Shown here: positions 1 through 64,000 of the stretch, one piece after another | Numbering within the stretch: position 1 is the first letter of the stretch | Layout of the letters: each line of letters starts with the position of its first letter | Assembly (NCBI GenBank): GCA_963843795.1 | Contig: CAWJLW010000006.1 | Span: 3,050,375 to 3,114,374, forward strand | Source of the DNA: an uncultured bacterium | GTDB lineage: Bacteria; Armatimonadota; Abditibacteriia; Abditibacteriales; Abditibacteriaceae | Direction: 5' to 3' | Length of the DNA stretch: 64,000 nt | Notes under the pieces: model-generated | Database searches by the model: none | What the model was told of the DNA's origin: nothing | What the model saw: only the letters and a program-made list of their open reading frames with translations | Translations under genes and position numbers: made by a program

Positions 1-255
1 GGCAATTTCTAACGCCGCATTGCGTCCTGCCACCGCTCCCACGTTGGAACCGAAATTCAACCGTTTGGTTTGCACATCGTGCGCGTGCGCCAAGCGTTCC
101 CATTCGTCCAGAACGCGGGGAGTTTCATCCTGCGAACCATTATCGACGTTGATAATTTGCAGCGGACGATAGTTGGAACGGAGCAGCGAATGCAAGCAGG
201 CGCGCGAATAATGGGCTTTGTTGTGGTGCAGCAGAATTAGCGAAACCGTTGACAT
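1..255 (-). CDS. Glycosyltransferase family 2, N-terminal part (runs off the window edge)
   Basis: Hand translation from ATG at 255: MSTVSLILLHHNKAHYSRACLHSLLRSNYRPLQIINVDNGSQDET...NVGAVAGRNAALEIA, with the GT2 VDNGSxD and NxGxxxxRN motifs. Not in the ORF track because it is truncated. Confidence 0.85.
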   Translation of the reverse strand, partial: MSTVSLILLHHNKAHYSRACLHSLLRSNYRPLQIINVDNGSQDETPRVLDEWERLAHAHDVQTKRLNFGSNVGAVAGRNAALEIA

Positions 256-410
256 AATCGAGAAAAGAATTTTGGTAACCACAGCGCTCTGCAAGTACTT
301 GCAGCAAGTGCCTGCCAAGCACAAAAATGCTCATCGAACGGTGAAAAGCACAGCGCATCCTACAACAAAAGGCGTAACGGGCACAAACGCAAAATTTGAA
401 ACACCAACAC

Positions 411-443
411 CAACGCCGCACTGTTAAAAACAGTGCGGCGTTG
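411..443 (-). terminator. Hairpin, probable intrinsic terminator
   Basis: CAACGCCGCACTGTT-AAA-AACAGTGCGGCGTTG inverted repeat just downstream of the 463-1155 gene. Confidence 0.6.
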
Positions 444-462
444 AGAAAGCAGACCGAATTGT

Positions 463-1155
463 TCAGCTATTGTGCGCAGGTTTGGCAACCGACGAGCTTT
501 TTTCCTGTTCCATAACGCCTAAGCGTTCGGCCTGCGCTTTTTGTTCGGGAGTGAGGTTGGGGCGGCGTCCACGCTGCATCGTCGGCGGTTTCACGCCCGA
601 CTGAATTAAAGCGTTGTGCCATGAACCAAAATTTTCGCGACGACGTGCGGCACGATAAATGCCCGGGCAATGCTCTTCGACGGCGGCCCATCCCAATTGA
701 TGACCTGACTCATTCATTTCTTGAATCGTGCGCTGAATGCGCGCTTTTGTCCACACGCGCGTTTCGCGCATTGTTTCATGATCCAAACCAGCGGCCTGAA
801 TCGCGCGGCGCCATGAGCCGAAATAACGGTGCGCGCACGCTGCGAGATACAAATTGCGATGTTTCACTTTGAAGCGCGGATTCAACAAATCTTCACCCGC
901 AGCATGATGCTTGCGAATCTGCTGCAAAATCTCTTCGCGGCTCCATTTTTGCTTGATACGTTTAATACTGTCATATTCCAAGCCTGCTGCCTCAATGGCG
1001 GCGCGCCAGTTGCCGAAATGACTGCGCGAGCGCGCTGATGAAAACAGCGCAGAATGCGTTTGTTGAATAGATGTCGGCGATAAATCGACACCTTTTGCAG
1101 ACAGTTCTTGAATTGTTGAAATCAATTTTTTCCGAGTCCACTTACGTCCGGGCAT
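463..1155 (-). CDS. Protein of three tandem helical repeats resembling the homing-endonuclease-associated repeat; putative DNA-binding, no nuclease domain
   Basis: ATG at 1155 with AGGAG RBS; three ~65-70 aa repeats W(T/S)xxxI...FG(S/N)WxxA(I/L)xx(A/S)G; basic RGRRP tail. Confidence 0.7.
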   Translation of the reverse strand: MPGRKWTRKKLISTIQELSAKGVDLSPTSIQQTHSALFSSARSRSHFGNWRAAIEAAGLEYDSIKRIKQKWSREEILQQIRKHHAAGEDLLNPRFKVKHRNLYLAACAHRYFGSWRRAIQAAGLDHETMRETRVWTKARIQRTIQEMNESGHQLGWAAVEEHCPGIYRAARRRENFGSWHNALIQSGVKPPTMQRGRRPNLTPEQKAQAERLGVMEQEKSSSVAKPAHNS

Positions 1156-1398
1156 GATGTGTTCTCCTAAATTCAAGCGGCACAAGGCCGCTCCTTGGGT
1201 CCTAAGAAAGACCTTGTACTTTGGCTTGCAAAACAGCTTATTCGTTAGCGTTATACTTTGCCTCTCCAAACCTAGCATATCGCACTCTTGAGCCTTTGCA
1301 AGTTATCTGCTCTGACTTGATTTTAACTGTCATCTGTCAAAATTACAAATATTTTTTGACTGTTAAATTAGCACATACGAATTAGCACATAAAACAAA

Positions 1399-1439
1399 AA
1401 ACGCGTTCTCAGTAGGGCTTAACTACTGAGAACGCGTTT
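1399..1439 (-). terminator. Intrinsic terminator of hpf
   Basis: AAACGCGTTCTCAGTAG-loop-CTACTGAGAACGCGTTT hairpin followed by a T-tract on the minus strand. Confidence 0.75.
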
Positions 1440-1499
1440 GAAATTTGAGTGCCGTTGTATCCGAATTGCTTTTGGCTATCAGATCAACTGGCTATTACA

Positions 1500-2108
1500 T
1501 CAATCGGCGATGGGTTCGATAAGCCCGTAACCACCGCTATTGCGGCGATAAACGACGCTAACTTCGTTTTTATCATCGTCACGAAAAACGAAAAAATCGT
1601 GGCCGAGTAAGTCCATTTGCAGCGTGGCTTCCTGAGCCGACATTGGCTTAAGCGAAAAGCGCTTAACGCGCACAACGTGTTCATCATCGGCATTATCGTC
1701 TGCTTCTTCGGTATGCGCGCCATTGCCGTTTCCATTGCTGTTGGCCATTTCGACATCAGGTGCCGCGATGGGGTGCATCACGATTCCAGCGACATCGTCG
1801 CGATTATTGTGACGGCGCTTCACGGCGCGCGCTTTGGTTTTGAAACGATTCAATTGGCGTTGGATTTTATCGATAGCCAGATCGAAAGCCTGACGCAAAT
1901 TGTCGGCGCGCTCTTCGGCGCGCGTGGTAAGCCCGCGCGAAACCAGGGTGACTTCGGCGAAGTAGCGACCGCGCTCTTCGCCAAACCGCACCTCGGCTTG
2001 TTCGCCGCGCGGCCACACTTTGTCGATGGTGGCGATCTTTTCTTCACAATGAGCGCGCAAATCGTCGTCGATTTCGCAGTTACGACATTGCATATTTACA
2101 GTTGTCAT
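1500..2108 (-). CDS. hpf: Ribosome hibernation promoting factor, long HPF (RaiA/S30AE family)
   Basis: N-terminal S30AE domain and C-terminal VRVKRFSLKPMSxxEAxLQMDLLGHDFFVF...VVYRRxxGGYGLIE; AGGAGG RBS before ATG 2108. Confidence 0.92.
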   Translation of the reverse strand: MTTVNMQCRNCEIDDDLRAHCEEKIATIDKVWPRGEQAEVRFGEERGRYFAEVTLVSRGLTTRAEERADNLRQAFDLAIDKIQRQLNRFKTKARAVKRRHNNRDDVAGIVMHPIAAPDVEMANSNGNGNGAHTEEADDNADDEHVVRVKRFSLKPMSAQEATLQMDLLGHDFFVFRDDDKNEVSVVYRRNSGGYGLIEPIAD

Positions 2109-2227
2109 ACGCTTGCCTCCTGAGGAATTTAAAATTGTGTTCTTGTGCAACGTGCCATCGCGGTGCCATCAGCGCCCGCCGAAACAAAATTCGCGGCTGC
2201 AAGTACTTGCTAAAGCACTTACGACGC

Positions 2228-2740
2228 CTAATGTTCGGCTGCCAGCAGCAAACAGACCGCGTGTGCAATCATGCCTTGTTCACGTCCAACATCGTCCATG
2301 CCTTCTGCAGTTTTCCCGCGTAAATTGACCTGTTCGACTGCAACTTGTAGCGCAGCCGCGATACGAGCGCGCATTTGCGGCACGAAAGGCGAAATTTTCG
2401 GACGCTGCGCGATGAGAACCGCATCGACATTGCCGATTTGCCAACCCGCTTCACGCGCGCGTTGCGCCATTTGCTCGAGCAAAATCCAGCTATCGGCGTT
2501 TTTCCAGCGCGCTTCGGTATCGGGAAACATCCGTCCGATGTCCGGCAAACCCGCCGCGCCACAAATCGCGTCGCCGATGGCGTGAAGCAGAACATCACCA
2601 TCGGAGTGGCCCAGCAAACCTTTTTCAAACGGTACTTCGATCCCACCCAAAATCAGCGGTCGTCCGGCTTCCAAACGATGCGAATCCCAACCCACACCCA
2701 CCCGAAATCCAAACTTTGCCTTCGCTTCGTTGTCCGCCAT
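2228..2740 (-). CDS. ispF: 2-C-methyl-D-erythritol 2,4-cyclodiphosphate synthase
   Basis: RVGVGWDSH, GHSDGDVLLHA and DIGRMFPD motifs; adjacent to ispD. Confidence 0.95.
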   Translation of the reverse strand: MADNEAKAKFGFRVGVGWDSHRLEAGRPLILGGIEVPFEKGLLGHSDGDVLLHAIGDAICGAAGLPDIGRMFPDTEARWKNADSWILLEQMAQRAREAGWQIGNVDAVLIAQRPKISPFVPQMRARIAAALQVAVEQVNLRGKTAEGMDDVGREQGMIAHAVCLLLAAEH

Positions 2741-2757
2741 TTGTCTCCTTTATTTCA

Positions 2758-3537
2758 TTACTTTTGACTTTCCATCCAGCGCGCCGCACGCTCCAAATCT
2801 TCGGCGAAGGTGATTTTAAAGTTACTTGTTTCGCCTTCGACCAAAGCCACGCGACACAACGTTGCTCTATTCTCATTTTGCGCACGTTCGACCAACGACG
2901 CGCAGTCGGTGCCTTGAAAATTGTCGCGCGCGGCTTGCGCAAAAGCGCTTTTAAAAATGGTGCGCTCGAAAACCTGCGGTGTTTGTGCCAGATAAACGTG
3001 CGAGCGCTCTAAAGTACTTGCGATGAAGTTTCCATTTGCAGCGCTCAATTTCACTGTGTCCGAAACCGGTAGAGCGGCAATCGCGCCGCCACACTCCAGC
3101 GCGGCTTCGATAACGCGCACGATTAATGCGGGCGAAGCCAATGGGCGCGCGGCATCGTGCACAACCACGAAATCGCCGCGTGCGATTTCCACAGCCGCCG
3201 CGACTGAATCCTGCCGTGACGCTCCGCCCCGCGCCAACCGAAAATCGAGAGTGCGACAGTTCATGCTGCAAGTACTTGCAGGAGAGGTTTCCGATTTCAA
3301 AGTGGCAAAAATCGCTTCGACGAGTGGCCATTCGGTTTCTTGCGCCGCGACGATAATTTCTATTAACTCGCAACCGGGTGGCATCGCTCTGGAATGTGCG
3401 AGCGCTTCTAAAGTCCAGCTTAAAACTGCGCGTCCGCACAACGTAGCCAAAATTTTATTACCGCCCAGAGCGGCGCGCGAACCGCAACCCGCAGCGGGAA
3501 TAATGACGGAAATTGTGCACGCTTTCTTTGTATTCAT
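2758..3537 (-). CDS. ispD: 2-C-methyl-D-erythritol 4-phosphate cytidylyltransferase
   Basis: IIPAAGxGSR, GGxSRQDSV, VHDAARP, QTPQVF and NFKITFxEDL motifs. Confidence 0.95.
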   Translation of the reverse strand: MNTKKACTISVIIPAAGCGSRAALGGNKILATLCGRAVLSWTLEALAHSRAMPPGCELIEIIVAAQETEWPLVEAIFATLKSETSPASTCSMNCRTLDFRLARGGASRQDSVAAAVEIARGDFVVVHDAARPLASPALIVRVIEAALECGGAIAALPVSDTVKLSAANGNFIASTLERSHVYLAQTPQVFERTIFKSAFAQAARDNFQGTDCASLVERAQNENRATLCRVALVEGETSNFKITFAEDLERAARWMESQK

Positions 3538-4760
3538 CGGCGACCTTTGCGCCCAGAGTTACCAGAATTATTGGATTGCGATTGCACGACGTCGTCGAAC
3601 AGATCGTCGCCGCCACCGCGCCGATTTTTAATTTCGGCGAAAATCATTTTGCCCGCCACTGTTTGATAAACGCTGGAAATCGTGACTTTGCAAGTTTCAC
3701 CAACGTGCTTCTGGCCGTCGGTCACGACGACCATCGTGCCGTCTTCGAGATATGCCAAACCCTGCCCGACTTCCTTGCCTTCTTTGACAATCGCCAAGGT
3801 CATTTCCTCGCCCGGCAAAACGACGGGCTTCAAGGCTTGCACCATTTCATTGATGTTCAAAACACGCACGCCCTGTAAACCGGCGACGCGATTGAGATTA
3901 AAATCGTTGGTGACAATCGCCGCGTTCATTTCGCGCGCCAGTGCCACCAGTTTGCCATCGACCGTTTCCACGCGCTTCACGGCAGGCGAAATTTCTTGCA
4001 AAACCTGCAGCATCACATGCTCGCCATCGCCATTGTTATCGCTGCCATCGGGAATTTCGCGCATCGCGTTCAATACTTCCAAACCGCGCCGGCCACGCGC
4101 GCGCCGCATCGAATCGGCAGAGTCCGCGATATATTGCACTTCATCCAGCACGAAACTGGGCACATAAAGCGGCCCATCGATAAAACCAGTCTTGCATAAA
4201 TCAGCCATGCGGCCATCGATAATGATATTGGTATCAAGTAATTTCGGCACGCCGCCGTTGCGCACGAGCGGCGCATTTTCCGCGCTATCGAGCTGTGGCA
4301 GAATGCGCAGCAGTTCGCCGCGCAAACCGGCCAGAAGTGCCATGCCCATCACCGCACCAACGACCATAGCGCACAGTTGAACCGGCAACCAGATATGATG
4401 ATCGGGCAACGCCAGCAGTGGCAGCGTGACCAGCACGCCAAAAACCAGACCCAACAGCGCGCCAATAATGCCCAGCACGCGATCGACCGCCGAGAGTTGC
4501 TGAAAGTGCGCCACGCGCGGAATCGCGTGGCGTTCGGCGACCCACGAACCGACGCGCAGCATCACAATTGCAGTTCCAAACGCCACCACGCCGACCACCA
4601 AGCTGCCTAACGGCTTATCGACCAGCATCGGCGAAAACGGTTGTTCGAACGCCTGCGTGTAACCGATGCCCAGCCAGCGCCCGACGATGACGCCCAGCAA
4701 ACCGCACAACAACGTCGTCGCAAACCAGATCAGCCGATTCGTATTCATGATTTCATTCAA
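3534..4760 (-). CDS. PIN/TRAM-domain membrane protein (YacL family)
   Basis: TM helices, KLLDTNIIIDGR, RGRRGLEVL, TNDFNLNRVA, YLEDGTMVVV, QTVAGKMIF; radA-yacL-ispD synteny. Start uncertain (TTG 4760 or ATG 4748). Confidence 0.9.
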   Translation of the reverse strand: MNEIMNTNRLIWFATTLLCGLLGVIVGRWLGIGYTQAFEQPFSPMLVDKPLGSLVVGVVAFGTAIVMLRVGSWVAERHAIPRVAHFQQLSAVDRVLGIIGALLGLVFGVLVTLPLLALPDHHIWLPVQLCAMVVGAVMGMALLAGLRGELLRILPQLDSAENAPLVRNGGVPKLLDTNIIIDGRMADLCKTGFIDGPLYVPSFVLDEVQYIADSADSMRRARGRRGLEVLNAMREIPDGSDNNGDGEHVMLQVLQEISPAVKRVETVDGKLVALAREMNAAIVTNDFNLNRVAGLQGVRVLNINEMVQALKPVVLPGEEMTLAIVKEGKEVGQGLAYLEDGTMVVVTDGQKHVGETCKVTISSVYQTVAGKMIFAEIKNRRGGGDDLFDDVVQSQSNNSGNSGRKGRR

Positions 4761-4806
4761 AAAGCGCCCTGCAAGTACTTGCCGCGCTGAATTTTAAGAC
4801 AAGGGT

Positions 4807-6432
4807 TCATTCCTCATCGAACGGCCCGTAATCGTCGGTGCCGTAATCAATTGTGCCGTTGCTCACTTCATTGCCAAATTCCGAGGCCCGCGCGCCGTTG
4901 TGAATGACTTCCTCATCGAAATCGCGCGCTTTGCCACGCGCCGCGCGCTCGGAAACGCTTTTGCGACCTCCACGCGCCGGACGAGCTGGACGCGCGTCGT
5001 CGTCATCGTTGGAAGCGCGACGTTTGCGCTGCATCGCGAGCGGAATCAAATATTCGACCGCATCTTGCAAAGTCGCGCAGCCCAAACGTTCGATGTCGAT
5101 TTTGTCTTCTCCGTCGCGCGCTTTGGCCGACACTTTCGGACACACGCACTGCGTTAAACCCAAACGTCCGGCTTCTGCCAAACGTCGTCCCGCGTGCGAC
5201 ACCGAACGCACTTCGCCCGCCAATCCAATCTCGCCAAATGCACACGCGCCGACCGGAACCGGCACATCGCGCAAACTCGATACGACCGCCAGCGCAATTC
5301 CCAAATCGACCGCCGGTTCGGTCACGCGCAGGCCGCCCGCAACATTGACATAAACATCCATATCGCCCAATCGTAAGCCCAAACGCTTTTCAATCACCGC
5401 CAAAACGACCAGCACACGATTGAAATCGGCTCCGGTCACCGTGCGGCGCGGGCTGGAAAAATACGACGGCGAACACAACGCCTGCACTTCCACCAAAAGT
5501 GGTCGCGCGCCTTCAACTGTCGCTACAACAACACTGCCCGGGGCTTGTGTTTGGCGTTCGGAGAGAAATAATTGCGACGGATTATCCACACTGCGCATTC
5601 CTACACCCGTCATCTCGAAAACGCCCAGTTCATTGGTGGAACCGAAGCGGTTTTTGGCCGCGCGCAAGATGCGAAACTGCCCGTGTTCGTCGCCTTCGAG
5701 CTGCAAAACCGTATCGACAATGTGTTCCAAAGCGCGCGGCCCGGCCAGATTGCCTTCTTTATTAACGTGACCGACGATGAAAATCGCGACGCCGCTATCT
5801 TTGGCGATGCGCTGTAAAAGCGTTGCAGATTCGCGCACCTGCGTTAAGGTGCCGGGCGCCGAATCCAGCGCGGGATGCGCCGTGGTCTGAATCGAGTCAA
5901 TAACGGCGAAAACTGGCTGGTGCGTTTGCAAATGATTTTCAATTGCGACTAAATCGGTTTCCGCCGCGAGCAACAAGTTTTCTGAGGACAAGCCCAGACG
6001 GTCGGCGCGCAATCGAATTTGTTCGACGCTTTCTTCGCCCGAAACGTAAATCCCCGAACCGTGCGCTTCAGCTAAACGCACCGCGGCTTCGATCAATAAA
6101 GTGCTTTTGCCGATGCCGGGATCGCCGCCGATGAGGACGAGCGAACCGGGTACGACGCCGCCGCCCAAAACACGGTCGAGTTCAGGCATTTGCGTGGACA
6201 AACGTTCGTGTCGCGTGGCCTGAGTGCCGGACAGCGATTGCGGACGCGAACTGGAAAAAGTGTTTTCGCGCGTCGAGGTCGAAGGTGCAGTGCGGGCAGC
6301 GCGGGCAGAAACTTTGGCGACTTTTTCTTCGGCAAACGAGGAAAACGAACCGCATTCCGGGCATTTGCCCAGCCATTTCGACGATTCGTGCCCGCATTTC
6401 TGGCAGATGTAAAGCATGGAAATTTTCGCCAT
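4807..6432 (-). CDS. radA: DNA repair protein RadA/Sms
   Basis: CxxC..CxxC zinc finger, GGDPGIGKST, KNRFG motif, Lon-like C-terminal domain. Confidence 0.96.
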   Translation of the reverse strand: MAKISMLYICQKCGHESSKWLGKCPECGSFSSFAEEKVAKVSARAARTAPSTSTRENTFSSSRPQSLSGTQATRHERLSTQMPELDRVLGGGVVPGSLVLIGGDPGIGKSTLLIEAAVRLAEAHGSGIYVSGEESVEQIRLRADRLGLSSENLLLAAETDLVAIENHLQTHQPVFAVIDSIQTTAHPALDSAPGTLTQVRESATLLQRIAKDSGVAIFIVGHVNKEGNLAGPRALEHIVDTVLQLEGDEHGQFRILRAAKNRFGSTNELGVFEMTGVGMRSVDNPSQLFLSERQTQAPGSVVVATVEGARPLLVEVQALCSPSYFSSPRRTVTGADFNRVLVVLAVIEKRLGLRLGDMDVYVNVAGGLRVTEPAVDLGIALAVVSSLRDVPVPVGACAFGEIGLAGEVRSVSHAGRRLAEAGRLGLTQCVCPKVSAKARDGEDKIDIERLGCATLQDAVEYLIPLAMQRKRRASNDDDDARPARPARGGRKSVSERAARGKARDFDEEVIHNGARASEFGNEVSNGTIDYGTDDYGPFDEE

Positions 6433-6532
6433 AACCTCATTTTAACACTCAATCGCCGATAAGAAATTCGATTTAGCAAAGAAAACTGCCGCTGCAGGTA
6501 CTTGCAGCGGCAGTTTTCCTTGCCAGCAGATA

Positions 6533-6577
6533 AAAAAACTCGCCGCCGTCCGGCTGAGAACCGGGTGAGGCGGCGAG
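6533..6577 (-). terminator. Intrinsic terminator-like hairpin upstream of radA
   Basis: Minus strand ACTCGCCGCC...GGCGGCGAGT followed by a T-run. Confidence 0.6.
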
Positions 6578-7028
6578 TCCGGACGAATCCGGGAGGAAAT
6601 GCAAGCGCGAAGCCTACGGGGAAATTCCCGCTGTGGTGTTCTGCATCTCATTTGCGTAGCACGGCAAGTACTTGCGGGATGCGATATCCACTGGCGGTGA
6701 AGGAAAGGTGAGGAATCACCGTAATTTTCAATTATCCAGCTGAGTTTTTAAGCGGTTTTGGGCGACTTCGGTGAACTGAATGTCAAGTCTGCGCTGATGC
6801 GGGGTATATTCATAATCTGCGCTTGCCCCACATCATTTGGCGATACAAAGATTTTGCGCGGTGAGCGTTTCCAGCGTGTTTCGTCGCGATGTACACGGCG
6901 TGTGTTTCGGGTAAAAGTTTTGTGAAGGCCCGAAAACGTTTCTAAAAGGCTCCTGCAACGAGGACCCAAACATCGTGCCGAATGATAAGATAAAGACCCT
7001 AATTTTGAAGATGTGGCGGAGGAGATTT

Positions 7029-10000
7029 ATGCCTGGTCAGGTTCGGATGAAAGCGTGTTTTGCCTTGTTGAGCGCACTGTTATTGACATGGTGCGGCTCA
7101 CAAGCCCCGGTCGCAAAAGCCCAAACTGTGCCCGCGTTATTGGAAGCGGCTCCAGAAAACGCGGCGCGCGACCTCAATCGCGAGCAGAAACAACAGTTGG
7201 GCGAACTGGCGCGCGTGCGTCTGGCTCAAATTCAACTGGGCACTCTGGCCGCTAATTCGCGCTTGAGCTTGCAGTTGTTTAGCACCACCGTTGTCGCAGT
7301 GCGCAGTGAACTGCAGCAAAATGCCGATGGCGTCCTGTGGCAGGGCGCGATTGCAGGCGATAAGTATTCGAGCGTCACACTTTCGGAAAGCAAAGGCCAG
7401 GTACGTGGCACAATTTACAGCGCAAGCGGCAATTTCACCATTCAACCGCTGCGCGTGAGCGGCGCCAGCGGATTGGCCGCCCGCGCGAGCGGTAGAAATT
7501 TGGTTGCGCTGGGCGAAAACGAAAAACGCTCGCAGCGGGCCGACGACATGGTTTATCCGCAGATAAGCAGTTTTCAGGCGCGCTCGCCATACACAGGACG
7601 CGCAGGCGAAGATGGCAACACCGTCGATATGATGGTGGTTTATGACCGCATCGCCGCTCGCGATGCACCCGACATCGTCGCACAAATTCAGCTAGCCATC
7701 GACGACGCTAACAAGCGTTTTACCAACAGCGAGTCGGTGGCGCGCGTGCGTTTGGTGCACACGCAGATGGTCGAGTATGATGGCGCGGGCGACTTGACGG
7801 TCGATTTACCACGCCTGCGCGATCCTAACGATGGCTTCATGGACGAAGTGGCCGGTTTGCGCGACGAATATGGCGCCGATCTGGTGTTTTTAGTTTCTGG
7901 CGCTAACGACCCGCAATATGGCGGATTGGCTTATGTCATGGGCCAAGGCTTGGTCGGGCCACAATTTGAAAGCGCGGCTTTTGGCACCGTTACGTTGCGC
8001 GACCTGGTTTTCGCGTTCGCTCACGAAATCGGCCACAATCTTGGTTCTTCGCACGATCGCGTTACCAGCCCTAACGCGACACCGGCGTTTCCTTATTCGT
8101 TCGGCTATAGCAACGCGGCCAAAGGTTTTTACACGACGATGTCGTATTCGACCGAGTGTGATAACGCCAACGCGACCTGCCGGGTTATTCCTTTCTTTTC
8201 CAACCCTGACCTGACTTTCAACGACGCGCCCATCGGCGTGGCTGAAGGCGATGCCGCCGCTGCGGACAATCGCAAAACGTTCGCGACCACGGCGGGCATC
8301 GCGGCGGCTTTCCGTCAATCGCGCGCTACCATCAACGTCGAAGACTTTTCGGCCCCCGAAGGCAGCGACAAAACTAACACTTTTTCGGTTCCCATCAGCC
8401 GCACCCAACCGCTGGGCAAGCAATTGAGCATTCCTTATCGTTTTGAAGAAGGAACTGCCAAAGCGGGTGCCGATTACAATGCGACGCCTGGAATTGTGAG
8501 CTTCCTGCCCGATCAGGAAGTGGCCACTATCGAAATTCCCATTGTGGCCGACGACAAATACGAACCGGATGAGAACTTCACGCTTATCATTGGTGCCGAA
8601 GACAGCACGCAGATTCTTGAACAGAAAAGCGTGACTATCACGATTGTCAACGACGACCAACCGCAAATTTCCATCAACGATGCCAGCGTCACCGAAGGCA
8701 ACACTCTCGATACGCCCAAGCTGCCATTCTTGATTTTCGATTTGCAATTGGATGCCGCTTTCGACCAACCGATTAGCGTCGATTATCGCACCGTAACCGG
8801 CACTGCGACGGATGAAGATTTCACCGAGCAGAGCGGAACCATCACATTTGCCGCCGGCCAAACCGTCGCCGCGATCACCGTCGCCGTCACGCCCGATACA
8901 AAAGTCGAGGCCGATGAGAAGATGACGGTGGAACTGGGCAATCCGGTTGGTGCCGCACTGAGCAATGCCAGCGCGACCGGTACTATTATCAACGATGATT
9001 TGCCCGGTTTGCGCGCCGAAGAAATTAAAGTGCGCGAAGGCGGCATCGCCACGTTCAACGTGCGCTTATTGCAACCGTCGCCTTCAACGGTGAAAGTCCG
9101 TTATGCGACTGGCAATGGCACCGCCGCTTCGCCCAACGATTACAACGCCGTCAGCGGCGTTTTGACCTTCACACCGGGCCAGACAACGCAGCAAGTACTT
9201 GTGCGCACTAACGAGGACACGCAGTTCGAAGACGACGAAACCTTCTTTCTGCGCTTTGGCAGCGTGCAGGACGCAACTGTGGTCACGCCCGCAGTGAAAG
9301 CTACGATCATCGACAATGAAAGCAAAGCAACCTTACAGGTCGGCGATGCGCGCGTTGTGGAAGGCAACAGCGGACAAACAATTCTGAGCTTTCCGGTGCG
9401 CTTGTCCAGCGCTTCGCCGGTCGCTATCGCGTTCCGCTACGAAACTCAGAACGGCACCGCGCTGGCGGGCAGCGATTACGAAGCGACCAGCGGCATTTTC
9501 CGCATGGATTCGGGCCAGACAACGGGCCGCATTCAAGTGCGCGTTAATGGCGATGTGGAAATTGAAAGCAACGAAAGTTTCCGCCTGCTGCTTTTAACGC
9601 CGAACAAAGTGCGCTTGTCGAAAGAGTTTGCGACTGGCATTATTCTCACCGATGACATTGACAATACGCCACCGCGCGTGATGCTGAACGACATCGCATC
9701 GAATCAGGGATTCAAAGAATTTCCAACTTTCACCGGCATCGCACAAGACGAAAGCGGCCTAGCTGGAGTCGTGTTGCAATTGCAGCGCGTTTCGGATGGT
9801 GCGGTGTTCAATGGCACCACGTTCGTGCGTCCGCAACTCGGCATCACGCTCGCCACGACCCTACAAATCATCGGTAAATTGCCTTCGGGTATCGGTCAAG
9901 TCGGTCGTTTCACGGTTTCCGATTCGCTTCCCAGCGGCACCGAGGTGAAAGAAGGCGAATATCTGGTGCTGGCGACAGCGGGCGACACTTCGGGCTTGCG

Positions 10001-10379
10001 TGGAGAAGCGCGCGCTAAATTCATTATCGACCGCACCGCACCACTTTTGTCGATTATTGCGCCCGCCAACCGTCGCGTGCTCCAATCGCTGAGCACAATT
10101 GCTGGTCGCGTCAGCGATGAAGTTTCGGGCGTTGCCCGCGTCGAAGTGGTGCTCCAACGCAACAGCGACGGCGCTTATTGGAACGGCGCGCAGTATGTCG
10201 GTGAGCGCACTCTGCTGCCGACCCGCATTCAGAACACGACGTGGATTTTGGCCGCCCCGCTGCCACGCTTTACCGATGGCACTTACACCGTCACCGCCAT
10301 CGCGACCGATCGCGCTGGCAACACGAGCGAGAAAACCAACGTCGTCAACTTCAGCGGCACCAATTCCAGTGGCACCTAA
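7029..10379 (+). CDS. Secreted metzincin (reprolysin/M12-like) protease with about four Calx-beta and two Ig-like domains
   Basis: GGAGGAG RBS before ATG 7029; signal peptide; HEIGHNLGSSH zinc motif with Met-turn TTMSY; repeated GTAxxxxDY...F..G.T....V.V..D...E.DE motifs; DNTPP and DRTAP Ig-like starts. Confidence 0.85.
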   Translation: MPGQVRMKACFALLSALLLTWCGSQAPVAKAQTVPALLEAAPENAARDLNREQKQQLGELARVRLAQIQLGTLAANSRLSLQLFSTTVVAVRSELQQNADGVLWQGAIAGDKYSSVTLSESKGQVRGTIYSASGNFTIQPLRVSGASGLAARASGRNLVALGENEKRSQRADDMVYPQISSFQARSPYTGRAGEDGNTVDMMVVYDRIAARDAPDIVAQIQLAIDDANKRFTNSESVARVRLVHTQMVEYDGAGDLTVDLPRLRDPNDGFMDEVAGLRDEYGADLVFLVSGANDPQYGGLAYVMGQGLVGPQFESAAFGTVTLRDLVFAFAHEIGHNLGSSHDRVTSPNATPAFPYSFGYSNAAKGFYTTMSYSTECDNANATCRVIPFFSNPDLTFNDAPIGVAEGDAAAADNRKTFATTAGIAAAFRQSRATINVEDFSAPEGSDKTNTFSVPISRTQPLGKQLSIPYRFEEGTAKAGADYNATPGIVSFLPDQEVATIEIPIVADDKYEPDENFTLIIGAEDSTQILEQKSVTITIVNDDQPQISINDASVTEGNTLDTPKLPFLIFDLQLDAAFDQPISVDYRTVTGTATDEDFTEQSGTITFAAGQTVAAITVAVTPDTKVEADEKMTVELGNPVGAALSNASATGTIINDDLPGLRAEEIKVREGGIATFNVRLLQPSPSTVKVRYATGNGTAASPNDYNAVSGVLTFTPGQTTQQVLVRTNEDTQFEDDETFFLRFGSVQDATVVTPAVKATIIDNESKATLQVGDARVVEGNSGQTILSFPVRLSSASPVAIAFRYETQNGTALAGSDYEATSGIFRMDSGQTTGRIQVRVNGDVEIESNESFRLLLLTPNKVRLSKEFATGIILTDDIDNTPPRVMLNDIASNQGFKEFPTFTGIAQDESGLAGVVLQLQRVSDGAVFNGTTFVRPQLGITLATTLQIIGKLPSGIGQVGRFTVSDSLPSGTEVKEGEYLVLATAGDTSGLRGEARAKFIIDRTAPLLSIIAPANRRVLQSLSTIAGRVSDEVSGVARVEVVLQRNSDGAYWNGAQYVGERTLLPTRIQNTTWILAAPLPRFTDGTYTVTAIATDRAGNTSEKTNVVNFSGTNSSGT

Positions 10380-10388
10380 TTGTTTCCG

Positions 10389-10446
10389 AAGTAGATAAAA
10401 GAAAACGGCCCGCAATTACTTGCGGGCCGTTTTCTTTTATCTACTT
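10389..10446. terminator. Hairpin with 27-bp arms centred on the variant palindrome GCAATTACTTGC; probable bidirectional terminator
   Basis: Perfect arms AAGTAGATAAAAGAAAACGGCCCGCAA / TTGCGGGCCGTTTTCTTTTATCTACTT between convergent genes. Confidence 0.7.
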
Positions 10447-10491
10447 TCGCGTTTCACGAGGTGGCAAGTACTTGCCTACGCACATTGCGTT

Positions 10492-10866
10492 TTAGAACAA
10501 TGCTTCTTCGGCTTCTTCGCCCCAGCCGCGATACGTTCCATCATCGACGCACGAATGGGCGGATTGCATTTTCAGGAAGTTCTCGGAATATCGATCATTA
10601 GCAACGAATTCCAGCCAGTGCGCGCGTTCGTTTTCCGGCAGTTTTTGCGTGAACAAAGAAACCGAACTGTGCAGAAAATTTTCGTCCGGTGCGATGCCAA
10701 AATCGAAGCTCCACGCCGCACTTTTGATTCGCCCCACCGAATTGGTGCGCGAAACCGTGAAGTTTTTGTCGTTCAGATATTTATCCAAAACCGCGACTTG
10801 AAATTCGAGCTGCGCGAGTTCGGGGCGAGTGAGAATTTTTTTGGTAAAAGTTCCAGCAATATTCAT
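10492..10866 (-). CDS. Hypothetical protein
   Basis: 124-aa ORF from ATG 10866 filling the gap downstream of the sulfurtransferase; no recognisable motif. Confidence 0.5.
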   Translation of the reverse strand: MNIAGTFTKKILTRPELAQLEFQVAVLDKYLNDKNFTVSRTNSVGRIKSAAWSFDFGIAPDENFLHSSVSLFTQKLPENERAHWLEFVANDRYSENFLKMQSAHSCVDDGTYRGWGEEAEEALF

Positions 10867-10961
10867 AATTTTAAAATTCAAAGCAAAATTTTGGCCCCTG
10901 CAAGTACTTGCAGGGGCCAAAACGGCTTTGCAAGTACTTGCAAAGCGAAATCAAGCAACGG

Positions 10962-11816
10962 CTACGGCTTTTCGATAGGCACGCCCACCATCGAGCCATA
11001 TTCCGTCCAGCTGCCATCGTAATTTTTCACGTTTTCGTAGCCCAGCAAATATTTCAGCACGAACCAGGTGTGGCTCGAACGCTCGCCGATGCGGCAATAC
11101 GCAATCGTATTTTTGCCGTCTTCGATGCCCTTGTTGCCATACAATTCGCGCAGTTGATCGGCGGGCTTGAAAGTGCCGTCTTCGTTCACGGTTTGTGCCC
11201 AAGGAATGTTTTTCGCGGTTGGGATGTGGCCGCCGCGCTGTGCGGTTTCGGTCATTCCCGGAGGCGCGATCACTTCGCCGGTGTATTCCGCCGGTGAACG
11301 CACATCGACCAATTGCGATTCCTGCGATTCGACGTTTTTCAGCATTTCGGTGACATTCGCGCGCAGAGACAAATCGGCTTCTTTGGCCTGATAAGTCGCG
11401 GGAGTGGGATTTTCTTCCTGAGTGGTGAGTGCGCGGCCATCCGAAACCCATTTTTTGCGTCCGCCGTCCATCAAGCGAATGTCTTCGTGGCCATACATTT
11501 TCAAAATCCAGAACGCGAAAGCTGCGAACCAGTTGTTGTTGTCGCCGTAAAGAATGATAGTGTCGTCGTTGGAAATGCCGCTTTCGCCCAGAAGTTTTTC
11601 AATTTGTTCGCGCGAAGGAATGTCGCGACGGATTTGATCGTTCAATTGCGAAGTCCAGTTCCACGACACCGCGCCTGCGATGTGGCCTTCGTCGTAAGCG
11701 TCGGTATCGACATCAACTTCAACCAGTTTCACTTTTTCGTCATCTTTGTGTTGCTCGACCCAATCGGCATCGACCAGCACGTCCGGCACTGTATAACCTT
11801 TGTCTGTAACTGCCAT
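10962..11816 (-). CDS. Thiosulfate sulfurtransferase (double rhodanese, CysA/SseA-like)
   Basis: YDEGHIAGA, DVRSPAEYTG, GGHIPTA, AYCRIGERS, NYDGSWTEY; GGAGG RBS. Confidence 0.93.
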   Translation of the reverse strand: MAVTDKGYTVPDVLVDADWVEQHKDDEKVKLVEVDVDTDAYDEGHIAGAVSWNWTSQLNDQIRRDIPSREQIEKLLGESGISNDDTIILYGDNNNWFAAFAFWILKMYGHEDIRLMDGGRKKWVSDGRALTTQEENPTPATYQAKEADLSLRANVTEMLKNVESQESQLVDVRSPAEYTGEVIAPPGMTETAQRGGHIPTAKNIPWAQTVNEDGTFKPADQLRELYGNKGIEDGKNTIAYCRIGERSSHTWFVLKYLLGYENVKNYDGSWTEYGSMVGVPIEKP

Positions 11817-12070
11817 AATTTGCCTCCGTTTTTGTGTGCGATGCCCATTATAACGCACCGCTCCAGATAATCCCACCTCTCGTATAGGATTTAATGCCGA
11901 ACGCCCATTTTGCCTTGCCGAGCCATTCCTTTTGCGGCGCTGCTTTTGCATGGTGGCCACAAGCGTTGTTGCAACTCGGCTTGAACTTTATCGGGCCATT
12001 GGACGTTTAAAAGCTGTTGAAACGCTGTGAGCAGAACGTGAAAGCGGCTCGCAGTCAAGGAGAAAAGATT

Positions 12071-13381
12071 ATGAACGCCTTCAAAAACAAATCTCGAAAA
12101 TCTTATTGGACAGCGAAATTTGCCGCTCTGGCTGCGTGCGCTGGAACCATGACGCTGAGTGTCGCGCCGGCTCGTGCCGGCTTGTTTTCATTGAGCGAAA
12201 AAGATGAAATTGCGGCTGGTCGCGAGGCAGCAGCGCAAGCACAGAAAGAATACGGGCGCGCTTTGCCCGCCAGTGACCCGATGTCGCGGCGTGTGAACTC
12301 AATCGGACAAAAGTTTGCGCGCCTATCAACGCGCAAAAACATTCCCTACACTTACACCGTGCTGCAAAACGACAAAGTTCTGAACGCTTTTGCCGCACCC
12401 GGCGGCCCAGTTTTTGTGACCACTCGTTTGGTGCAGACCACTGCTAACGATGCCGAACTGGCTTACGTTTTGGGCCATGAGACCGCGCACATCGAGCGCC
12501 GCCATATCGCTCAGTCGGTCGAAAAGCAGCAAAAAGTTGGTCTGGGCATCGGTATTTTAGGCGCGATTCTGGGAAAAGGAAAAAGCGGTAACATTCTGGG
12601 CACCGCGCTCAACGCGACCTTTGCTGTATGGCAGAGCGGCTATTCGCGCGATCAGGAAAGCGAAGCCGATGCGGTCGGCGTGCGCTTTATGAGCCAGTTG
12701 GGTTACGATCCGCGCGCGGCCTCGACGATGCTGGCGAAGTTGGGCGATGGCGGCGGCGGTTTTCTGGACAAGTATCTTGCCACCCATCCCGACCCCAATA
12801 CGCGTATCAAGCGCGTCAACGAGCAGATCGCCAAAGAAAATCTGATCGATGTCGCCCGGCGCAGCGGCGGCCCGCGTTTGAGCGATGCCAGCAACAACGG
12901 CTACCGTTATTCAAATACCAACTACGCGGCCAATAATAACGTGAGCGACAATTACCCCGATTATGGCACATCCAACGGTAGCCCGTCTTACAGTTCGGGC
13001 AGTTCAGTTAACAATGGCGGACGAGAAATTTCTTTGGAAGCGCCATTGCGTGCTGTAGATTTTGGCAATGGTAGCGTACTGTTGGCCGCCGTAACCGACA
13101 TTGCGCGCTGGGCCGGTGCTCGCCTCACCACAAAAGGCACGGTCCTAACCCTAACACGGCCCGGTCACACCTTGGAACTGCGTCGTAATTCGACAGTGGC
13201 GTGGGATAACGGCAAGCGTCGCGATCTCAATGTCGCGGTGCGCACCTATGACGGCAAAACTTATGCGCCGCTGGGCGACTTGGTCGAAGGCTTGGGCGGG
13301 CGGGCGCGTTATGATAACGCTACCAATTCAGCGCGCATCACGCTGGATAATGGCCCCGAAGATTCGATTACAATGCGCTAA
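12071..13381 (+). CDS. M48 family zinc metalloprotease with C-terminal copper-amine-oxidase-N-like (stalk) domain
   Basis: NAFAAPGG, LGHETAH, YSRDQESEAD, YLATHP; signal peptide; AAGGAG RBS. Confidence 0.88.
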   Translation: MNAFKNKSRKSYWTAKFAALAACAGTMTLSVAPARAGLFSLSEKDEIAAGREAAAQAQKEYGRALPASDPMSRRVNSIGQKFARLSTRKNIPYTYTVLQNDKVLNAFAAPGGPVFVTTRLVQTTANDAELAYVLGHETAHIERRHIAQSVEKQQKVGLGIGILGAILGKGKSGNILGTALNATFAVWQSGYSRDQESEADAVGVRFMSQLGYDPRAASTMLAKLGDGGGGFLDKYLATHPDPNTRIKRVNEQIAKENLIDVARRSGGPRLSDASNNGYRYSNTNYAANNNVSDNYPDYGTSNGSPSYSSGSSVNNGGREISLEAPLRAVDFGNGSVLLAAVTDIARWAGARLTTKGTVLTLTRPGHTLELRRNSTVAWDNGKRRDLNVAVRTYDGKTYAPLGDLVEGLGGRARYDNATNSARITLDNGPEDSITMR

Positions 13382-13570
13382 TCGCACGCGAAATTAAGGC
13401 TGCAAGTACTTATCCTTGTCCTTGCAATTCATAAAAGCCCGCTGCAAGTACTTGCAGCGGGCTTCTGGCTTCTATCTCCAAAATTGGCCATAACGAGTAA
13501 GCTATTCAGTAACAAATTAAGACTATTTTCTGGTGCGGGCAGAGCGCGATTGGCTTGTAGGGAGCGAGTT

Positions 13571-13587
13571 TTCTCAGCGAGTTCTCA
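13571..13587 (+). promoter_or_regulatory. TTCTCA-N5-TTCTCA direct repeat (putative OmpR-family operator)
   Basis: Half-sites at 13571 and 13582, about 55 bp before the ArnT-like start; the same box recurs at 18012, 19038 and 20030. Confidence 0.6.
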
Positions 13588-13639
13588 GGTTCCTCGAAGT
13601 GGCGCGCGTCATAATCAGCTAGCATCCTCCAAAACATTT

Positions 13640-15322
13640 ATGGAAATTTCGACTTCGGCCGCCGCAACTCCAATTATTGCCGCGCCCTCCACCACACGTT
13701 CTAACAGCACGATTTGCATAGCATGTTTCGCCGCTGCGATTGTGGCGGTTTATCTGGGCACCATTGGCAGCCTGCCTCTGCTAGGCAAAGATGAGCCGCG
13801 CTATGTCGAAGTGGCGCGCGAAATGTGGTTGCGCGGGGATTGGGTCACGCCGACTTTGAACCAGCTCACCTGGTTTGAAAAACCGGCGCTTTTGTATTGG
13901 CTCATCATAGCGAGCTTCAAAGCGTTTGGCGTTGCGGAGTGGACGGCGCGCTTAGGCCCGGCGCTGTGCGGATTGGCAACCGTTGCACTGGTTTTCTGGA
14001 TGACAAGCCGCGTCGAAGCGCACTCGGAAAATTCGCAGGGTCTGGCTCGCTGGAGCGCACTTGCAATGTCATCATGTATTGGCCTCATCGCGTTTTCGCA
14101 TGGCGCGACTTTCGACATCGTTTTGACCGCTACCATTACGCTGGCGCTGGCGTGTTTCTTCGCATCTGAGTTGGAAACGACTAGGCATAAACGCAACTGG
14201 CTGCTGGCAGGTTTGTGGGTTGGAGTGGGCTTATCGTTGCTGGCCAAAGGCTTGGTGGGAATTATTCTGCCGGGCGGCGTAGTCGGGGTTTACCTAGTTT
14301 TGCGACGCGACTGGAGCGGTTTTAAGCGCGTGCAACTGCTGTGGGGCGTGCCATTGGCGCTGGCCGTCGCGGCGGTCTGGTATGGGCCGGTTATCGCGCG
14401 GCACGGTCAGGTTTTCATTAACGAGTTTTTTATTCAGCATCACTTCGCGCGCTTCTTTTCCAACAAATATCAACACGCGCAGCCATTGTATTATTATTTG
14501 CCCGTCATGGCGCTTTTCGCGCTTCCATGGACCGCTTTTCTGCTGACTTCGCTGTGGGAAAACGCGCCCGCAAAGTGGCGCTCTGACGATGCAGAAAGCA
14601 AATTGCGCGTCTTTGCCCTTTCGTGGTTTTTGGTGCCGACAGTTTTCTTTTCGCTTTCCGATTCTAAATTGCCCGGCTATATCATGCCCGCTCTACCCGG
14701 TGCTCTACTTTTGGTCGGATTGAGCGTGGCGGCCTATGTGCGCGGTCAAAGCGGAACTGGACGCGCGCGCGTTACCGGCGCGCTACTGTGCATTTTGGGA
14801 ATCGGTGCCACGATTTACGCGCAGCATTCGCACACAATGTCCAATCACGCCATTGCTGCGGTCGTTTTGCCCTTGTTCGGCGCGGGCCTGCTGGCGCTGA
14901 TAATGGCGCATAAACGTGGGCTGTGCGCCGGAGCGATTGGCGGCGCGATTTTGCTGGCGAGCGGAATGTTAGCGGGCAAAGCGGGCGTGCCATTGAGCGA
15001 AAAGCGCAGTGTGCGCGAAATGTTGAATTCGACCGCTGCGCGCCAGTATGCGCAGGAGCCGGTCTGGCAATTGAAAACTACCCAGCGCACTGCGGAATTT
15101 TATGCGGCGGGCCGCTTGAAATACGATTCCAACGGCGAACCGCACGAATACCAAAACGTGGCCGACATCGCGCGCGATTTGCCGCGCAATGGCGGAATTT
15201 TGCTACTGGCTCCAATCGATCAAATGCCCGCGCTCGTCGTATCGCCCCTGCTGCAAATTCAGCCCCTGGCCGAAGATAGTCGCATCGGCCTGGTGCGTGT
15301 AAAGGCCGAAGTAAGGCCATAA
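13640..15322 (+). CDS. ArnT/PMT-like (GT-C) undecaprenyl-sugar transferase
   Basis: DEPRYxEVAREM, WVTPTLN...FEKPxLxYW, LAKG, SKLPGYIMP; polytopic membrane protein. Confidence 0.88.
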   Translation: MEISTSAAATPIIAAPSTTRSNSTICIACFAAAIVAVYLGTIGSLPLLGKDEPRYVEVAREMWLRGDWVTPTLNQLTWFEKPALLYWLIIASFKAFGVAEWTARLGPALCGLATVALVFWMTSRVEAHSENSQGLARWSALAMSSCIGLIAFSHGATFDIVLTATITLALACFFASELETTRHKRNWLLAGLWVGVGLSLLAKGLVGIILPGGVVGVYLVLRRDWSGFKRVQLLWGVPLALAVAAVWYGPVIARHGQVFINEFFIQHHFARFFSNKYQHAQPLYYYLPVMALFALPWTAFLLTSLWENAPAKWRSDDAESKLRVFALSWFLVPTVFFSLSDSKLPGYIMPALPGALLLVGLSVAAYVRGQSGTGRARVTGALLCILGIGATIYAQHSHTMSNHAIAAVVLPLFGAGLLALIMAHKRGLCAGAIGGAILLASGMLAGKAGVPLSEKRSVREMLNSTAARQYAQEPVWQLKTTQRTAEFYAAGRLKYDSNGEPHEYQNVADIARDLPRNGGILLLAPIDQMPALVVSPLLQIQPLAEDSRIGLVRVKAEVRP

Positions 15323-15354
15323 AGAATACAGCCTTGAGACAAAGCCGTCACGCC

Positions 15355-16374
15355 ATGAATCAATCGAGTGAAACAAGCGAAAATATCGACGTGCAAAACG
15401 CGGCGGAGAGCGTGGCCAACTCGGCTCGTCCTCTCGCGCTTTTAGCGGCCTTTGCCGTAATTTTGCTGCCATTGTTATTATTCGGTGCCCTGGCCGAAGA
15501 CGTGTGGTCGCGCGAAACCTTCCGCTGGGATTCGCCGCTATTGCAACGCTTTCATGCGCACGCCACGCCCAATTTCGATGCACTGATGCTGCTCGCTTCG
15601 CGGCTGGGTGGCATCACGGTAATGGTGCCGTTTGTGGTGATGATCGCCTTGGTTCTGTGGTGGCGCGGACATCTCCATCAGTCGTGGTTTCTAGCGATTG
15701 GCGTGGGCGGCGCATGCGTTTTCAATATCATCGCAAAAATGATTTTTGCGCGCACGCGTCCCGATTTGTGGCTTTCGATTGCGCCCGAAAACGATTACAG
15801 TTTCCCCAGCGGCCATTCGATGCTTTCGATGGCGGTCATCGCATCGATTTTGTTTTTAGTGTGGCAATGGAAGCTCGCGCGCTCCCTGCAAGTACTTGCC
15901 ACGTTATTTGGCGCGGCATTCGTGGCCTGGGTCGGCTTGTCGCGCCTGTATCTGGGCGTGCATTTTCCGTCCGATGTCATTGCGGGCTGGTGCGCTTCGC
16001 TGGCGTGGGTGAGCGCAGTGCATTTGCTGTGGACGCGCCACGAATCTTTACACGCGGCGCACCAAACGATTCGGCGCGAGTTGCATTTTTTACAATTGTT
16101 GCGCCGCGATGCGCGCACGCCGCGCGCTGCCAAAATTCTGCTGGCTAGCGCCATCGGCTATGTGTTGCTGCCGTTTGACCTGATTCCCGATTTCATTCCG
16201 GTTATCGGGCAACTCGACGACGCCATTATTGTGCCCGCTCTGGTCGCATTGGCGCTGACGCTCATTCCGCGCGAAGCCATTGAAGAATGTCGAACGCAGG
16301 CGACAAAATTGGCCACACAGCAAAACCCAAAATTGCCAGAAAAGAGCGTTGAAGTGGACGCGTTGAAGCGCTAA
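15355..16374 (+). CDS. PAP2-family phosphatase fused to a C-terminal YkvA/DUF1232 domain
   Basis: KxxFARxRP, SFPSGHS, SRLYLGVHFPSDV, then YVLLPFDLIPDFIPVIGQLDD. Confidence 0.85.
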   Translation: MNQSSETSENIDVQNAAESVANSARPLALLAAFAVILLPLLLFGALAEDVWSRETFRWDSPLLQRFHAHATPNFDALMLLASRLGGITVMVPFVVMIALVLWWRGHLHQSWFLAIGVGGACVFNIIAKMIFARTRPDLWLSIAPENDYSFPSGHSMLSMAVIASILFLVWQWKLARSLQVLATLFGAAFVAWVGLSRLYLGVHFPSDVIAGWCASLAWVSAVHLLWTRHESLHAAHQTIRRELHFLQLLRRDARTPRAAKILLASAIGYVLLPFDLIPDFIPVIGQLDDAIIVPALVALALTLIPREAIEECRTQATKLATQQNPKLPEKSVEVDALKR

Positions 16375-16526
16375 AAATGTCAATTCAAGAAAATGAAGCT
16401 GTGGGAACCCGTTGGACTCGCCATCGTGCAACGCCGCGTGAAGCCGGAAACTTTCAAAGGAAAAAATCGGCTTTGCGGCAAGGTTTGCGGCACTGATGTC
16501 GTGGTTTTTTTCGGGGGCAGAGAAGT

Positions 16527-17990
16527 ATGCAAAAGTTACGGGGTGGCGGCATTCGACGTTTTATCGCGCTCTGGCTGGGTGCGGTTTTGCTGTCGTTTGC
16601 GTTGCTGGGCGGCGGCTTGCTGTATGCGGTGCCGCGCCTGAACGCAAAAACGCAGCGCGTTTATGCCGATAGCCGAACTTTGGACGACAATCATCGTTTC
16701 GAACTGGCGCTGGTAGCACAGGCGCGCGACGATTTACTGTGGCATTACAACAAAGACGAACGTTATCAGCAGGCCGAACTTCATTTGGCTGAAGCCGACA
16801 GTGCGCTGGCAGAACTGCAAAAAGGCGCCGATAGTGCGGAAGAAATTCAACTCTTGAGAGAAATCGCCCGGGCGTATCAACCGGTGCGTGCACTGGCGCA
16901 AAATCCACAACACACCACGCCACAGATGCAGGTCGCGCTGGACAGCTTGCTGGTTCTGGTGCATCGCCATCACACTCTGAACAACGAGCAGATGGAAGCG
17001 ACGCTGCAATCGGGTCGCTTGTGGGATGAGGCAATTGGACGTTGGACGACCGGCCTGCTCACGGTTTCGACGCTTTTATTGTTGCTGGGAAGTTTGATGC
17101 TGTGGTCGCGTTTGTTCACACCGGTTTTACGTCTGGCGCGCGTGGTGCGCACCTTTGGCAGTGGCGATCTAGGAGCACGAGCGCCGATTCTTCACAGCGA
17201 TGAAATGGGCGATTTGTGCCAGACTTTCAACGTGATGGCCGAAGCGATAAACGAGCGCGAACGCGAACGAATGCGTTTTATAGCGACCGTAGCGCACGAC
17301 CTGCGCAATCCCCTAGTCATTATCGGCGGAGCGGCGCATTTATTGAAAACCAAAGACGAGCGCCTCACGCTCGAAGAACGCACGCTGTGGCTGGGTAATA
17401 TCCAGAAAAACGCTCTGAAAATCGAGGGCATGATCAGCGATTTGATGGACGATGTACAGGCCGAAACCGGCACGCTAACCTTCGATAAGCGACCTTTCGA
17501 TTTCGCGGCTCTACTGCAAGAAACCGTTGAAGAGCATAGCGCAAGCGTTCAAACCCATCTGCTGCGCCACGAAATCGAAGCGCCGTGCCGCATCGAAGGT
17601 GACCGCAAACGTTTGGAGCGCGTGCTGATGAATTTGCTTTCTAACGCCATTAAATACAGCCACTCAGGCAGCGAAGTCGCGGTGACATTAAAAACGCGCG
17701 GCGACAAAGCGATTTGCTGCATTTGTGATGAAGGCGCGGGCATTTCATCCGAAGATTTGCCCAAACTCTTTCTGCCGTTTTCGCGCTTGGAACGCACCAA
17801 ATCTATGGCGTCGGGCACAGGTCTGGGCTTGTCTTCGGTGAAAAAAATCGTTGAAGGTCATGGCGGCAGCATTGGCGTGCGAAGTAAAGTCGATGTCGGA
17901 ACCACCATTGAAATTGTGCTGCCTCTGGTAACGACTACGCCCCAAAACAAAATTAACGCCAGCAAAACGCCCGGCGTATTGGCACGCTAA
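16527..17990 (+). CDS. Membrane sensor histidine kinase (HAMP-HisKA-HATPase), no adjacent response regulator
   Basis: AHDLRNPL, NLLSNAIKY, DEGAGI, GTGLGL. Confidence 0.92.
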   Translation: MQKLRGGGIRRFIALWLGAVLLSFALLGGGLLYAVPRLNAKTQRVYADSRTLDDNHRFELALVAQARDDLLWHYNKDERYQQAELHLAEADSALAELQKGADSAEEIQLLREIARAYQPVRALAQNPQHTTPQMQVALDSLLVLVHRHHTLNNEQMEATLQSGRLWDEAIGRWTTGLLTVSTLLLLLGSLMLWSRLFTPVLRLARVVRTFGSGDLGARAPILHSDEMGDLCQTFNVMAEAINERERERMRFIATVAHDLRNPLVIIGGAAHLLKTKDERLTLEERTLWLGNIQKNALKIEGMISDLMDDVQAETGTLTFDKRPFDFAALLQETVEEHSASVQTHLLRHEIEAPCRIEGDRKRLERVLMNLLSNAIKYSHSGSEVAVTLKTRGDKAICCICDEGAGISSEDLPKLFLPFSRLERTKSMASGTGLGLSSVKKIVEGHGGSIGVRSKVDVGTTIEIVLPLVTTTPQNKINASKTPGVLAR

Positions 17991-18011
17991 TAGGTGCGGG
18001 CGCTCACACAA

Positions 18012-18028
18012 TTCTCATCAACTTCTCA
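18012..18028 (+). promoter_or_regulatory. TTCTCA-N5-TTCTCA direct repeat
   Basis: Half-sites at 18012 and 18023, upstream of the PAP2 gene at 18088. Confidence 0.6.
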
Positions 18029-18087
18029 AACGGCCAACGCAAATTCCTCGCATACTGCGAGTTAAATCGCATCTGCGAGGAGTCTCC

Positions 18088-18819
18088 ATGTCCGCCGCCC
18101 GCTTTTATCTGTCCCGTTTCGTTTTCGCCAGCTTAACTTTTGCAACGTGCAATTATTGCATCGCATACGCACAAAACACGCCGCCTTCCGATACGCTTTC
18201 TCAGGCTCATGCCAGTAGTTCTCTTTCTTCTGCACTCGATAGCACGACGGTTTACAGTGCGCCGATTTTTACCGGTGGCGTCGCCAAAAATGCGACCGCG
18301 ACCAACGTCAATTCGAGCAACGTCAATTCGAGCAACAAGCTGGCGAAATTCGCTTCGGGAAGCGGTAACGCGATTTTTCTGGGCGTGGGCACTTTACTGC
18401 CGCTGCTCGAAGACGGGCCTGAAGGCAAGAAGCACGCACTGCGCACTGTCGATTCGCTGCTAACAAGCACATTAATTACCGAAGCGCTCAAACAAGTCAC
18501 GCATGAAAAGCGGCCCGACGGCTCCGATTACGAAAGCTTTCCCTCTGGCCACGCGACTGCCGCGTTTGCCGTGGCGACGATGCAAAGCCATTATCATCCC
18601 AAACAAGCGCCGTTCTGGTATGCGGGCGCGGCCTTGATTTCGTATTCGCGCGTCAAGCTGGATCGCCATTATTATCACGATGTCATCGCGGGCGCAGCGG
18701 TCGGCTACCTCACCTCGCGCTGGGAACTTTCGCAGCCGCGCGGTTTAATTTTGGCGCCGTTCATCGGTTCGCACAAGGCCGGGGGCGGGGGCGGAATGAG
18801 CCTCAGTATGAATTTTTAA
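18088..18819 (+). CDS. PAP2-family phosphatase (lipid A/undecaprenyl-phosphate phosphatase-like)
   Basis: KQVTHEKRPD, SFPSGHA, SRVKLDRHYYHDV; signal peptide; GAGGAG RBS. Confidence 0.85.
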   Translation: MSAARFYLSRFVFASLTFATCNYCIAYAQNTPPSDTLSQAHASSSLSSALDSTTVYSAPIFTGGVAKNATATNVNSSNVNSSNKLAKFASGSGNAIFLGVGTLLPLLEDGPEGKKHALRTVDSLLTSTLITEALKQVTHEKRPDGSDYESFPSGHATAAFAVATMQSHYHPKQAPFWYAGAALISYSRVKLDRHYYHDVIAGAAVGYLTSRWELSQPRGLILAPFIGSHKAGGGGGMSLSMNF

Positions 18820-19037
18820 ATCCGATTCGATTTCAACCTAAAAGCGCATCTGCAAGTACTTGCGAGACTGTTTGTGAGATTTTCATGACGCACTTCAATT
18901 TTTGGCAGCGCACCAAATTTTGTCTCAGTAGCGGGCAGTGCGTTGGAATATTCAACGATTAAGTATTTTATGCACCAGCATTGTGGCCTGACGGTTTCTT
19001 CCAATGGAGTTGGTTTTCAAACCCACTTTTGAGAACA

Positions 19038-19065
19038 TTCTCATTGGGTTCTCAGAGTTTTCCCA
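19038..19065 (+). promoter_or_regulatory. TTCTCA direct repeat x2 plus a third TTCCCA half-site, 11-bp period
   Basis: Half-sites at 19038, 19049 and 19060, upstream of gene 19140. Confidence 0.6.
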
Positions 19066-19139
19066 CGAATTTGTCTTTCACTATAAAGAGTTAGGCGCTG
19101 CACCTCGAATAATCGGTTGCAGCGCAAGGAGACAACGCG

Positions 19140-19964
19140 ATGAACGCAACAACTTGGGAGCCAGCCAGTCACAACGCAGATCAAACATCCGAACCGACTC
19201 CAACAGCGCAACAGTTATTGAACAAAGTGCCGCAGATCACGATTTTCTTCTGGATTATCAAAATCTTGTGTACAACTGTGGGCGAAACCGCTGCCGACTT
19301 TCTGAGCGTCAACCTGCACATGGGCTTGACCAAGACGACTTACATTATGGGCGCGCTTTTGCTGACCGCACTCTGGTTTCAGTTCAAGGCGCGCCAATAT
19401 ACAGCGGGACTGTATTGGCTGGTCGTGGTGTTGTTGAGCATTGTTGGCACGCTGATTACCGATAATTTGGTGGACAATTTTCACGTTTCGCTCGTAACGA
19501 CGACCATTGCTTTTAGCGTTGCTTTGGCAGCGACTTTTATCGTCTGGTATTTAAAAGAGCGAACGCTTTCTGTACATTTCATCGACAGCACGCGCCGTGA
19601 GGCGTTTTACTGGCTGGCCATCTTGTTCACCTTCGCGCTGGGCACAGCGGCAGGCGATTTAGTTGCGGAACAGTTTGGTTTGGGCTATTTGGTTTCTCTG
19701 GGCGTGTTTGCCGCGCTCATCGCTGTGGTAGCGGTCGCTCATTTCCGCTTCCACCTCAACGCCATTCTGGCGTTCTGGATCGCTTATATTCTGACACGCC
19801 CGCTGGGCGCTTCAATAGGCGATTATCTATCGCAGCCCCAGAGCGTCGGCGGACTGGGCGTGGGCACGATAGGCACCAGTGCCTTGTTTTTGTGCGCAAT
19901 TTTGGGTCTGGTCGTGCGCCTCACCCTCACTAAAAGCGATACAACGGCTATTAAACCCGCTTGA
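19140..19964 (+). CDS. COG4705/DUF347 family membrane protein
   Basis: KVPQITIFFWIIKILCTTVGET, EAFYWLAILFTFALGTAAGD, AYILTRPLGAS. Confidence 0.85.
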   Translation: MNATTWEPASHNADQTSEPTPTAQQLLNKVPQITIFFWIIKILCTTVGETAADFLSVNLHMGLTKTTYIMGALLLTALWFQFKARQYTAGLYWLVVVLLSIVGTLITDNLVDNFHVSLVTTTIAFSVALAATFIVWYLKERTLSVHFIDSTRREAFYWLAILFTFALGTAAGDLVAEQFGLGYLVSLGVFAALIAVVAVAHFRFHLNAILAFWIAYILTRPLGASIGDYLSQPQSVGGLGVGTIGTSALFLCAILGLVVRLTLTKSDTTAIKPA

Positions 19965-20029
19965 GCGAAGGTCATCTTTGTAATGCGGCTTGAGTACGGA
20001 ATGCGCCTTGTAGTGCGACTTTGAGGAAA

Positions 20030-20046
20030 TTCTCATCGCATTCTCA
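20030..20046 (+). promoter_or_regulatory. TTCTCA-N5-TTCTCA direct repeat
   Basis: Half-sites at 20030 and 20041, upstream of the PepSY gene. Confidence 0.6.
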
Positions 20047-20137
20047 AGAGGTGCTGAAAGATTTGATACATAATTAGAGTGGCCCGCTTAATTGCAGGCG
20101 AGGCACAACAATTGGCGTAAGCCAAAGGAGTTTGATA

Positions 20138-20524
20138 ATGCAGAAGAAAAAATTTGCCACACTCATTGCTTGTGGCGCACTAATGCTGGCCGTTACGGGC
20201 GGAAGTCTGAAAACCTGGGCCGCACCGAACGAAAGCGGTGAAGCCAAAGAAACCAAAGTCACACTTCCCAAGGCACAATTGAAGAAGTTGAAGCAAACTG
20301 CGCTCAAGGCCAAGCCGGGCAAAGTCGTGGAAACCGAAGTCGAAACTGAAAACGGCAAAACGCACTGCGACGTAAAAATTCTGGCTGCCGATGGCAAAAC
20401 CTACGAAGTTGAAGTCGATGTCGCCACCAACAAAGTCGTGGCTATCGAAGAAGACAACGATGCCGATGAACACGAAGGCAAAGACGACGACGCACACGAA
20501 CACGAAGGCGCGAAAGATAAATAA
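20138..20524 (+). CDS. Secreted PepSY-domain protein with acidic His-containing tail
   Basis: Signal peptide; ALKAKPGKVVETEVE...YEVEVDVATNKVV PepSY pattern; AAGGAG RBS. Confidence 0.75.
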   Translation: MQKKKFATLIACGALMLAVTGGSLKTWAAPNESGEAKETKVTLPKAQLKKLKQTALKAKPGKVVETEVETENGKTHCDVKILAADGKTYEVEVDVATNKVVAIEEDNDADEHEGKDDDAHEHEGAKDK

Positions 20525-20620
20525 GCGCGCTTGAACTTCCAAAAGCCGTCTGCGAGTACTTGCAGACGGCTTTTGTGATGAAATCAGGCGTTACAAGGAC
20601 TTGCGACAAGGACACCAATT

Positions 20621-21409
20621 ATGCAACTTTCACAGACCGGTGTAAACCACGACAAAGATTATCTGACCAGCAAAGTGCCACTCGTGACGCTGGCGTTCTG
20701 GTTCATCAAAATCTGCGCGACGACGGTGGGCGAAACCGGCGGTGATGCGCTCTCGATGACTCTGAATTTGGGCTACGCCGTGAGCAGCCTAATTTTCATG
20801 GTGTTTTTCGCCGTGACGCTTTTCATTCAAGTGCGCGCCAAAACGTATCACCCGTTCGCGTATTGGGCGGTTGTCGTCGCGACGACAACCGTCGGCACCA
20901 CGATGTCCGATTATCTCGACCGCACGGCGGGGCTTGGCTACATTAAATCATCGATTGTTTTGTTTATTGGCGTCTTAATTGTGCTGGCCGCGTGGCGTTT
21001 TGCGACGGGCAAAATTGAATTCGAGAACATCGCCACGCGCAAAGACGAAACTTTTTACTGGCTCACGATTCTGGTGTCTAACACGCTGGGCACTGCCTTG
21101 GGCGATTACGTCGCCGACGATGCCGGCCTGGGCTTTCAACGCGGCGCGCTCTTGTTCGCGGGTTTAATTGCTTTGGTGGGCGCGGCCTATTTCTTTACCA
21201 AAATTTCTCACGCCGTTTTGTTCTGGGCCGCCTATATTCTGACGCGACCGTTGGGCGCGACTTTAGGCGATACCTTAACCAAACCGCACGATCATGGCGG
21301 ATTTGATCTCAGTCGCATTACGTCGTCACTGGTGATCGCAGCGGTAATGATTGTTGCGATTATCTGGACATCGCGCCGCCCACCATATGTCGAGCCAGCG
21401 GGCGTTTAA
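20621..21409 (+). CDS. COG4705/DUF347 family membrane protein (second paralogue)
   Basis: SKVPLVTLAFWFIKICATTVGETGGD, ETFYWLTILVSNTLGTALGD, YILTRPLGATLGD. Confidence 0.85.
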   Translation: MQLSQTGVNHDKDYLTSKVPLVTLAFWFIKICATTVGETGGDALSMTLNLGYAVSSLIFMVFFAVTLFIQVRAKTYHPFAYWAVVVATTTVGTTMSDYLDRTAGLGYIKSSIVLFIGVLIVLAAWRFATGKIEFENIATRKDETFYWLTILVSNTLGTALGDYVADDAGLGFQRGALLFAGLIALVGAAYFFTKISHAVLFWAAYILTRPLGATLGDTLTKPHDHGGFDLSRITSSLVIAAVMIVAIIWTSRRPPYVEPAGV

Positions 21410-21449
21410 TCGCGCGCTGCAAGTACTTGCAGCGTCTTAAAGCACCGAA

Positions 21450-22127
21450 ATGAATGTTTTAATTGTAGAAGATGATCCCGGCGTGGCGCGCTTTCTGAAG
21501 CAGGCAACCAGCGAGGCCGGTTATGCGGCGCAGATGGAAACCGATGGTTTGCGCGCTTTGCACACCGCGCAAAGCGGGAAATTCGATTTAATTTTGCTGG
21601 ATGTGATGCTGCCCGGAATCGACGGTTTCGAAGTTTGTCGCCGTCTGCGCGCCGCCCATGTTTCTTCACTGATTCTCATTATTACCGCGCGCGACAGTAC
21701 CGGCGACAAAGTGCAAGGTTTGGACGCTGGAGCCGATGATTATCTGAGCAAACCATTCAAAGTCGTCGAACTTTTGGCGCGGATGCGCGCGCTGTTGCGT
21801 CGCGCCGAAACTTCTTCTCCCACCGTTTTGCAAATCGCCGATTTAACGCTCGATCCCGCCACGCGACAAGCGCAACGCGGCGGCAAAAGCATCACACTTT
21901 CGGCGACCGAATATTCGCTTTTGGAATATCTGATGCGTCATCCAAATCGGGTCTTGCCACGCGCGACGATTCTCGATCATGTGTGGCAATACGATTTCGG
22001 CGGCACCGACAACGTGCTCGACGTTTATATCATGTATCTGCGCAACAAAATCGACAAAAATCAGAGCACTCGACTGATTCACACCGTGCGTGGCGTTGGT
22101 TTTCGCATGGGCGAAACTACGTCTTGA
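21450..22127 (+). CDS. OmpR/PhoB-family response regulator
   Basis: VEDD, LDVMLP, GADDYLSKPF, IHTVRGVG. Confidence 0.95.
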   Translation: MNVLIVEDDPGVARFLKQATSEAGYAAQMETDGLRALHTAQSGKFDLILLDVMLPGIDGFEVCRRLRAAHVSSLILIITARDSTGDKVQGLDAGADDYLSKPFKVVELLARMRALLRRAETSSPTVLQIADLTLDPATRQAQRGGKSITLSATEYSLLEYLMRHPNRVLPRATILDHVWQYDFGGTDNVLDVYIMYLRNKIDKNQSTRLIHTVRGVGFRMGETTS

Positions 22128-22167
22128 CGAAACTACGTCTTGACGAAGCTACGTCTTGATGAAACTA
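22112..22167 (+). repeat. Tandem repeat of the 16-bp unit CGAAACTACGTCTTGA, x3.5
   Basis: Units at 22112, 22128, 22144 (one mismatch) and a partial unit at 22160. Confidence 0.9.
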
Positions 22168-23504
22168 TGAGTTTGATGCGAGCTTGTTGGCGTCCCAATT
22201 CGATTCGCGCGCGCATGACGCTGGGTTTTGGGGTTTTCATCGCCGCTTTGATGCTGGCGATGTGCGCCGCGTTCTTTATTTACACCAAGCGCATCGACCG
22301 GCGCGATGCCGACGAGCGTTTGCAGGCGGCGGCGCTTGAAATTCGGCGCGAAATTGCCGTCGGCGACCTCAATTTTGTCAGCATGATTCGCGAAGAAAGC
22401 GAAGATTTGCGCGCTGCGGACGTTTCGATTTTAGTGCTCGATAAAAATCAGCGGGTGGTCGCGCGGTCGCAGCGCGAAGTTCCGCAGTGGCCGCCGCACG
22501 ACGATTCATGGCGCGTTTTCAGCTTTACTTCGGGCGAGCGCACCATTGTCGTTGGCGTGGAATGGCACGAAATCGAAGCTGCGCTGCGCGAACGCACGCT
22601 GTTTCTGCTGGGCCTGAGCGCGTGTGTCGTCGCACTTTCTTCGCTGGCCGCGTGGCTTTTAGTCGGGCGCACACTTTTGCCCATCGACCACTTGGCTCGT
22701 CAGGCGCAGGCCGCATCGACCGAAAATCTGCGCGTGCAATTGCAAACCCCTTCGCGCGATGCCGAAATCACGCGTCTGGTCTCCACGCTGAACGATTTGC
22801 TGGCGCGTCTGGCCGAAACCGCCGCCACGCGCGGGCGCTTCTACGCGGCGGCCTCGCACGAATTGCGTACTCCCCTGCAAGCACTCACTGGCCATCTCGA
22901 AGTGGCACTCAGCCGTCAACGTGACGCCGCCGATTACCGCAGCGCCCTTGAAGAAAGCCACGCGCAGGCCGAACGTCTGACTTCGCTCGTGCAAGATTTG
23001 CTGCTGCTCAATCAATTGGACGCCGACACCGCGCATCCACCCTGCGTCGATCTGGATGTGGCCGATATGATCGTCAGCGAACTGTCGCCGTTGCGCGAAT
23101 TGGCTCAACAACGCCATCTCAGAATTGAACTGTTGCTGCCAGAAAATTGCGAAATGAACGCGCCGTGGAATCACGCGACGATGCTGATTCGCAACCTGTT
23201 GGAAAACGCCATCAAATACGCCAGCTTTGGCGGAGAAGTGAAAGTGGAATTATCGCAAACTGTTCTCAGCATTTGCAATCAGGGCACACCGCAAGAAGGC
23301 TGGGAAAGCGGCCAATATTTTGAGCCATTTTTTCGTCCCGATGCCGCGCGTAACAGCCAGACCGGCGGCAACGGTTTGGGCCTCGCAATTTGCAAAGCCA
23401 TCGCCGACAGCAACGGTTGGGCGTTACAATTAACCCAGCAGGAAAATCGCATTTATGCGCTGGTTCACTTTGAAAAAGACAGGAACGATCAGGAAAGATT
23501 ATGA
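22167..23504 (+). CDS. Sensor histidine kinase, probable partner of the upstream response regulator
   Basis: ASHELRTPL, NLLENAIKY, GNGLGL; two TM segments. Confidence 0.92.
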   Translation: MSLMRACWRPNSIRARMTLGFGVFIAALMLAMCAAFFIYTKRIDRRDADERLQAAALEIRREIAVGDLNFVSMIREESEDLRAADVSILVLDKNQRVVARSQREVPQWPPHDDSWRVFSFTSGERTIVVGVEWHEIEAALRERTLFLLGLSACVVALSSLAAWLLVGRTLLPIDHLARQAQAASTENLRVQLQTPSRDAEITRLVSTLNDLLARLAETAATRGRFYAAASHELRTPLQALTGHLEVALSRQRDAADYRSALEESHAQAERLTSLVQDLLLLNQLDADTAHPPCVDLDVADMIVSELSPLRELAQQRHLRIELLLPENCEMNAPWNHATMLIRNLLENAIKYASFGGEVKVELSQTVLSICNQGTPQEGWESGQYFEPFFRPDAARNSQTGGNGLGLAICKAIADSNGWALQLTQQENRIYALVHFEKDRNDQERL

Positions 23505-24349
23505 TTGACGATTATCCCGAACGGGCCGACATCCGCGACCATTACGACCGGCTTTCGCCTGCTTATCGAATGTTCTGGGGCGAACATTTGCATCACGGCT
23601 TTTGGGAAAACGGAGACGAAACTCAACCGGTAGCGCAAATCAAGTTAATCGAGCGGCTCGCCGCGCGTGCGCGCATCGCACCGAATTCGCGAGTGTTGGA
23701 TATCGGCTGCGGCCTGGGTGGCTCGTCGCGCTGGCTGGCGCAGAATCTGAACTGCTCGGTGTTGGGGCTAACGCTCAGTCCCGTTCAAGCCAAACTTGCT
23801 GCCGAAGCCACGCGCAAAGCGGGATTGAGCGACTGGGTGCATTTTGAAGTGCAAGATGCCACTAAATTCGCTTTTCCGCCGCAATCTTTCGACGCGGTTT
23901 GGGTTGTCGAGTGCAGCGAACATTTGCCCGACAAAGCTCGCTTCATCGCCAATTGCGCGCAAACCTTGAAACCGGGCGGACATCTGGCCTTGTGCGCGTG
24001 GCTACGCGCCGAATCGTTGAACGATGACGGCGCGCAGCTCGTGGCCAAAGTCTGCGAAGGTATGTTGTGTCCCTCTTTAGCCAGTTCAAACGAATACACG
24101 CATTGGATGCACGAAGCTGGTTTGCAGCTTCTGGAAGCCGAAAACCTCACACGGCGCGTCGAACAGACATGGAAACATTGCATCGCTTTGCTCAAGCGAC
24201 CCGAAATTCAAGCTATGCTTCGCGTGGGTGATGCGCGTCTTCATCGTTTTGCCACCGCGTTTACCGATCTCGCCCACGCCTACGAAACAGGTGCGATGGA
24301 ATATGGAATGTTCGCTGCGGAAAAAGTTGCTAAACCATCTGAGACATGA
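23501..24349 (+). CDS. Class I SAM-dependent methyltransferase (tocopherol/sterol C-methyltransferase-like)
   Basis: WGEHLHHGFW, VLDIGCGLGG, FDAVWVVECSEH, LKPGG. Confidence 0.88.
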   Translation: MIDDYPERADIRDHYDRLSPAYRMFWGEHLHHGFWENGDETQPVAQIKLIERLAARARIAPNSRVLDIGCGLGGSSRWLAQNLNCSVLGLTLSPVQAKLAAEATRKAGLSDWVHFEVQDATKFAFPPQSFDAVWVVECSEHLPDKARFIANCAQTLKPGGHLALCAWLRAESLNDDGAQLVAKVCEGMLCPSLASSNEYTHWMHEAGLQLLEAENLTRRVEQTWKHCIALLKRPEIQAMLRVGDARLHRFATAFTDLAHAYETGAMEYGMFAAEKVAKPSET

Positions 24350-24984
24350 AATCTACCGCAAACCGAGAAAAACCTGCTGCTCCCAACTGGCCCCTACTGA
24401 TTTTCGTGGCGATTTGCGCTTTGGGCGCGGGTATCACCGGCACCATGCTATGGATGCAAAGCCGCCAACAAAGTACTTTAGTGCCGATTTCCGACGCGCC
24501 ATCTGCACCTGCAACCACTACAATCACAGCCGCAGAATCGGAGGCCGACGCGCCCTCAACGCACGAACCACCGCCGAATTTGACGGTTGGGCTTGCACCG
24601 CCACAAGCCGCGCTGATGTTGGGCAACTGGTATTACGATCACAAAGTATGGTCGCGCGCGATTGAAAACTATCAAAGCGCGCTCAAAGCAGGCTTGGACA
24701 ACGCCGATGTGCGCACCGATCTGGGCAGTGCGTATCGTTTCAACGGCGACGCAAAAAAAGCGCTGGAACAGTATGCCATCGCCCAAAAGCAAGACCCGAC
24801 GCACGAAAATAGTCTGTTCAATCAAGGCGGTTTATACGCGTTCGATTTAAAACAGCCCCAAAAAGGCATCGAACTCTGGCGCAAGTACTTGCAACAGTTC
24901 CCGACTGGCCAAAACGTCGAACAAGCGCGCCAACTTATCGAAAAAGCGCGCACGCAAATGAAATCGACTGCAAATCAATCGTAA
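24346..24984 (+). CDS. Membrane-anchored TPR protein
   Basis: N-terminal TM segment; LGNWYYD...AIENYQSAL...VRTDLGSAY...ALEQY TPR pattern. Confidence 0.8.
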   Translation: MKSTANREKPAAPNWPLLIFVAICALGAGITGTMLWMQSRQQSTLVPISDAPSAPATTTITAAESEADAPSTHEPPPNLTVGLAPPQAALMLGNWYYDHKVWSRAIENYQSALKAGLDNADVRTDLGSAYRFNGDAKKALEQYAIAQKQDPTHENSLFNQGGLYAFDLKQPQKGIELWRKYLQQFPTGQNVEQARQLIEKARTQMKSTANQS

Positions 24985-25041
24985 AAGCGGGCCGCAAGTA
25001 CTTGCGGCCCGCTTTTCATCACACTTATTTGTGCCACACGA

Positions 25042-25070
25042 TTGACAAACGCGCACGCGCGATTTATGCT
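25042..25070 (+). promoter_or_regulatory. Sigma70-type promoter for the riboswitch-btuB transcript
   Basis: TTGACA-17 bp-TATGCT just upstream of the riboswitch. Confidence 0.6.
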
Positions 25071-25091
25071 TGTTGGCACAATCCGAATAAA

Positions 25092-25290
25092 ACAGCGCTG
25101 GTATGAAAACGCGTTTGAGGCCTAAGCCTTTATCGCGTTTTCGGGAACGTTGCACAGAAAAATTCGATTTTTGTGACGACACGGCCCCGCCACTGTAATC
25201 GCCGACAACGCCCACCAAGTCACTGGAATTTCCATTCCGGGAAGACGGGCCGCGAATGAAGCGATGAGTCAGGAGACCGACCTGCGTTGT
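25092..25290 (+). ncRNA. Cobalamin riboswitch
   Basis: GGGAA, GCCCCGCCACTGTAA, CACTGG...CCGGGAAG, and B12 box AGTCAGGAGACC; P1 stem ACAGCGC/GCGTTGT; upstream of a TonB receptor. Confidence 0.9.
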
Positions 25291-25447
25291 AGCCACACGC
25301 CTTCGAGGGAAAGGAGTGAAGCGAATTCTACAGCGCACGTTTTCGGCTCCTGCAAGTACTTGCAGGCCAGTTTTGTGTCGCGCCGCTTTGATTCGCCTTC
25401 ACTCCGATTCTCGCTGAGAATCGGAGTTTTTACTTTTCAAGGACAGC

Positions 25448-27388
25448 ATGACACACAAAACGACATCCCAATTTGCCGCATCACTTTTCCTGACACCGCT
25501 TCTCATCGCGCCACTTCTGATTTCGCCATCGCACGCTCAAGACGAAGCGCCAAACAATTCGACCTTGAACGACGAGAACGTGCCCGAAGTCGAAATCGTC
25601 GTCACGCCAACGCGCACCGAGCGCGCGATCAGCGATTCGGCTTCTCCAGTTACCATCATCACGCGCGAACAAATTCAGGCCAAAAAATCATTCGATATTC
25701 TGGACGTTTTGCGTCAGACGCCAGGTCTGTCCATCGCACAATCAGGAACTTTTGGCAAAAACGCTTCGGTATTTTTGCGCGGCGCGGCCTCGAACCAAAC
25801 CTTGGTTTTGTTGGACGGCGTACGCGCCAATTCGCCCGCTGATGGGCGCTTCGATTTCGGAACGGTGCCAATTGAAAACGTCGAGCGCATCGAAATTCTG
25901 CGCGGCCCACAAGGTGCGCTTTATGGAGCCGATGCCATCGGCGGCGTTATCAACATCATCACGCGGCGTGGGCGCGGCCCTTTGCAAACGGGCGGAGCCA
26001 TCGAATATGGCTCGCAAAACACTAACAAACAAATTGTCAACGTGCGCGGTTCTTTAGATAAAAACAATCGCACTGGATTGAGTTTTTCGGCTTCGCGTTT
26101 GGATACCAACGGCTTTTTCAACAACGACGATTATCGCAGTTTGAACGCGTCGCTACGGTTAGATCGCGAGTTGAACTCGAACTCGAATTTGTCGTTGATT
26201 GGCCGCATTGAAGACGCCCAGGGCGGCACGCCCGGACAGCGTTTTCTGAGTTTCGACCCGAATGCGCGCTCGCAACCGCGTCTGCTCAACGGCACGCTGC
26301 AATACACCAACAGTGCGCTGAATGGCACGCGCGTCACCCGACGCGACCGCGTTTCGCTGGGCCTCACGCATCGCCGTTTAGGTTTCAACGATCCGATTAA
26401 CGTGGGCGACCCATTTCCCAATTTCACAACGTCCGATTTGCGCGACCAGGTACTTGTGGGCGATGCGCAGACCACTTTCGAGCGCGGCCCGCACGCCGTC
26501 ACCGTGGGTGGCGAACTGCGACGCGAAAGCGCGCGCGGCGATAGCAATTCGACTTTTGGCGCGACCAATTTCGATCAATCGACTTCAACGCGCGCGCTGT
26601 GGCTGCAAGACGAATACAAGCGCGGCTCGTTGTCGCTCGTGCCCGGCGTGCGCTACGAAGATAACTCGCAATATGGCGGTGATCTCAATGGGCGCTTGGC
26701 CGCTGCCTACGAGTTGCGTGATGGCGGGCGCATCAAAGCCAGCGTCGCGACCGGTTTTCGCGCGCCCTCGATCAACGAGTTGTATTTTCCGAATTACGGT
26801 AATCCAAACCTGAATCCCGAGCAATCGACCGGACTGGAAATCGGCTATAGTCGCCCCACGACGCGTCAGGGAAACGTAGAAATCACCGCGTTCACCACGC
26901 GTTACCGCGACCTGATTGGGACGGCACAAGTTGGCAACAACTTTATGGCTGCCAATATCAATCGCGCGCGCGTTAGCGGACTAGAGCTTTCGTTGCGCCA
27001 GCCACTCAATCGCAATTTCACGTTGAACTTGAACCACGCTTTCCTGAACACAACGTCCTCGACCGGCGAATTGTTGCGCCGTCCGAAGTTCGCCACGACC
27101 GCCGACTTGCTGTATCGCAAAGATAGAATCGGCGCTGATCTGGGCTTAATTGCCCAAGGGCGTCGATTCGACAACGATTTCGCCGCGCCACCATTTGGCA
27201 ATGGTCAGGGCGCAGGCTTTTATTCGGGCTTTGAGCGTTTGGATTTCACGATAAGTTACGATTTGCAACCGGAATTGCAATTGTATGTGCGCGCTCAAAA
27301 TGTTTTGGACAAAAATTACAGCGAAGCCGCAGGCTTCCCGGCCGCGAAGTTCAACTTTGTAATCGGCTTGCAAACCCGCGCGTTTTGA
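25448..27388 (+). CDS. btuB: TonB-dependent receptor, BtuB-like cobalamin transporter
   Basis: Signal peptide, IVVTPTR TonB box, plug VLLDG...IERIEILRGPQGALYG..AIGGVINIIT, C-terminal Phe; preceded by a B12 riboswitch. Confidence 0.85.
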   Translation: MTHKTTSQFAASLFLTPLLIAPLLISPSHAQDEAPNNSTLNDENVPEVEIVVTPTRTERAISDSASPVTIITREQIQAKKSFDILDVLRQTPGLSIAQSGTFGKNASVFLRGAASNQTLVLLDGVRANSPADGRFDFGTVPIENVERIEILRGPQGALYGADAIGGVINIITRRGRGPLQTGGAIEYGSQNTNKQIVNVRGSLDKNNRTGLSFSASRLDTNGFFNNDDYRSLNASLRLDRELNSNSNLSLIGRIEDAQGGTPGQRFLSFDPNARSQPRLLNGTLQYTNSALNGTRVTRRDRVSLGLTHRRLGFNDPINVGDPFPNFTTSDLRDQVLVGDAQTTFERGPHAVTVGGELRRESARGDSNSTFGATNFDQSTSTRALWLQDEYKRGSLSLVPGVRYEDNSQYGGDLNGRLAAAYELRDGGRIKASVATGFRAPSINELYFPNYGNPNLNPEQSTGLEIGYSRPTTRQGNVEITAFTTRYRDLIGTAQVGNNFMAANINRARVSGLELSLRQPLNRNFTLNLNHAFLNTTSSTGELLRRPKFATTADLLYRKDRIGADLGLIAQGRRFDNDFAAPPFGNGQGAGFYSGFERLDFTISYDLQPELQLYVRAQNVLDKNYSEAAGFPAAKFNFVIGLQTRAF

Positions 27389-27504
27389 GAAACTGAAGTC
27401 ATCTGCAAGTACTTGCATCACACGGCAATGGGGGAATTTGGCAACATTGTGTCAGAATGAATTTCCGCTGACGCAGCCAATTCTTCCATTGCCGGGCAAT
27501 TTTT

Positions 27505-28656
27505 ATGACTTCGACAAAATCTACTTCTTCGCACACCGTCAATTTTCTTTCCCACAACCGGCCCGGCCCGCGCATGGGCATGGGCCATTACGAGCGTTTG
27601 CTCATTCATCACTTGCTTCAAGAAACGCGCGCCAGTGACGAATGGCAATTCGACATCAGTTTCGATGGCCGCGCTCCCGAATCTCCTATCGCACCCGACA
27701 GCATCGAAGCAGGTTTAAAAAGCGTCAATTTTCTGGGCTTTTCGACCAGCCGCTTGCAGCAACTGCCCTGGCCAGTCGCACGCATTCTGCTGAACCAGCG
27801 CCTGCCCAAACCGCGCCCGTCAATCACCCACTCGCTCGCGCTTAGTTTTCCCGCGCCCAGCGGCGCTCCGAGCGTCATCACGATTCACGATTTGCCGCCC
27901 GCGCGTTTTCCCGATGAAGGCACCGTTCCCGCATGGGCCAAAGTCGTGGCGCAGAGGGCGCAAGCGATTATCACGCCTTCGGAATTTGCTAAAGCCGAGC
28001 TGATCGAACTGCTGCAAGTGCGACCCGAACGCGTGCATTCGATTCCCTACGGCTGCGAGCACGACCGTTTTCATCCCGCAGTTGTGCCCGCCGATGCCGC
28101 GACACTGAAAAAACTCGACATTCCCCCCAATTTTCTGATTTACGTCGGCGGTTTCACCCAACGCAAAAACGTGCGCGGAATGTTGGGCGCGTGGGAACTT
28201 ATCGAAGCACAATACCCCGATTTGTCCTTGGTTCTGGTGGGCCCCGCCGAACAGTTGAAGGCGCTGGCCGCCGAAGCGAATTTGCCGCGCGTCATCGTGC
28301 CCGGTTATATGGACCGCGACACTTTACCAGGCATCATTAAGGCCTCGAAAGCGCTGGTGTGTCCGGCGATTTACGAAGGTTTTGGAATGCCACCGCAAGA
28401 AGCAATGGCGCTGGGAGTGCCGGTTGTCGCTGTGCGCAGTGGCGGCGCAATTCCCGAAGTCGTGGGAGAAGCAGGAATTTTGTCAGCAGATGGCACGCCC
28501 GAAGTTTTCGCCGCTGCCATGCGCCAGATGCTCGATAGCGAATCACTGCAAAACCAATACAAAGCCGCTGGCCCCCAGCGCGTGCAACGCTTCTCCTGGA
28601 CAAAACACGCGCACCAAGTGCTGGATTTGTATCGCAGCGTTTTGATTGGTGCTTAA
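27505..28656 (+). CDS. Glycosyltransferase family 4
   Basis: VITIHDL, RKN, YEGFGMPPQEAMALGVPVV, FSW. Confidence 0.9.
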   Translation: MTSTKSTSSHTVNFLSHNRPGPRMGMGHYERLLIHHLLQETRASDEWQFDISFDGRAPESPIAPDSIEAGLKSVNFLGFSTSRLQQLPWPVARILLNQRLPKPRPSITHSLALSFPAPSGAPSVITIHDLPPARFPDEGTVPAWAKVVAQRAQAIITPSEFAKAELIELLQVRPERVHSIPYGCEHDRFHPAVVPADAATLKKLDIPPNFLIYVGGFTQRKNVRGMLGAWELIEAQYPDLSLVLVGPAEQLKALAAEANLPRVIVPGYMDRDTLPGIIKASKALVCPAIYEGFGMPPQEAMALGVPVVAVRSGGAIPEVVGEAGILSADGTPEVFAAAMRQMLDSESLQNQYKAAGPQRVQRFSWTKHAHQVLDLYRSVLIGA

Positions 28657-28712
28657 TCGGAACAACAAAAGCGCGTTGCAAGTACTTGCAACGCGCTTTT
28701 GTTGTTCCGATT
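28655..28712. terminator. 58-bp perfect palindrome centred on GCAAGTACTTGC; probable bidirectional terminator
   Basis: Fills the whole gap between the convergent GT4 and alaS stop codons. Confidence 0.75.
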
Positions 28713-31334
28713 TTAGCCCAACTGCGCTTTTACAATGTCCGCGACGCTTTCCAACGCTGCGTCAACTTTGCTGGCATCTTTGCCGCCGGCTTGCGCGAAA
28801 TCGGCGCGCCCGCCGCCGCCGCCGCCGGTGATTTTTGCCAGTTCGCGCACCAGATTTCCGGCGTGCGCGCCGCGTTTCACAGCATCGGGCGCGGCTTTGA
28901 CGGCCCACAAAATTTTGTCACCGCTTTCTACCACCAAAACGGCAACGCCCTTGAGTTTGTCGCTCAAGCGGTCGGCCAGTTCGCGCAGTGCGGTGTTATC
29001 CAAACCGCCCGGCGCGCGCGCGGCAAGTACTTGCACGCCGCTGATTTCCTGCGCTTGCGAAATCAAATCGTCGGTCGAGCCGGCGCTCATTTGTTTCTGC
29101 GCTTCGCGCAATTGGTTTTCCAATTCGCGCACGCGGGCGCGCAGTTTCTCTGCCGCTGCAACCGCGCCTTGCGGAGAAGTCGCCAAAACTTGCGCGGTTT
29201 GTTGCAATTGTTGCGCGTCTTCACGGTCGTGCAATAAAGCCGCGCGCCCCGTCAGCGCTTCGACACGACGCAAGTTCGCACCGACGCCGCTTTCGTTGGT
29301 CAGGCGCAGTAAACCGGCGCTGGCGGTGTTTTGCAAGTGCGTGCCGCCGCATAGCTCAAGCGAAAAATCGCCCATTTGTACCAAACGCACGCGGTCGCCG
29401 TATTTTTCGCCGAACAAGGCCATCGCACCGCGACGGCGCGCCTCGTCTAAATCGGTTTCTTCAATTTCAACCGCAGTTGAACGCAGAATTTGTGCGTTTA
29501 CCGTATCTTCAATTTGCGCGATTTGGGCGGCAGTTATCGGTGCGAAATGCACGAAATCGAAACGCAAACGATCTGGCTCGACCAAACTGCCCCGCTGCTC
29601 GACGTGCGTGCCCAAATGTTGGCGCAGCGCTGCGTGCAGCAAATGTGTGGCGGAATGGGCGCGCAGAATCGCCATGCGACGCTCGGCATCTACGCTCGCC
29701 AAAACTTCCAAACCTTCGCGCGGCTCGCCTGCAAGTGCTTGCACACGATGAATCCACGTTTTGCCCTGCTTTTGCGTGTCTAAAACGCGCGCATGAAACG
29801 GGGATTCACCTTCTCCACGCAGTTCGCCGGTATCGCCGATTTGGCCGCCACTTTCGGCGTAAAACGGCGTGCGATCTAAGGCGATGAGAAATTCTTCGCT
29901 TTCTTCATCGCGCTGCACAGCGACGATTTGCGCGGGACAGGCCAAAGTTTCGTAGCCAACAAATTCGGTTTCCAGACCGGCGAAATCGCGCTTTTGATAT
30001 TCGCCGACGCTCGAACCCGACACTTTGGCGTGGCGTTCGCGGGCGGCGTTATATTCGTTTTCATCGAAACTGAGACCGGCTTCAGCCGCTAATTCCTGCG
30101 TCAATTCGGGCGGAAAGCCATAAGTTTCATACAAGCGAAACACTTCTTCGCCCGCAAGTACTTGCTGCGATTTTTGACGCGCGTTTTCAATCAAATCTTC
30201 CAAACGCCCGACGCCACTGCCGATAGTGCTATCGAAACGTTCTTCTTCGCGACGCACCAAATCGGCAATCACGCTTTCGCGTTGCTGCAATTCGGGATAA
30301 GTCGCGCCGTAAACGCCGACCACTGAAGGCACCAAACGATGTAGAAACGGCTGATGATAATTCAAGGCGCGGCCCGACAAATAAGCGCGGCGAATTAGTC
30401 GGCGCAACATATAATCGCGGCCATTGTTGCCGGGCACAATGCCATCGCCCGCCATAAATGTCGCAGCGCGAATGTGATCGGCGATGACTTTCAAAGGCCG
30501 CGTCGTCGGATCATCGGGATCGAGTTGCGGCGTGGATTCCAAAAACGGAACCGTGTGTTCGAGGGCGTTGGCCGCCGCGTTGACAATCGGCGCGAACAGG
30601 TCACAATGATGAATCGTGTCGACATTTTGCAAAACTGCAGCGGTGCGTTCGAGTCCCATTCCGGTATCAATGCCGGGCGCGGGCAGCGGCTGCAAACTGC
30701 CGTCGCGTTGCTGATTGTATTGCTGAAAAACTAGGTTCCACAGTTCGCCATAACGGTCGCCATCACCGCCGGGACGGTCGAGTTCGGGGTCGCCGGTGTC
30801 ATATTTTTCGCCACGATCATAGAAAATTTCGCTGTCCGGGCCGCACGGGCCAGACAAGCCGACTGGCCCCCACCAGTTGTCTTTTTTGCCGAAACGATAA
30901 ATGCGCTCGTCGCTCAGCCCGACATCGTTTTTCCAGATTTGCGGCGCTTCATCGTCGTCTTCATAAACGCTGACCCACAATTTTTGCGGGTCGATGTTCA
31001 AAGTTTGGGTGAGAAATTCCCAGCCCCAGACAATCGCGTCGCGCTTGAAATAATCGCCGAAAGAAAAATTGCCCAGCATTTCAAAAAACGAAGCGTGTCG
31101 CCACGTGACACCGACTTGATCGAAATCGTCGGTGCGGCAGCATTTCTGACATGAAGTGAGACGCGATTTCGGCGGAGTTTCTTCGCCCTTGAAATAAGGC
31201 ACGAGTGGTTGCATGCCAGCAGACGTGAGCAAAGTGGTTGGATCGCTGGGAATCAGGCTGGAAGAAGGGATGACAAGCGAATCTTTGGATTGGAAGAATT
31301 GGAGATATTGCGAGCGAAGTTGGTTTCCGGTCAT
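28713..31334 (-). CDS. alaS: Alanine--tRNA ligase
   Basis: FFEMLGNFSFGDYFK, IDTGMGLER, HSATHLLH, ELCGGTH, GGGGGRADFAQAGG. Confidence 0.98.
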   Translation of the reverse strand: MTGNQLRSQYLQFFQSKDSLVIPSSSLIPSDPTTLLTSAGMQPLVPYFKGEETPPKSRLTSCQKCCRTDDFDQVGVTWRHASFFEMLGNFSFGDYFKRDAIVWGWEFLTQTLNIDPQKLWVSVYEDDDEAPQIWKNDVGLSDERIYRFGKKDNWWGPVGLSGPCGPDSEIFYDRGEKYDTGDPELDRPGGDGDRYGELWNLVFQQYNQQRDGSLQPLPAPGIDTGMGLERTAAVLQNVDTIHHCDLFAPIVNAAANALEHTVPFLESTPQLDPDDPTTRPLKVIADHIRAATFMAGDGIVPGNNGRDYMLRRLIRRAYLSGRALNYHQPFLHRLVPSVVGVYGATYPELQQRESVIADLVRREEERFDSTIGSGVGRLEDLIENARQKSQQVLAGEEVFRLYETYGFPPELTQELAAEAGLSFDENEYNAARERHAKVSGSSVGEYQKRDFAGLETEFVGYETLACPAQIVAVQRDEESEEFLIALDRTPFYAESGGQIGDTGELRGEGESPFHARVLDTQKQGKTWIHRVQALAGEPREGLEVLASVDAERRMAILRAHSATHLLHAALRQHLGTHVEQRGSLVEPDRLRFDFVHFAPITAAQIAQIEDTVNAQILRSTAVEIEETDLDEARRRGAMALFGEKYGDRVRLVQMGDFSLELCGGTHLQNTASAGLLRLTNESGVGANLRRVEALTGRAALLHDREDAQQLQQTAQVLATSPQGAVAAAEKLRARVRELENQLREAQKQMSAGSTDDLISQAQEISGVQVLAARAPGGLDNTALRELADRLSDKLKGVAVLVVESGDKILWAVKAAPDAVKRGAHAGNLVRELAKITGGGGGGRADFAQAGGKDASKVDAALESVADIVKAQLG

Positions 31335-31437
31335 AAAATTGAAAGAATCTTGAAAATTGAACACTGAAGTGTAGCGAAATACGCGCGAAACGCGGGGCAA
31401 GTACTTGCCCCGCGTTTCAAAATTTGGCCACGCTGAT

Positions 31438-32712
31438 TTACGAAGTTTCTTGTGAAATTTCGGGTGCGGTTTCAACGGCAGTCACTGACGTTTCCACATT
31501 CTTTTCATCTGTGGGCACATTTTCTTGATGCCCGCGTCGCAGCCAAGCGAAAATCCCACGACGCGAAGCTGCGTTCTGTTCGGCGTCTTCGGTCGCACGC
31601 GCGATTTCTCCAGTTTCCGGTTGCGCTTGCAAGTTTTCAATCGGCGCCGTGAGTTGAGGAAACAGGTAAATCAAAATCACGCGCAGCGAAGCGAAAACCG
31701 GTACTCCTAGCAACATACCAAAGACACCTCCGACGTGCGCGCCCGAAAGCAAGGCAAAAATCACCAAGAGTGGGTGCAAACCGACGCCCTTGCCCAGCAC
31801 ACGAGGCGCCACGCCGTAATCAATGATGAGATTGAAAACCACTACACAGCCGACCGCAATAATCGCGCAAGTCAAGGGCGAAGTCGTGGCCGTGAAATAA
31901 GCCGTGCCCGCCGCCGCCGCCGCCACGCACAAAACGCCGATATAGGGAATAATGTAAATTACACCTGCCACCAAACCCAGAATAATCGGATAGCTCATGC
32001 CGTAACGCCAGCTCAAGATATTGAACGCAACTATACACAGCACGCCAAAAGTGCCGCAGACGATGAGTTGTCCGCGCACATAGCGACCTAACAATTCGTT
32101 AATGGATTCGGCGATTTCAATCACATCGCGTCGATATTCTTTAGGGACTACCATCAAGGCACGCCCGCGCAGAGTGTCCATTTCCAACATGAAATACAAA
32201 GTCAGAATGGGAATGATAATTAACGCGACACCAATAGAACCCAACGAGGCGAGGATCCAGCCGACTCCGCTTTGCAAACGCGCGCCAATCATACCGGGCA
32301 CGCGATATTGAAAATCGGTGATGGCCTGCAATGCCGATTGTTTAATGCTATTGGAAACCGGCAACTTTTGAATGCGAAAAGTGTTGTTTTCAATCCAGTG
32401 CACGACCTGACCTTGATAAAGCGGAAAGTTTTCTGCCAGTGCCTGCACCTGCTGCCATGCTGCGGCCAACAACGCCACCAAGATGCCGATGATGAGAGCA
32501 AACAACATGGCGATGAAAGCAACTGCAACACTTCTTGTGTAATCGGCTTTTTCAAAGCGACGCAGCATCGGTTCGCAAGCGTAAGCCAGTAAAAGCGCCA
32601 CGCCAAAAATCGGCAAGACGCCGCGCACTAAAAATAAGGAATAGATGCAGATGAAGAAAAGCAGTACGTAACCAGCGTAACGCGCGAGTATGCTGTCAAG
32701 AGATTTATGCAT
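31438..32712 (-). CDS. AI-2E family transporter (PerM-like)
   Basis: YVRGQLIV, IPYIG, PRVLGKGVGLHPL, GMLLGVP. Confidence 0.88.
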   Translation of the reverse strand: MHKSLDSILARYAGYVLLFFICIYSLFLVRGVLPIFGVALLLAYACEPMLRRFEKADYTRSVAVAFIAMLFALIIGILVALLAAAWQQVQALAENFPLYQGQVVHWIENNTFRIQKLPVSNSIKQSALQAITDFQYRVPGMIGARLQSGVGWILASLGSIGVALIIIPILTLYFMLEMDTLRGRALMVVPKEYRRDVIEIAESINELLGRYVRGQLIVCGTFGVLCIVAFNILSWRYGMSYPIILGLVAGVIYIIPYIGVLCVAAAAAGTAYFTATTSPLTCAIIAVGCVVVFNLIIDYGVAPRVLGKGVGLHPLLVIFALLSGAHVGGVFGMLLGVPVFASLRVILIYLFPQLTAPIENLQAQPETGEIARATEDAEQNAASRRGIFAWLRRGHQENVPTDEKNVETSVTAVETAPEISQETS

Positions 32713-32851
32713 GGGAATGGAAGTTTACGCTGCAGATACTTGCACGGCTCAAGGAGCGCTCAATTGAAAAGACATAGTGCGATAAAGCAAAACCGAAGCC
32801 TGACAACTCAGATGAAGCACGGTGCAAGTACTTGCACCGTGCTTTTTAGCT

Positions 32852-33844
32852 TTAACGCACTGGGATCGCGCCGAAATCGGCTTCGTAATATTCCGCGACA
32901 TGAGTACCGGGTGCAATCAATTCATCAACGCGCTTCGTGTCCTCAGCCAAAATTTTCACGTCCAGCGCTTTCAAATTGTCCTCCAATTGCTCCATGGTAC
33001 GCGGCCCGATAATCGGACTGGTCACATTATCTTGCGCCATGCACCACGCCAGAGCGAACGCATCCATCGCGCAATCTTTGGATTCCGCCAGTTCTCTCAC
33101 GCCTTCAACAACATTCCAAGTCGCCTCTGAAATTTCCTTGCCGCCGCGAAATTTGCCGCTTTCATAACGCGAGCCTTTGGGATTGTCCGCATCGCGCCGA
33201 TATTTGCCGGTCAATAGGCCCCCGGCTAAGGGGCTCCACGGAATGATGCCCATGCCGAAAGTTTGCGCGACCGGCAACAGTTCGCGTTCAATGCGACGGT
33301 CGAGCAAGTTATATGGCGGCTGCTCGCACACAAAACGATTGAGGCCCAGTTTGTCGCTTTGCCAGAAACTTTCGACGAGTTGCCACGCCGCGTAAGTGCT
33401 CGTTCCGATGTAGCGCACTTTGCCTTGACGGATTAAATCGTCTAAAGCGCGCAAAGTTTCATCAATCGGCACGCTGCTTTGTGGCCGATGAATTTGATAC
33501 AAGTCGATGTGATCGACGTTCAAGCGGCGTAGCGAGTCTTCAACACCGCGCATAATGTGAAAACGCGAATTGCCCTGATCGTTGGGATCATCGCCCATTT
33601 TGCCGTGAACTTTGGTCGCCAAAAACACGCTATCGCGCTTGCTCTTGAGGGCTTTTCCCGTCACCGTTTCGCTCGCGCCGCGCCCGTACACATCGGCAGT
33701 ATCCAGAAAATTGATGCCCGCATCAATGGCGCGGTGAATAATGCGAATCGATTCGTCTTCTTCCGTACCGTTGCCAAAATTCATGCAGCCCAGACAAAGT
33801 GGCGAAACCTGAGCACCGGTGCGCCCCAAACTTCGATAATCCAT
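32852..33844 (-). CDS. Aldo/keto reductase
   Basis: LCLGCMNFG, DTADVYG, SLRRLNVDHIDLYQIH, WSPLAGG. Confidence 0.95.
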   Translation of the reverse strand: MDYRSLGRTGAQVSPLCLGCMNFGNGTEEDESIRIIHRAIDAGINFLDTADVYGRGASETVTGKALKSKRDSVFLATKVHGKMGDDPNDQGNSRFHIMRGVEDSLRRLNVDHIDLYQIHRPQSSVPIDETLRALDDLIRQGKVRYIGTSTYAAWQLVESFWQSDKLGLNRFVCEQPPYNLLDRRIERELLPVAQTFGMGIIPWSPLAGGLLTGKYRRDADNPKGSRYESGKFRGGKEISEATWNVVEGVRELAESKDCAMDAFALAWCMAQDNVTSPIIGPRTMEQLEDNLKALDVKILAEDTKRVDELIAPGTHVAEYYEADFGAIPVR

Positions 33845-34095
33845 AAGTGTTCTCCTTTAAATTGCGGTTACAAAAGCAGATTTGTGGCAAAATTGTGGCC
33901 CGTTGTGGTCTTAACTTGCGCTGCAAGTACTTGCAGCAGGTTTTGGGGTTTGGCGAACGCGAAAAGTTAACGAGCGTCGGAGCGCGTTGACGAATTGGCA
34001 ACACTGCACTAAAGTTAAGCACGTCCCACTGCGATTTCGATTTTCGATTTCCTACAAATTTATTTACGATGTGGCCGCACGCCACTTTTTTGGTC

Positions 34096-36453
34096 ATGAC
34101 CAAGCCGCCTGTTTCCAACTTTCCCACGCCCGATGACAATTCTGCGGACGATTACGTCGCGCCCGAAATCATCTCTTCTCATCTCGTTTCCGACTCCCAA
34201 AGCGTCTCAGCAAATAATTTCTCAGCCGAGGATGAAGAGGATGAAAGCGAGCACCAAAATTTAGCCACGCCCGCATCGCGTTCGCCGTTTGATTCGCTTC
34301 TGGCGCGTCGTTCGCGCTCGCACCCCGAAATATTGGTTGCGGGCGCTTTCGCGGCCGTGTTGTGCGCCGGTGCTGGCTTTCAATACTGGCAACATCGCAA
34401 CGATGCGCCGATTGTCGCCCCGACGACGCGCACGGCCTCCGCTCCGGTGAGCAATGCGCAGGTCGTTTCGGCTGCCGATACATTGTTGATTAAGCAGAGC
34501 GCTGGCGGTACCTACAGCACCCTGCGCGGCAAGATGCGCGCGGCTGGCGTTGTAACCGGACAGGCACCGATGGCGGGACAAGTCTCGCGCGTGATGTTCA
34601 AAGTCGGACAGAGCGTGCAGGTTGGAGATCGCATTTTGACCTTGACCGGTGGCCCAATTGCCGCCGCACCACGCGGTGTTGAAAGGCTGCAGGATAAAGC
34701 TGAAGCGGCGCAAGTTGCTGCGGTGAAAGGACAACAATCGGTCGCCAACCAAATTTCGCAGGCGCACACTTCCTACAAAGAAGCTCGATTGCGCGTCGAG
34801 GCCGCCGAAAAGCGTTTGAGTGAAGCGCGCACCATATTATCGCGCTTGCGTAACGGGGAAGAAATTCCGTTGCCCGCTTCGGTTGAAAAAAAGCCGAAAG
34901 CTGGTAAGCGCAGGACAACACGCCGCAGAGCAAATGCTAAAACTGTGGTTTCTCAAAGCAATCCACAGCGCGTGACGGCGCAACGCGAACGCGATGCGGC
35001 AATTGCTGCAGCCGTCAAAGCGCAAAAGGCTGCCGAGGCCGCGACAAGTGAAGCCAAAGCCGCGTTTCGTGCTGCTGCGGCCACCGATAGCGTAGTGCGC
35101 GAAAAACGCGCGCGCGTCGAAAGCGCGCGCTCGGCTCTGCGCGAGATTGAAAGTAAATTTGCAGCGGGCAAAAACAAGGCGTCCGACGTTGATACCGCGC
35201 GAGGCGAACTGGCCAGTGCGCTAGCCGAAGCCGACGAAGCATTGGATAAAACCAAGGTCGCGCGCGAAACTTCCAATCGCTTGGATCGCGAAGCTCAAAG
35301 CGAACGTGCGGCTTCCGAACAAGCCGCCAGTCGCGCCGCCGCGGCGCTCCAGAAACTGCAAATGTTCTCCGCCATGCCCAATACCACTTCGAGCGCGCAG
35401 GAAACCGCCGCTCCCAGCGCCACCAGCGAGGCCACACCCGACAGCGGGCCGCGATTAATGACGGCGCGCGATGCGGTCGATATGGTGCGCGATGCGATCA
35501 ACGAAAGCGAAGCCGCCGCACGCAACGCACGCCGCTGGAAAATACAGATCGATTCTTATGGCGATAAAGTCAAACAAACCTCGCGGCGCATCGAAGATTC
35601 GTCCGAGCAGTTGATGAAAGCGCAGCAGCGCGTGATGGACGTGACCATCGAGCGCAACCTTTCGATTGTGCGCGCACCAGCCAGCGGCGTGATTCAATCG
35701 ATTGCCAACGTCGCCGATAACGTCGATCGAGGAGACGCCCTGGTAAAAATCGGCAGCGGACGCGGCATGGAAGTCGTGTTCACCGATACCAGCGGCCTGT
35801 GGCGTCGCCTTAAACCCGGCATGACACTGACCGCGATGGCACGCACGCCACAAAAAGCCACTTCAACGGCTACTCCAAATTCGACACCCGTTGCAACAAC
35901 GCCCCAAACAGCCGAACCAGAAATTCCAGTTGTCTTGAAAGTAAGCGATATCGACGCGCCTGAACCCGCAGCAAAAGTGAAGAAGGCCAATCAAAAGTTG
36001 GCTGCGAAACCGGCCAAAGTCGAACCGGCTTTGATTCGTGCTGCGGTCGAATTAGCGCCCGGAGCCACAGCTCGATTGCGCAATGGCATGGGCGTAACAT
36101 GCTCGCTGCCGGGCGCGAATGCACAATCGGCGATTCGCATTCCGGCACCGGCGATCTGGCGCGACGGCAATCAAGCGATGGTTGCGGTTCTGGAGCCGGT
36201 TTCGACGCAAGTGACGCCAGTTTCTCAAGTGAGCGGAGCGGTTGAACCCAAAAATGAAAGCGATGTCGAAATCGACGCGGCAATGTTTCGCGTACAGTGG
36301 CGTCCGGTCGCATTGGTAGGTCAGGGCGGCGAGCAACGTCAGGTGTTAAGTGGTTTGAAGCCCGGCGACCGCATTTTGCGTACTGCCGCCGATTGGCGGC
36401 GCTGGTCGCAAATCAATGGCGAAAACGCTATGGTGCGCGTCGCTCTCAGCTGA
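34096..36453 (+). CDS. Periplasmic adaptor (HlyD/MFP-like) with very long Ala-rich coiled coil
   Basis: TM anchor; lipoyl half-motifs APMAGQV..VGQSVQVGD and VRAPASGVI..VDRGDAL; C-terminal SGLKPGDRI. Confidence 0.7.
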   Translation: MTKPPVSNFPTPDDNSADDYVAPEIISSHLVSDSQSVSANNFSAEDEEDESEHQNLATPASRSPFDSLLARRSRSHPEILVAGAFAAVLCAGAGFQYWQHRNDAPIVAPTTRTASAPVSNAQVVSAADTLLIKQSAGGTYSTLRGKMRAAGVVTGQAPMAGQVSRVMFKVGQSVQVGDRILTLTGGPIAAAPRGVERLQDKAEAAQVAAVKGQQSVANQISQAHTSYKEARLRVEAAEKRLSEARTILSRLRNGEEIPLPASVEKKPKAGKRRTTRRRANAKTVVSQSNPQRVTAQRERDAAIAAAVKAQKAAEAATSEAKAAFRAAAATDSVVREKRARVESARSALREIESKFAAGKNKASDVDTARGELASALAEADEALDKTKVARETSNRLDREAQSERAASEQAASRAAAALQKLQMFSAMPNTTSSAQETAAPSATSEATPDSGPRLMTARDAVDMVRDAINESEAAARNARRWKIQIDSYGDKVKQTSRRIEDSSEQLMKAQQRVMDVTIERNLSIVRAPASGVIQSIANVADNVDRGDALVKIGSGRGMEVVFTDTSGLWRRLKPGMTLTAMARTPQKATSTATPNSTPVATTPQTAEPEIPVVLKVSDIDAPEPAAKVKKANQKLAAKPAKVEPALIRAAVELAPGATARLRNGMGVTCSLPGANAQSAIRIPAPAIWRDGNQAMVAVLEPVSTQVTPVSQVSGAVEPKNESDVEIDAAMFRVQWRPVALVGQGGEQRQVLSGLKPGDRILRTAADWRRWSQINGENAMVRVALS

Positions 36454-36628
36454 TTTTTGCGTTCTCAAGTAAAGAAATGTGCGCTGCAAGTACTTGCAGC
36501 GCACATTTTGCAGTTCTCGATGTGACAACGAAACTTCCTTCAAAGTAAAAACGAAACTTTTCTGGCCTCGCGACTTCTTGTGTAACTTCACAAAAGCTGC
36601 GAGGCTTTTCATTTGTCCCAGATATCAT

Positions 36629-39600
36629 ATGATCTTGAAATTTTTCTTTTCGATGCGCACTACGAAATTCATTGCAACTTTGGCGCTGTGCTTGAGTTTT
36701 GTGCTGATTTGTGCGCCAGCAAGTTCAGCGCGCGAAGGCAAGAGCGAAGGCGCCGATCTGGTGTTGGGTGGAACCGGCACCGCGCCCGGCGAATTTACTG
36801 ATCTGCGCGATATTACTTTCGACACATCGAACAACCTTTACACGCTTGAAGCTGCGGGCACGACTAAAGATTTCGTTAAGGCTTACCAAGGCATAGGGCG
36901 CGTGCAAAAATTCGATAATAGCGGTCGGTTTTTGCAGCAATTTCCACTCGGCGACGACGTCAGTTCCCAAGCCCAACGCGTGGCAGTGGCGGACGATGAC
37001 AGCGTTTTCGTGACTTTTCCCGCCTTAGATTTGGTGCGCCATTATTCGTCGAACGGCGCGATGCTGCGCGATTACAAAATCCTGGGCGCCATGGCGATTG
37101 CACGTCAGAACATTGCCGGACGCGAGCGTATCGCAGTTATCGGCTGGGACGCGCGCATTATCGGCGGTAAGAATTCATCTGTTGGTGGCGACACACTCAC
37201 TTTAATCGCGCCCGCCGCGCCGAAAAATGCAGCGCCCGAAACCGTGATATTGCCGGTTCCACTGCGCGAAGTGAGCGATATGACAAGCGATTCCAACGGT
37301 CACTTGTTCGTCTTGGCCGCAATTAACCAGATTTACGAATTGGATGCCACGGGTGCAGTGGTGCGCACTCTCGGCAGCGGCAGTCGTACACGCGCCGAAG
37401 ATGGCTCGGAAGCGATTCACTCGGTCGCAGTTGATTCACATGGAAATGTTTACAGCATGACGTGGGGCAATCCCGGACAAGTCGTGATGTACAGCGCTGA
37501 TGGAAAGCGCATTGTGGAGCGCGGCGGGCAGTTCAAATGGGCCGATACGTGGAGCACTCACTCATCGTATGTTCCGCTCGCGGTCGATAACAACGACCGC
37601 CTGTGGGCTGGAGCCGCGGCTCTGGTCACGCACGAGCTTTACGAGCGCTTTCATTTTCGTCCCGCCGTGTTGCGCACCAATAGCGATTTCTTCAACACCA
37701 AAGCGCCCGGCGTGCGCCAGAGCAGTGCGCTCTTGCTGGGCTTTCGCGCCTCGATTCAAAGCGATTTGCCCGACCACATCGCGTATCAAAGCGGGCCCAT
37801 TGCGGCGAATCTGGTGATCGAAGCTGCCAATCGGCGCTTGAAAAATGTGCGCATCGATTACCGCGTTTACGACAGCGAAAAGAATCTCGTCGCGCAAAAT
37901 GGCTCTGCTCTCGATTTGCAAGATGGCACCGAAGCGCGCCTGCCGCTGAATTTCACCGCGCCACAGTTCGGATGGTATGTCATCGAAGTGCAAATTTCTT
38001 CGGAGGGACAAAACCTGCAGAATCTGGCCAGTTTTTTTGGCGTCACGCCGCGCTACGAAAATATGATCGCGCTGCAAACCGGCGCTTCGGCAGGTGGTTG
38101 GGAAGACACGCCACGCCAGATGTTTGCGGGCTTGCCCGCCGTGCGCTTGCATCCGGGCAAAGGTTTGGAGAAATTAGACGCCGATTTGAGCAGCGCGCAA
38201 AAATTAGGTGCGACTGTAATCGTGCAATTGACAGATAAAAAAGATGATTTCACGCCGGAAAATATCGCGCCGATCATAACGCGCTTCAAAGGCCGCATCG
38301 CGTGGTATGAATTGTTCAACGAGCCAAATTTTTCGTGGAGCGCGCAGGAGTTCAGCGAACGCGCCAAAACGATTATCACGGTGATTCGCAGCATCGACCC
38401 AAATGCGAAAATCATGGGGCCAAGTTTTGTCAATATCGATTTGAACGGCACAAAAACCTGGTACGAAAGCGGCGCGGGCAAGCGGGTCGATGCCTTGGCG
38501 CTGCACGATTACGAGGGCCACGAAAGCATCAGTCCGGAACACTGGCGATGGAAATTCGCTCAACTGCGCGCGATTATGGCACAGTATGGCGATGGCGACA
38601 AACCGATCTGGCAGACCGAGCGCGCTATCGCAGGTGTACGCGGAGGATTGTTTCAAGGCACAACGCAGGCGATTCGCCTGAGTTTACACGCCGATTTGCT
38701 GGAAACTTTGAACGTACCCATCGAACACAATTTGCATTATTACCTCAACAAGGGCGGCTATAGTGCGGTGCCATCGTATCTATGGTCGGAAAGCGGCCCA
38801 CACCCCGGCGCTTTGGTCATGCGCACCCGCTATGCGCAAACACACGGGCGCACTTACGCCGGCACACTCGATTTCGGCACGACAGGAAACCATCTTTTTA
38901 TGGGCCTGCGCTATCGAGGTGCGGATGGCACAACGCTGGTTTTGCGCAATCTGGGCCTGAAAAACCACGAAGTGAATTTCGCAATCGAGGGCGGCGCGAA
39001 CGTGCAAATCGTCGATAGCTGGGGCAACGCGCGGCAGGTACTTGCCACGAACGGTATGGCCAATATCGACATCGGCCAACTGCCGATTTATGTGCGCTTG
39101 CAACCGGGGCAAAATGCCATTCCTAAGGCGATGAACTGGCCGAATAACCTCGCTACAAATGCGAAAATTTCGATCAACGGACAGGTTCAAGACAATTCTT
39201 TTCTAAACAATGGCGTGTTGGAAACCCTGCACGACAAGAACCCTTTGGGTGACACCGATGGCAAGCACATCTGGCAAGGCGAAGAAATGAAAGCGAGCAA
39301 ACCGCAAACTATCGAGTTACGCTGGGCCGAGCCACAAACAATCGAAGCGATCATTTTGCGCGGTGTGCGCGCGGATAATCAGTTCAGCGCCCTGCTTGAT
39401 TACGACCTGCAAGTACTTGCAGGCGACGATTGGAAGACCATCGTCAAAGCGCGCGCCTCAATGCCTGTGACCGACGACACACAAAGTGGTGAGACGAGCG
39501 GATTGACGTGGTATGACGACACCAATATCTGGCTGCACGAATTCACGCCCGTCAGCACACGCGCGTTGCGAATCGTGGTTTATCGCACGACATATGGCTT

Positions 39601-39712
39601 CGCGCCTGATGAAACAGCTCGAGAAATCGTGCAAAGCACGTGGGGCAACTCCAGCCCGGCGCGCCCGATGTTACGCGAAATCGAAGTTTATGGAGCGAAC
39701 GCCCGACCCTGA
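36629..39712 (+). CDS. Secreted multidomain protein: NHL-like propeller, clan GH-A-like glycoside hydrolase, C-terminal discoidin-like domain
   Basis: Signal peptide; GTAPGEF..RDITFD NHL-like repeats; YELFNEPN and KPIWQTE glutamate motifs; REIEVYG C-terminus. Start uncertain (36629 or 36653). Confidence 0.7.
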   Translation: MILKFFFSMRTTKFIATLALCLSFVLICAPASSAREGKSEGADLVLGGTGTAPGEFTDLRDITFDTSNNLYTLEAAGTTKDFVKAYQGIGRVQKFDNSGRFLQQFPLGDDVSSQAQRVAVADDDSVFVTFPALDLVRHYSSNGAMLRDYKILGAMAIARQNIAGRERIAVIGWDARIIGGKNSSVGGDTLTLIAPAAPKNAAPETVILPVPLREVSDMTSDSNGHLFVLAAINQIYELDATGAVVRTLGSGSRTRAEDGSEAIHSVAVDSHGNVYSMTWGNPGQVVMYSADGKRIVERGGQFKWADTWSTHSSYVPLAVDNNDRLWAGAAALVTHELYERFHFRPAVLRTNSDFFNTKAPGVRQSSALLLGFRASIQSDLPDHIAYQSGPIAANLVIEAANRRLKNVRIDYRVYDSEKNLVAQNGSALDLQDGTEARLPLNFTAPQFGWYVIEVQISSEGQNLQNLASFFGVTPRYENMIALQTGASAGGWEDTPRQMFAGLPAVRLHPGKGLEKLDADLSSAQKLGATVIVQLTDKKDDFTPENIAPIITRFKGRIAWYELFNEPNFSWSAQEFSERAKTIITVIRSIDPNAKIMGPSFVNIDLNGTKTWYESGAGKRVDALALHDYEGHESISPEHWRWKFAQLRAIMAQYGDGDKPIWQTERAIAGVRGGLFQGTTQAIRLSLHADLLETLNVPIEHNLHYYLNKGGYSAVPSYLWSESGPHPGALVMRTRYAQTHGRTYAGTLDFGTTGNHLFMGLRYRGADGTTLVLRNLGLKNHEVNFAIEGGANVQIVDSWGNARQVLATNGMANIDIGQLPIYVRLQPGQNAIPKAMNWPNNLATNAKISINGQVQDNSFLNNGVLETLHDKNPLGDTDGKHIWQGEEMKASKPQTIELRWAEPQTIEAIILRGVRADNQFSALLDYDLQVLAGDDWKTIVKARASMPVTDDTQSGETSGLTWYDDTNIWLHEFTPVSTRALRIVVYRTTYGFAPDETAREIVQSTWGNSSPARPMLREIEVYGANARP

Positions 39713-40075
39713 TTTTAGAATCTGCGGCAGCATCACCCTGTGAAAGCGGGCCGCAGACACAATCCTCGTCGGGCACCTCAATCATAAAAGTATACGGATG
39801 CTGTTCTCAATTTTAACCCTCAAAATTGCTCCTACGATTGATTATATTCTCAAAAAATTAATTTGAAGTTTCTTAAAATTAACTTCGCATATTTTTTGCT
39901 TCGATAGATTTTTCACGGATGTGAAGAAAAGCCCGCTCATTGGCGCAAACCATGAAACCATATTAATTCTCATGGCAAGTACTTGCGGCCAAGTTGTGAG
40001 CTGACGGATTTTTGATATGGCGGATGATTTGCTTTTCCTCGAACATCAACCAAGACAATTTAAGAGGAGAATACG

Positions 40076-40963
40076 ATGAGTCAACATTCTGATGAAAAGC
40101 GCCCGATGTCCAAGGAAATCGAAGCCGAAACCCAGCCATATCCCGCGCAACAAAGCGCGATGCAACGTCAGCCGGACAGCGATTTGTCCAACTACCAACC
40201 CGCCGGGAAACTACAGGGCAAAGTCGCGCTTATTACGGGCGCCGATTCAGGAATTGGACGCGCTGTCGCCATCGCTTACTGTATGGAAGGCGCCGATGTC
40301 GCTATTGTCTACAACGAGAATACAGGCGATGCAGAAGAAACCAAACGATTGTGCGAAGAAAAAGCGCCCGGTCGCAAATGTTTGGTGATTCAGTGCGATG
40401 TGCGCCAGTCGAAAAACTGCGACGCTGCAGTCGAGCAAACCGTGAGCGAACTCGGCGGATTGAATATTCTGGTCAATAATGCGGCCTATCAGATGGCGCA
40501 ACAATCTTTGTTTGATTTAAGCGACGAGCAAATCGAGCGCACTTTCCAAACCAATATCATCGCGTATTTTTACATGGCACGCGCGGCGCTGAAGCATTTG
40601 CAAGATGGCGATGCGATTGTGAACACCGGCTCGATTGTCGGCATTACTGGCAACAAAATATTGCTCGATTACACGGCCACCAAAGGCGCGATTCACGCTT
40701 TCACGAAAAGTTTGGCTTTGCAACTGGGTGAGAAAAATATTCGCGTCAATTGTGTCGCGCCCGGCCCAATTTGGACGCCGAATATTCCCGGCACCATGCC
40801 GCCCGATGAAATCGAAAATTTCGGTCACGAAGTCGCACTGAAGCGGCCCGGACAGCCCGAAGAACTCGCGCCCGCTTATGTATTTTTGGGCAGTAGTGAT
40901 TCCAGTTTCATGACCGGCGCGGTCATCGAAATCACCGGTGGTAAAACCTCCGGCGGCGCTTGA
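40076..40963 (+). CDS. SDR oxidoreductase (YghA/general stress protein 39-like)
   Basis: ITGADSGIG, NNAAYQ, YTATK, VAPGPIWTP. Confidence 0.93.
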   Translation: MSQHSDEKRPMSKEIEAETQPYPAQQSAMQRQPDSDLSNYQPAGKLQGKVALITGADSGIGRAVAIAYCMEGADVAIVYNENTGDAEETKRLCEEKAPGRKCLVIQCDVRQSKNCDAAVEQTVSELGGLNILVNNAAYQMAQQSLFDLSDEQIERTFQTNIIAYFYMARAALKHLQDGDAIVNTGSIVGITGNKILLDYTATKGAIHAFTKSLALQLGEKNIRVNCVAPGPIWTPNIPGTMPPDEIENFGHEVALKRPGQPEELAPAYVFLGSSDSSFMTGAVIEITGGKTSGGA

Positions 40964-40974
40964 AAAGTGAGATA

Positions 40975-41028
40975 TTGAAACGTCAAAAGGGCGCTGCAAG
41001 TACTTGCAGCGCCCTTTTGACGTTTCAA
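40975..41028. terminator. 54-bp perfect palindrome centred on GCAAGTACTTGC between convergent genes
   Basis: TTGAAACGTCAAAAGGGCGCT-core-AGCGCCCTTTTGACGTTTCAA. Confidence 0.7.
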
Positions 41029-41276
41029 CCACCGGCAACTGGCGGCAACAGAGCGATTTCTTGGTCGCAATGGACGCGCGCATCGTTTTTCACGTATTCG
41101 CAATCGACGGCGACGCGAATGTGCGGCAGCCACGCGCGCAGCCACACATGGTTTTCAGCCGCGATTTCCAACAGTTCAGCAACACCCGTTTCAGCAATTT
41201 CGCTGTCGATAATGATTTGATCGTTGTGCGCGCGTTCTCGCAGTGCGCCGAACAGAAGAATAGTGAATTGGTTCAT
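41025..41276 (-). CDS. moaD: MoaD/ThiS family sulfur carrier
   Basis: ILLFGALRE...EIALLPPVAGG with C-terminal Gly-Gly. Confidence 0.8.
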   Translation of the reverse strand: MNQFTILLFGALRERAHNDQIIIDSEIAETGVAELLEIAAENHVWLRAWLPHIRVAVDCEYVKNDARVHCDQEIALLPPVAGG

Positions 41277-41309
41277 GAGAAACGAGCGCTGCAAGTACTT
41301 GCAGCGTAT

Positions 41310-43718
41310 TTACGAGCGGTCGCAGAATTCGCTGATGTCGTCGAGTTCAAACGTTACAGGACATTCGGGCAGCGAATCTAAAAAAGTGCGTCCATAACCT
41401 TTGGTGGTCACACGCGGGTCTAAAATTGCCACGATGCCGCGATCTTGGTTGGTGCGAATCAGACGACCAAAGCCCTGACGGAACATCATCACGGCTTGCG
41501 GAACTTGATATTGCGCGAACGGATTGCCGCCGCGTTCGCGCAAACTTTCGACGCGCGCTTGCACCATCGGATCGTCGGGCACAGCGAACGGCAGCTTCAT
41601 CAAAACCACGCAGCTCAAACTTTCGCCGGGCACATCGACGCCTTGCCAGAAGCTCGTCGTACCGACCAGAACCGAACTGGTGTCGTTGCGGAAAGTTTCC
41701 AAGAGGGCGCCGCGCGCGCCTTCGCCTTGCGCCAGAACGCGAATATCGGGCGGCAAATTGTCGCGCAGTTTGCGCGCGGCGGCATCGACCATGCGAAAGC
41801 TCGTGCAAAGCACAAAAGCGTGCCCACGCGTGCGCTCGACGACATCGACCGCGCGTTCAATCGCCGCGTTTTCAAAATATTGTCCGTGACTCGGATCGGG
41901 CAAATCGCGCCCGACGTAAAGCAGCGCGTTTTTGGCATAATCGAAGGGCGAACCCAAACTCAAAGTTTGCACCGCAGCCGGTTCTTCATCTTTTTTGTCG
42001 CGACCGTTGCGGCGCACGATGTTTTCAATCGCCGCTTTTTCGCTTTGGTCTCTGGCTTGGCTCTCGCGTTCGGCTTCAATTTTGGCGGCTTCGCGCGCGG
42101 CTTGAATCGTTTTGTCGTCCAAACCCAAACGCGAGCGCAGAAAGCTAAAATCTTGTCCGGTCGTCAAAGTCGCTGAGGTGAGAACGACGGGACGAATCGC
42201 GTCGAAAACGGTTTTGCGCAGCGATTTAGCGATTTCAATCGGCGCGGCGTGCAAGCTCAGGCGCGGCACGCGATTGCTTTCGCCCGAATTCTGGCGCGGC
42301 TGCATCGCGACCCAGTAAACGTGTTCGGGCCGCATCTGCCCTAAAATTTCGCTCAAGGCAACGCGCGTTTGGTCGCAGCGCGCGGCGAAACCATCCAACT
42401 CGCGCACCAAACCATCTTCGCCCCCATCTTCGGCCAGACGTCGCGCATCGGCCAGCGCCTTTTGCACGCGCAAAAGCGGTTCGTCCAAAGCGTTTTCCAA
42501 TTGCAACGGCTCGCGAATGCGCAAGGTTTGCGTGCGGCGCGCATCGAGATTGAGTTCCATTTGCAGGTTGCCGAAAAACTGGCTGGTCGCCACGCGCGCT
42601 TCTTCGACCGCTTCAACCAGCGCTTTCTCCTGCGTGTCGCGCAGAGTGAAATTTGCTTGCTGCAGCGGCGTGCGCCCCGAACGCCGATGATGCAAAGTTT
42701 CGAGCAAACGCGCCACGCCCAAATTGGTGACTTCCAAGCCCAAATAAGCGCTCGCGACATCTTCGGCGGTGTGCGCTTCGTCCAAAACCAGCGCGTCAAA
42801 TGGCGGCAAAACCGCGCCCGCCGTGTTGCCGCCTTTGGACAAATGCGCGAACAGCAGATGATGATTGGCGATTAAAATGTGCGCTTTTTCCTGTTCGCGG
42901 CGCGCGATGTAATAAAACGAATTATCATACAACGGACAAGCGCGGCCCAAGCACAAATCGGATTCGCGATTGACTTGCGACCACAGACCGCGCGACGGCT
43001 CGAACGGCAAATCAATGTTGCGACCGGTCGGCGAATGCGCCGCCCAATGATGCAATTCCTGCAACTCGGCGACATCGTTTTTGGTCGCGAACAAGCCCGC
43101 TTGCTGCGCCTTGCCCAAACGACGCGGGCACAAATAATTCGACGTGCCCAAACACAGCGCATATTTGAAATCGAGCTTCAATTCGTCGCGCAGCAAGTTG
43201 TGTAAAAACGGCAAATCGCGTTCGACCAATTGTTGTTGCAGCGCTTTGGTGTGCGTCGCGATGAGAACTTTTTTGCGTTCGCGAACCGCCCACAAAATGA
43301 ACGGCAGTAGATACGCGTAGCTTTTGCCGACGCCGGTTCCGGCTTCGACCAGCAAATGCGCGCGCTCGTCAATCGCGCGCTGCACCGCGCGCGCCATTTC
43401 CAGTTGTTCGGGACGCTCTTCGTAATTGCGCCCGCCCTCGTTCAAGCCTTCGGCCAGCACACCATTGCGACTCAGTAAACGTCCCAATTCATCATTTTCA
43501 TCGACAGTTTTGGCACGAGCGTCCGGTTTGATTTCAGGTTTTTCGGGCGCGATTTCAGCGGGCGTTTCGGGTTTGGTTTCCGAGTTTTCTGCGGGCTTTG
43601 GGGTTTTGGCGAGCGCTTTGAGCGGTGTCTTGGTATCGTCGTTGGGCAGAAAGATGACTTTCTTGCGGCGCGGCGTGGAAGAAGGGTCGGGAGAATTGGG
43701 TCGCGGAGTGTTTGGCAC
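41310..43718 (-). CDS. DinG/YoaA-family ATP-dependent DNA helicase
   Basis: EAGTGVGKS, ANHHLL, DEAH, TSATL, FWQGVDVPG, QGFGRLIR. Confidence 0.93.
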   Translation of the reverse strand: MPNTPRPNSPDPSSTPRRKKVIFLPNDDTKTPLKALAKTPKPAENSETKPETPAEIAPEKPEIKPDARAKTVDENDELGRLLSRNGVLAEGLNEGGRNYEERPEQLEMARAVQRAIDERAHLLVEAGTGVGKSYAYLLPFILWAVRERKKVLIATHTKALQQQLVERDLPFLHNLLRDELKLDFKYALCLGTSNYLCPRRLGKAQQAGLFATKNDVAELQELHHWAAHSPTGRNIDLPFEPSRGLWSQVNRESDLCLGRACPLYDNSFYYIARREQEKAHILIANHHLLFAHLSKGGNTAGAVLPPFDALVLDEAHTAEDVASAYLGLEVTNLGVARLLETLHHRRSGRTPLQQANFTLRDTQEKALVEAVEEARVATSQFFGNLQMELNLDARRTQTLRIREPLQLENALDEPLLRVQKALADARRLAEDGGEDGLVRELDGFAARCDQTRVALSEILGQMRPEHVYWVAMQPRQNSGESNRVPRLSLHAAPIEIAKSLRKTVFDAIRPVVLTSATLTTGQDFSFLRSRLGLDDKTIQAAREAAKIEAERESQARDQSEKAAIENIVRRNGRDKKDEEPAAVQTLSLGSPFDYAKNALLYVGRDLPDPSHGQYFENAAIERAVDVVERTRGHAFVLCTSFRMVDAAARKLRDNLPPDIRVLAQGEGARGALLETFRNDTSSVLVGTTSFWQGVDVPGESLSCVVLMKLPFAVPDDPMVQARVESLRERGGNPFAQYQVPQAVMMFRQGFGRLIRTNQDRGIVAILDPRVTTKGYGRTFLDSLPECPVTFELDDISEFCDRS

Positions 43719-43847
43719 AATGAAATTTTAGCAAATTTGCGCTTGTTCCGAGCCATCAAAGCGGCAACACTGTGGCATATTCACAACAAACGCACTGCAA
43801 GTACTTGCAGCGCGTTTGCAACGTAGTTTTCTTTCAAGATCAATTTT

Positions 43848-45128
43848 ATGGCCGTAATTTCCGCACCTCTCAATGCTTCGGGTTCGCTTTCGCGCTCGCT
43901 GTGGCGCGATTTGGATTGGAGCTTGCTTTTATTAGTTCTTCTGCTTTCGCTGTGGAGCCTTTCCACCATCGCTTCGGCGACGCATTCGCGCGATGAAGTT
44001 TCGTTTTCGGGCCGGCCCGCCGTTATTACCAACGACCCCAATTCTTCCGCCGCGCCTGACGACGCCGAATCGCGCGCCGCCACTTCCAATACTTCGGCTT
44101 CCAGCAGTCGCGGCGGCTGGTCGGATGTGGCCAAGCAAGGGGTTTGGGTGGCTCTGGGCCTGACGATTATGATCGTGCTGGCTTTCAAAGATTATCCGTT
44201 CTGGATGCATTTGCAATCGTGGCTTTATATCGGCGCGTTGGCGCTGCTGATACTGCTTTTGTTTTTGCCATCGAGCATCGCGCCGACCATTAACGGCGCG
44301 AAAAGTTGGATTCGATTAGCGGGCTTTGCCTTACAACCTTCGGAATTTGCCAAATTCGCCATCATCGTTTCGCTCGCGGCGTTCATCTGTCGCCGTCAGG
44401 AACAAGTGCGCGAATGGAAGGTCGTTTTGGGTTCTTTGGCGTTTCTCATTCCGCCGCTGGCTTTGGTTTTGAAGCAGCCCGACTTTGGAACCGCGCTGGC
44501 GATTTTAGCGATCTGGTTCGGCACGTTGTTCTTCGGCGGCGCGCGTTTGCGCCATCTGGGAATCGTAGCTTTGGTCGGCATTCTGGCGTTCGGCGCGATC
44601 TGGCAAAGCGGCAAATTGAAGCCTCACCAAAAAGCGCGTCTGGCAGTTTTTCTCAACACCAATCCAACTTCTAAAGAAGACCGCAAAGATGGTTATCAAT
44701 TGAAGCAATCGCAAATCGCGATTGGCAGCGGACAAATCGCCGGTCAGGGCTGGGGACAAGGCATGCAAAATCGCGCCGGTTATGTGCCCGAAAACACAAC
44801 GGATTTTATTTTCACCGTCGTGGCTGAAGAACTCGGCTTCATCGGCGCGGCTTCACTGCTGGGCGTATATTTACTGCTTTTGTTGCGCACTAGCGCGATT
44901 GCACTGAGCACCGACAATTATTTCGGAGCCTTAATTGCGGGCGGCTTCACCGCGCTGCTGGCCTTTCACGCCGTGATTAATTTGGGAATGACGATGCGCG
45001 TGATGCCAATCACCGGCGTGCCGCTGCCATTTTTCTCGTATGGCGGTTCGAGTTACCTCGCGTTTTCGATGTGCGTCGGCGTTCTGCAAAGCATTGTATT
45101 GAGACAAAAACGGACAGGTAATTTTTAA
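43848..45128 (+). CDS. rodA: SEDS peptidoglycan polymerase RodA
   Basis: GAKSWI, QPSEFAK, QPDFGT, GYQLKQSQIAIGSG, PENTTDFIF, LPFFSYGGSS. Confidence 0.88.
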   Translation: MAVISAPLNASGSLSRSLWRDLDWSLLLLVLLLSLWSLSTIASATHSRDEVSFSGRPAVITNDPNSSAAPDDAESRAATSNTSASSSRGGWSDVAKQGVWVALGLTIMIVLAFKDYPFWMHLQSWLYIGALALLILLLFLPSSIAPTINGAKSWIRLAGFALQPSEFAKFAIIVSLAAFICRRQEQVREWKVVLGSLAFLIPPLALVLKQPDFGTALAILAIWFGTLFFGGARLRHLGIVALVGILAFGAIWQSGKLKPHQKARLAVFLNTNPTSKEDRKDGYQLKQSQIAIGSGQIAGQGWGQGMQNRAGYVPENTTDFIFTVVAEELGFIGAASLLGVYLLLLLRTSAIALSTDNYFGALIAGGFTALLAFHAVINLGMTMRVMPITGVPLPFFSYGGSSYLAFSMCVGVLQSIVLRQKRTGNF

Positions 45129-45198
45129 ATTGAAATCAACCCAAAAGCGCTCTGCAAGTACTTGCAGAGCGCTTTGTCGTTTCTCAAATTGCTTTCTT

Positions 45199-46842
45199 TT
45201 ACGCGGTGGGCAATTCGTCCATCACCGGCAACGTGATTTCAACACATAAACCATGCGGTGGTACATTTTCGGCGCGCACGCTGCCGCAGTGCCAGCGAAC
45301 GGCGCGTTCGGTGATTGATAAGCCTAAACCGGCGCCGCCACTTTCGCGGTCGCGGGCAGCTTCGACGCGATAGAACGGTTTGAACAGTTCGCTCAAACTA
45401 GCTTCCGGCACGCCTTCGCCCCAATCGCGCACGCTGAGAATCGCGACATCGTTTTCGCAGTTCAATCTGACTTCGACTTGCGTATCCACGCGCGTGTGGC
45501 GAATCGCGTTGCGGACGACGTTCTCAATCGCGCTGTGCAACAAAGCGCCGTTGCCGCTTATCTGGCACGGCGTCAAAGTCGCGTGCACGCTGCGATTTTT
45601 TTCGCTAGCTTCAAACTGCGCATCGGCCACGACATCGCGCACGATGGCGGGCAAATCGACAATGGAAACTTCGCGCTCATTGACCAGCGCCGTTGAATTT
45701 GGCAAGGAGGAAACTGCTGCGGCAGCGGCGCTATTTTCCATATTTTCCAAGCGCGCCAGTTGCAAAAGTTGGCCGATGAGTTCGTTCAAGCGCACGATTT
45801 CGCCGCCGATGCGCTCGTGTGCGCTGTGGGCTTCGGGCGCGGTTTCGTGATGGCGCGCAAGGGCCAGAGCAACGCTGAGGCGCGTTAGTGGAGAGCGCAG
45901 CTCGTGTGACACATCGCCGAGCAAACGCCGCTGAGCTTCGACCAGATTGTGTTGAGCGGTCATCAAAGTTTCGATGCGCGCGGCCATATCGTCGAAGTCG
46001 CGGTTGAGATCGGCGAGTTCGTCGCGACGCGCAAGGTGATTGCCGACGCGCGCGCCCAAATCGCCTTGGGCCAAGCGACGCGTGGCTACGCGCAGCGAAT
46101 AAATCGGCGAGGTCACAGTGCGCGCTAATCCGTAGCACAGCAGCGTGCTCATCAACAAAAGTGCGCCTAATCCCAGCCATAAAGTTTGAGCTTGAATTGG
46201 CGCGCGGCCTTCGGGCGGACGGTTGAGTTGACCGGCCAGAACATACACACGTCCCGCAGCATCCTGCGTGGTTTGCGCAACCAGAGCGGTGCGTCCATTG
46301 AGGGCGAACTGAGCGCTCTGGGTGTTTTCATCAATTGCTCTTTGAATCAGAAAATTCAAATCTGCGCGCACATGATCGGGCATTTCACCACGATCCGGGC
46401 CATACCCATCGCGTCGCCCCAAACTATCAAAATTTTGCATTTCACCATCGGGGACATCGCCATCAAGGCGATCATCCGGCAGTGGACCATCGAACAACTG
46501 GTCACGCGACATTCTCCTGACGGAGCGACCGCGACCGCGCGCAGCCGCTTTATCACGCGTGATCTCACGGGAAAGAGGGCGCGCCATCGCATCGTAAAGG
46601 CGCAGTCGCGTTGGGCCATGACCACTCAAGCGTTGCAAAGAAGCATCGAGCGCCGCTGTGCCACCTTTTTCATATGCTTCCACTGTTTGAGCGGCGTAAA
46701 CCGAGAGCGCCTGACTAGTCGCCTGACGCCACGCGGCGGGCAATGGATCGGGCCGCGTGGCGGTTGCGATGCCGAAAAGTGCCGCGCCCATCACGACCAT
46801 CGCGCTCCAAAACCAGATGAAGATTTTCCAGAATAAATTCAT
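45199..46842 (-). CDS. Sensor histidine kinase, CpxA-like
   Basis: LFWKIFIWFW N-terminus, DVSHELRSPL, ENVVRNAIRH, GAGLGL. Confidence 0.92.
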   Translation of the reverse strand: MNLFWKIFIWFWSAMVVMGAALFGIATATRPDPLPAAWRQATSQALSVYAAQTVEAYEKGGTAALDASLQRLSGHGPTRLRLYDAMARPLSREITRDKAAARGRGRSVRRMSRDQLFDGPLPDDRLDGDVPDGEMQNFDSLGRRDGYGPDRGEMPDHVRADLNFLIQRAIDENTQSAQFALNGRTALVAQTTQDAAGRVYVLAGQLNRPPEGRAPIQAQTLWLGLGALLLMSTLLCYGLARTVTSPIYSLRVATRRLAQGDLGARVGNHLARRDELADLNRDFDDMAARIETLMTAQHNLVEAQRRLLGDVSHELRSPLTRLSVALALARHHETAPEAHSAHERIGGEIVRLNELIGQLLQLARLENMENSAAAAAVSSLPNSTALVNEREVSIVDLPAIVRDVVADAQFEASEKNRSVHATLTPCQISGNGALLHSAIENVVRNAIRHTRVDTQVEVRLNCENDVAILSVRDWGEGVPEASLSELFKPFYRVEAARDRESGGAGLGLSITERAVRWHCGSVRAENVPPHGLCVEITLPVMDELPTA

Positions 46843-46911
46843 AACGCGATCCACTCGATTTCGCTTTTGGTGCACTGCAAGTACTTGCAGTGCACCATTT
46901 GCTATCGTTTT

Positions 46912-47640
46912 TTATCGGCTGTGCGTATAAATATAGCCGACGCCGCGCACGGTTTTGACGCGTTCGCTATCGTCTTTGTGCGCGCCCAATTTGCGGCGCA
47001 GGTTGCTCATGTGCGTGTCAATAGAGCGGTCGAAGGGCGACAAAGGCCGATCCAGCACCTGACGCGCGATGTCGCGGCGTGCGACAACGTGACCGGCCTC
47101 TTTCAACAACATCGCCAATAAATCGAATTCGACGGCGGTGAGTTCGATTTCTGTGTCATCGCGCCAAACCCGACGTTCGCCGCCATCCAACATCACATCG
47201 CCCACCTGCAAACGATGCTCATTAGCGGGTGGCACGCTGGAATCGGTAGATGCCGCGCTGCTTTCGTTGGGTGAACGGCGCAAAATGGCGCGCATTCGCG
47301 CCACCAGTTCGCGTTCGTTGAACGGTTTGGGCAGATAATCATCGGCGCCTACTTCCAAACCCACGATGCGATCAACCGCATCGCCGCGCGCCGTCAGCAT
47401 CAGAACCGGCACGCGCGCGTGGGGCGAAGCGGCACCGCGAATCTGGCGCAGCACTTCAAATCCGTTGAGATTTGGCAGCATCACGTCCAGCAAAACCATC
47501 GCGTAATCGCCCGATAAAGCGGCGGTTACGCCACCTTGGCCTTCGTGAACGCCCGTGACTTCGAAGCCTTCCAGCACCAGATACTGCTGCAAAATTTGAA
47601 ACAGTTCGCGGTCGTCATCGACCATTAAAATTCGCTCCAC
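46912..47640 (-). CDS. OmpR-family response regulator, CpxR-like
   Basis: VDDD, GLEVGADDYLPKPF, FDRSIDTHMSNLRRKL, KTVRGVGY. Confidence 0.93.
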   Translation of the reverse strand: MERILMVDDDRELFQILQQYLVLEGFEVTGVHEGQGGVTAALSGDYAMVLLDVMLPNLNGFEVLRQIRGAASPHARVPVLMLTARGDAVDRIVGLEVGADDYLPKPFNERELVARMRAILRRSPNESSAASTDSSVPPANEHRLQVGDVMLDGGERRVWRDDTEIELTAVEFDLLAMLLKEAGHVVARRDIARQVLDRPLSPFDRSIDTHMSNLRRKLGAHKDDSERVKTVRGVGYIYTHSR

Positions 47641-47691
47641 GTTTTCCCCCCACTTTTGAGATTAGCAGCTTGGTGCGCTTAAAAACCGCGC

Positions 47692-47727
47692 CTTGAGATT
47701 TCTTGACAATTCTTGACAACTCCTTGA
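47692..47727. promoter_or_regulatory. Four CTTGA direct repeats at ~10-bp period (TTCTTGACAA x2); putative operator in a divergent promoter region
   Basis: CTTGA at 47692, 47702, 47712 and 47723, between the response regulator and the divergent secreted-protein genes. Confidence 0.55.
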
Positions 47728-47891
47728 AATTCTCTCGACCCGCACTTAACACAGCAAACACGATACTTCTTTTCGTTCCATAAGCGAGCCGCACCATTCA
47801 AAGCCCCAGCAAGTACTTGCGATGTATCGCGGGGACTTTGCGAATCCCGAAAACGCGCAAGCTCAAACTTCACAGGAACTAGGAGACACTT

Positions 47892-48295
47892 ATGCGAAGG
47901 CAATCCCGAAAAGTGTGCGTTGCTGTGGCTTTGAGCACTGCTATCGCACTGCCTGCTCTTTATCAAACCGCACAAGCTGCGCCCCGTCGCGGCGCTGGCA
48001 AAAATTCTTCCACCGCCACTACGGGAACTGCGACTGGCACTTCGAATCGTTCGGCACCAGCGCCGGGAGCGCGTGAAATCAAGATGCTCGAAACCGCTCT
48101 GGGCGCACGCTGACCGATGAAGAAATTGCAGCCGTCAATACGGCTCAAGCGACGCGCGACGCCGCAGTGTCTGTGGCCTTCACGAATTACAAAACCGCTG
48201 TGGTCATAGCGGTTGGGCTGACAGGGGATGAATTGGATGCCAAGATTCAGGCCGCTCGTCGTGCCAATGGCGGTGGACGCGGTGGTCGTCGTTAA
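47892..48295 (+). pseudogene. Frameshifted small secreted protein (or sequencing error)
   Basis: AGGAG RBS and signal peptide; frame 1 stops at 48113 while another frame continues TLTDEEIAAVNTAQ...GGGRGGRR to TAA 48295; adding one base near 48104 gives LGRTLTDEE. Confidence 0.65.
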
Positions 48296-48398
48296 ATCGT
48301 TGTAGATTTTGATACAGTGAGCGTGGTCGAATTTTGCCATCGTCCGCTGTATCGAATCCCACACTGAATGGAACTGCTTGAGATTAAAGGAGATTACA

Positions 48399-49079
48399 AT
48401 GTTAAAAAAGTTTTTGATTGTGTCGAGTTGTGCAGCGGGCTTAATTTTTTCATCGCAGGTGCCGCAAGTACTTGCACAGCCAGGGCGAACCAATGGTCGC
48501 ACGAACACAAATCAGCCGCGCCCGAACAATAGCAAGCGCCAGTTGCAAAGCCTGTGGAACGGCGTGTGGCGCTTGGAAGGCAGCATGACACCGCTTTCGG
48601 GCGCTCAAGCCAAGCGCATCGTGGCCGCCGTGCGTCCGTGGTCGAGCAAAAGCAGCATGACCGAAGCGCAGGCCAAAAGTTTGGTTTCGACGATTAACGG
48701 TGTTTTGACTCCCTCACAACGCAGCGTCGTTGGCAACTTGAACGAAGGCCCGGGCGGCGGACGTGGACCCGGCGGACCGGGCGGCCGTGGACCCGGCGGA
48801 CCGGACGGCCGTGGACCGGATGGACGTGGACCGGGTGGACCGCCTCCCGGTGGGGAAATGGGCGGACCGCCGCCGGCTGGTGGTCGTGGCGATGGTCCAC
48901 CTCCTGGAGGTGGCATGAATGCCAATGCGATGAAAATGATGGCAACAATGAACCCTTTCTATGCACCGACCGGTTACAGTACTTTCAAAAGCCTGCCTGC
49001 ACGCATGCAAACCAACTTAATGCACCGCTATCAAGAAACGCGCGCCACTTTGGTTGTTTTGTCGCGCAAAGCGGGTTAA
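48399..49079 (+). CDS. Secreted hypothetical protein with Gly/Pro-rich (GPGG/GRGP) repeat
   Basis: AAGGAG RBS, signal peptide, LSxAQAK and LTPSQ helical motifs. Confidence 0.75.
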   Translation: MLKKFLIVSSCAAGLIFSSQVPQVLAQPGRTNGRTNTNQPRPNNSKRQLQSLWNGVWRLEGSMTPLSGAQAKRIVAAVRPWSSKSSMTEAQAKSLVSTINGVLTPSQRSVVGNLNEGPGGGRGPGGPGGRGPGGPDGRGPDGRGPGGPPPGGEMGGPPPAGGRGDGPPPGGGMNANAMKMMATMNPFYAPTGYSTFKSLPARMQTNLMHRYQETRATLVVLSRKAG

Positions 49080-49209
49080 GAACAGCTTTGATTTGAAAAT
49101 AGTCATCCGCTGCGCAGGAGAAACTGTGGTTTTTCCTGTACATATTCTCAACATTATAGTAGCAACATCAAAGCGCCGTAATTTTCTAATTACGGCACAA
49201 GGAGAACAC

Positions 49210-49926
49210 ATGTCACATCACGAAACGCCTTCTTCTTTTTCGAAGAGTTCGTTCCACACACGCCGTCATTTTCTGCGCCGTCTGGCTTCGGGCGTGGTAG
49301 TGGCAACCGGCGGCGCGATGCTGGCCAGTCGTTTACAAATGGATAGTGCAGCATTTGCCGAAGCGCTCACGCAGACGCCGTGGCAAACCGAAGGACCGTT
49401 TTATCCCGATCATCTGCCACTCGATACCGATAACGATTTGATCATCGTCAAGCCCGGTATCACGCCCGCGATTGGCGAAATTACACACCTCAGCGGTCGC
49501 GTGACTGATACCAAAGGCGATCCGGTGCGCGGAGTGATGGTCGAAATCTGGCAGGTCGATCACAACGGTGCTTATATTCATTCGCGCAACGGTTTCGGCG
49601 TTCACGACAAGTTTTTTCAGGGCTACGGTCGTTTCGATACCGACAAAAACGGGGAATATCGTTTTCGCACCGTGAAGCCGGTGCCCTATCCGGGTCGCAC
49701 GCCACACATTCATATGTCGATCTGGAAAGGACAACGCGAACTTTTGACCACGCAGGTTTATGTGCGAGGTCATCCGCAAAACGCACGTGATGGTGTGCTC
49801 AATGGAATTCGTAACACTGCGCAACGTAACGCGGTGCAGGTGCCTTTTGTGCCCCTCAAAAATTCCACAATCGGCGAGTTGGCGGCTCGCTTTGATATCG
49901 TGCTCGGCTGGACGCCACCGGCCTAA
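49210..49926 (+). CDS. Intradiol ring-cleavage dioxygenase family protein with Tat signal
   Basis: TRRHFL twin-arginine motif; TEGPFYP, VEIWQVDHNGAY, YPGRTPHIH. Confidence 0.88.
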   Translation: MSHHETPSSFSKSSFHTRRHFLRRLASGVVVATGGAMLASRLQMDSAAFAEALTQTPWQTEGPFYPDHLPLDTDNDLIIVKPGITPAIGEITHLSGRVTDTKGDPVRGVMVEIWQVDHNGAYIHSRNGFGVHDKFFQGYGRFDTDKNGEYRFRTVKPVPYPGRTPHIHMSIWKGQRELLTTQVYVRGHPQNARDGVLNGIRNTAQRNAVQVPFVPLKNSTIGELAARFDIVLGWTPPA

Positions 49927-50007
49927 AAATCGCTCTTAGCGGCGATAAATTTCCAGAAGTTTTAAGCTGTAAAAATTCATTTTCCAACCCCACAAGGAGA
50001 CACAACA

Positions 50008-50706
50008 ATGACACGCAAATATTTCCAAGCTCTGGCCGCACCGACTGCAATTGCTCTGACTCTCGCTCTCAGCGGAGCCGCTCAAGCCCAACCTGGCGCC
50101 GATAACGGTCTGGGCAACAATCCGCCCAACCAAGGCGGCGGCGGACGTGGCGGACGCGGTGGCGGCTTTGCCAATATGACGCCCGAACAGCGCGCGCAAA
50201 TGATGGAGCAGATGAAACAACAGCGCGCGATCCAACTGCGTCAAATGATGACGCAAGCCAACGTCACCGACGGCGGCACGCAGAATTTCGTCATCGACTA
50301 CGTTAATGCACAGACCGATGCCGAAATGAGCTTGCAAGAGAAAGCGCGCGCTGTACAACAAGCGCTGCGCAATCCCAACTCGACCGATGAGCAAATCGCC
50401 ACAGCGCTGGCCGATTTTCGCGCCGCGGTTGCTGCCGAAAAAGCACGTCGCGAAACCGCGCTCAAGCAATTGGATGAAGACATTTCCTACACAAAGAATC
50501 CGCGTCTCGATGCCCTGCTGACCATGGGTGGCATCATCGGCGATGAGGCCAGTTATGTTGGCGGCATGGGCGGACGTGGCATGGGCGGACGCGGTATGGG
50601 TGGTCCCGGTGGCATGGGCGGTCCCGGTGGTCCCGGTGGACGCGGTGGTCAGGGCGGCGGACAGGGCGGCCGACGCGGTCAAGGTGGCGGCGGTCAGGGC
50701 GCTTAA
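50008..50706 (+). CDS. Secreted Gly-rich helical protein (loosely Spy/CpxP-like)
   Basis: AAGGAG RBS, signal peptide, MTPEQR motif, Gly-rich termini. Confidence 0.72.
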   Translation: MTRKYFQALAAPTAIALTLALSGAAQAQPGADNGLGNNPPNQGGGGRGGRGGGFANMTPEQRAQMMEQMKQQRAIQLRQMMTQANVTDGGTQNFVIDYVNAQTDAEMSLQEKARAVQQALRNPNSTDEQIATALADFRAAVAAEKARRETALKQLDEDISYTKNPRLDALLTMGGIIGDEASYVGGMGGRGMGGRGMGGPGGMGGPGGPGGRGGQGGGQGGRRGQGGGGQGA

Positions 50707-50873
50707 ATATTCGCTATCAAATTCATAAATTGCCAAAGCGCTTTGCAAGTACTTGCCATTAATTTGTAATTCGCTGAAAGCTTAATTTCAAAGGGAAATC
50801 GCAATTGCGATTTCCCTTTGAAACTTTCAGTCATTGCCTGCAAGTACTTGCAGGCCACCGAGCACACAAAATT

Positions 50874-51464
50874 ATGAGCTCCTCACCATTGCTTGAACTT
50901 CATCTGCATTTATCCAACGGCAATACGCATCGTTTCGTGCAAAACGATGCGCAAGACGCGCAAACCGTTCTCGACCAGATCAATCTGAGGATTTTCGAGC
51001 AGTCTCATCTCACGCTTTCCGGCGATGACATAGTGGCGACTTATCCAGCGCCTTCGCTCAGCGGAGTGAGTATTCTCGTCGATAGCCCGCATGAAAAGTT
51101 GTTACGTCTGGCGACCGATCTTCAAGCCGGAGTTCAAAAAATGCGTGCCATCACGCACGACGAATATCGCGCAGGACGGCGCACGGTGCGTCCGATTACC
51201 GAAGGTCGGCCTTTTGTCATGTTGAGCGAAATTGATTTCAACAGCGGCCATCGTATCTGGGTCGCCACCGAAGTGCACGCCGCAACTTCACCAATGCAAG
51301 AACGCCAAATTCTGCAACACATTTTTAGCGGGCCGTGCCTGGCCTGTCTGCGCGCCGATGGCGGAATTGATCTGTGGAATCGGTCGCAAATGGCCAGCTA
51401 CACGTTTTGTCCCAAGCCAGCCACGCCGCCCACAGCCTGGCCCGCTCATATGCGCGTCGATTGA
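50874..51464 (+). CDS. Hypothetical protein
   Basis: 196-aa ORF fitting the gap; no recognisable motif. Confidence 0.6.
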   Translation: MSSSPLLELHLHLSNGNTHRFVQNDAQDAQTVLDQINLRIFEQSHLTLSGDDIVATYPAPSLSGVSILVDSPHEKLLRLATDLQAGVQKMRAITHDEYRAGRRTVRPITEGRPFVMLSEIDFNSGHRIWVATEVHAATSPMQERQILQHIFSGPCLACLRADGGIDLWNRSQMASYTFCPKPATPPTAWPAHMRVD

Positions 51465-51557
51465 ACCCGTCGATTGAAACAGTTTTTCGCTTTTGATTTC
51501 ATGCGGCGCATTATAAACTACCAATCAAGAATTCTTAGTCGCAAGGGAGAGATTTCC

Positions 51558-52097
51558 ATGCTACCGATTCAAAAGATTTTGTGCCCGATTGACTTTAGTG
51601 AGCCTTCGCTGGCGGCTTTGGATGCGGCGTGCGAACTGGCCGCGCATTTTGAGGCTGAAGTGCAAGTGCTGCATGTGCTACCACTTTTAGTGCCGTTTCC
51701 CGCCGAAGTCATGGCGATGGCGGGCAGTGCGCAGTTCTCCGATCAACAGCGCTGCAACGAGGCGATGCAGCTCATCGACAAAGTGCTTTTAGAACGCGTG
51801 CCGCAAGAGGTGCGCGCCAAAGGCGTGGTAAAAATGGGCAGTGCGCCGCACGAAATTACCAGCACCGCCGATGAAGAAGAGATCGATTTAATCGTAATTG
51901 GCACCCACGGCAGCAGCGGCTGGCGTCATCTGGCGTTTGGTGCGGTCGCCGACAAAGCAGTGCGCATGGCTCATCGTCCCGTTCTCACCATTCACGATGC
52001 AAACTCTAAAAGTGCGCCGGAATTTGTCGGCCCCGTAAATCAAACGACATCCGCACCGGTCAAAACTACGCCACAAATCACCATGTCGCAATTTTAA
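51558..52097 (+). CDS. Universal stress protein
   Basis: KILCPIDFS, DLIVIGTHG, FGAVADKAVRMAHRPVLTI. Confidence 0.92.
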   Translation: MLPIQKILCPIDFSEPSLAALDAACELAAHFEAEVQVLHVLPLLVPFPAEVMAMAGSAQFSDQQRCNEAMQLIDKVLLERVPQEVRAKGVVKMGSAPHEITSTADEEEIDLIVIGTHGSSGWRHLAFGAVADKAVRMAHRPVLTIHDANSKSAPEFVGPVNQTTSAPVKTTPQITMSQF

Positions 52098-52161
52098 GGA
52101 TGCTTTGCCACAAAACCGTCCTGCAAGTACTTGCGGGTGCTTTTGCTAAACTGCGGTTTCG

Positions 52162-53217
52162 ATGAAAAGTGCTTCTCCCACTCCCAACACCACAGTTCCG
52201 CTGGCTCCGTTGCCGCAGCTTTTTGCGCGCGAGAAACGTCTCCTTGGCTGGCAGGGCCTAACGCTGACACATCCTGAAGCGTGGTTTTTGCGCACCTTTG
52301 GTGGCGACCACAATAAAGGCACGCTGCGCATGACCGACGATGACGGCTTGCGTTTAGAAATTCTGTGGGAATCGCCCACGCGCGCCGCCGATATTCAAAG
52401 CAGCATTGAGAAATTTCTTGACGGTTTGGGTCGCGAAGCCAAAAAACAGAAAGCCGATTTTCGTATCGCCGATCATCCCGACATTCTGCCACGCAAAAAA
52501 GCCTCGCGCGCCCAACTGTTCAACTTTGGTTGGACCGGCCATTCCGCCGATCCCTTAGCCAATCAAGGCTGGGGCGCGGCATGGCAGTGCGAAACCTGTG
52601 GCCGTGTCGTAGTCGCGCATCTCGTCGGGCGGCAAAACGAAAGCACGGCCAAAACGCAAAGTTTGGCGCGCGAAGTTCTGGGTTCGCTGAACTGTCACGG
52701 TGTGGGTGGCTGGGAAACTTGGGGCGCGTTTAATTTTCGCGCCGAAGTGCCCGAAGAATTTGAACTGAAAAACGCCAAATTGATGGCCGGTCGCATCGAA
52801 ATGGAATGGCGACGCGCGGGCCAGCATTTGCCGATTGTGCCGCCATGGGCACGCTTCGACGAGCGTTTGCGATTGACGCGCGTTTCGGCAGCCAGCGTTT
52901 TGTTGGATAACGAAGCGCTCATCGACTGGACTTTGCGCACCGTCGCGCAGCCCGACCGCAAACGCAAATGGAGTTCTCACGCTCCGCAGGAAATTTTGGG
53001 CCACCCAGGTTTCATTTTACGAGGCCGTCCCAGCGAACTGCGCGCGGCAAGCGCGCAGTGGGCGATCAAGAAATTTCGTAAGCGCCCGCCAGTGACTTGC
53101 GAAATGCGCGTCTGGCACGATGAAGCCATCAACAAAATTTTCCTCATGGAAAGCGAATTGCGTCCCGCCAACGAACATGTCGCCAGCGATGTGCTCGATT
53201 CCATTGAAAGTTCGTAA
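52162..53217 (+). CDS. Hypothetical protein (contains CxxC)
   Basis: 351-aa open frame, same strand as its neighbours. Confidence 0.7.
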   Translation: MKSASPTPNTTVPLAPLPQLFAREKRLLGWQGLTLTHPEAWFLRTFGGDHNKGTLRMTDDDGLRLEILWESPTRAADIQSSIEKFLDGLGREAKKQKADFRIADHPDILPRKKASRAQLFNFGWTGHSADPLANQGWGAAWQCETCGRVVVAHLVGRQNESTAKTQSLAREVLGSLNCHGVGGWETWGAFNFRAEVPEEFELKNAKLMAGRIEMEWRRAGQHLPIVPPWARFDERLRLTRVSAASVLLDNEALIDWTLRTVAQPDRKRKWSSHAPQEILGHPGFILRGRPSELRAASAQWAIKKFRKRPPVTCEMRVWHDEAINKIFLMESELRPANEHVASDVLDSIESS

Positions 53218-53328
53218 TCGCAGCCCTCCCAAGCAACCCATCATATTTTGGTGAAACCTTTTGCAGTGAAAACCCACGAAATGGGTAGATAAATAGAAAG
53301 CGGCGATTGCAAAGCACGCTTTTTTGTC

Positions 53329-55485
53329 ATGTGCATTTTCTTTTCTTCTTCCCGCCGCCGCAAGCACCTGCAAGGCTTGGCACAGCAATTTGCCGCGTCG
53401 CAAGTACTTGCCCTTGCTTTGTTCACTTCGTTGGCTGTTCCCGCTCACGCGCAGAGCGCGAGTGCGCCCGACGCATGGGATGAAGCCACGATTGAAACAC
53501 AAATTGAGCGCGGCGATTCGCTTTTCAACGCTTACGATAAACGCGCCTTGCCAATAATTGCAGCAGCTTCGCGCGCTTCCCTTGATGCCCTGAGTGCCAA
53601 TAACGGCGCGAATTTGCTGACCGCTCCACCCGAACGGATGCCGCAAAACGGACCGCTGGCCGCTCTAACAATGCGCGCGGCGCGGGCGCACTTGTTGTGG
53701 GGCCGCGCCGCCGACCGTTTCGCCCAGCGCGATATTTCAATTATGGCTTTGGCGCGCGCTTATCGTTTGGCCGGCGTCAACTTCAACGGCACCAACACCG
53801 TTTCGCGCGATGCGCTGCGTTTATTGAACGCGCAACTGCGTTTGGGCTTGCCGCAGTTTGCTGCCGATGACACCATTGACACGCTTTCAGCACTCGGGCT
53901 GTGGAAACCTCTACGCTTTGGTTTCGCCCTTCCAAACAATGCGCTGGGACCGGGACAAAATAGCGCGCGCAACGTCGATTTGATGATTACGCAGGGCCAA
54001 CTTTTTCCCCCGGAAAAACTCGAAGCGCGCGCAGATGATGACAAAACTCGATTGGCGCCTTTATATCGCAATGTTTCGCCCGATGTGCTGCCGCCAGTTT
54101 TAAAATTGGGTTACATGACGGTTGGTTTCGAGCGTTTGAGCGATGGCCCGAATCGTGGATTGTGGCAGCAGACAGCGCGCGTTTACTATCCGCACTCGCT
54201 CTTCACTCGTGACAACCGCAACGACCGACCGCGCGCCGAAGCCTTGTGTACGCAATTTCTGCGCGTGCGTGCGCTCTGCCGCTACGCGCTGGGATTGGAA
54301 AACAACTACAAAACCGATGGCGTGACCGAGCTTTGGCTTTCAGAAGTTTCCGCGCTGTGGCCCGACGATGATGACGACCTTGAAATGGCCGATTTGCGCG
54401 GCGCTCGTATGCCGCCAGTCAACATCCACGCGCCCGAAAATTTGCCGCCCTCAATCGAACCGTTGCCACTGCGCGCGCCGTGGATGGCGGCGGGACAAAT
54501 CGACAGCGCGCCCGGCGACATCGTGTTTTTCAAAACGGGTCAATCGCGCAGCGAATGGGAATGGCTGCGCGAAATCGCTCACGAATACGGCCACGTCATT
54601 TTGCCGCCCGCTGCGGGTTTTCGTCCGCCACTGGAACCTTATGGCAATGGCGCGCTGGGCGAAACGCTGGCGATGCTGTGGCTCGCGCCCAATGCGACTT
54701 CTTATGAACTCGCCAATATTCTCAAAACTAACACCAGCGCGCCGCGCATCGCAAATATTTCCCCCATCGCCGCGCTGCCGCGTGCGCCTGGGGCGGCGAA
54801 TCCGGCGAACGAGCCACAACCCGTTTGGAATAATTCGCCGCAAGCGATGACATCCGAAGCGCTGGGGCACATTCGCCAGAACGCGCTGCCCGCACTGCGT
54901 TTGTGGAACGCGCAAGGGCCAAATTCGCCGCTGCGCCGTGACACGAGTGTGGCGGGGCTGAATTATTTTCAAGGCTTTGGCGTATGGATCGAACGCGTTT
55001 ATGGCGGCGATATTCTGGGCGCGAGCGCACAAAATTCCTTGCAGCGCACCGTCAATTCCTACGCCTACGATGCGCGTATGACGCCAACTAACACGGAAAA
55101 TTTCCTCAACGATTTTCAGAACTTCATGAAGTCGCTGTGGACAACGCGCAAAGTTTTGCCTTTATGGCTACCGGGCGCGCTGGAAAGCGTGCCGACCTCT
55201 TTACCCGCCGAACAGCTGGCGGCTCGCGCACCGCTCACCTTGCAAAAAGGCGCGCGCGTCGCGCTACGATTTTATGTACCGCCCAACACTGCTCGCCTGA
55301 CTTTGCAGTGGCGTGGCAAAAACGGTACTTTGAAAATCGACGGTTTGAATACGCGCCCCGCACGCGCCACTAGCAGCGAGTTGAGCGCCGCGAGCTTCGA
55401 TTTCACGCAAAATGGCTGGCAGCGTTTGGTGCTGAGCGCAACCGATAACGCGACTTTGATGGGCGCAAGCCTGGAGGCGCGTTGA
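53329..55485 (+). CDS. Secreted hypothetical protein with HExxH zinc-metallopeptidase motif
   Basis: Signal-like AVPAHA; EIAHEYGHVIL followed by a downstream Glu (LGETL). Start uncertain. Confidence 0.65.
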   Translation: MCIFFSSSRRRKHLQGLAQQFAASQVLALALFTSLAVPAHAQSASAPDAWDEATIETQIERGDSLFNAYDKRALPIIAAASRASLDALSANNGANLLTAPPERMPQNGPLAALTMRAARAHLLWGRAADRFAQRDISIMALARAYRLAGVNFNGTNTVSRDALRLLNAQLRLGLPQFAADDTIDTLSALGLWKPLRFGFALPNNALGPGQNSARNVDLMITQGQLFPPEKLEARADDDKTRLAPLYRNVSPDVLPPVLKLGYMTVGFERLSDGPNRGLWQQTARVYYPHSLFTRDNRNDRPRAEALCTQFLRVRALCRYALGLENNYKTDGVTELWLSEVSALWPDDDDDLEMADLRGARMPPVNIHAPENLPPSIEPLPLRAPWMAAGQIDSAPGDIVFFKTGQSRSEWEWLREIAHEYGHVILPPAAGFRPPLEPYGNGALGETLAMLWLAPNATSYELANILKTNTSAPRIANISPIAALPRAPGAANPANEPQPVWNNSPQAMTSEALGHIRQNALPALRLWNAQGPNSPLRRDTSVAGLNYFQGFGVWIERVYGGDILGASAQNSLQRTVNSYAYDARMTPTNTENFLNDFQNFMKSLWTTRKVLPLWLPGALESVPTSLPAEQLAARAPLTLQKGARVALRFYVPPNTARLTLQWRGKNGTLKIDGLNTRPARATSSELSAASFDFTQNGWQRLVLSATDNATLMGASLEAR

Positions 55486-55763
55486 ATTTCGTTTCGCGCA
55501 TAGGGTAAGTGAAATTCGCACTTGGCAAGTACTTGCAGGCCTTAAACTCCTTTTACTGCGTTCTCTGAGAAACGTTTGCGCTTTCCGGGCGAAACGCACA
55601 AGAGTTGCGATAATGTGGTGGCTTCTTTATACTGCTCTGGCTGTGCGAAGTGCAACCTGTTGACTTGTGCTTCGTATATTCTTGGTTGCTGCAAAAGCGT
55701 TGCAATTACTTGCAGAGCCTTTGCCCGCCAGTTATTTAATAAAAATTGAGGAAATTGACCATT

Positions 55764-56018
55764 ATGAAACCAGAAATTCATCCCGAATACATTCCCGCCG
55801 AAATTTCGTGCACTTCGTGCGGCACCGTCGTGAAAACTCACGCCACTGTGCCTTCGATTCGCGTCGATTTGTGCTCCAACTGCCATCCCTTCTACACCGG
55901 CAAGCAGCGCATTGTCGATACCGCCGGTCGCGTTGACCGCTTCAACCAGCGTCGCGCTGCGGGCGACAAAGCGCAAAAAGCAGCCAAAAAGCGCGAGAAG
56001 GCCGACGCCGCTTCGTAG
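55764..56018 (+). CDS. rpmE: 50S ribosomal protein L31 (zinc-binding type)
   Basis: [32 protein letters not shown]. Confidence 0.96.
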
Positions 56019-56029
56019 ATAACCTTCCC

Positions 56030-56072
56030 AAACGGCGCAACGCGAACCCCCATTCGCGTTGCGCCGTTTTTT
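56030..56072 (+). terminator. Intrinsic terminator after rpmE
   Basis: AAACGGCGCAACGCGAA-loop-TTCGCGTTGCGCCGTTT plus T-tract. Confidence 0.8.
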
Positions 56073-56133
56073 GTTTTGTCCGTGCCGTCGTAGCGCACAC
56101 TTTGCAATTTTCGATTTTTCAGCGAGGCTTTTT

Positions 56134-57171
56134 GTGTCCAGTGATTCACCCAATTATTCGGCTTTGAATGGCGCGCCGATTGCGTCCAATGTCGCGCCGC
56201 CCGAAATGCAGTTGGGTGGGCAAGCTTTGGTCGAAGGCGTCATGATGCGCTCGCCCAAATATGTGGGTGCTGCGGTGCGACGCGCCGATGGACACATCGA
56301 AACCCGCGTCGAGCGCTTTGAACCCATCGCGCGTCGCATCCCTTTTTTCGGTTGGCCGTTCGTGCGCGGCGTAGTCGGCATGGTCGAAATGGTTTCTCTC
56401 GGCTCGCGCTACCTCAACTGGTCGAGCGAACTCGCGCTGCAAGACGATCCCGAATATCAGGCCAAACAAGCGAAAAAGAGTGTGGATGGCGCGCCACTCA
56501 AAGACGAAAAAGCCATGCCCGCCGCCACGTTCGCCTTGACGGCGTTAATTTCGTTTGGCTTCGGTTTTCTTTTGTTCGTCGCTTTGCCCAACTTACTGGC
56601 GGATTTAGTTCTGGAACGATTCACGTCCAATGTGGCGTTGCTCAATCTGGGTGAAGGACTTATCAAACTGGCGATTTTCATCGGCTATCTTGTGTTGATT
56701 GGGCGCATGAAAAACATCCGGCGCGTTTTTGAATATCACGGCGCCGAACACAAAGTCGTTTACGCCGCAGAAAATGGACGACCTTTAACACCCGATGGCG
56801 CGCGACCTTTCGACACGCCGCATCCGCGTTGCGGAACCGGCTTCGCGCTTTTGACGGTCGTGGTCAGCATTTTTTGCTTCGTGTTTTTGCCGTGGACGCA
56901 AGCGCATTGGCCGCGCGTGCTGATGCGTTTGGCGATGATGCCAGTTGTAGCGGGCGTGTCGTATGAAATTTTAAAATTGTCTTCGCACGCGCGCTGGCGT
57001 AAAGCGGCTTTGGTTTTTCTGACACCGGGAATGTGGCTGCAACGCTTGACCACGCGCCAGCCTGACGATGCCCAATTGGAAGTTTCGTGCGCCGCAATGC
57101 GCGCCGTCATCGCGATGGAAACCAATGCGCCCGCCCCGCACCTCGAAAGTCCCGAAACCGAAATTGTTTAA
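56134..57171 (+). CDS. DUF1385 family membrane protein
   Basis: GGQALVEGVMMR, FEYHGAEHK, HPRCGTGF, LQRLTT; usual neighbour of rpmE and prfA. Start uncertain. Confidence 0.88.
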   Translation: MSSDSPNYSALNGAPIASNVAPPEMQLGGQALVEGVMMRSPKYVGAAVRRADGHIETRVERFEPIARRIPFFGWPFVRGVVGMVEMVSLGSRYLNWSSELALQDDPEYQAKQAKKSVDGAPLKDEKAMPAATFALTALISFGFGFLLFVALPNLLADLVLERFTSNVALLNLGEGLIKLAIFIGYLVLIGRMKNIRRVFEYHGAEHKVVYAAENGRPLTPDGARPFDTPHPRCGTGFALLTVVVSIFCFVFLPWTQAHWPRVLMRLAMMPVVAGVSYEILKLSSHARWRKAALVFLTPGMWLQRLTTRQPDDAQLEVSCAAMRAVIAMETNAPAPHLESPETEIV

Positions 57172-57226
57172 AATCGCGCTGCCCGTACGGCTGCAAGTAC
57201 CTGCAGCCGTACGGGCAGCGCGATTT
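57171..57226. repeat. 56-bp palindrome centred on the variant GCAAGTACCTGC
   Basis: AAATCGCGCTGCCCGTACGGCT-core-AGCCGTACGGGCAGCGCGATTT between co-directional genes. Confidence 0.85.
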
Positions 57227-57260
57227 CACTGTCTCAATCTGAACTTATAAAGGTCGCAAG

Positions 57261-58445
57261 ATGAAACGATTTTCGATGCCAAAAATGCACTTTGCCGTCG
57301 CGTGTTGCGCCCTTGCTATCAGTGCATCGAATGGCCAAGCCGCGCCAGCCCAAATTAGCGCCCCGACCAGCCTTCAGCCGCATAGCGAAACAATTTTTTA
57401 CAGCGCGCGTTACTATTCGCCGCCCGGTTCGGGCGCAAATAGCCGCCAACATTTGTATTCCGTCGCGACAAATGGCAGTCAGCGCCGACAATTAACTGCG
57501 GGGCGCTTTCAGGAAGAAGCACCGCGCATTTCTCCCGATGGTCGCACCTTGGCGTTCGAGCGCCTTCACGACGATTACAGCGTCGATGTTTGCACACTCG
57601 ATTTGGCGACCAAACGCGTAAAAGTTGTGCTGCCCGCTGCGTTCAAAGACGCGTATATCAGCAAATTGGGATGGGCGCCGCAAAGTAACACGCTCGCAAT
57701 TCAGCGCGATAGCGAAGGCAATTCGGCGTTGTATCTGGTTGATTTCTCATCAGTCGAAAACCGACGTTTTTCGGGCCTTCTCAATTGGGCGTGGCGTCCA
57801 CAAAGCGCGCAACTTCGTCTCACCGATAGCAAAAACACGCGTTTATTCAACGTAGTTTCTCATCAGGAAACCAAATTACCGTCCGCGCTGGCCACTGCGA
57901 TTTGGCTCAATCGCGATGAGTGCGCGCGCATTACAAACCAACCCAATTTACCCAGTAGCGACAGCTACGATGCCAGCATCAAAAGCGTGGATATTCTCAA
58001 TCTGCAAGGCAAAATAGTGCGCAGCGTCGCGCCGCAAAAAGTCAGTGGTCTGAGAAAAATGGGCAACGATAACGCGGGCATGGACGGCGAAGAGGTCGAA
58101 TTCGACAGTCGCTCGATGCTGATGCCGATTCCGCGACATAACAGCGATTTGATGCTCGTCGCCGACGAACATACTAGTAGCGGCGGGAACTACGCGTTCA
58201 CGCGTTTCAATTCCAAAACAGGCCAAACGCGATTCTTAGCGCGCGGCAGGCGCTTGAGTTGGGCACGCGATGCCAAACGTTTCGCCCTTGTCGATTATCA
58301 CGATACGCTGCCTTACGACACGCTGCCCAACGGACATAAGCGCGTGGTTTACACGACACGCTTGCTAATCAGCGACAGCAAAGGCGCGCTGCGACCTTTG
58401 GTTTCAGGTCTGGTTTTGGTCGGCGATTGCGATTGGAATCGCTAA
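57261..58445 (+). CDS. Secreted TolB-like (PD40) beta-propeller protein
   Basis: Signal peptide; RQLT...[30 protein letters not shown] repeats. Confidence 0.75.
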
Positions 58446-58515
58446 AGCAGAAAACAGCATTGCAAGTACTTGCAACGCTTCTCAGTCACTTTTCAAGCCA
58501 CTTTCAAAAATAAAA

Positions 58516-59586
58516 ATGCAAACTTCTCTACTTGAAAAAGCTCTTTCGATTGTCGCGCGCTTCGATGAACTGACCGCGCAACTTTCCGATCCAAAAATTC
58601 TGGAAGATTTGTCCGATCTCAAGCGCGTCGGCAAAGAGCGCGCGCGGCTGGAGCCAACCGCGAGTGCCGCGCAGCGCGTCGTTGAACTCAACGCTTCTCT
58701 CACCGAAGCGCGGGCGATGCAGGACGACAGCGAAATGGGCGAACTGGCGCAAATGGAACTCGCCGAACTCGAACCGCAACTCGAAGCCGCGCAAACCGCG
58801 CTGGAAGAAGCTTTACTTCCGCGCGATGAAGACGCCGACCGCAACGTGATCGTCGAGATTCGTCAGGGCACCGGTGGCGAAGAAGCCGCGCTGTGGGCGG
58901 GCGATTTGTGGCGGATGTATAGCCGCTATGCCGAAACGCGCGGCTGGAAAACCGAATCGATTTCTCTCAGCGAAGCCGAAATGGGCGGCGTGAAAGAAGT
59001 TGTCTTTTCCATCGCGGGCAAAGGCGCGTGGGAAGCCTTGCAAAGCGAAAGCGGCGTGCATCGCGTGCAGCGCGTGCCCGCGACTGAACAAAAAGGCCGC
59101 ATTCACACCAGCGCCGCAACTGTCGCGGTTTTGCCTGAAGCCGAAGAAGTCGATATCGAATTGGATGAAAACGATATCGAAATGGAAACTATGCGTGCGA
59201 GCGGTGCGGGCGGCCAAAGCGTGCAGAAAAACGAAACTGCGGTGCGCCTGATTCACAGGCCCACCGGACTGATTGTCACCTGCCAGGACGAGCGCAGTTT
59301 GCGCCAGAACAAGGAAAAAGCGATGCGAGTTTTACGCTCGCGCTTATACGAAGCCGAACGCCAGCGCCAGGCCGACGAACGCGATGAAACGCGGCGCGCG
59401 CAGGTGAAAAGCGGCGACCGCTCGGACAAAATCCGTACCTATAACTTCCCCGAAAACCGCGTTACCGATCATCGCATCAATTGGAAAAGCAACGCTTTAG
59501 ATCAACTCGTCGCGGGCCGTCTGGACGATTTATTCGCCGCCCTGATTCAAGACCGCCGCGCGCAAATGTTGCAAGACGCGCAGTAA
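58516..59586 (+). CDS. prfA: Peptide chain release factor 1
   Basis: [22 protein letters not shown] (RF1 PxT motif), GGQ, IRTYNFP. Confidence 0.96.
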
Positions 59587-59677
59587 AATCTAAAGAAGGC
59601 GCTGCAAGTACTTGCAGCGCCTTTTTTCTTCATTAAAATTCAGCGAAATGGCATCGCATTGGCTTATGGCCCGTGTC

Positions 59678-60808
59678 ATGTCCAAATCTCAAACTCCCAC
59701 GGTCAAAGACATTCCCGAAATCAAGCCCGATCCCGCACAATCGGCCAAAGAAGCTGGTCTGCGTTATGTTTCCGATGATCGTCCCGGTATCACGCGGCGC
59801 AAGAGCGGACGCGGTTTTTCTTATCGCGATACTGACGACCACATTATCCGCGACAAGAAAACTTTGGAGCGCATCAAAGCCTTGGCGATTCCACCGGCTT
59901 ATACACAAGTGTGGATTTGCCCGCATCCCAAAGGTCACATTCAAGCGACGGGTTTGGACGAGCGCGGACGCAAGCAGTATCGCTATCACCCAAAATGGCG
60001 TGAAGTGCGCGACGAGGCCAAATACGCCCGCACGATGGCGTTTGGACGCGCGCTGCCTTTAATCCGCGAGCGCACGCAAAATGATTTGCGCAAGCACGGT
60101 TTGCCGCGCGAGAAAGTGCTCGCCGCAATTGTGCAACTGTTAGAAAAAACCGCAATTCGCGTCGGCAACGAAGAATATGCCAAAACCAACAAATCGTATG
60201 GGCTGACCACGCTGCGCAACAAACACGTCGAAATCGAGGGCAAAAATGTGCATTTCCATTTCAAGGGCAAATCGAACAAAGTGCACGACATCGATTTGGA
60301 AGACCCAAAACTGGCGAAAATCGTCGCTCAATTACAAGAATTACCGGGCCAACATTTGTTCCAATATCTGGACGAAAATGATGAACGACAGGAAATTGGC
60401 TCGGACGATGTGAATACGTATCTGCAAGAAATCACCGGCCAGCCGTTCACCGCCAAAGATTTTCGGACGTGGACGGGAACAATTTTAGCCGCCTTAGCGC
60501 TGCGCGAATTTGAGAAGTTCGATTCGGAAACTCAGGCCAAGAAAAACATCGTCGCTGCCATTGAAAGTGTCGCCGAACGTTTGGGCAACACGCCGACAAT
60601 TTGCCGCCAATGTTACGTGCATCCGGCGATTTTGGATTCGTATCTCGATGGCTCGATGCTGGAAAGCTTGCAGCAAAATGCACAAGAAGAATGGCAGGAT
60701 GCGTTACAACAATTGCCACCCGAAGAAGCCGCCGTCATGGCACTTTTGCAAAGCAAGTTGTCAGGCGCAAGCGCGAAGCATGGTGTGATTTTCAAGCCTA
60801 AATCATAA
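59678..60808 (+). CDS. DNA topoisomerase IB (poxvirus-like bacterial type)
   Basis: LAIPPAY, GRKQYRYH, IRVGNEEY, FKGKS, AKDFRTW, LGNTP..C..CYVHP (catalytic Tyr). Confidence 0.93.
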   Translation: MSKSQTPTVKDIPEIKPDPAQSAKEAGLRYVSDDRPGITRRKSGRGFSYRDTDDHIIRDKKTLERIKALAIPPAYTQVWICPHPKGHIQATGLDERGRKQYRYHPKWREVRDEAKYARTMAFGRALPLIRERTQNDLRKHGLPREKVLAAIVQLLEKTAIRVGNEEYAKTNKSYGLTTLRNKHVEIEGKNVHFHFKGKSNKVHDIDLEDPKLAKIVAQLQELPGQHLFQYLDENDERQEIGSDDVNTYLQEITGQPFTAKDFRTWTGTILAALALREFEKFDSETQAKKNIVAAIESVAERLGNTPTICRQCYVHPAILDSYLDGSMLESLQQNAQEEWQDALQQLPPEEAAVMALLQSKLSGASAKHGVIFKPKS

Positions 60809-60855
60809 ATCTCTGCCAGAGACTAGCAAGACAATCGCAACTATTGCAAAACCAA

Positions 60856-60885
60856 AAACCGCCACAGCATTTGCTGTGGCGGTTT
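60856..60885. terminator. Bidirectional terminator hairpin
   Basis: AAACCGCCACAGCA-TT-TGCTGTGGCGGTTT between convergent genes. Confidence 0.7.
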
Positions 60886-60919
60886 CGTTTTCATCTCTGC
60901 AAGTACTTGCAGCGTAGTT

Positions 60920-62548
60920 TTAGCGTTCGCCTTGCGCGGGAAAGTCTTGCGCGGGTTCATTCGGCGAAACCGTCGCGGTAATCGGGCCGCCAGTTGGTTC
61001 AGCTTGCGTAGGCAGCGCGGCTTGTCCGGGTTCGGTAGCACGCAGCATTTCAGGTGTGATTTCTGGGTCGGCAGTGTAAGCAGAATCAAGCAAAACGTCC
61101 AAAACACCCGCCGCGCGTGCGGCATCTACGGCTTTGTGTGTAATGAGGTCGCCAGTGTTGAGAATCACGTTGTCGCCTTTATCCAAAATCACGCGTGTAG
61201 TTGGGCGGCCTAATGCATCGTTGATACGCTTTTGCTGGGCTTGCGCATCGTAGGCTTCTTTTTTGTCGTGCGCCGATTCGCTCAACTCATGGGCCTTTTC
61301 CTTCACGGTGTCCCACAAATTGCCCGCGCCTTCTTTCACAGTTTGCGCGCCGCTCGACACGCTTTCGCTGGCCGCGCCCAGACCGGCTGCGGCGATAACC
61401 TGATTTTCTTTACCTTCGCGTTTAGCACGATCCATTGCTTCTTGCGTAACGATCATTCCGGGCGTGACGATAATCGAGCCATCGTCGGAAGTAACTTCAC
61501 GCGCCACAGGTTTGCCAATTGCGGCTGCTTCGGCGCGCGATTGGGCGTTGCCGCCGTGTTCGCCCGCCAAGTCGCCGACGCGCTCTTTGCTCGAATCGTA
61601 AGCGCCCACGACGGTGCCGCCGCCGGCGGCCAGAACCAGGCTGCCCAGAATGTCGGCGGCAATCGCGCGATCGGCGTGTTCAGCGGTAATAGTTTCGCCC
61701 TTGCGCACTAACACCGCGCCATCGACCGGTTCGCCACTGGAAGAAACATCGGTACTGCCCGCCATCGTCGGTGTGTTCAGTTCCAGAATTTCGCTGTCGC
61801 TCACCATACCGCCGCTTTCTAACTCGCTAGTCGCGGCCAGTTCGGGCGAAGTTTTTTCAGCAGGAATAATCACATCGTGCGAAGATGTTCTGCCGATGAC
61901 AAATTCGCGCTGCTTCTCGACTGAAGCACTGGCGATGTTGGAGTAGGTTTCACTGACTTTATCGGCAGCTGTCGCATACGTTTCGCTGACCGCACCCGCG
62001 GCACTCGCAGTTGCGCCTTTGAGGCCGCCCGGCTCTTCTGCTTTCTGCTTTTCCATCTGGGTTCCCACTTCGGGCGGCACCAAAGCGATGTCTTCGCCCA
62101 GGGTGAAGCTTTCGGGAACGGGCATATAATGACGGCCCGACATCGCATCCGAGAACAGACCGCCCGAGACTTCGTAACCAACGATGTTGCCGTCATTATC
62201 GAAGTAAATGTCGGAAAAAGTGCCTAAATCTTTGCCATCTGTGGTGTGAATCGGACGACCGACCAGCGTGTTTTCGCCTTCCAACTCTTCAGCGATTCGC
62301 GGATCATCGTGCGCTTTAATCAAAGCATCACGCCCGCTCACCATCACATCGTCTTTGCCGATCACACGCACAGCTTCCCAAGGCACGACCTGAGCATCTA
62401 TTAAACCAAACAATTCTTTTTCCGAAACCAACAAGCCCAGTACACGGCTAGTTTCATAATCGAAAATAAGTGTTCTGACTGCACCTAAATCGGCTCCATC
62501 CGACTGACCGATCACTTTTAAGCCCGACATTGATTTACCTTTACGCAT
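60920..62548 (-). CDS. PRC-barrel domain protein
   Basis: Two N-terminal PRC barrels ([34 protein letters not shown]); AAGGAG RBS. Confidence 0.8.
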
Positions 62549-62691
62549 AATTTTCTCCTTTTAGAATCGTGTTTCTCTACTTTCTCAACAGCTTTTTAAA
62601 TAGTTATCTGGTGCGTTGTATTAGTTGATTGTTATGTCTTCTAAAGCCACAACAGCCAAACGCCCTGCAAGTACTTGCAGGGCGTTTAGAA

Positions 62692-63180
62692 TTAACGAGC
62701 GGCGGGCATATTGGAGTTGGCAGTATCGGTGTCTCGGGAACTTGACATCGAATCACTTTTGCCCATCGGCGTCATCGTCACCCCCGCATTATCCGAGCTT
62801 TGTATTGTCGAGCTTTCACCCGGCGTATCGGTCGTTGAATTCGTGCTGCCATCCGAACTTACGGAGTTGGAATTGGTATCCATCGAGCTTCCACCAGTTG
62901 CATTTGCTTCGTTTGCATTCCCATCGCTTGCAGTTGCATCGGTCGCAGGAGCATCAGTGGCGTTGGCGCTCTCATCGCTCATAGCTGTGTTGCCATCTGG
63001 CGGCGGTGGCGGCGAGCCTGATGGCGGGCTGGACGCGCTGGGAACCGGCATCGCCGTGCTGGTTTCACTCGTGTTTTGGCTACTCATCGCGTACCAGGCG
63101 ACGCCAGCTACAATTACGACGCCTGCAATAATCATGGCGATTTTCGAAGTCTTGTTGGTTCCACCTTCTAAACGAGGCAT
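62692..63180 (-). CDS. Membrane-anchored low-complexity hypothetical protein
   Basis: GGGAG RBS, single TM segment, Ser/Thr/Pro-rich tail. Confidence 0.65.
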   Translation of the reverse strand: MPRLEGGTNKTSKIAMIIAGVVIVAGVAWYAMSSQNTSETSTAMPVPSASSPPSGSPPPPPDGNTAMSDESANATDAPATDATASDGNANEANATGGSSMDTNSNSVSSDGSTNSTTDTPGESSTIQSSDNAGVTMTPMGKSDSMSSSRDTDTANSNMPAAR

Positions 63181-63417
63181 TTGCTCATCTCCCTGAACTT
63201 AAACGTTCAACTTTTACAGGATTCATTGTTGCAATTCAAGCTACTGCAAATTTTTACTGTAATCGAGCACAAAAATAGGGCAATTTACTTACTGACTTCC
63301 TAAGTTGAAGCAAAGGTCATGCCCACACGACAATCGCTATTCCTGCGCAATTTAACTATTTAAAGGCCAGTTTTCTATGCTAGACACTGAAAAATTGCCC
63401 GATTCGGCCCCCAGAGC

Positions 63418-63447
63418 TTGACAAAACCCTCCGCGCGCGCTCATAAT
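63418..63447 (+). promoter_or_regulatory. Sigma70-type promoter
   Basis: TTGACA-18 bp-CATAAT upstream of the gene at 63550. Confidence 0.45.
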
Positions 63448-63549
63448 AAAAACGGCATTTCACTGAGACGAGTGAACCGAAACCAAGAGTTGTAGCGAAG
63501 AGTTGCGGTGGAAGTTGCGTGCAGTGAGGTGTTGTGGGGAGGTAAGACA

Positions 63550-64000
63550 ATGGGTCAAGTATTAGAAAAAAATTCGTTGCGGCGCGGCGCGCTGTCGTCG
63601 CCAGCGCGAACGCTTCAAACGATCAAAACCAAATCTGTGGCGCCCAATTCGAATGCGCCCACAATTCATACGGGTGAGAAAATGGCGCTTAAAAATAAAA
63701 TTTCGGTAAGTGATGCAGAAACTGGTGACGAGAAGGTCGCCAAAGACGTGGCGAAAATCGGTGCCGCGAAAACGATTACCATGCAATCGTTGGGCGCGTG
63801 GGGCAAACATCTGGCGATGCGTCCGCAAGGGCGTCGCGTGCAACAAGAGATCGATACCTTGTTGCGCCAGTTGCCGCCCAACAGCGTTTTGGTGGTCGAT
63901 TTCGCGGGCGTCGAGATGATGGATTATTCGTTCGCCGATGAAGCGCTGGGCGCGATTTTTTCGCGGATGTCGGCGCGCGAATATCCCGACCGTTACATCG
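63550..64000 (+). CDS. STAS-like (DUF4325-like) domain protein, truncated by the window end
   Basis: GGGAGG RBS, ATG 63550, open to the end; VVDFAGVEMMDYSFADEALG matches the DFxGV...SFADE pattern. Confidence 0.65.
   Translation, partial: MGQVLEKNSLRRGALSSPARTLQTIKTKSVAPNSNAPTIHTGEKMALKNKISVSDAETGDEKVAKDVAKIGAAKTITMQSLGAWGKHLAMRPQGRRVQQEIDTLLRQLPPNSVLVVDFAGVEMMDYSFADEALGAIFSRMSAREYPDRYI

Follow-up and report, generated by a model that had tools for sequence, protein, structure and literature searches.

A 12-bp palindrome, GCAAGTACTTGC, recurs throughout the genome of an uncultured member of the Abditibacteriaceae, where it forms the core of a palindromic site that is spaced evenly and flanked by A/T in phase with the helix. 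We suggest, with moderate confidence, that this site is a species-specific self tag used in natural transformation, where a putative uptake or recombination protein would read it on double-stranded DNA in a sharply bent form, because its spacing is even, its A/T flanks are phased with the helix and related genomes hold versions of their own.

The window, i.e. the whole 64-kb stretch of DNA analysed, contains 41 exact copies spanning positions 291 to 62678, the number given in an earlier note on this DNA, and none occurred in any of 100 dinucleotide shuffles. The same note mentioned about 12 near copies; such copies do exist, but 15 were counted, eight with one mismatch and seven with two, and since base shuffles yield 0.17 and 2.5, respectively, the two-mismatch class is partly chance. 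According to the gene calls, 35 of the 41 exact copies are intergenic (26 tandem, 5 convergent, 4 divergent) and 6 lie in genes, and the earlier figure of about 33 at all junction types agrees with the 33-35 obtained by varying gene calls and start-codon choice, on which the placement of copies 53400 and 50840 hinges. Copies inside apparent operons were also rightly noted (21419), as was the copy in the B12 riboswitch leader (25352), which lies outside the Rfam aptamer. The features of the window are as follows (no strand applies; "exact" denotes an exact copy of GCAAGTACTTGC and "one-mismatch" a copy of the 12-mer with one mismatch):

291..302, exact, tandem spacer
2199..2210, exact, tandem spacer, 17 bp past the ispF stop
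3268..3279, exact, in ispD by Pfam span; the gene caller set a later start
4771..4782, exact, tandem spacer 3' of radA
6494..6505, one-mismatch, hairpin centre
6664..6675, exact, divergent spacer
9191..9202, one-mismatch, in gene
10412..10423, one-mismatch, hairpin centre
10464..10475, exact, convergent spacer
10889..10922, perfect 34-bp palindrome, terminator-like, centred on exact 10900-10911
10930..10941, exact, second copy in the spacer of 10900-10911
13435..13464, perfect 30-bp palindrome centred on exact 13444-13455
15888..15899, exact, in gene, QVLA frame
18852..18863, exact, tandem spacer
20552..20563, one-mismatch, hairpin centre
21419..21430, exact, 40-bp spacer within an apparent operon
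24881..24892, exact, in gene, KYL frame
24983..25016, perfect 34-bp palindrome centred on exact 24994-25005, A-run left, T-run right; predicted RNA fold -27.7 kcal/mol, z -7.4
25352..25363, exact, cobalamin-riboswitch leader, downstream of the Rfam aptamer 25082-25299
27405..27416, exact, tandem spacer
28655..28712, perfect 58-bp palindrome centred on exact 28678-28689, convergent genes either side; predicted GUAC tetraloop hairpin, -48.3 kcal/mol, z -12.8
29023..29034, exact, in alaS, QVLA frame; 3-residue gap in the alignment with the G006 orthologue
29731..29742, one-mismatch, in alaS
30154..30165, exact, in alaS, QVLA frame; orthologues gap-free here
31387..31418, perfect 32-bp palindrome centred on exact 31397-31408
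32815..32844, perfect 30-bp palindrome centred on exact 32824-32835
33923..33934, exact, divergent spacer
36475..36508, perfect 34-bp palindrome centred on exact 36486-36497
39034..39045, one-mismatch, in gene
39409..39420, exact, in gene, QVLA frame
39975..39986, exact, tandem spacer
40975..41028, perfect 54-bp palindrome centred on exact 40996-41007, convergent genes; predicted fold -44.7 kcal/mol, z -12.1
41291..41302, exact, 33-bp tandem spacer
43797..43808, exact, divergent spacer
45144..45175, perfect 32-bp palindrome centred on exact 45154-45165, convergent genes
46868..46897, perfect 30-bp palindrome centred on exact 46877-46888
47809..47820, exact, divergent spacer
48464..48475, exact, in gene; contig of public run X1 (48096-48569) identical
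50745..50756, exact, tandem spacer
50840..50851, exact, in the spacer of 50745 or the next gene's first codons
52123..52134, exact, tandem spacer
53400..53411, exact, spacer or the next gene's first codons
55525..55536, exact, tandem spacer
55702..55713, one-mismatch
57193..57204, one-mismatch, hairpin centre
58462..58473, exact, 5' of prfA
59596..59623, perfect 28-bp palindrome centred on exact 59604-59615, 3' of prfA, followed by a T-run; z -7.2
60899..60910, exact, convergent spacer
62658..62687, perfect 30-bp palindrome centred on exact 62667-62678

The whole 4.3-Mb genome holds 2,567 copies where 0.07 would be expected, and these are found on all 11 contigs of the assembly, at 0.63/kb on the chromosome and 0.07-0.56/kb on the remaining 10. 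Around the chromosome the copies are spread uniformly (chi-square p 0.74), for which reason the SlmA-like role considered earlier is unsupported. Recently acquired DNA is poor in the motif: IS islands and plasmid-like contigs have few copies, and five large motif-poor stretches, once annotated, proved to hold IS clusters, a type I RM island, a gene cluster for contractile injection, the backbone of a plasmid and a stretch of higher GC. The 16S gene has no copy. Copies do occur on two small contigs that resemble phages or plasmids, which counts against a self tag. The intergenic share is 70%, density is 15-fold higher between genes than inside them, and convergent spacers are the densest (4.3/kb). 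Spacers of any length contain about 0.6 copies each, and neighbours 100-500 bp apart occur at half the random frequency, which is regained at 1 kb. Furthermore, in-gene density falls from 0.36 to 0.21 and 0.13 per kb as 0, 1 or 2 of the flanking spacers bear a copy, a gap filling that amounts to 2.7-fold more in-gene copies where the spacers of a gene are without the motif.

Within genes, 753 of 850 synonymously permissive positions (89%) are filled by GCAAGTACTTGC, and the encoded peptides QVLA (564 observed, 38 expected) and ASTC (133 observed, 3.9 expected) are strongly enriched. Orthologue alignments are gap-free at 39 of 51 in-gene copies, showing an origin by substitution, and in three other assemblies the central bases of the motif change least. 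In-gene positions in common with the related genome G009 are largely due to amino-acid permissiveness, which counts against a self tag: the two 8-mers give 6/9 versus 5/13 (p 0.39), and AGTACT gives 7/17 versus 17/169 (p 0.002).

The flanks, held in the earlier note to be unshared, in fact have in common CT..AG, arms rich in GC, A/T tracts 8-10 bp away and a wave that follows the helix, and 12 of the 41 exact copies in the window sit at the centre of perfect hairpins that extend them by 8-23 base pairs. The wave is a two-fold symmetric 10.5-bp AT/GC alternation that extends about 100 bp to each side, in genes too, with AT peaks near ±15, 25.5, 36.5, 47 and 57 from the palindrome centre. At 648 in-gene sites its amplitude is 3.95/1.83/1.5, as compared to 0.42/0.39/0.44 in matched controls, and the flanks are symmetric irrespective of transcription direction and, in genes, in all three frames. 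The amplitude is 7.5/3.9 in the present genome but only 1.8/1.2 and 1.6/0.7 in two other carrier species known from metagenomes, which counts against a self tag; G007 and G018 offered 16 and 15 sites, too few to gauge the wave.

Words of this kind were found in 10 of 27 Abditibacteriaceae genomes, as AGTACT-cored dialects, a 24-bp dyad and the non-palindromic CAGCCACG, and in none of the stretches sampled from the other 17. CAAAGTACTTTG is the exclusive dialect of G001 (1,231 copies) and TCGAGTACTCGA that of G009, G015 and G019 (2,770, 2,510 and 2,261 copies), whereas CAGCCACG occurs in three of the 27 genomes at about ten times its control, equally on both strands. The 66 copies of CAGCCACG in G016 include 10 inverted pairs, which are REP-like in appearance, as is the 24-bp element of G006, and the 10-mer core of the palindrome appears about once per kilobase in contigs of two other species. 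No description of the 12-mer was found in the literature searched, in line with its earlier designation as unfamiliar, and the helical wave, the gap filling and the non-palindromic dialect were measured in the present analysis. Overall, the earlier observation is confirmed and proves larger than described, although the take-over of terminators, the dialects and the phased flanks had been overlooked; its interpretation is partly supported, as a protein site for uptake or nucleoid organisation remains the best reading of a genome-wide iterated word that is neither a transposon body nor a CRISPR repeat.

If the site is a self tag, a protein would bind it, and the wave would favour bending in one plane, the tip of the bend being the central TpA, so as to fold the DNA into a loop able to pass the secretin. 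Biased uptake together with homologous recombination (molecular drive) would copy site and flanks alike into the resident DNA, and this would go on until about one site per kilobase suffices; more tentatively, the GTAC core might be methylated. The same genomic traits appear in descriptions of DUS and USS (PMC2817400, PMC2397512, PMC7811141, PMC3630211), bent AT tracts accompany stronger uptake of USS, and HIP1 is reported to increase transformation. ComEA, ComEC, DprA and secretins were detected in all five genomes tested and PilB in 26 of the 27, and the genome has a full set of competence genes; these are present in carriers and non-carriers alike and do not track the motif, which counts against an uptake tag. 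Comparison of 20 pilus loci revealed no receptor, as the four minor pilins and the PilY1-like gene are found both in carriers and in non-carriers and none is short and basic, and the literature searched held no uptake data for the Abditibacteriaceae.

Even spacing and phased flanks suit a chromosome-organising protein, the main rival, equally well. It is possible, if rather doubtful, that an abundant two-fold symmetric nucleoid protein binds the palindrome, bends or wraps about 100-200 bp and pins the tip of a loop or plectoneme once in about 1.6 kb, regular spacing being selected. The dyad symmetry of the wave, its height above in-gene controls, its phase, which is that of nucleosomes, the gap filling, the constant number of copies per spacer and the filling of 89% of permissive positions all favour such a protein. 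However, a histone fold is absent from all 27 genomes, and HU is encoded in all 27, carriers or not. HU geometry places A/T at ±10-12, positions that are GC-rich at these sites. In addition, 17 of the 27 relatives have no such word in the sampled stretches, specificity differs between close genomes, one dialect is non-palindromic, and two carrier species have only a weak wave.

A HIP1-type repeat, in which a candidate orphan methyltransferase marks GTAC or AGTACT and methyl-directed repair or recombination creates and keeps the palindrome, seems unlikely. An orphan beta-class adenine methyltransferase gene is located at C6:2517368-2518135, with close homologues (E<=1e-45) in 21 of the 27 Abditibacteriaceae genomes, among them each of the 7 GTAC-type carriers, and in none of 274 other genomes of the phylum, and it is missing from the three sampled genomes without GTAC depletion. 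Moreover, +1 frameshifts are in excess at AGTACT (15/640, 4.1 expected) and at other GTAC (16/1,309, 8.4 expected), 67 central one-base insertions occur in the present assembly only, the 13-bp variant of the motif being probably an artefact, and the edges of the motif vary more than its centre, as in HIP1 (PMC4390886). The family-specific enzyme and the assembly errors at AGTACT are a live hint that the core may be methylated. A repeat made purely by methylation or repair, as proposed earlier, is unsupported, because no C5 methyltransferase, which Elhai's model requires, was found in three of five carriers tested (the present genome G000, G001 and G012), and because the gap filling and the 200-bp wave are unexplained by a mutational process; the wave is not clearly present at 90 HIP1 sites of a Nostoc plasmid either (1.3/1.75, null 95th percentile 1.7). 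The adenine methyltransferase is also as common and conserved in non-carriers purged of GTAC, its losses fall mostly within one clade and therefore are not independent, and CAGCCACG has no GTAC.

We consider it very unlikely that a transposase spread a REP- or MITE-like element, or that an RNA hairpin was selected at transcript ends. The intergenic bias is in accordance with this, as are the elements of G006 and G016, the clustering of non-hairpin tandem copies within 30 bp 3' of stop codons, and the long hairpins that make up 62% of the convergent copies. Nevertheless, 477 hairpins have 278 distinct 9-mer arms, i.e. no common body, and this diversity, the substitution origin of the 753 in-gene copies and the symmetric flanks largely refute it for the present genome, where the Y1 transposase match is only partial (none in G006). 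Of the 874 long perfect inverted repeats of the genome, 525 are centred on GCAAGTACTTGC; on the self-tag reading, terminators would adopt the 12-mer because it has zero cost as a hairpin loop. That the copies are strong gyrase sites, with phased arms wrapped by the GyrA C-terminal domains, is scarcely plausible. In E. coli, the gyrase motif is symmetric, spans 130 bp with a 10.75-bp GC periodicity, and gyrase accumulates downstream of transcription units (PMC6379681), which fits the motif density of convergent spacers; its consensus A/T positions (17-21, 38-40, 48-52 and 60-63 from the dyad), however, are out of phase with those found here (14-16, 35-37, 46-48 and 56-58), it is degenerate with no 12-bp word, and GyrA is single and of similar length in carriers and non-carriers (5/5). 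An assembly or library artefact has a negligible probability: the assembly is frameshift-rich (609 events in a coding-frame scan), but the 753 in-frame coding uses, the public contig that covers copy 48464 without difference, the 10-mer core in two other species and the dialects in nine other genomes refute it.

Among known systems, the self-tag reading has its closest parallels in DUS of Neisseriaceae and USS of Pasteurellaceae, which, in the sections of the literature consulted, reach 0.80-0.89/kb (PMC2817400) versus 0.6/kb for GCAAGTACTTGC and likewise show even spread, substitution origin, peptide enrichment, low frequency in genes, in rRNA and in newly acquired DNA, a place in terminator hairpins, a fixed core with dialects that differ between species and, for USS, A/T tracts adjoining the core. 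The known DUS/USS cores are non-palindromic, whereas most Abditibacteriaceae dialects are palindromic; the symmetric wave out to about 100 bp does not figure in those sections, no ComP- or ComN-like receptor was found, and the present system belongs to another phylum, Armatimonadota, with only 10 of 27 family genomes carriers as sampled. Cyanobacterial HIP1 (GCGATCGC) and alternate HIPs are likewise short iterated palindromes in genes and spacers with a better-kept centre, an orphan methyltransferase conserved in their lineage and a proposed role in transformation (PMC4390886, PMC13756078, 10.1101/2024.09.10.611283). Unlike HIP1, GCAAGTACTTGC is 12 bp long and AT-centred, prefers spacers, occupies terminators, has strongly phased flanks, which the 90 HIP1 sites did not clearly show, and occurs in a genome in which no C5 methyltransferase was found, and related genomes hold a non-palindromic dialect. 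REP/BIME and REPIN repeats with their RAYT transposase are palindromes that lie between genes, close to stop codons or where two genes converge. GCAAGTACTTGC shares these locations but differs in a conserved body of at most about 16 bp, hundreds of in-gene substitution copies and no convincing RAYT. The E. coli gyrase motif resembles the site in its dyad symmetry and in a GC period of approximately 10.5 bp that spans more than 100 bp (PMC6379681). It differs in phase and lacks an exact core. SlmA, MatP and Noc sites are palindromes of 12-13 bp to which dimeric chromosome proteins bind, with tens of copies per genome whose distribution follows ori/ter. The SlmA site, as quoted in the earlier note, has AGTACT in common with GCAAGTACTTGC, which in contrast is present in thousands of copies and uniformly distributed.

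The palindrome GCAAGTACTTGC, which has an AGTACT centre and a GTAC core, occurs in 41 exact copies in the window and in none of 100 dinucleotide shuffles, which bears out the count in the earlier note; the near copies that it had put at about twelve are also present, although in a different number (eight with one mismatch, seven with two). In the genome that holds the window (G000; 4.30 Mb, 11 contigs), 2,567 copies were found against 0.07 expected from an order-3 Markov model of the masked genome, and the top 8-, 10- and 12-mers are pieces of the 12-mer or the 12-mer itself. On the chromosome contig (C6), which was divided into 17 segments of 200 kb each, its density of 0.63 per kb is even (p 0.74 by chi-square), and with no bias towards origin or terminus a SlmA-like role is not supported. 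Homologues of one G000 protein bear the labels Abditibacterium utsteinense, Abditibacteriaceae and Armatimonadota, by which the genome is placed. In line with the novelty claimed earlier, no published description of the 12-mer or of an AGTACT palindrome in Abditibacteriaceae was found in the literature outside subscription papers.

Our own gene caller (3,511 genes, with approximate starts and frameshifts in the assembly) places 753 copies within genes and 1,805 between them. Densities reach 4.3 per kb in convergent, 3.1 in tandem and 1.8 in divergent spacers and 0.20 in genes, and spacers of at least 40 bp hold about 0.6 copies each regardless of their length, with a variance below the mean. 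The ribosomal protein cluster carries 0.52 copies per kb, the 16S gene none, and a 4-kb 23S region, which may reach beyond the gene, two. The exact 12-mer is missing from 40 stretches longer than 6.5 kb; five of these were annotated and contain clusters of IS elements, an island with a type I RM system, genes for contractile injection, the backbone of a plasmid and DNA of 63% GC. A contractile-injection cluster (L141, G000:C3:2600-18000), with genes for sheath, tube, baseplate, Pvc16 and an AAA ATPase, sits in a 32-kb stretch entirely devoid of AGTACT, which marks it as a recent acquisition. On a plasmid-like contig, four nested perfect palindromes (G000:C4:10125-10330), each with GTATATATAC at its centre, form a possible origin or protein-binding array. 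Additionally, G000-type copies with full flanks are present on two small contigs from metagenomes (L238, L253) whose ORFs resemble those of phages or plasmids and have no match among the G000 proteins.

Regarding the origin of the copies, 51 in-gene sites were aligned to relatives; 39 alignments are gap-free and no four-residue insertion recurs among the 51, and the insertion of a 12-bp cassette and target-site duplication were rejected. The peptide QVLA occurs 564 times in G000 versus 38 expected and ASTC 133 times versus 3.9, while permuted control peptides stay at or below their expected counts, and 753 of the 850 synonymously permissive coding positions are filled. Together, these findings indicate that the 12-mer was written by substitution and that the proteome was altered in the process.

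The copies are also spaced more evenly than expected. Gaps longer than 3 kb make up 9.7% of the total, compared to 12.4±0.36% in 200 runs with randomised in-gene copies and 13.2±0.39% in 200 runs with permuted spacer occupancy. Genes with 0, 1 and 2 occupied flanking spacers contain 0.36, 0.21 and 0.13 copies per kb (n = 579, 1,321 and 706), and those shorter than 1 kb contain 0.36, 0.19 and 0.05. Pairs 100–500 bp apart occur at half the random frequency, which is reached at 1 kb, and the pair distances have no periodic peak. The pair depletion and the filling of gaps suggest that a further copy is worth less when another lies within about 1 kb of it.

Many intergenic copies lie at the tips of hairpins. 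Of the convergent copies, 62% extend into a perfect palindrome by at least 7 further pairs, compared with 24% of the tandem, 9% of the divergent and 2% of the in-gene ones. Among the 874 perfect inverted repeats of G000 with arms of at least 13 bp, 525 centre on the exact 12-mer, and 53 of those whose arms are separated by a spacer centre on a one-mismatch copy. The arms are diverse (278 different 9-mers among 477), and for four hairpins of the window, with A-runs on the left and T-runs on the right, the predicted folds have a GUAC tetraloop (z -7 to -13). We read the long 12-mer-centred hairpins as putative two-way intrinsic terminators that took up the word. At least 13 hairpins centre on two abutting 12-mers (for example C6:373255, 759261 and 2705927), which suggests inverted duplication at hairpin tips.

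The flanks, held to be unshared in the earlier note, follow a common pattern, with CT/AG adjoining the core, GC-rich arms, an A-tract at -10 to -8, a T-tract at +8 to +10 and, beyond these, a two-fold symmetric wave of A/T and G/C. The pattern is symmetric irrespective of transcription direction, is also seen within genes for each of the three frames, and is missing at QVL codons without the motif. A+T peaks near 15, 25.5, 36.5, 47 and 57 bp from the dyad (best period 10.5), and the period lengthens to 10.75–11 farther out. In windows of 20–62, 41–83 and 62–104 bp, with controls matched for A+T at ±13 to 17 and for coding state, the amplitude is 3.95, 1.83 and 1.5 at 648 in-gene sites (controls 0.42, 0.39 and 0.44; largest of 20 controls 0.82, 0.76 and 0.96) and 3.95, 1.91 and 1.2 at 1,627 intergenic sites (controls 0.36, 0.30 and 0.22). 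In a related genome, G009, it is 3.5, 2.2 and 0.5 at 425 sites with nearly the same phase, and in two high-GC metagenome carrier species the wave is weak (1.8/1.2 at 337 sites, 1.6/0.7 at 373) and in the same phase; the samples from G006, G007 and G018 (51, 16 and 15 sites) are too small to judge. Cyanobacterial HIP1 (90 sites from 150 kb of Nostoc plasmid) gives 1.3 and 1.75 versus a null 95th percentile of 1.7, and a 90-site sample of G000 gives 7.5 and 4.0. The phase, which is that of the nucleosome, implies a smooth bend through the centre, where the central TpA would be kinked towards its major groove. The wave adds a physical handle: selection would act on bent DNA spanning up to 200 bp and not on a word alone, and this would predict what the reader protein must do.

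Related genomes use different words. The exact 12-mer occurs 0–3 times in each of 40 relatives, and AGTACT reaches 2,813–4,733 copies in 6 of 301 genomes of the phylum, all Abditibacteriaceae, many other members of which have only 1–33; no genome outside the family exceeds 1,197, where the control reaches 1,002. The survey of relatives that had been proposed revealed such dialects in nine other genomes of the family. CAAAGTACTTTG has 1,231 copies in G001, while TCGAGTACTCGA has 2,770, 2,510 and 2,261 in G009, G015 and G019 and none in G001, and the dialects are mutually exclusive among the counted genomes. G012 uses a looser form, GAGTACTC, and G006 a 24-bp dyad, AGTACGGTCG-AWWT-CGACCGTACT, about once per 1.3 kb (120 kb sampled). 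The non-palindromic CAGCCACG, which does not share the AGTACT-type core, has 2,676–3,503 copies, about ten times the control and equally on both strands, in G007, G016 and G018 only, among 27 genomes (36+/30-, 11+/11- and 9+/8- in sampled stretches); around it the G016 wave amounts to 5.7 on the left and 6.8 on the right (51 sites). Ten inverted pairs were found among 66 copies in G016 and one each in G007 and G018, where copies are seldom paired, unlike in G016, whose paired GACACCAGCCACGTCC copies flank a small inner hairpin in the manner of REP doublets (L071, L095-L097, L160). In the other 17 genomes of the family no iterated word was seen in samples of 3–107 kb each.

Metagenome contigs of about 60% amino-acid identity and 60–70% GC carry CAAGTACTTG about once per kb (80 of at least 132 loci covered). 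In G009 and two metagenome sets, the central bases change in at most 2% of cases and the outer ones in up to 13%. Of 43 in-gene G000 sites, 6 are in exact register with a G009 site, but once both proteins must permit the word, register sharing exceeds chance significantly only for AGTACT (p 0.002) and not for the 8-mers (p 0.39). A 16-mer scan of all GTDB genomes gave at least 36 loci, with 35 singletons among the matches listed, and a scan of viral sequences gave six singletons, which are uninformative on phages of this host. A single-gene RF1 tree was discarded for ordering dialect gains and losses, its backbone being poorly supported. Dialects also allow contigs to be assigned to species: L046, a contig of 2.9 kb that bears the title of a Gemmatimonadaceae MAG but looks like Abditibacteriaceae DNA, with three exact 12-mers and one at its edge, is probably mis-binned. 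Possible likenesses are those to the PurR/LacI operator and the IHF core, that of the G006 half-site to the H. influenzae USS, and that to E. coli Chi inside the G016 word.

We give about an even chance to the reading that the 12-mer tags DNA for uptake or recombination, is recognised on bent DNA and owes its spread to molecular drive. ComEA, ComEC, DprA and secretins are encoded in 5 of 5 genomes tested, carriers and non-carriers of a word, PilB in 26 of the 27 genomes of the family, and ComM in G000, where the assembly has frameshifts in pilC and two further pilus genes and 58 prepilin motifs were found. Secretin matches number 6–8 per genome in all five genomes, and three secretin-domain genes lie in tandem at G000:C6:710263-715501. 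No pilin tracks the motif in 20 pilus loci, the same four minor pilins occurring in carriers and non-carriers. A bending nucleoid protein bound at the 12-mer is a less probable reading, though a serious one. The wave is what such a protein might read; HU is present in 27 of 27 genomes, carriers or not, and a word that is patchy, switches fast and has one non-palindromic form would suit a tag for recognising kin better than an essential part of chromosome architecture. The search for genes whose presence follows the motif, as had been proposed, returned none among the families covered, with competence, pilin and HU genes in carriers and non-carriers alike; a Pfam scan covered about 250 of the 3,511 called G000 proteins, and visual inspection of the small basic proteins yielded no reader candidate. 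Two genes of the window may be mentioned here.

463-1278, minus strand: basic protein carrying a pair of PF18780 HNH-associated repeats, in which no nuclease domain was found; a possible DNA-binding protein
59612-60808, plus strand: gene for a type IB topoisomerase of the bacterial kind, next after prfA

That the 12-mer is a repeat made by methylation appears improbable. An orphan beta-class adenine methyltransferase is present in 21 of 27 Abditibacteriaceae, including all seven GTAC-type carriers and also non-carriers almost without GTAC, and in none of 274 other genomes of the phylum. Three sampled genomes with GTAC at 0.80–0.87 of expectation, all of one clade, do not have it, and G016 has none, yet its GTAC is at 0.08. 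The enzyme has no conserved neighbour in 21 loci and no informative homologue in plasmids (two at 34.5%) or phages (none), and a second resident N6 methyltransferase is found in only 3 of 27 genomes. A PabI-type GTAC glycosylase was found in 0 of 27 genomes, and a search for the ScaI endonuclease in five genomes gave no match, nor did its control.

Assembly errors bear on the same question. A homology-based frameshift map of G000 yielded only 29 events. In the assembly, +1 frameshifts fall at 15 of 640 AGTACT sites (4.1 expected) and at 16 of 1,309 other GTAC sites (8.4 expected), with no excess at seven control hexamers. In nanopore data, consensus errors are known at methylated motifs (PMC6591954). 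The pile-up at AGTACT may be a hint of methylation. A 13-bp form, GCAAGT-W-ACTTGC, with an extra central A or T (66–67 G000 sites, such as C6:396803, 694191 and 2281743), was ruled out as a second functional site, because three other assemblies lack it while they hold 376, 439 and 371 copies of the exact 12-mer, and because +1 frameshifts coincide with 7 of the 7 copies that allow a test; it probably represents consensus errors, which possibly mark a modified base.

GTAC is nearly purged (0–0.04 of expectation), often along with CTAG, in sampled loci of nine genomes (G005, G008, G011, G014, G018, G020, G022, G024, G042), which have 1–19 AGTACT each and no PabI-type enzyme found. In two further families of the phylum, f11 (g17) and f34 (g56), most genomes contain 0–11 AGTACT beside controls of 250–800, without the Abditibacteriaceae methyltransferase. 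G000 itself avoids many 6-bp restriction palindromes (CGGCCG 0.17, GTCGAC 0.18, GGGCCC 0.19, CGATCG 0.20), beside very few methyltransferase genes found.

The uptake tag, the nucleoid-protein site and the methylation-made repeat are not mutually exclusive. In a further, speculative and rather doubtful reading, a dimeric protein would read the species-specific palindrome, possibly only with GTAC methylated, and fold about 200 bp of pre-curved DNA into one loop tip per roughly 1.6 kb; so that every kilobase retains a tip, the genome would be rewritten even where proteins pay for it in their sequence, and the bent tag may also serve as a handle for the uptake of kin DNA.

Among known systems, Chi and KOPS have a strand polarity along replichores, whereas the 12-mer is palindromic and CAGCCACG is balanced on both strands, and the even density (p 0.74) differs from the terminus restriction or exclusion of SlmA, MatP and Noc sites. 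Histone-bound chromatin is set apart by the histone fold PF00808 (0 of 27 genomes; search control positive in three archaea), and the E. coli gyrase consensus (PMC6379681) by the phase of its arms relative to the dyad. The 12-mer does not have the 20–40 bp extragenic body, spread by insertion, of REP/REPIN elements, and RAYT (Y1) gave one partial match in G000 (E 4e-7), none in G006 and several in the non-carrier G002. About 13 same-strand repeats starting AACAAGGCGCTGCACCCGACCGCC, 0.5–1.5 kb apart and attC-like (L064, G017:C44:100001-120000), look like a long integron cassette array, which was left out of the composition table.

HIP1 and the alternate HIPs are closer, as highly iterated short palindromes in genes and spacers. 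Their C5-cytosine methyltransferase (GmeC model; PF00145) is absent from G000, G001 and G012 and present in G009 and G006 (genomes 63–93% complete), and a candidate for a methyltransferase acting within the palindrome is the family-specific orphan enzyme, beside the error hot-spot at AGTACT. PMC13756078 reports that HIP1 improves transformation in a way that depends on methylation.

The closest likeness is to the DUS and USS of naturally competent bacteria. PMC2817400, PMC2397512 and PMC7811141 describe sites at 0.8–0.9 copies per kb that are evenly spread, arose by substitution, enrich the peptides they encode, are rare in rRNA and newly acquired DNA and are used in terminators, with bent AT tracts that help uptake and a site kinked on secretin entry; PMC3630211 describes dialects. 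Correspondingly, the 12-mer of G000 occurs at 0.63 per kb, more evenly than random, arose by substitution with enrichment of the encoded peptides, is scarce in newly acquired DNA and 16S and lies in terminator-like hairpins (525 of 874 long inverted repeats), and the species dialects share a conserved core, CAGCCACG excepted; the competence machinery is encoded, but non-carriers have it too. Membership is not claimed, because the core is palindromic in G000 and non-palindromic only in the CAGCCACG of three relatives, and because the receptor and uptake function are putative. Nevertheless, the shared traits, the aid that HIP1 gives to transformation and the patchy switching favour the uptake or recombination tag. 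Two families of Proteobacteria have established sequence-specific uptake tags, and the role of HIP1 is still open; Abditibacteriaceae would add a third, unrelated lineage, in which carriers and non-carriers stand side by side with at least six dialects, a natural experiment on the origin, switching and loss of such words and on drive versus selection.

Follow-up and report, generated by a model that had tools for sequence, protein, structure and literature searches.

To our knowledge, sequence tags as dense as the one described here are known from only three bacterial groups, the Neisseriaceae, the Pasteurellaceae and the cyanobacteria. The uptake sequences of the first two (DUS/USS) are short words repeated thousands of times, with dialects around a common centre, frame-biased copies in genes, an extended flank consensus with A/T tracts, and foreign DNA that lacks the word; they are asymmetric, and DUS/USS terminators need an inverted pair of them in the stem (PMC1852404, PMC3630211, PMC2817400). 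HIP1 (GCGATCGC), a palindromic word of cyanobacteria, is found at 300-2,700 per Mb (PMC4390886 Table 2) and has lineage-specific variants and extensions (PMC4390886, PMC13756078); the word 'terminator' is absent from the first of these papers. Two further reports describe template-switch correction of quasi-palindromes, with an excess of perfect inverted repeats that rises with arm length and multi-base mirrored differences between orthologs (PMC5941160), and the Ssn-NTS repeats, which are short, form hairpins and number in the hundreds, mainly outside genes (PMC11893778). The repeats of REP-RAYT systems share these features. Apart from the asymmetry of DUS/USS, the traits listed have their like in the genome described here.

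The window, the whole stretch of 64,000 nucleotides that was analyzed, comes from the genome (G000) of an uncultured bacterium whose nearest named relatives are Abditibacteriaceae. Genome-wide, the 12-base palindromic core GCAAGTACTTGC has 2,567 perfect copies vs 506 one-mismatch copies (597 per Mb), an uptake-sequence-like trait in that perfect copies number in the thousands and far exceed one-mismatch copies. The density (~600 per Mb) is similar to that of HIP1; unlike HIP1, the word is 12 bp long, has GTAC rather than GATC at its centre, is ~70% extragenic and takes over terminators. Genes hold 761 copies, split 503/143/115 among the reading frames, and 564 of 946 Q-V-L tripeptides (60%, expectation 0.4%) are encoded by CAAGTACTT. 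Coding cores are found at the same position in two same-dialect relatives (32/57 and 29/59), 26 of 31 alignments of coding cores with core-free orthologs have no gap nearby, and IS-, restriction- and conjugation-type islands are core-free. The tag enters genes and spacers by substitution, wherever this is tolerated. In a search for tag-bearing phages, six viral contigs matched a core-bearing 16-mer, with one core each, which looks like chance. A literature search (subscription journals and supplements outside its scope) found no description of GCAAGTACTTGC, nor of palindromic, AGTACT or uptake words in Abditibacteriota, Abditibacterium or Armatimonad genomes.

Palindromes centred on the core extend far beyond expectation, with a perfect half-length of at least 15 bp (palindrome at least 30 bp) at 477 of 2,563 cores vs 3.8 when left and right flanks were reassigned among cores. 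The genome has 620 perfect palindromes of at least 24 bp, and the core is the centre of 565 of them. The distribution of half-lengths has two peaks, the second at 16-18 bp, and the largest core palindrome measures 78 bp (arms up to 39 bp). Long arms are a minority trait, present at about one fifth of cores. The arms had originally been described as unrelated between loci; instead, they share a consensus (AG-C/G-GCGC-TTT) and 53 of 497 long arms begin with the same eight bases, AGCGCGCT, yet 354 distinct 11-mers are present. Double-core hairpins are common (116 near-stop cases, 0-12 nt between cores), and symmetric double core variants are scarce (0-4 each). Long arms also exceed the shuffled expectation at sites unlikely to be terminators, namely divergent gaps (22 vs 0.4), genes (7 vs 0.2) and the 227 intergenic cores flanked by no T-tract at all (21 vs 0.2).

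The window carries 41 perfect cores (289-62687), 12 of them long-armed and 29 short-armed, the latter in genes or spacers. The original prediction listed sixteen inverted repeats centred on the core or a one-mismatch variant, and all sixteen are present where it placed them; twelve are perfect and four (starting at 6481, 10389, 20540 and 57171) have one mismatch, always in the core. The accompanying claim that most lack a loop holds for the DNA; as RNA, the loop is 4 nt long in 15 of the 16 (GUAC in most) and 6 nt long in the other, with predicted folding energies of -20 to -53 kcal/mol. Fifteen lie no more than 53 nt from a stop codon, gene boundaries being those of a home-made caller applied to an assembly with frameshifts. 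The exception is a 38-bp palindrome with variant core GCAGGTACTTGC (6481-6518), in the divergent gap that precedes radA. A 58-bp palindrome with a variant core (10389-10446; 9 nt past the stop of gene 6975-10379) and a perfect 34-bp one (10889-10922, - strand; 39 nt past the stop of 10962-11960, -, which encodes a sulfurtransferase) are both predicted terminators, the latter adjacent to another core palindrome, 22 bp long (10925-10946). On the + strand follow a perfect 30-bp palindrome with a short T-tract, 53 nt past an M48 protease stop (13435-13464), a 36-bp variant-core palindrome 15 nt past a stop (20540-20575), and a perfect 34-bp palindrome (24983-25016) that overlaps the stop codon of 24346-24984, with a cobalamin riboswitch immediately downstream; the last two are predicted terminators.

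A perfect 58-bp palindrome (28655-28712) occupies the entire gap between the convergent stops of a glycosyltransferase gene and alaS and is predicted to terminate both ways; the hairpin behind alaS in a same-dialect relative has a 4-nt loop and no core. Two perfect palindromes on the - strand lie behind an AI-2E transporter gene (32 bp, 19 nt past the stop; 31387-31418) and an aldo-keto reductase gene (30 bp, 7 nt past the stop; 32815-32844), and one on the + strand (34 bp; 36475-36508) is 21 nt past the stop of 34069-36453. Two further candidate two-way terminators are a perfect 54-bp palindrome 11 nt past an SDR oxidoreductase stop, facing - strand genes (40975-41028), and a perfect 32-bp one between the convergent stops of rodA and a sensor kinase gene, at 15 and 23 nt (45144-45175). 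The perfect 30-bp palindrome at 46868-46897 lies 14 nt past a response-regulator stop, ahead of its kinase gene, and is predicted to be a poor terminator for this operon because A's, rather than a T-tract, come next on the transcribed (-) strand. The remaining three are a 56-bp variant-core palindrome with a long GC arm and a short T-tract, beginning at the stop of 56059-57171 (57171-57226, +), a perfect 28-bp predicted terminator 9 nt past the prfA stop, with more T's next (59596-59623, +), and a perfect 30-bp palindrome 4 nt past the stop of 62692-63180 (62658-62687, -). Core-free controls in the window include a loopless perfect palindrome of 38 bp (50786-50823), a terminator-like hairpin of 17 pairs with a 6-nt loop (56030-56069, +) and a hairpin in a convergent gap that is terminator-like on both strands (60855-60886). 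The cobalamin riboswitch was the sole match in an Rfam search of the window, with no known RNA family at the palindromes.

Genome-wide, a long core palindrome is present in 193 of the 399 gaps between convergent genes and in 321 of the 1,997 tandem gaps, as against 25 of the 448 divergent ones (Fisher p 3e-49). The median distance from centre to stop is 29-34 nt, and coding DNA holds only 9 of 560. T-tracts flank 177 of 183 long palindromes in convergent gaps and 217 of 233 near-stop ones in tandem gaps. In the tandem gaps (n=321) the first unpaired base is a T more often downstream (141 vs 84, p 0.012), and convergent gaps show no such bias. Mismatches lean modestly towards G-U on the transcript (95 vs 66), G-U making up only about 2% of pairs. 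A simple terminator scan, which treats T's within the stem as pairs, listed 7 of the 16 window palindromes, two of them (46868 and 59596) on the strand opposite the upstream gene. Position after stops, T-tracts and RNA folds thus favor the part of the original prediction in which the products serve as terminators. We consider it rather probable that the long palindromes are intrinsic, often two-way terminators with the tag at the tip, their arms kept by generic template switching, and the long hairpins are likely to be normal signals for ending transcription, with no dedicated copying apparatus behind them.

By analogy, the core system can be regarded as a single-copy, palindromic version of the way in which the uptake sequences of Neisseria and Pasteurellaceae have taken over terminators. 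The word is found in about half of operon-end terminators in both settings (55% in Neisseria vs 48% of convergent gaps here). The systems differ in that one palindromic copy forms the hairpin tip here, an asymmetric half-site used in pairs being confined to the relative G006, and in that phylum and sequence are different and both uptake and receptor are putative. Six of 30 relatives have GTAC-containing dialects of their own. In G006, asymmetric GTACRGTCGA (3,262 copies) is mostly arranged as inverted pairs with A/T tails, the unit being a 23-24 bp palindrome, and a hairpin lies behind 13 of the 19 genes that bear a centred core in G000. The PrfA tree does not place carriers in one supported clade, and G006 groups with the core-free genus g2 at 94/93. 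Distant relatives share hairpin positions only weakly (core-free genomes 11/50 vs 11/78; G009 10/40 vs 10/82; G012 1/16 vs 2/27), and many hairpins are therefore young.

The original prediction also held that, around the core, the sequence of one flank is used to rewrite the other. Some copying is likely, but comparison with core-free controls gave no support for its being specific to the core. Outside the core, arms of core-centred palindromes are mismatched at 3.1% of positions vs 3.2% for core-free hairpins, and mirror symmetry runs at least 5 bp past the T-tract in 56 of 317 core-centred hairpins, 21 of 139 core-free ones and 8 of 51 from relatives that lack the core; arm symmetry is thus no greater than in core-free hairpins, an outcome that the original prediction had itself named as refuting it. 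Within genes, rare flanks are mirrored about four times too often, at cores (16 vs 3.7 expected, n=614) and at other 12-bp palindromes (18 vs 4.3, n=900) alike. Intergenic seeds reach 14 bp at 492 of 1,803 cores (27%) vs 27 of 208 other 12-bp palindromes (13%), a difference with terminator selection mixed in. Two relatives compared at four orthologous hairpins show seven mirrored double changes and one single change; for arm ancestry, the nearest relatives are 62-70% identical, with no close strain among them, and none of 26 paralogous pairs within G000 was informative, no fresh copying event being seen. The claim of a core-directed copying machine failed these controls. Since core-free hairpins are equally perfect and extend equally past the T-tract, the copying of arms is likely to be generic template switching, undirected by the core. 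Unlike the case in PMC5941160, a genomic tag supplies thousands of identical 12-16 bp seeds, and copying per seed within genes is not raised. Because hairpins are denser here (26.8 per 100 kb) than in core-free relatives (2.5-15.3), the core probably seeds extra hairpins.

A core-directed process, started by a protein that nicks the core or stalls there and followed by fold-back of the strand and copying of one flank onto the other, with terminators as the survivors, now appears unlikely. It would account for the core lying at the centre of most long perfect palindromes, for long arms in divergent gaps, genes and T-tract-free sites, for a hairpin density about twice that of core-free relatives or more, for the many double-core hairpins and for the many hairpins with no counterpart in distant relatives; yet core-free hairpins match in perfection and length, including in genomes without the core, the fourfold excess within genes is equal at non-core palindromes, long arms are missing at about four fifths of cores, symmetric double variants are rare, G006 makes the same terminators with an asymmetric half-site and the paralogous pairs show no fresh event. 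Selection on RNA structure alone, with complementarity kept by single compensatory changes and no copying, is less probable again. Terminator-like position, T-tracts and the G-U bias are what it predicts, and it explains the mirrored changes between orthologs equally well; it sits poorly with the scarcity of G-U pairs, with the mirror excess inside genes and with the roughly one in six (~16%) T-tract hairpins in which perfect pairing runs on for at least 5 bp beyond the tract, the tail of the distribution staying flat to more than 20 bp, as termination is not known to us to need pairing beyond the T-tract.

REPs are extragenic repeats that flank a RAYT gene, and a short mobile palindrome of REP, MITE or Ssn type (~34 bp), once mobilized by a transposase or nuclease but since decayed, would fit the arm consensus with its shared first bases, the mostly extragenic location of long copies and the 23-24 bp unit of G006. 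It is nevertheless highly improbable given the in-gene cores with their strong frame bias and gap-free alignment to core-free orthologs. A RAYT source was rejected and an Ssn source looks doubtful: the sole Y1 transposase found (C6:751962) has a different, GTAG-type repeat (~15 copies) on its flanks rather than the core, and a search for a small Ssn-like GIY-YIG gene found none, its two matches lying in longer open frames (672 and 450 aa). The core being written into genes by substitution, and the RAYT-like gene being flanked by another repeat, also set this system apart from REP-RAYT and Ssn-NTS. Fold-back chimeras of the assembly are scarcely credible. The assembly does contain frameshifted genes (pilC, a pilin and mutS), but the arms do not exceed 39 bp and are tied to stop codons, and like hairpins in other assemblies and dialects largely refute an artifact. 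The palindrome at 32815-32844 is bridged with zero differences by a contig of public run X1, possibly the assembly's own sample; in the three runs available (one study, thin coverage), the other palindromes are uncovered or partial, with no differences between run contigs and assembly at those covered.

No reader protein was found among 31 genomes, in which pilT, comEC and the pilus operon are present with and without the tag. G000 has comEC, comEA, dprA and a pilus operon, but competence genes were rejected as a marker of carriers, pilT and comEC being present in 31/31 genomes each and the pilus operon being alike in carriers and non-carriers, which the pilins do not sort either. An orphan DNA methyltransferase was likewise discarded as a marker: as with HIP1, all carriers have the gene (close ortholog in 7/7), but here it is also found in the majority of the family's 20 non-carriers, in variable neighborhoods. 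The candidate is of N6/N4 type, and neither solved relatives nor named homologs reveal its target or specificity; GTAC is depleted, with exceptions, in non-carriers that have this methyltransferase. The argument that long palindromes are counter-selected through SbcCD gives no help, and loss of SbcCD was dismissed as the reason for their survival: in G000 sbcD is adjoined by an SMC-like partner gene, and sbcD-like matches are present in 28/31 genomes. Palindromes of 28-78 bp are probably too short to be lethal.

Under the reading that we prefer, intrinsic terminators with the tag at the tip, some protein would recognize the tag and drive its spread, most likely for recognition of own DNA, as in DUS/USS and HIP1. 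Because its preferred flanks are GC-rich and then T's, the tag may be an easy seed for new terminators. A single palindromic tag would fit a hairpin only at the centre, supplying the last four pairs and the GUAC loop, whereas an asymmetric tag would have to be used twice per hairpin. Ordinary template switching, acting on any strong inverted repeat in Abditibacteriaceae, would keep arms perfect and sometimes lengthen them, and selection would retain those hairpins placed after stop codons and ending in T's. It is doubtful that the Abditibacteriaceae have their own GTAC-tag self-recognition system, parallel to DUS, USS and HIP1, and that in the present lineage its reader or methylase also makes the tag a fold-back point, so that each of ~2,600 tags can become a terminator; if true, the tag would actively rebuild operon ends. 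The rule that emerges is that an asymmetric tag occupies both stem arms and a palindromic tag the tip, and the thousands of identical seeds make rates of template switching measurable in nature. With this fourth group, in another phylum, having both palindromic and asymmetric dialects and close tag-free kin that are often strongly GTAC-depleted, an independent test case becomes available for whether such words are driven by biased DNA uptake or by methylation-linked repair.

All 16 inverted repeats that the original prediction had centred on the 12-base palindromic core GCAAGTACTTGC, or a one-mismatch variant of it, are present in the window, 12 of them perfect and four with a single mismatch, located within the core. 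In the 4.3-Mb source genome (G000), the core occurs 2,567 times without a mismatch and 506 times with one. Perfect palindromes of at least 30 bp are found at 477 of 2,563 scored cores, compared with 3.8 after shuffling of the flanks among cores. Of the genome's 620 perfect palindromes of at least 24 bp, 565 have the core at their centre. Half-lengths are bimodal (6–9 and 16–18 bp) and the longest core palindrome is 78 bp. The arms, previously described as unrelated between loci, have a consensus (53/497 start AGCGCGCT; 354 distinct 11-mers), and the palindromes, described as lacking an unpaired loop, do have one as RNA (4 nt in 15/16). The feature is real and not an assembly artefact such as a fold-back chimera, because 32815-32844 is bridged with zero differences by a contig of a public sequencing run (X1; possibly the same sample) and similar hairpins are found in other assemblies. 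The large pilin, pilC and mutS genes (C6:393256-395061, 397725-398699 and 2528642-2531330) are split by frameshifts in the G000 assembly, likely sequencing indels; the large pilin is unsplit in most relatives.

By PrfA, the nearest named relatives are Abditibacteriaceae (70–76% identity), and the exact core occurs elsewhere in 0–3 copies per genome among 60 other genomes. RAGTACTY is present in 2,695–4,371 copies in G000, G001, G009, G012, G015 and G019, compared with 0–396 in each of the 25 remaining genomes of this class. Lineages have their own dialects of the tag: CAAAGTACTTTG in G001, TCGAGTACTCGA in G009 and G015 and a looser CGAGTACTCG form in G012, while the G000 dialect is also that of metagenome contigs with ~70% identity to this genome. 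G006, a member of the family, carries an asymmetric half-site, GTACRGTCGA (1,613 and 1,649 copies on the two strands, 3,262 in all; no more than 16 in each of the 30 remaining genomes), with 136/203 copies sampled (L270-L279) closely paired, typically inverted and with A and T tails; the unit mostly lies behind genes as an inverted pair of 23–24 bp that has A/T tails. The seven carriers of a GTAC-containing tag are not united in one supported clade of the PrfA tree.

Cores are evenly distributed in G000, their number per 20 kb having a mean of 12.5 with a variance of 10.5; they are absent from IS-, restriction- and conjugation-type islands. Coding DNA holds 761 (frames 503/143/115), and Q-V-L tripeptides are written with CAAGTACTT in 564 of 946 cases, vs 0.4% expected. 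The positions of coding cores are conserved in same-dialect relatives (32/57 and 29/59) and were kept in 0/31 cases in core-free relatives, whose orthologues align without a nearby gap in 26/31. These footprints match those published for the uptake sequences of Neisseriaceae (DUS) and Pasteurellaceae (USS) (excerpts of PMC2817400, PMC3630211 and PMC1852404), and the density matches that of the cyanobacterial palindrome HIP1 (excerpts of PMC4390886).

Genes were called with our own script (3,410 genes, 85% coding). The 560 cores with arms of at least 14 bp lie in convergent (201), tandem (321) or divergent (26) gaps, coding DNA (9) or at contig edges (3), with a median centre-to-stop distance of 29–34 nt. 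Among gaps of at least 30 nt, a long core palindrome is found in 193/399 convergent, 321/1,997 tandem and 25/448 divergent ones. In the window, no more than 53 nt separate 15 of the 16 palindromes from a stop codon; the one at 28655-28712 occupies the entire gap between two convergent stops. T-tracts adjoin 177/183 long palindromes in convergent gaps and 217/233 in near-stop tandem gaps. The first unpaired base in tandem gaps (n = 321) is T in 141 cases downstream vs 84 upstream, a bias not found in convergent gaps, and mismatched pairs read on the transcript are G-U (95) more often than A-C (66). Long core palindromes thus have the anatomy of intrinsic terminators and are predicted to function as such, although a simple terminator scan picks up just 7/16 in the window, and the perfect palindrome at 46868-46897, between the genes for a response regulator and its kinase, is followed on the transcribed strand by A's rather than T's. 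A cobalamin riboswitch (RF00174; 25082-25299, forward strand), which precedes the gene for a TonB-dependent B12 receptor, lies immediately behind the palindrome at 24983.

In 116 near-stop cases in G000, two cores or part-cores face each other 0–12 nt apart in double-core hairpins, and a metagenome locus has a tandem array of about five cores within a hairpin behind the C10:153807 orthologue. Short spacings between neighbouring cores on C6, although few in number, appear to cluster at ~12–13, 20–21, 29–30, 39–41, 51 and 62 bp, in steps of roughly a helical turn. G009 (L230-L249) has a second long repeated hairpin behind many genes, with arms of 30–44 bp (TTTGTCATTCTGAG...GAAGAATCT), unrelated to the tag.

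The original prediction attributed the arms to a process that copies one flank onto the other around the core. Copying between arms very probably occurs, but at any palindrome, because mismatches, extension and in-gene mirroring are alike with and without the core. In near-stop hairpins, leaving the core itself out of the rate, mismatched pairs amount to 3.1% in core-centred (n = 646) and 3.2% in core-free examples (n = 247). Perfect extension at least 5 bp past the T-tract is found in 56/317 core-centred and 21/139 core-free hairpins of G000, and in 8/51 from relatives without the core (drawn from 1.03 Mb). Spacers of 0–1 nt are present in 33/139 and 13/51 of these core-free sets, respectively, and the window itself includes a loopless core-free palindrome of 38 bp (50786-50823). 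Deep within genes, rare 4-base flanks are mirrored at 16 of 614 cores (3.7 expected) and at 18 of 900 other 12-bp palindromes (4.3 expected). The arm copying resembles the template-switch correction already described for Proteobacteria (excerpts of PMC5941160).

Given this equality, a copying machine directed by the core seems unlikely, even though long arms exceed shuffled expectation in divergent gaps (22 vs 0.4), within genes (7 vs 0.2, some close to gene ends) and at the 227 intergenic cores lacking a T-tract (21 vs 0.2). Intergenic cores also attain 14 bp more often than other 12-bp palindromes (492/1,803 vs 27/208), and strong hairpins number 26.8 per 100 kb in G000 vs 2.5–15.3 in core-free samples. 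We compared how often some hairpin lies behind the orthologue of a G000 gene with a centred hairpin and of a G000 gene with none (control). The link is evident in two same-dialect metagenome sets (26/60 vs 13/108; 32/70 vs 9/111) and G006 (13/19 vs 12/37), and weak or missing in core-free genomes (11/50 vs 11/78), G009 (10/40 vs 10/82), G012 (1/16 vs 2/27) and G001 (0/3 vs 5/24). Since position is weakly or not kept in distant relatives, many hairpins are young and probably seeded by the core. Such seeding requires no special enzyme, as the core is a ready palindrome of 12–16 bp whose preferred flanks are GC-rich, then T-rich. In four orthologous hairpins common to the two metagenome sets, drawn from the 32 genes that both sets contain, 41 pairs are unchanged, seven have mirrored double changes and one has a single change, a pattern equally compatible with copying and compensation.

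A reader protein may drive the tag. Candidates were compared one gene family at a time. G000 has comEC, comEA, dprA, a type IV pilus operon, mutS and sbcCD; however, pilT and comEC are present in 31/31 genomes and do not separate carriers, nor do pilins among the genomes compared. A single orphan beta-class N6/N4 methyltransferase (C6:2517365-2518135, reverse strand; L310:7365-8135), conserved across Abditibacteriaceae in changing neighbourhoods, is found in 7/7 carriers and most of the 20 non-carriers, with GTAC as candidate target. Abditibacterium utsteinense also has this methyltransferase. Relative to a control word, GTAC in GC context is at 0.004–0.21 in non-carriers having the gene, 0.36–0.42 (not depleted) in three without it (G010, G021, G023) and 0.16–0.46 in carriers. 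It is nearly erased (0.4–2% of the control word) in tag-free G005, G008, G011, G013, G014, G018, G022, G024 and G026, most of which have the gene. This association is a lead only, because GTAC is also low in G016 and G002, which lack the gene, and CTAG partly co-varies. A RAYT-like Y1 transposase gene, possibly interrupted upstream (C6:751650-752480), was rejected as source of the core: it is flanked by inverted pairs of its own, different GTAG-type REP (~15 genome copies), unrelated to the core.

It is already known that terminators can incorporate an iterated word and that template switching, which would be the copier here, can make arms perfect; our literature search found no description of a single centred palindromic tag, nor of this tag family. 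In Neisseria, an asymmetric tag is used twice, in 55% of terminators (excerpts of PMC1852404). G006 resembles Neisseria in this respect, unlike G000 with its single centred copy. An asymmetric tag is needed twice, whereas a single copy of a palindromic tag fits a hairpin solely at its tip, and this geometry accounts for the central position of the core.
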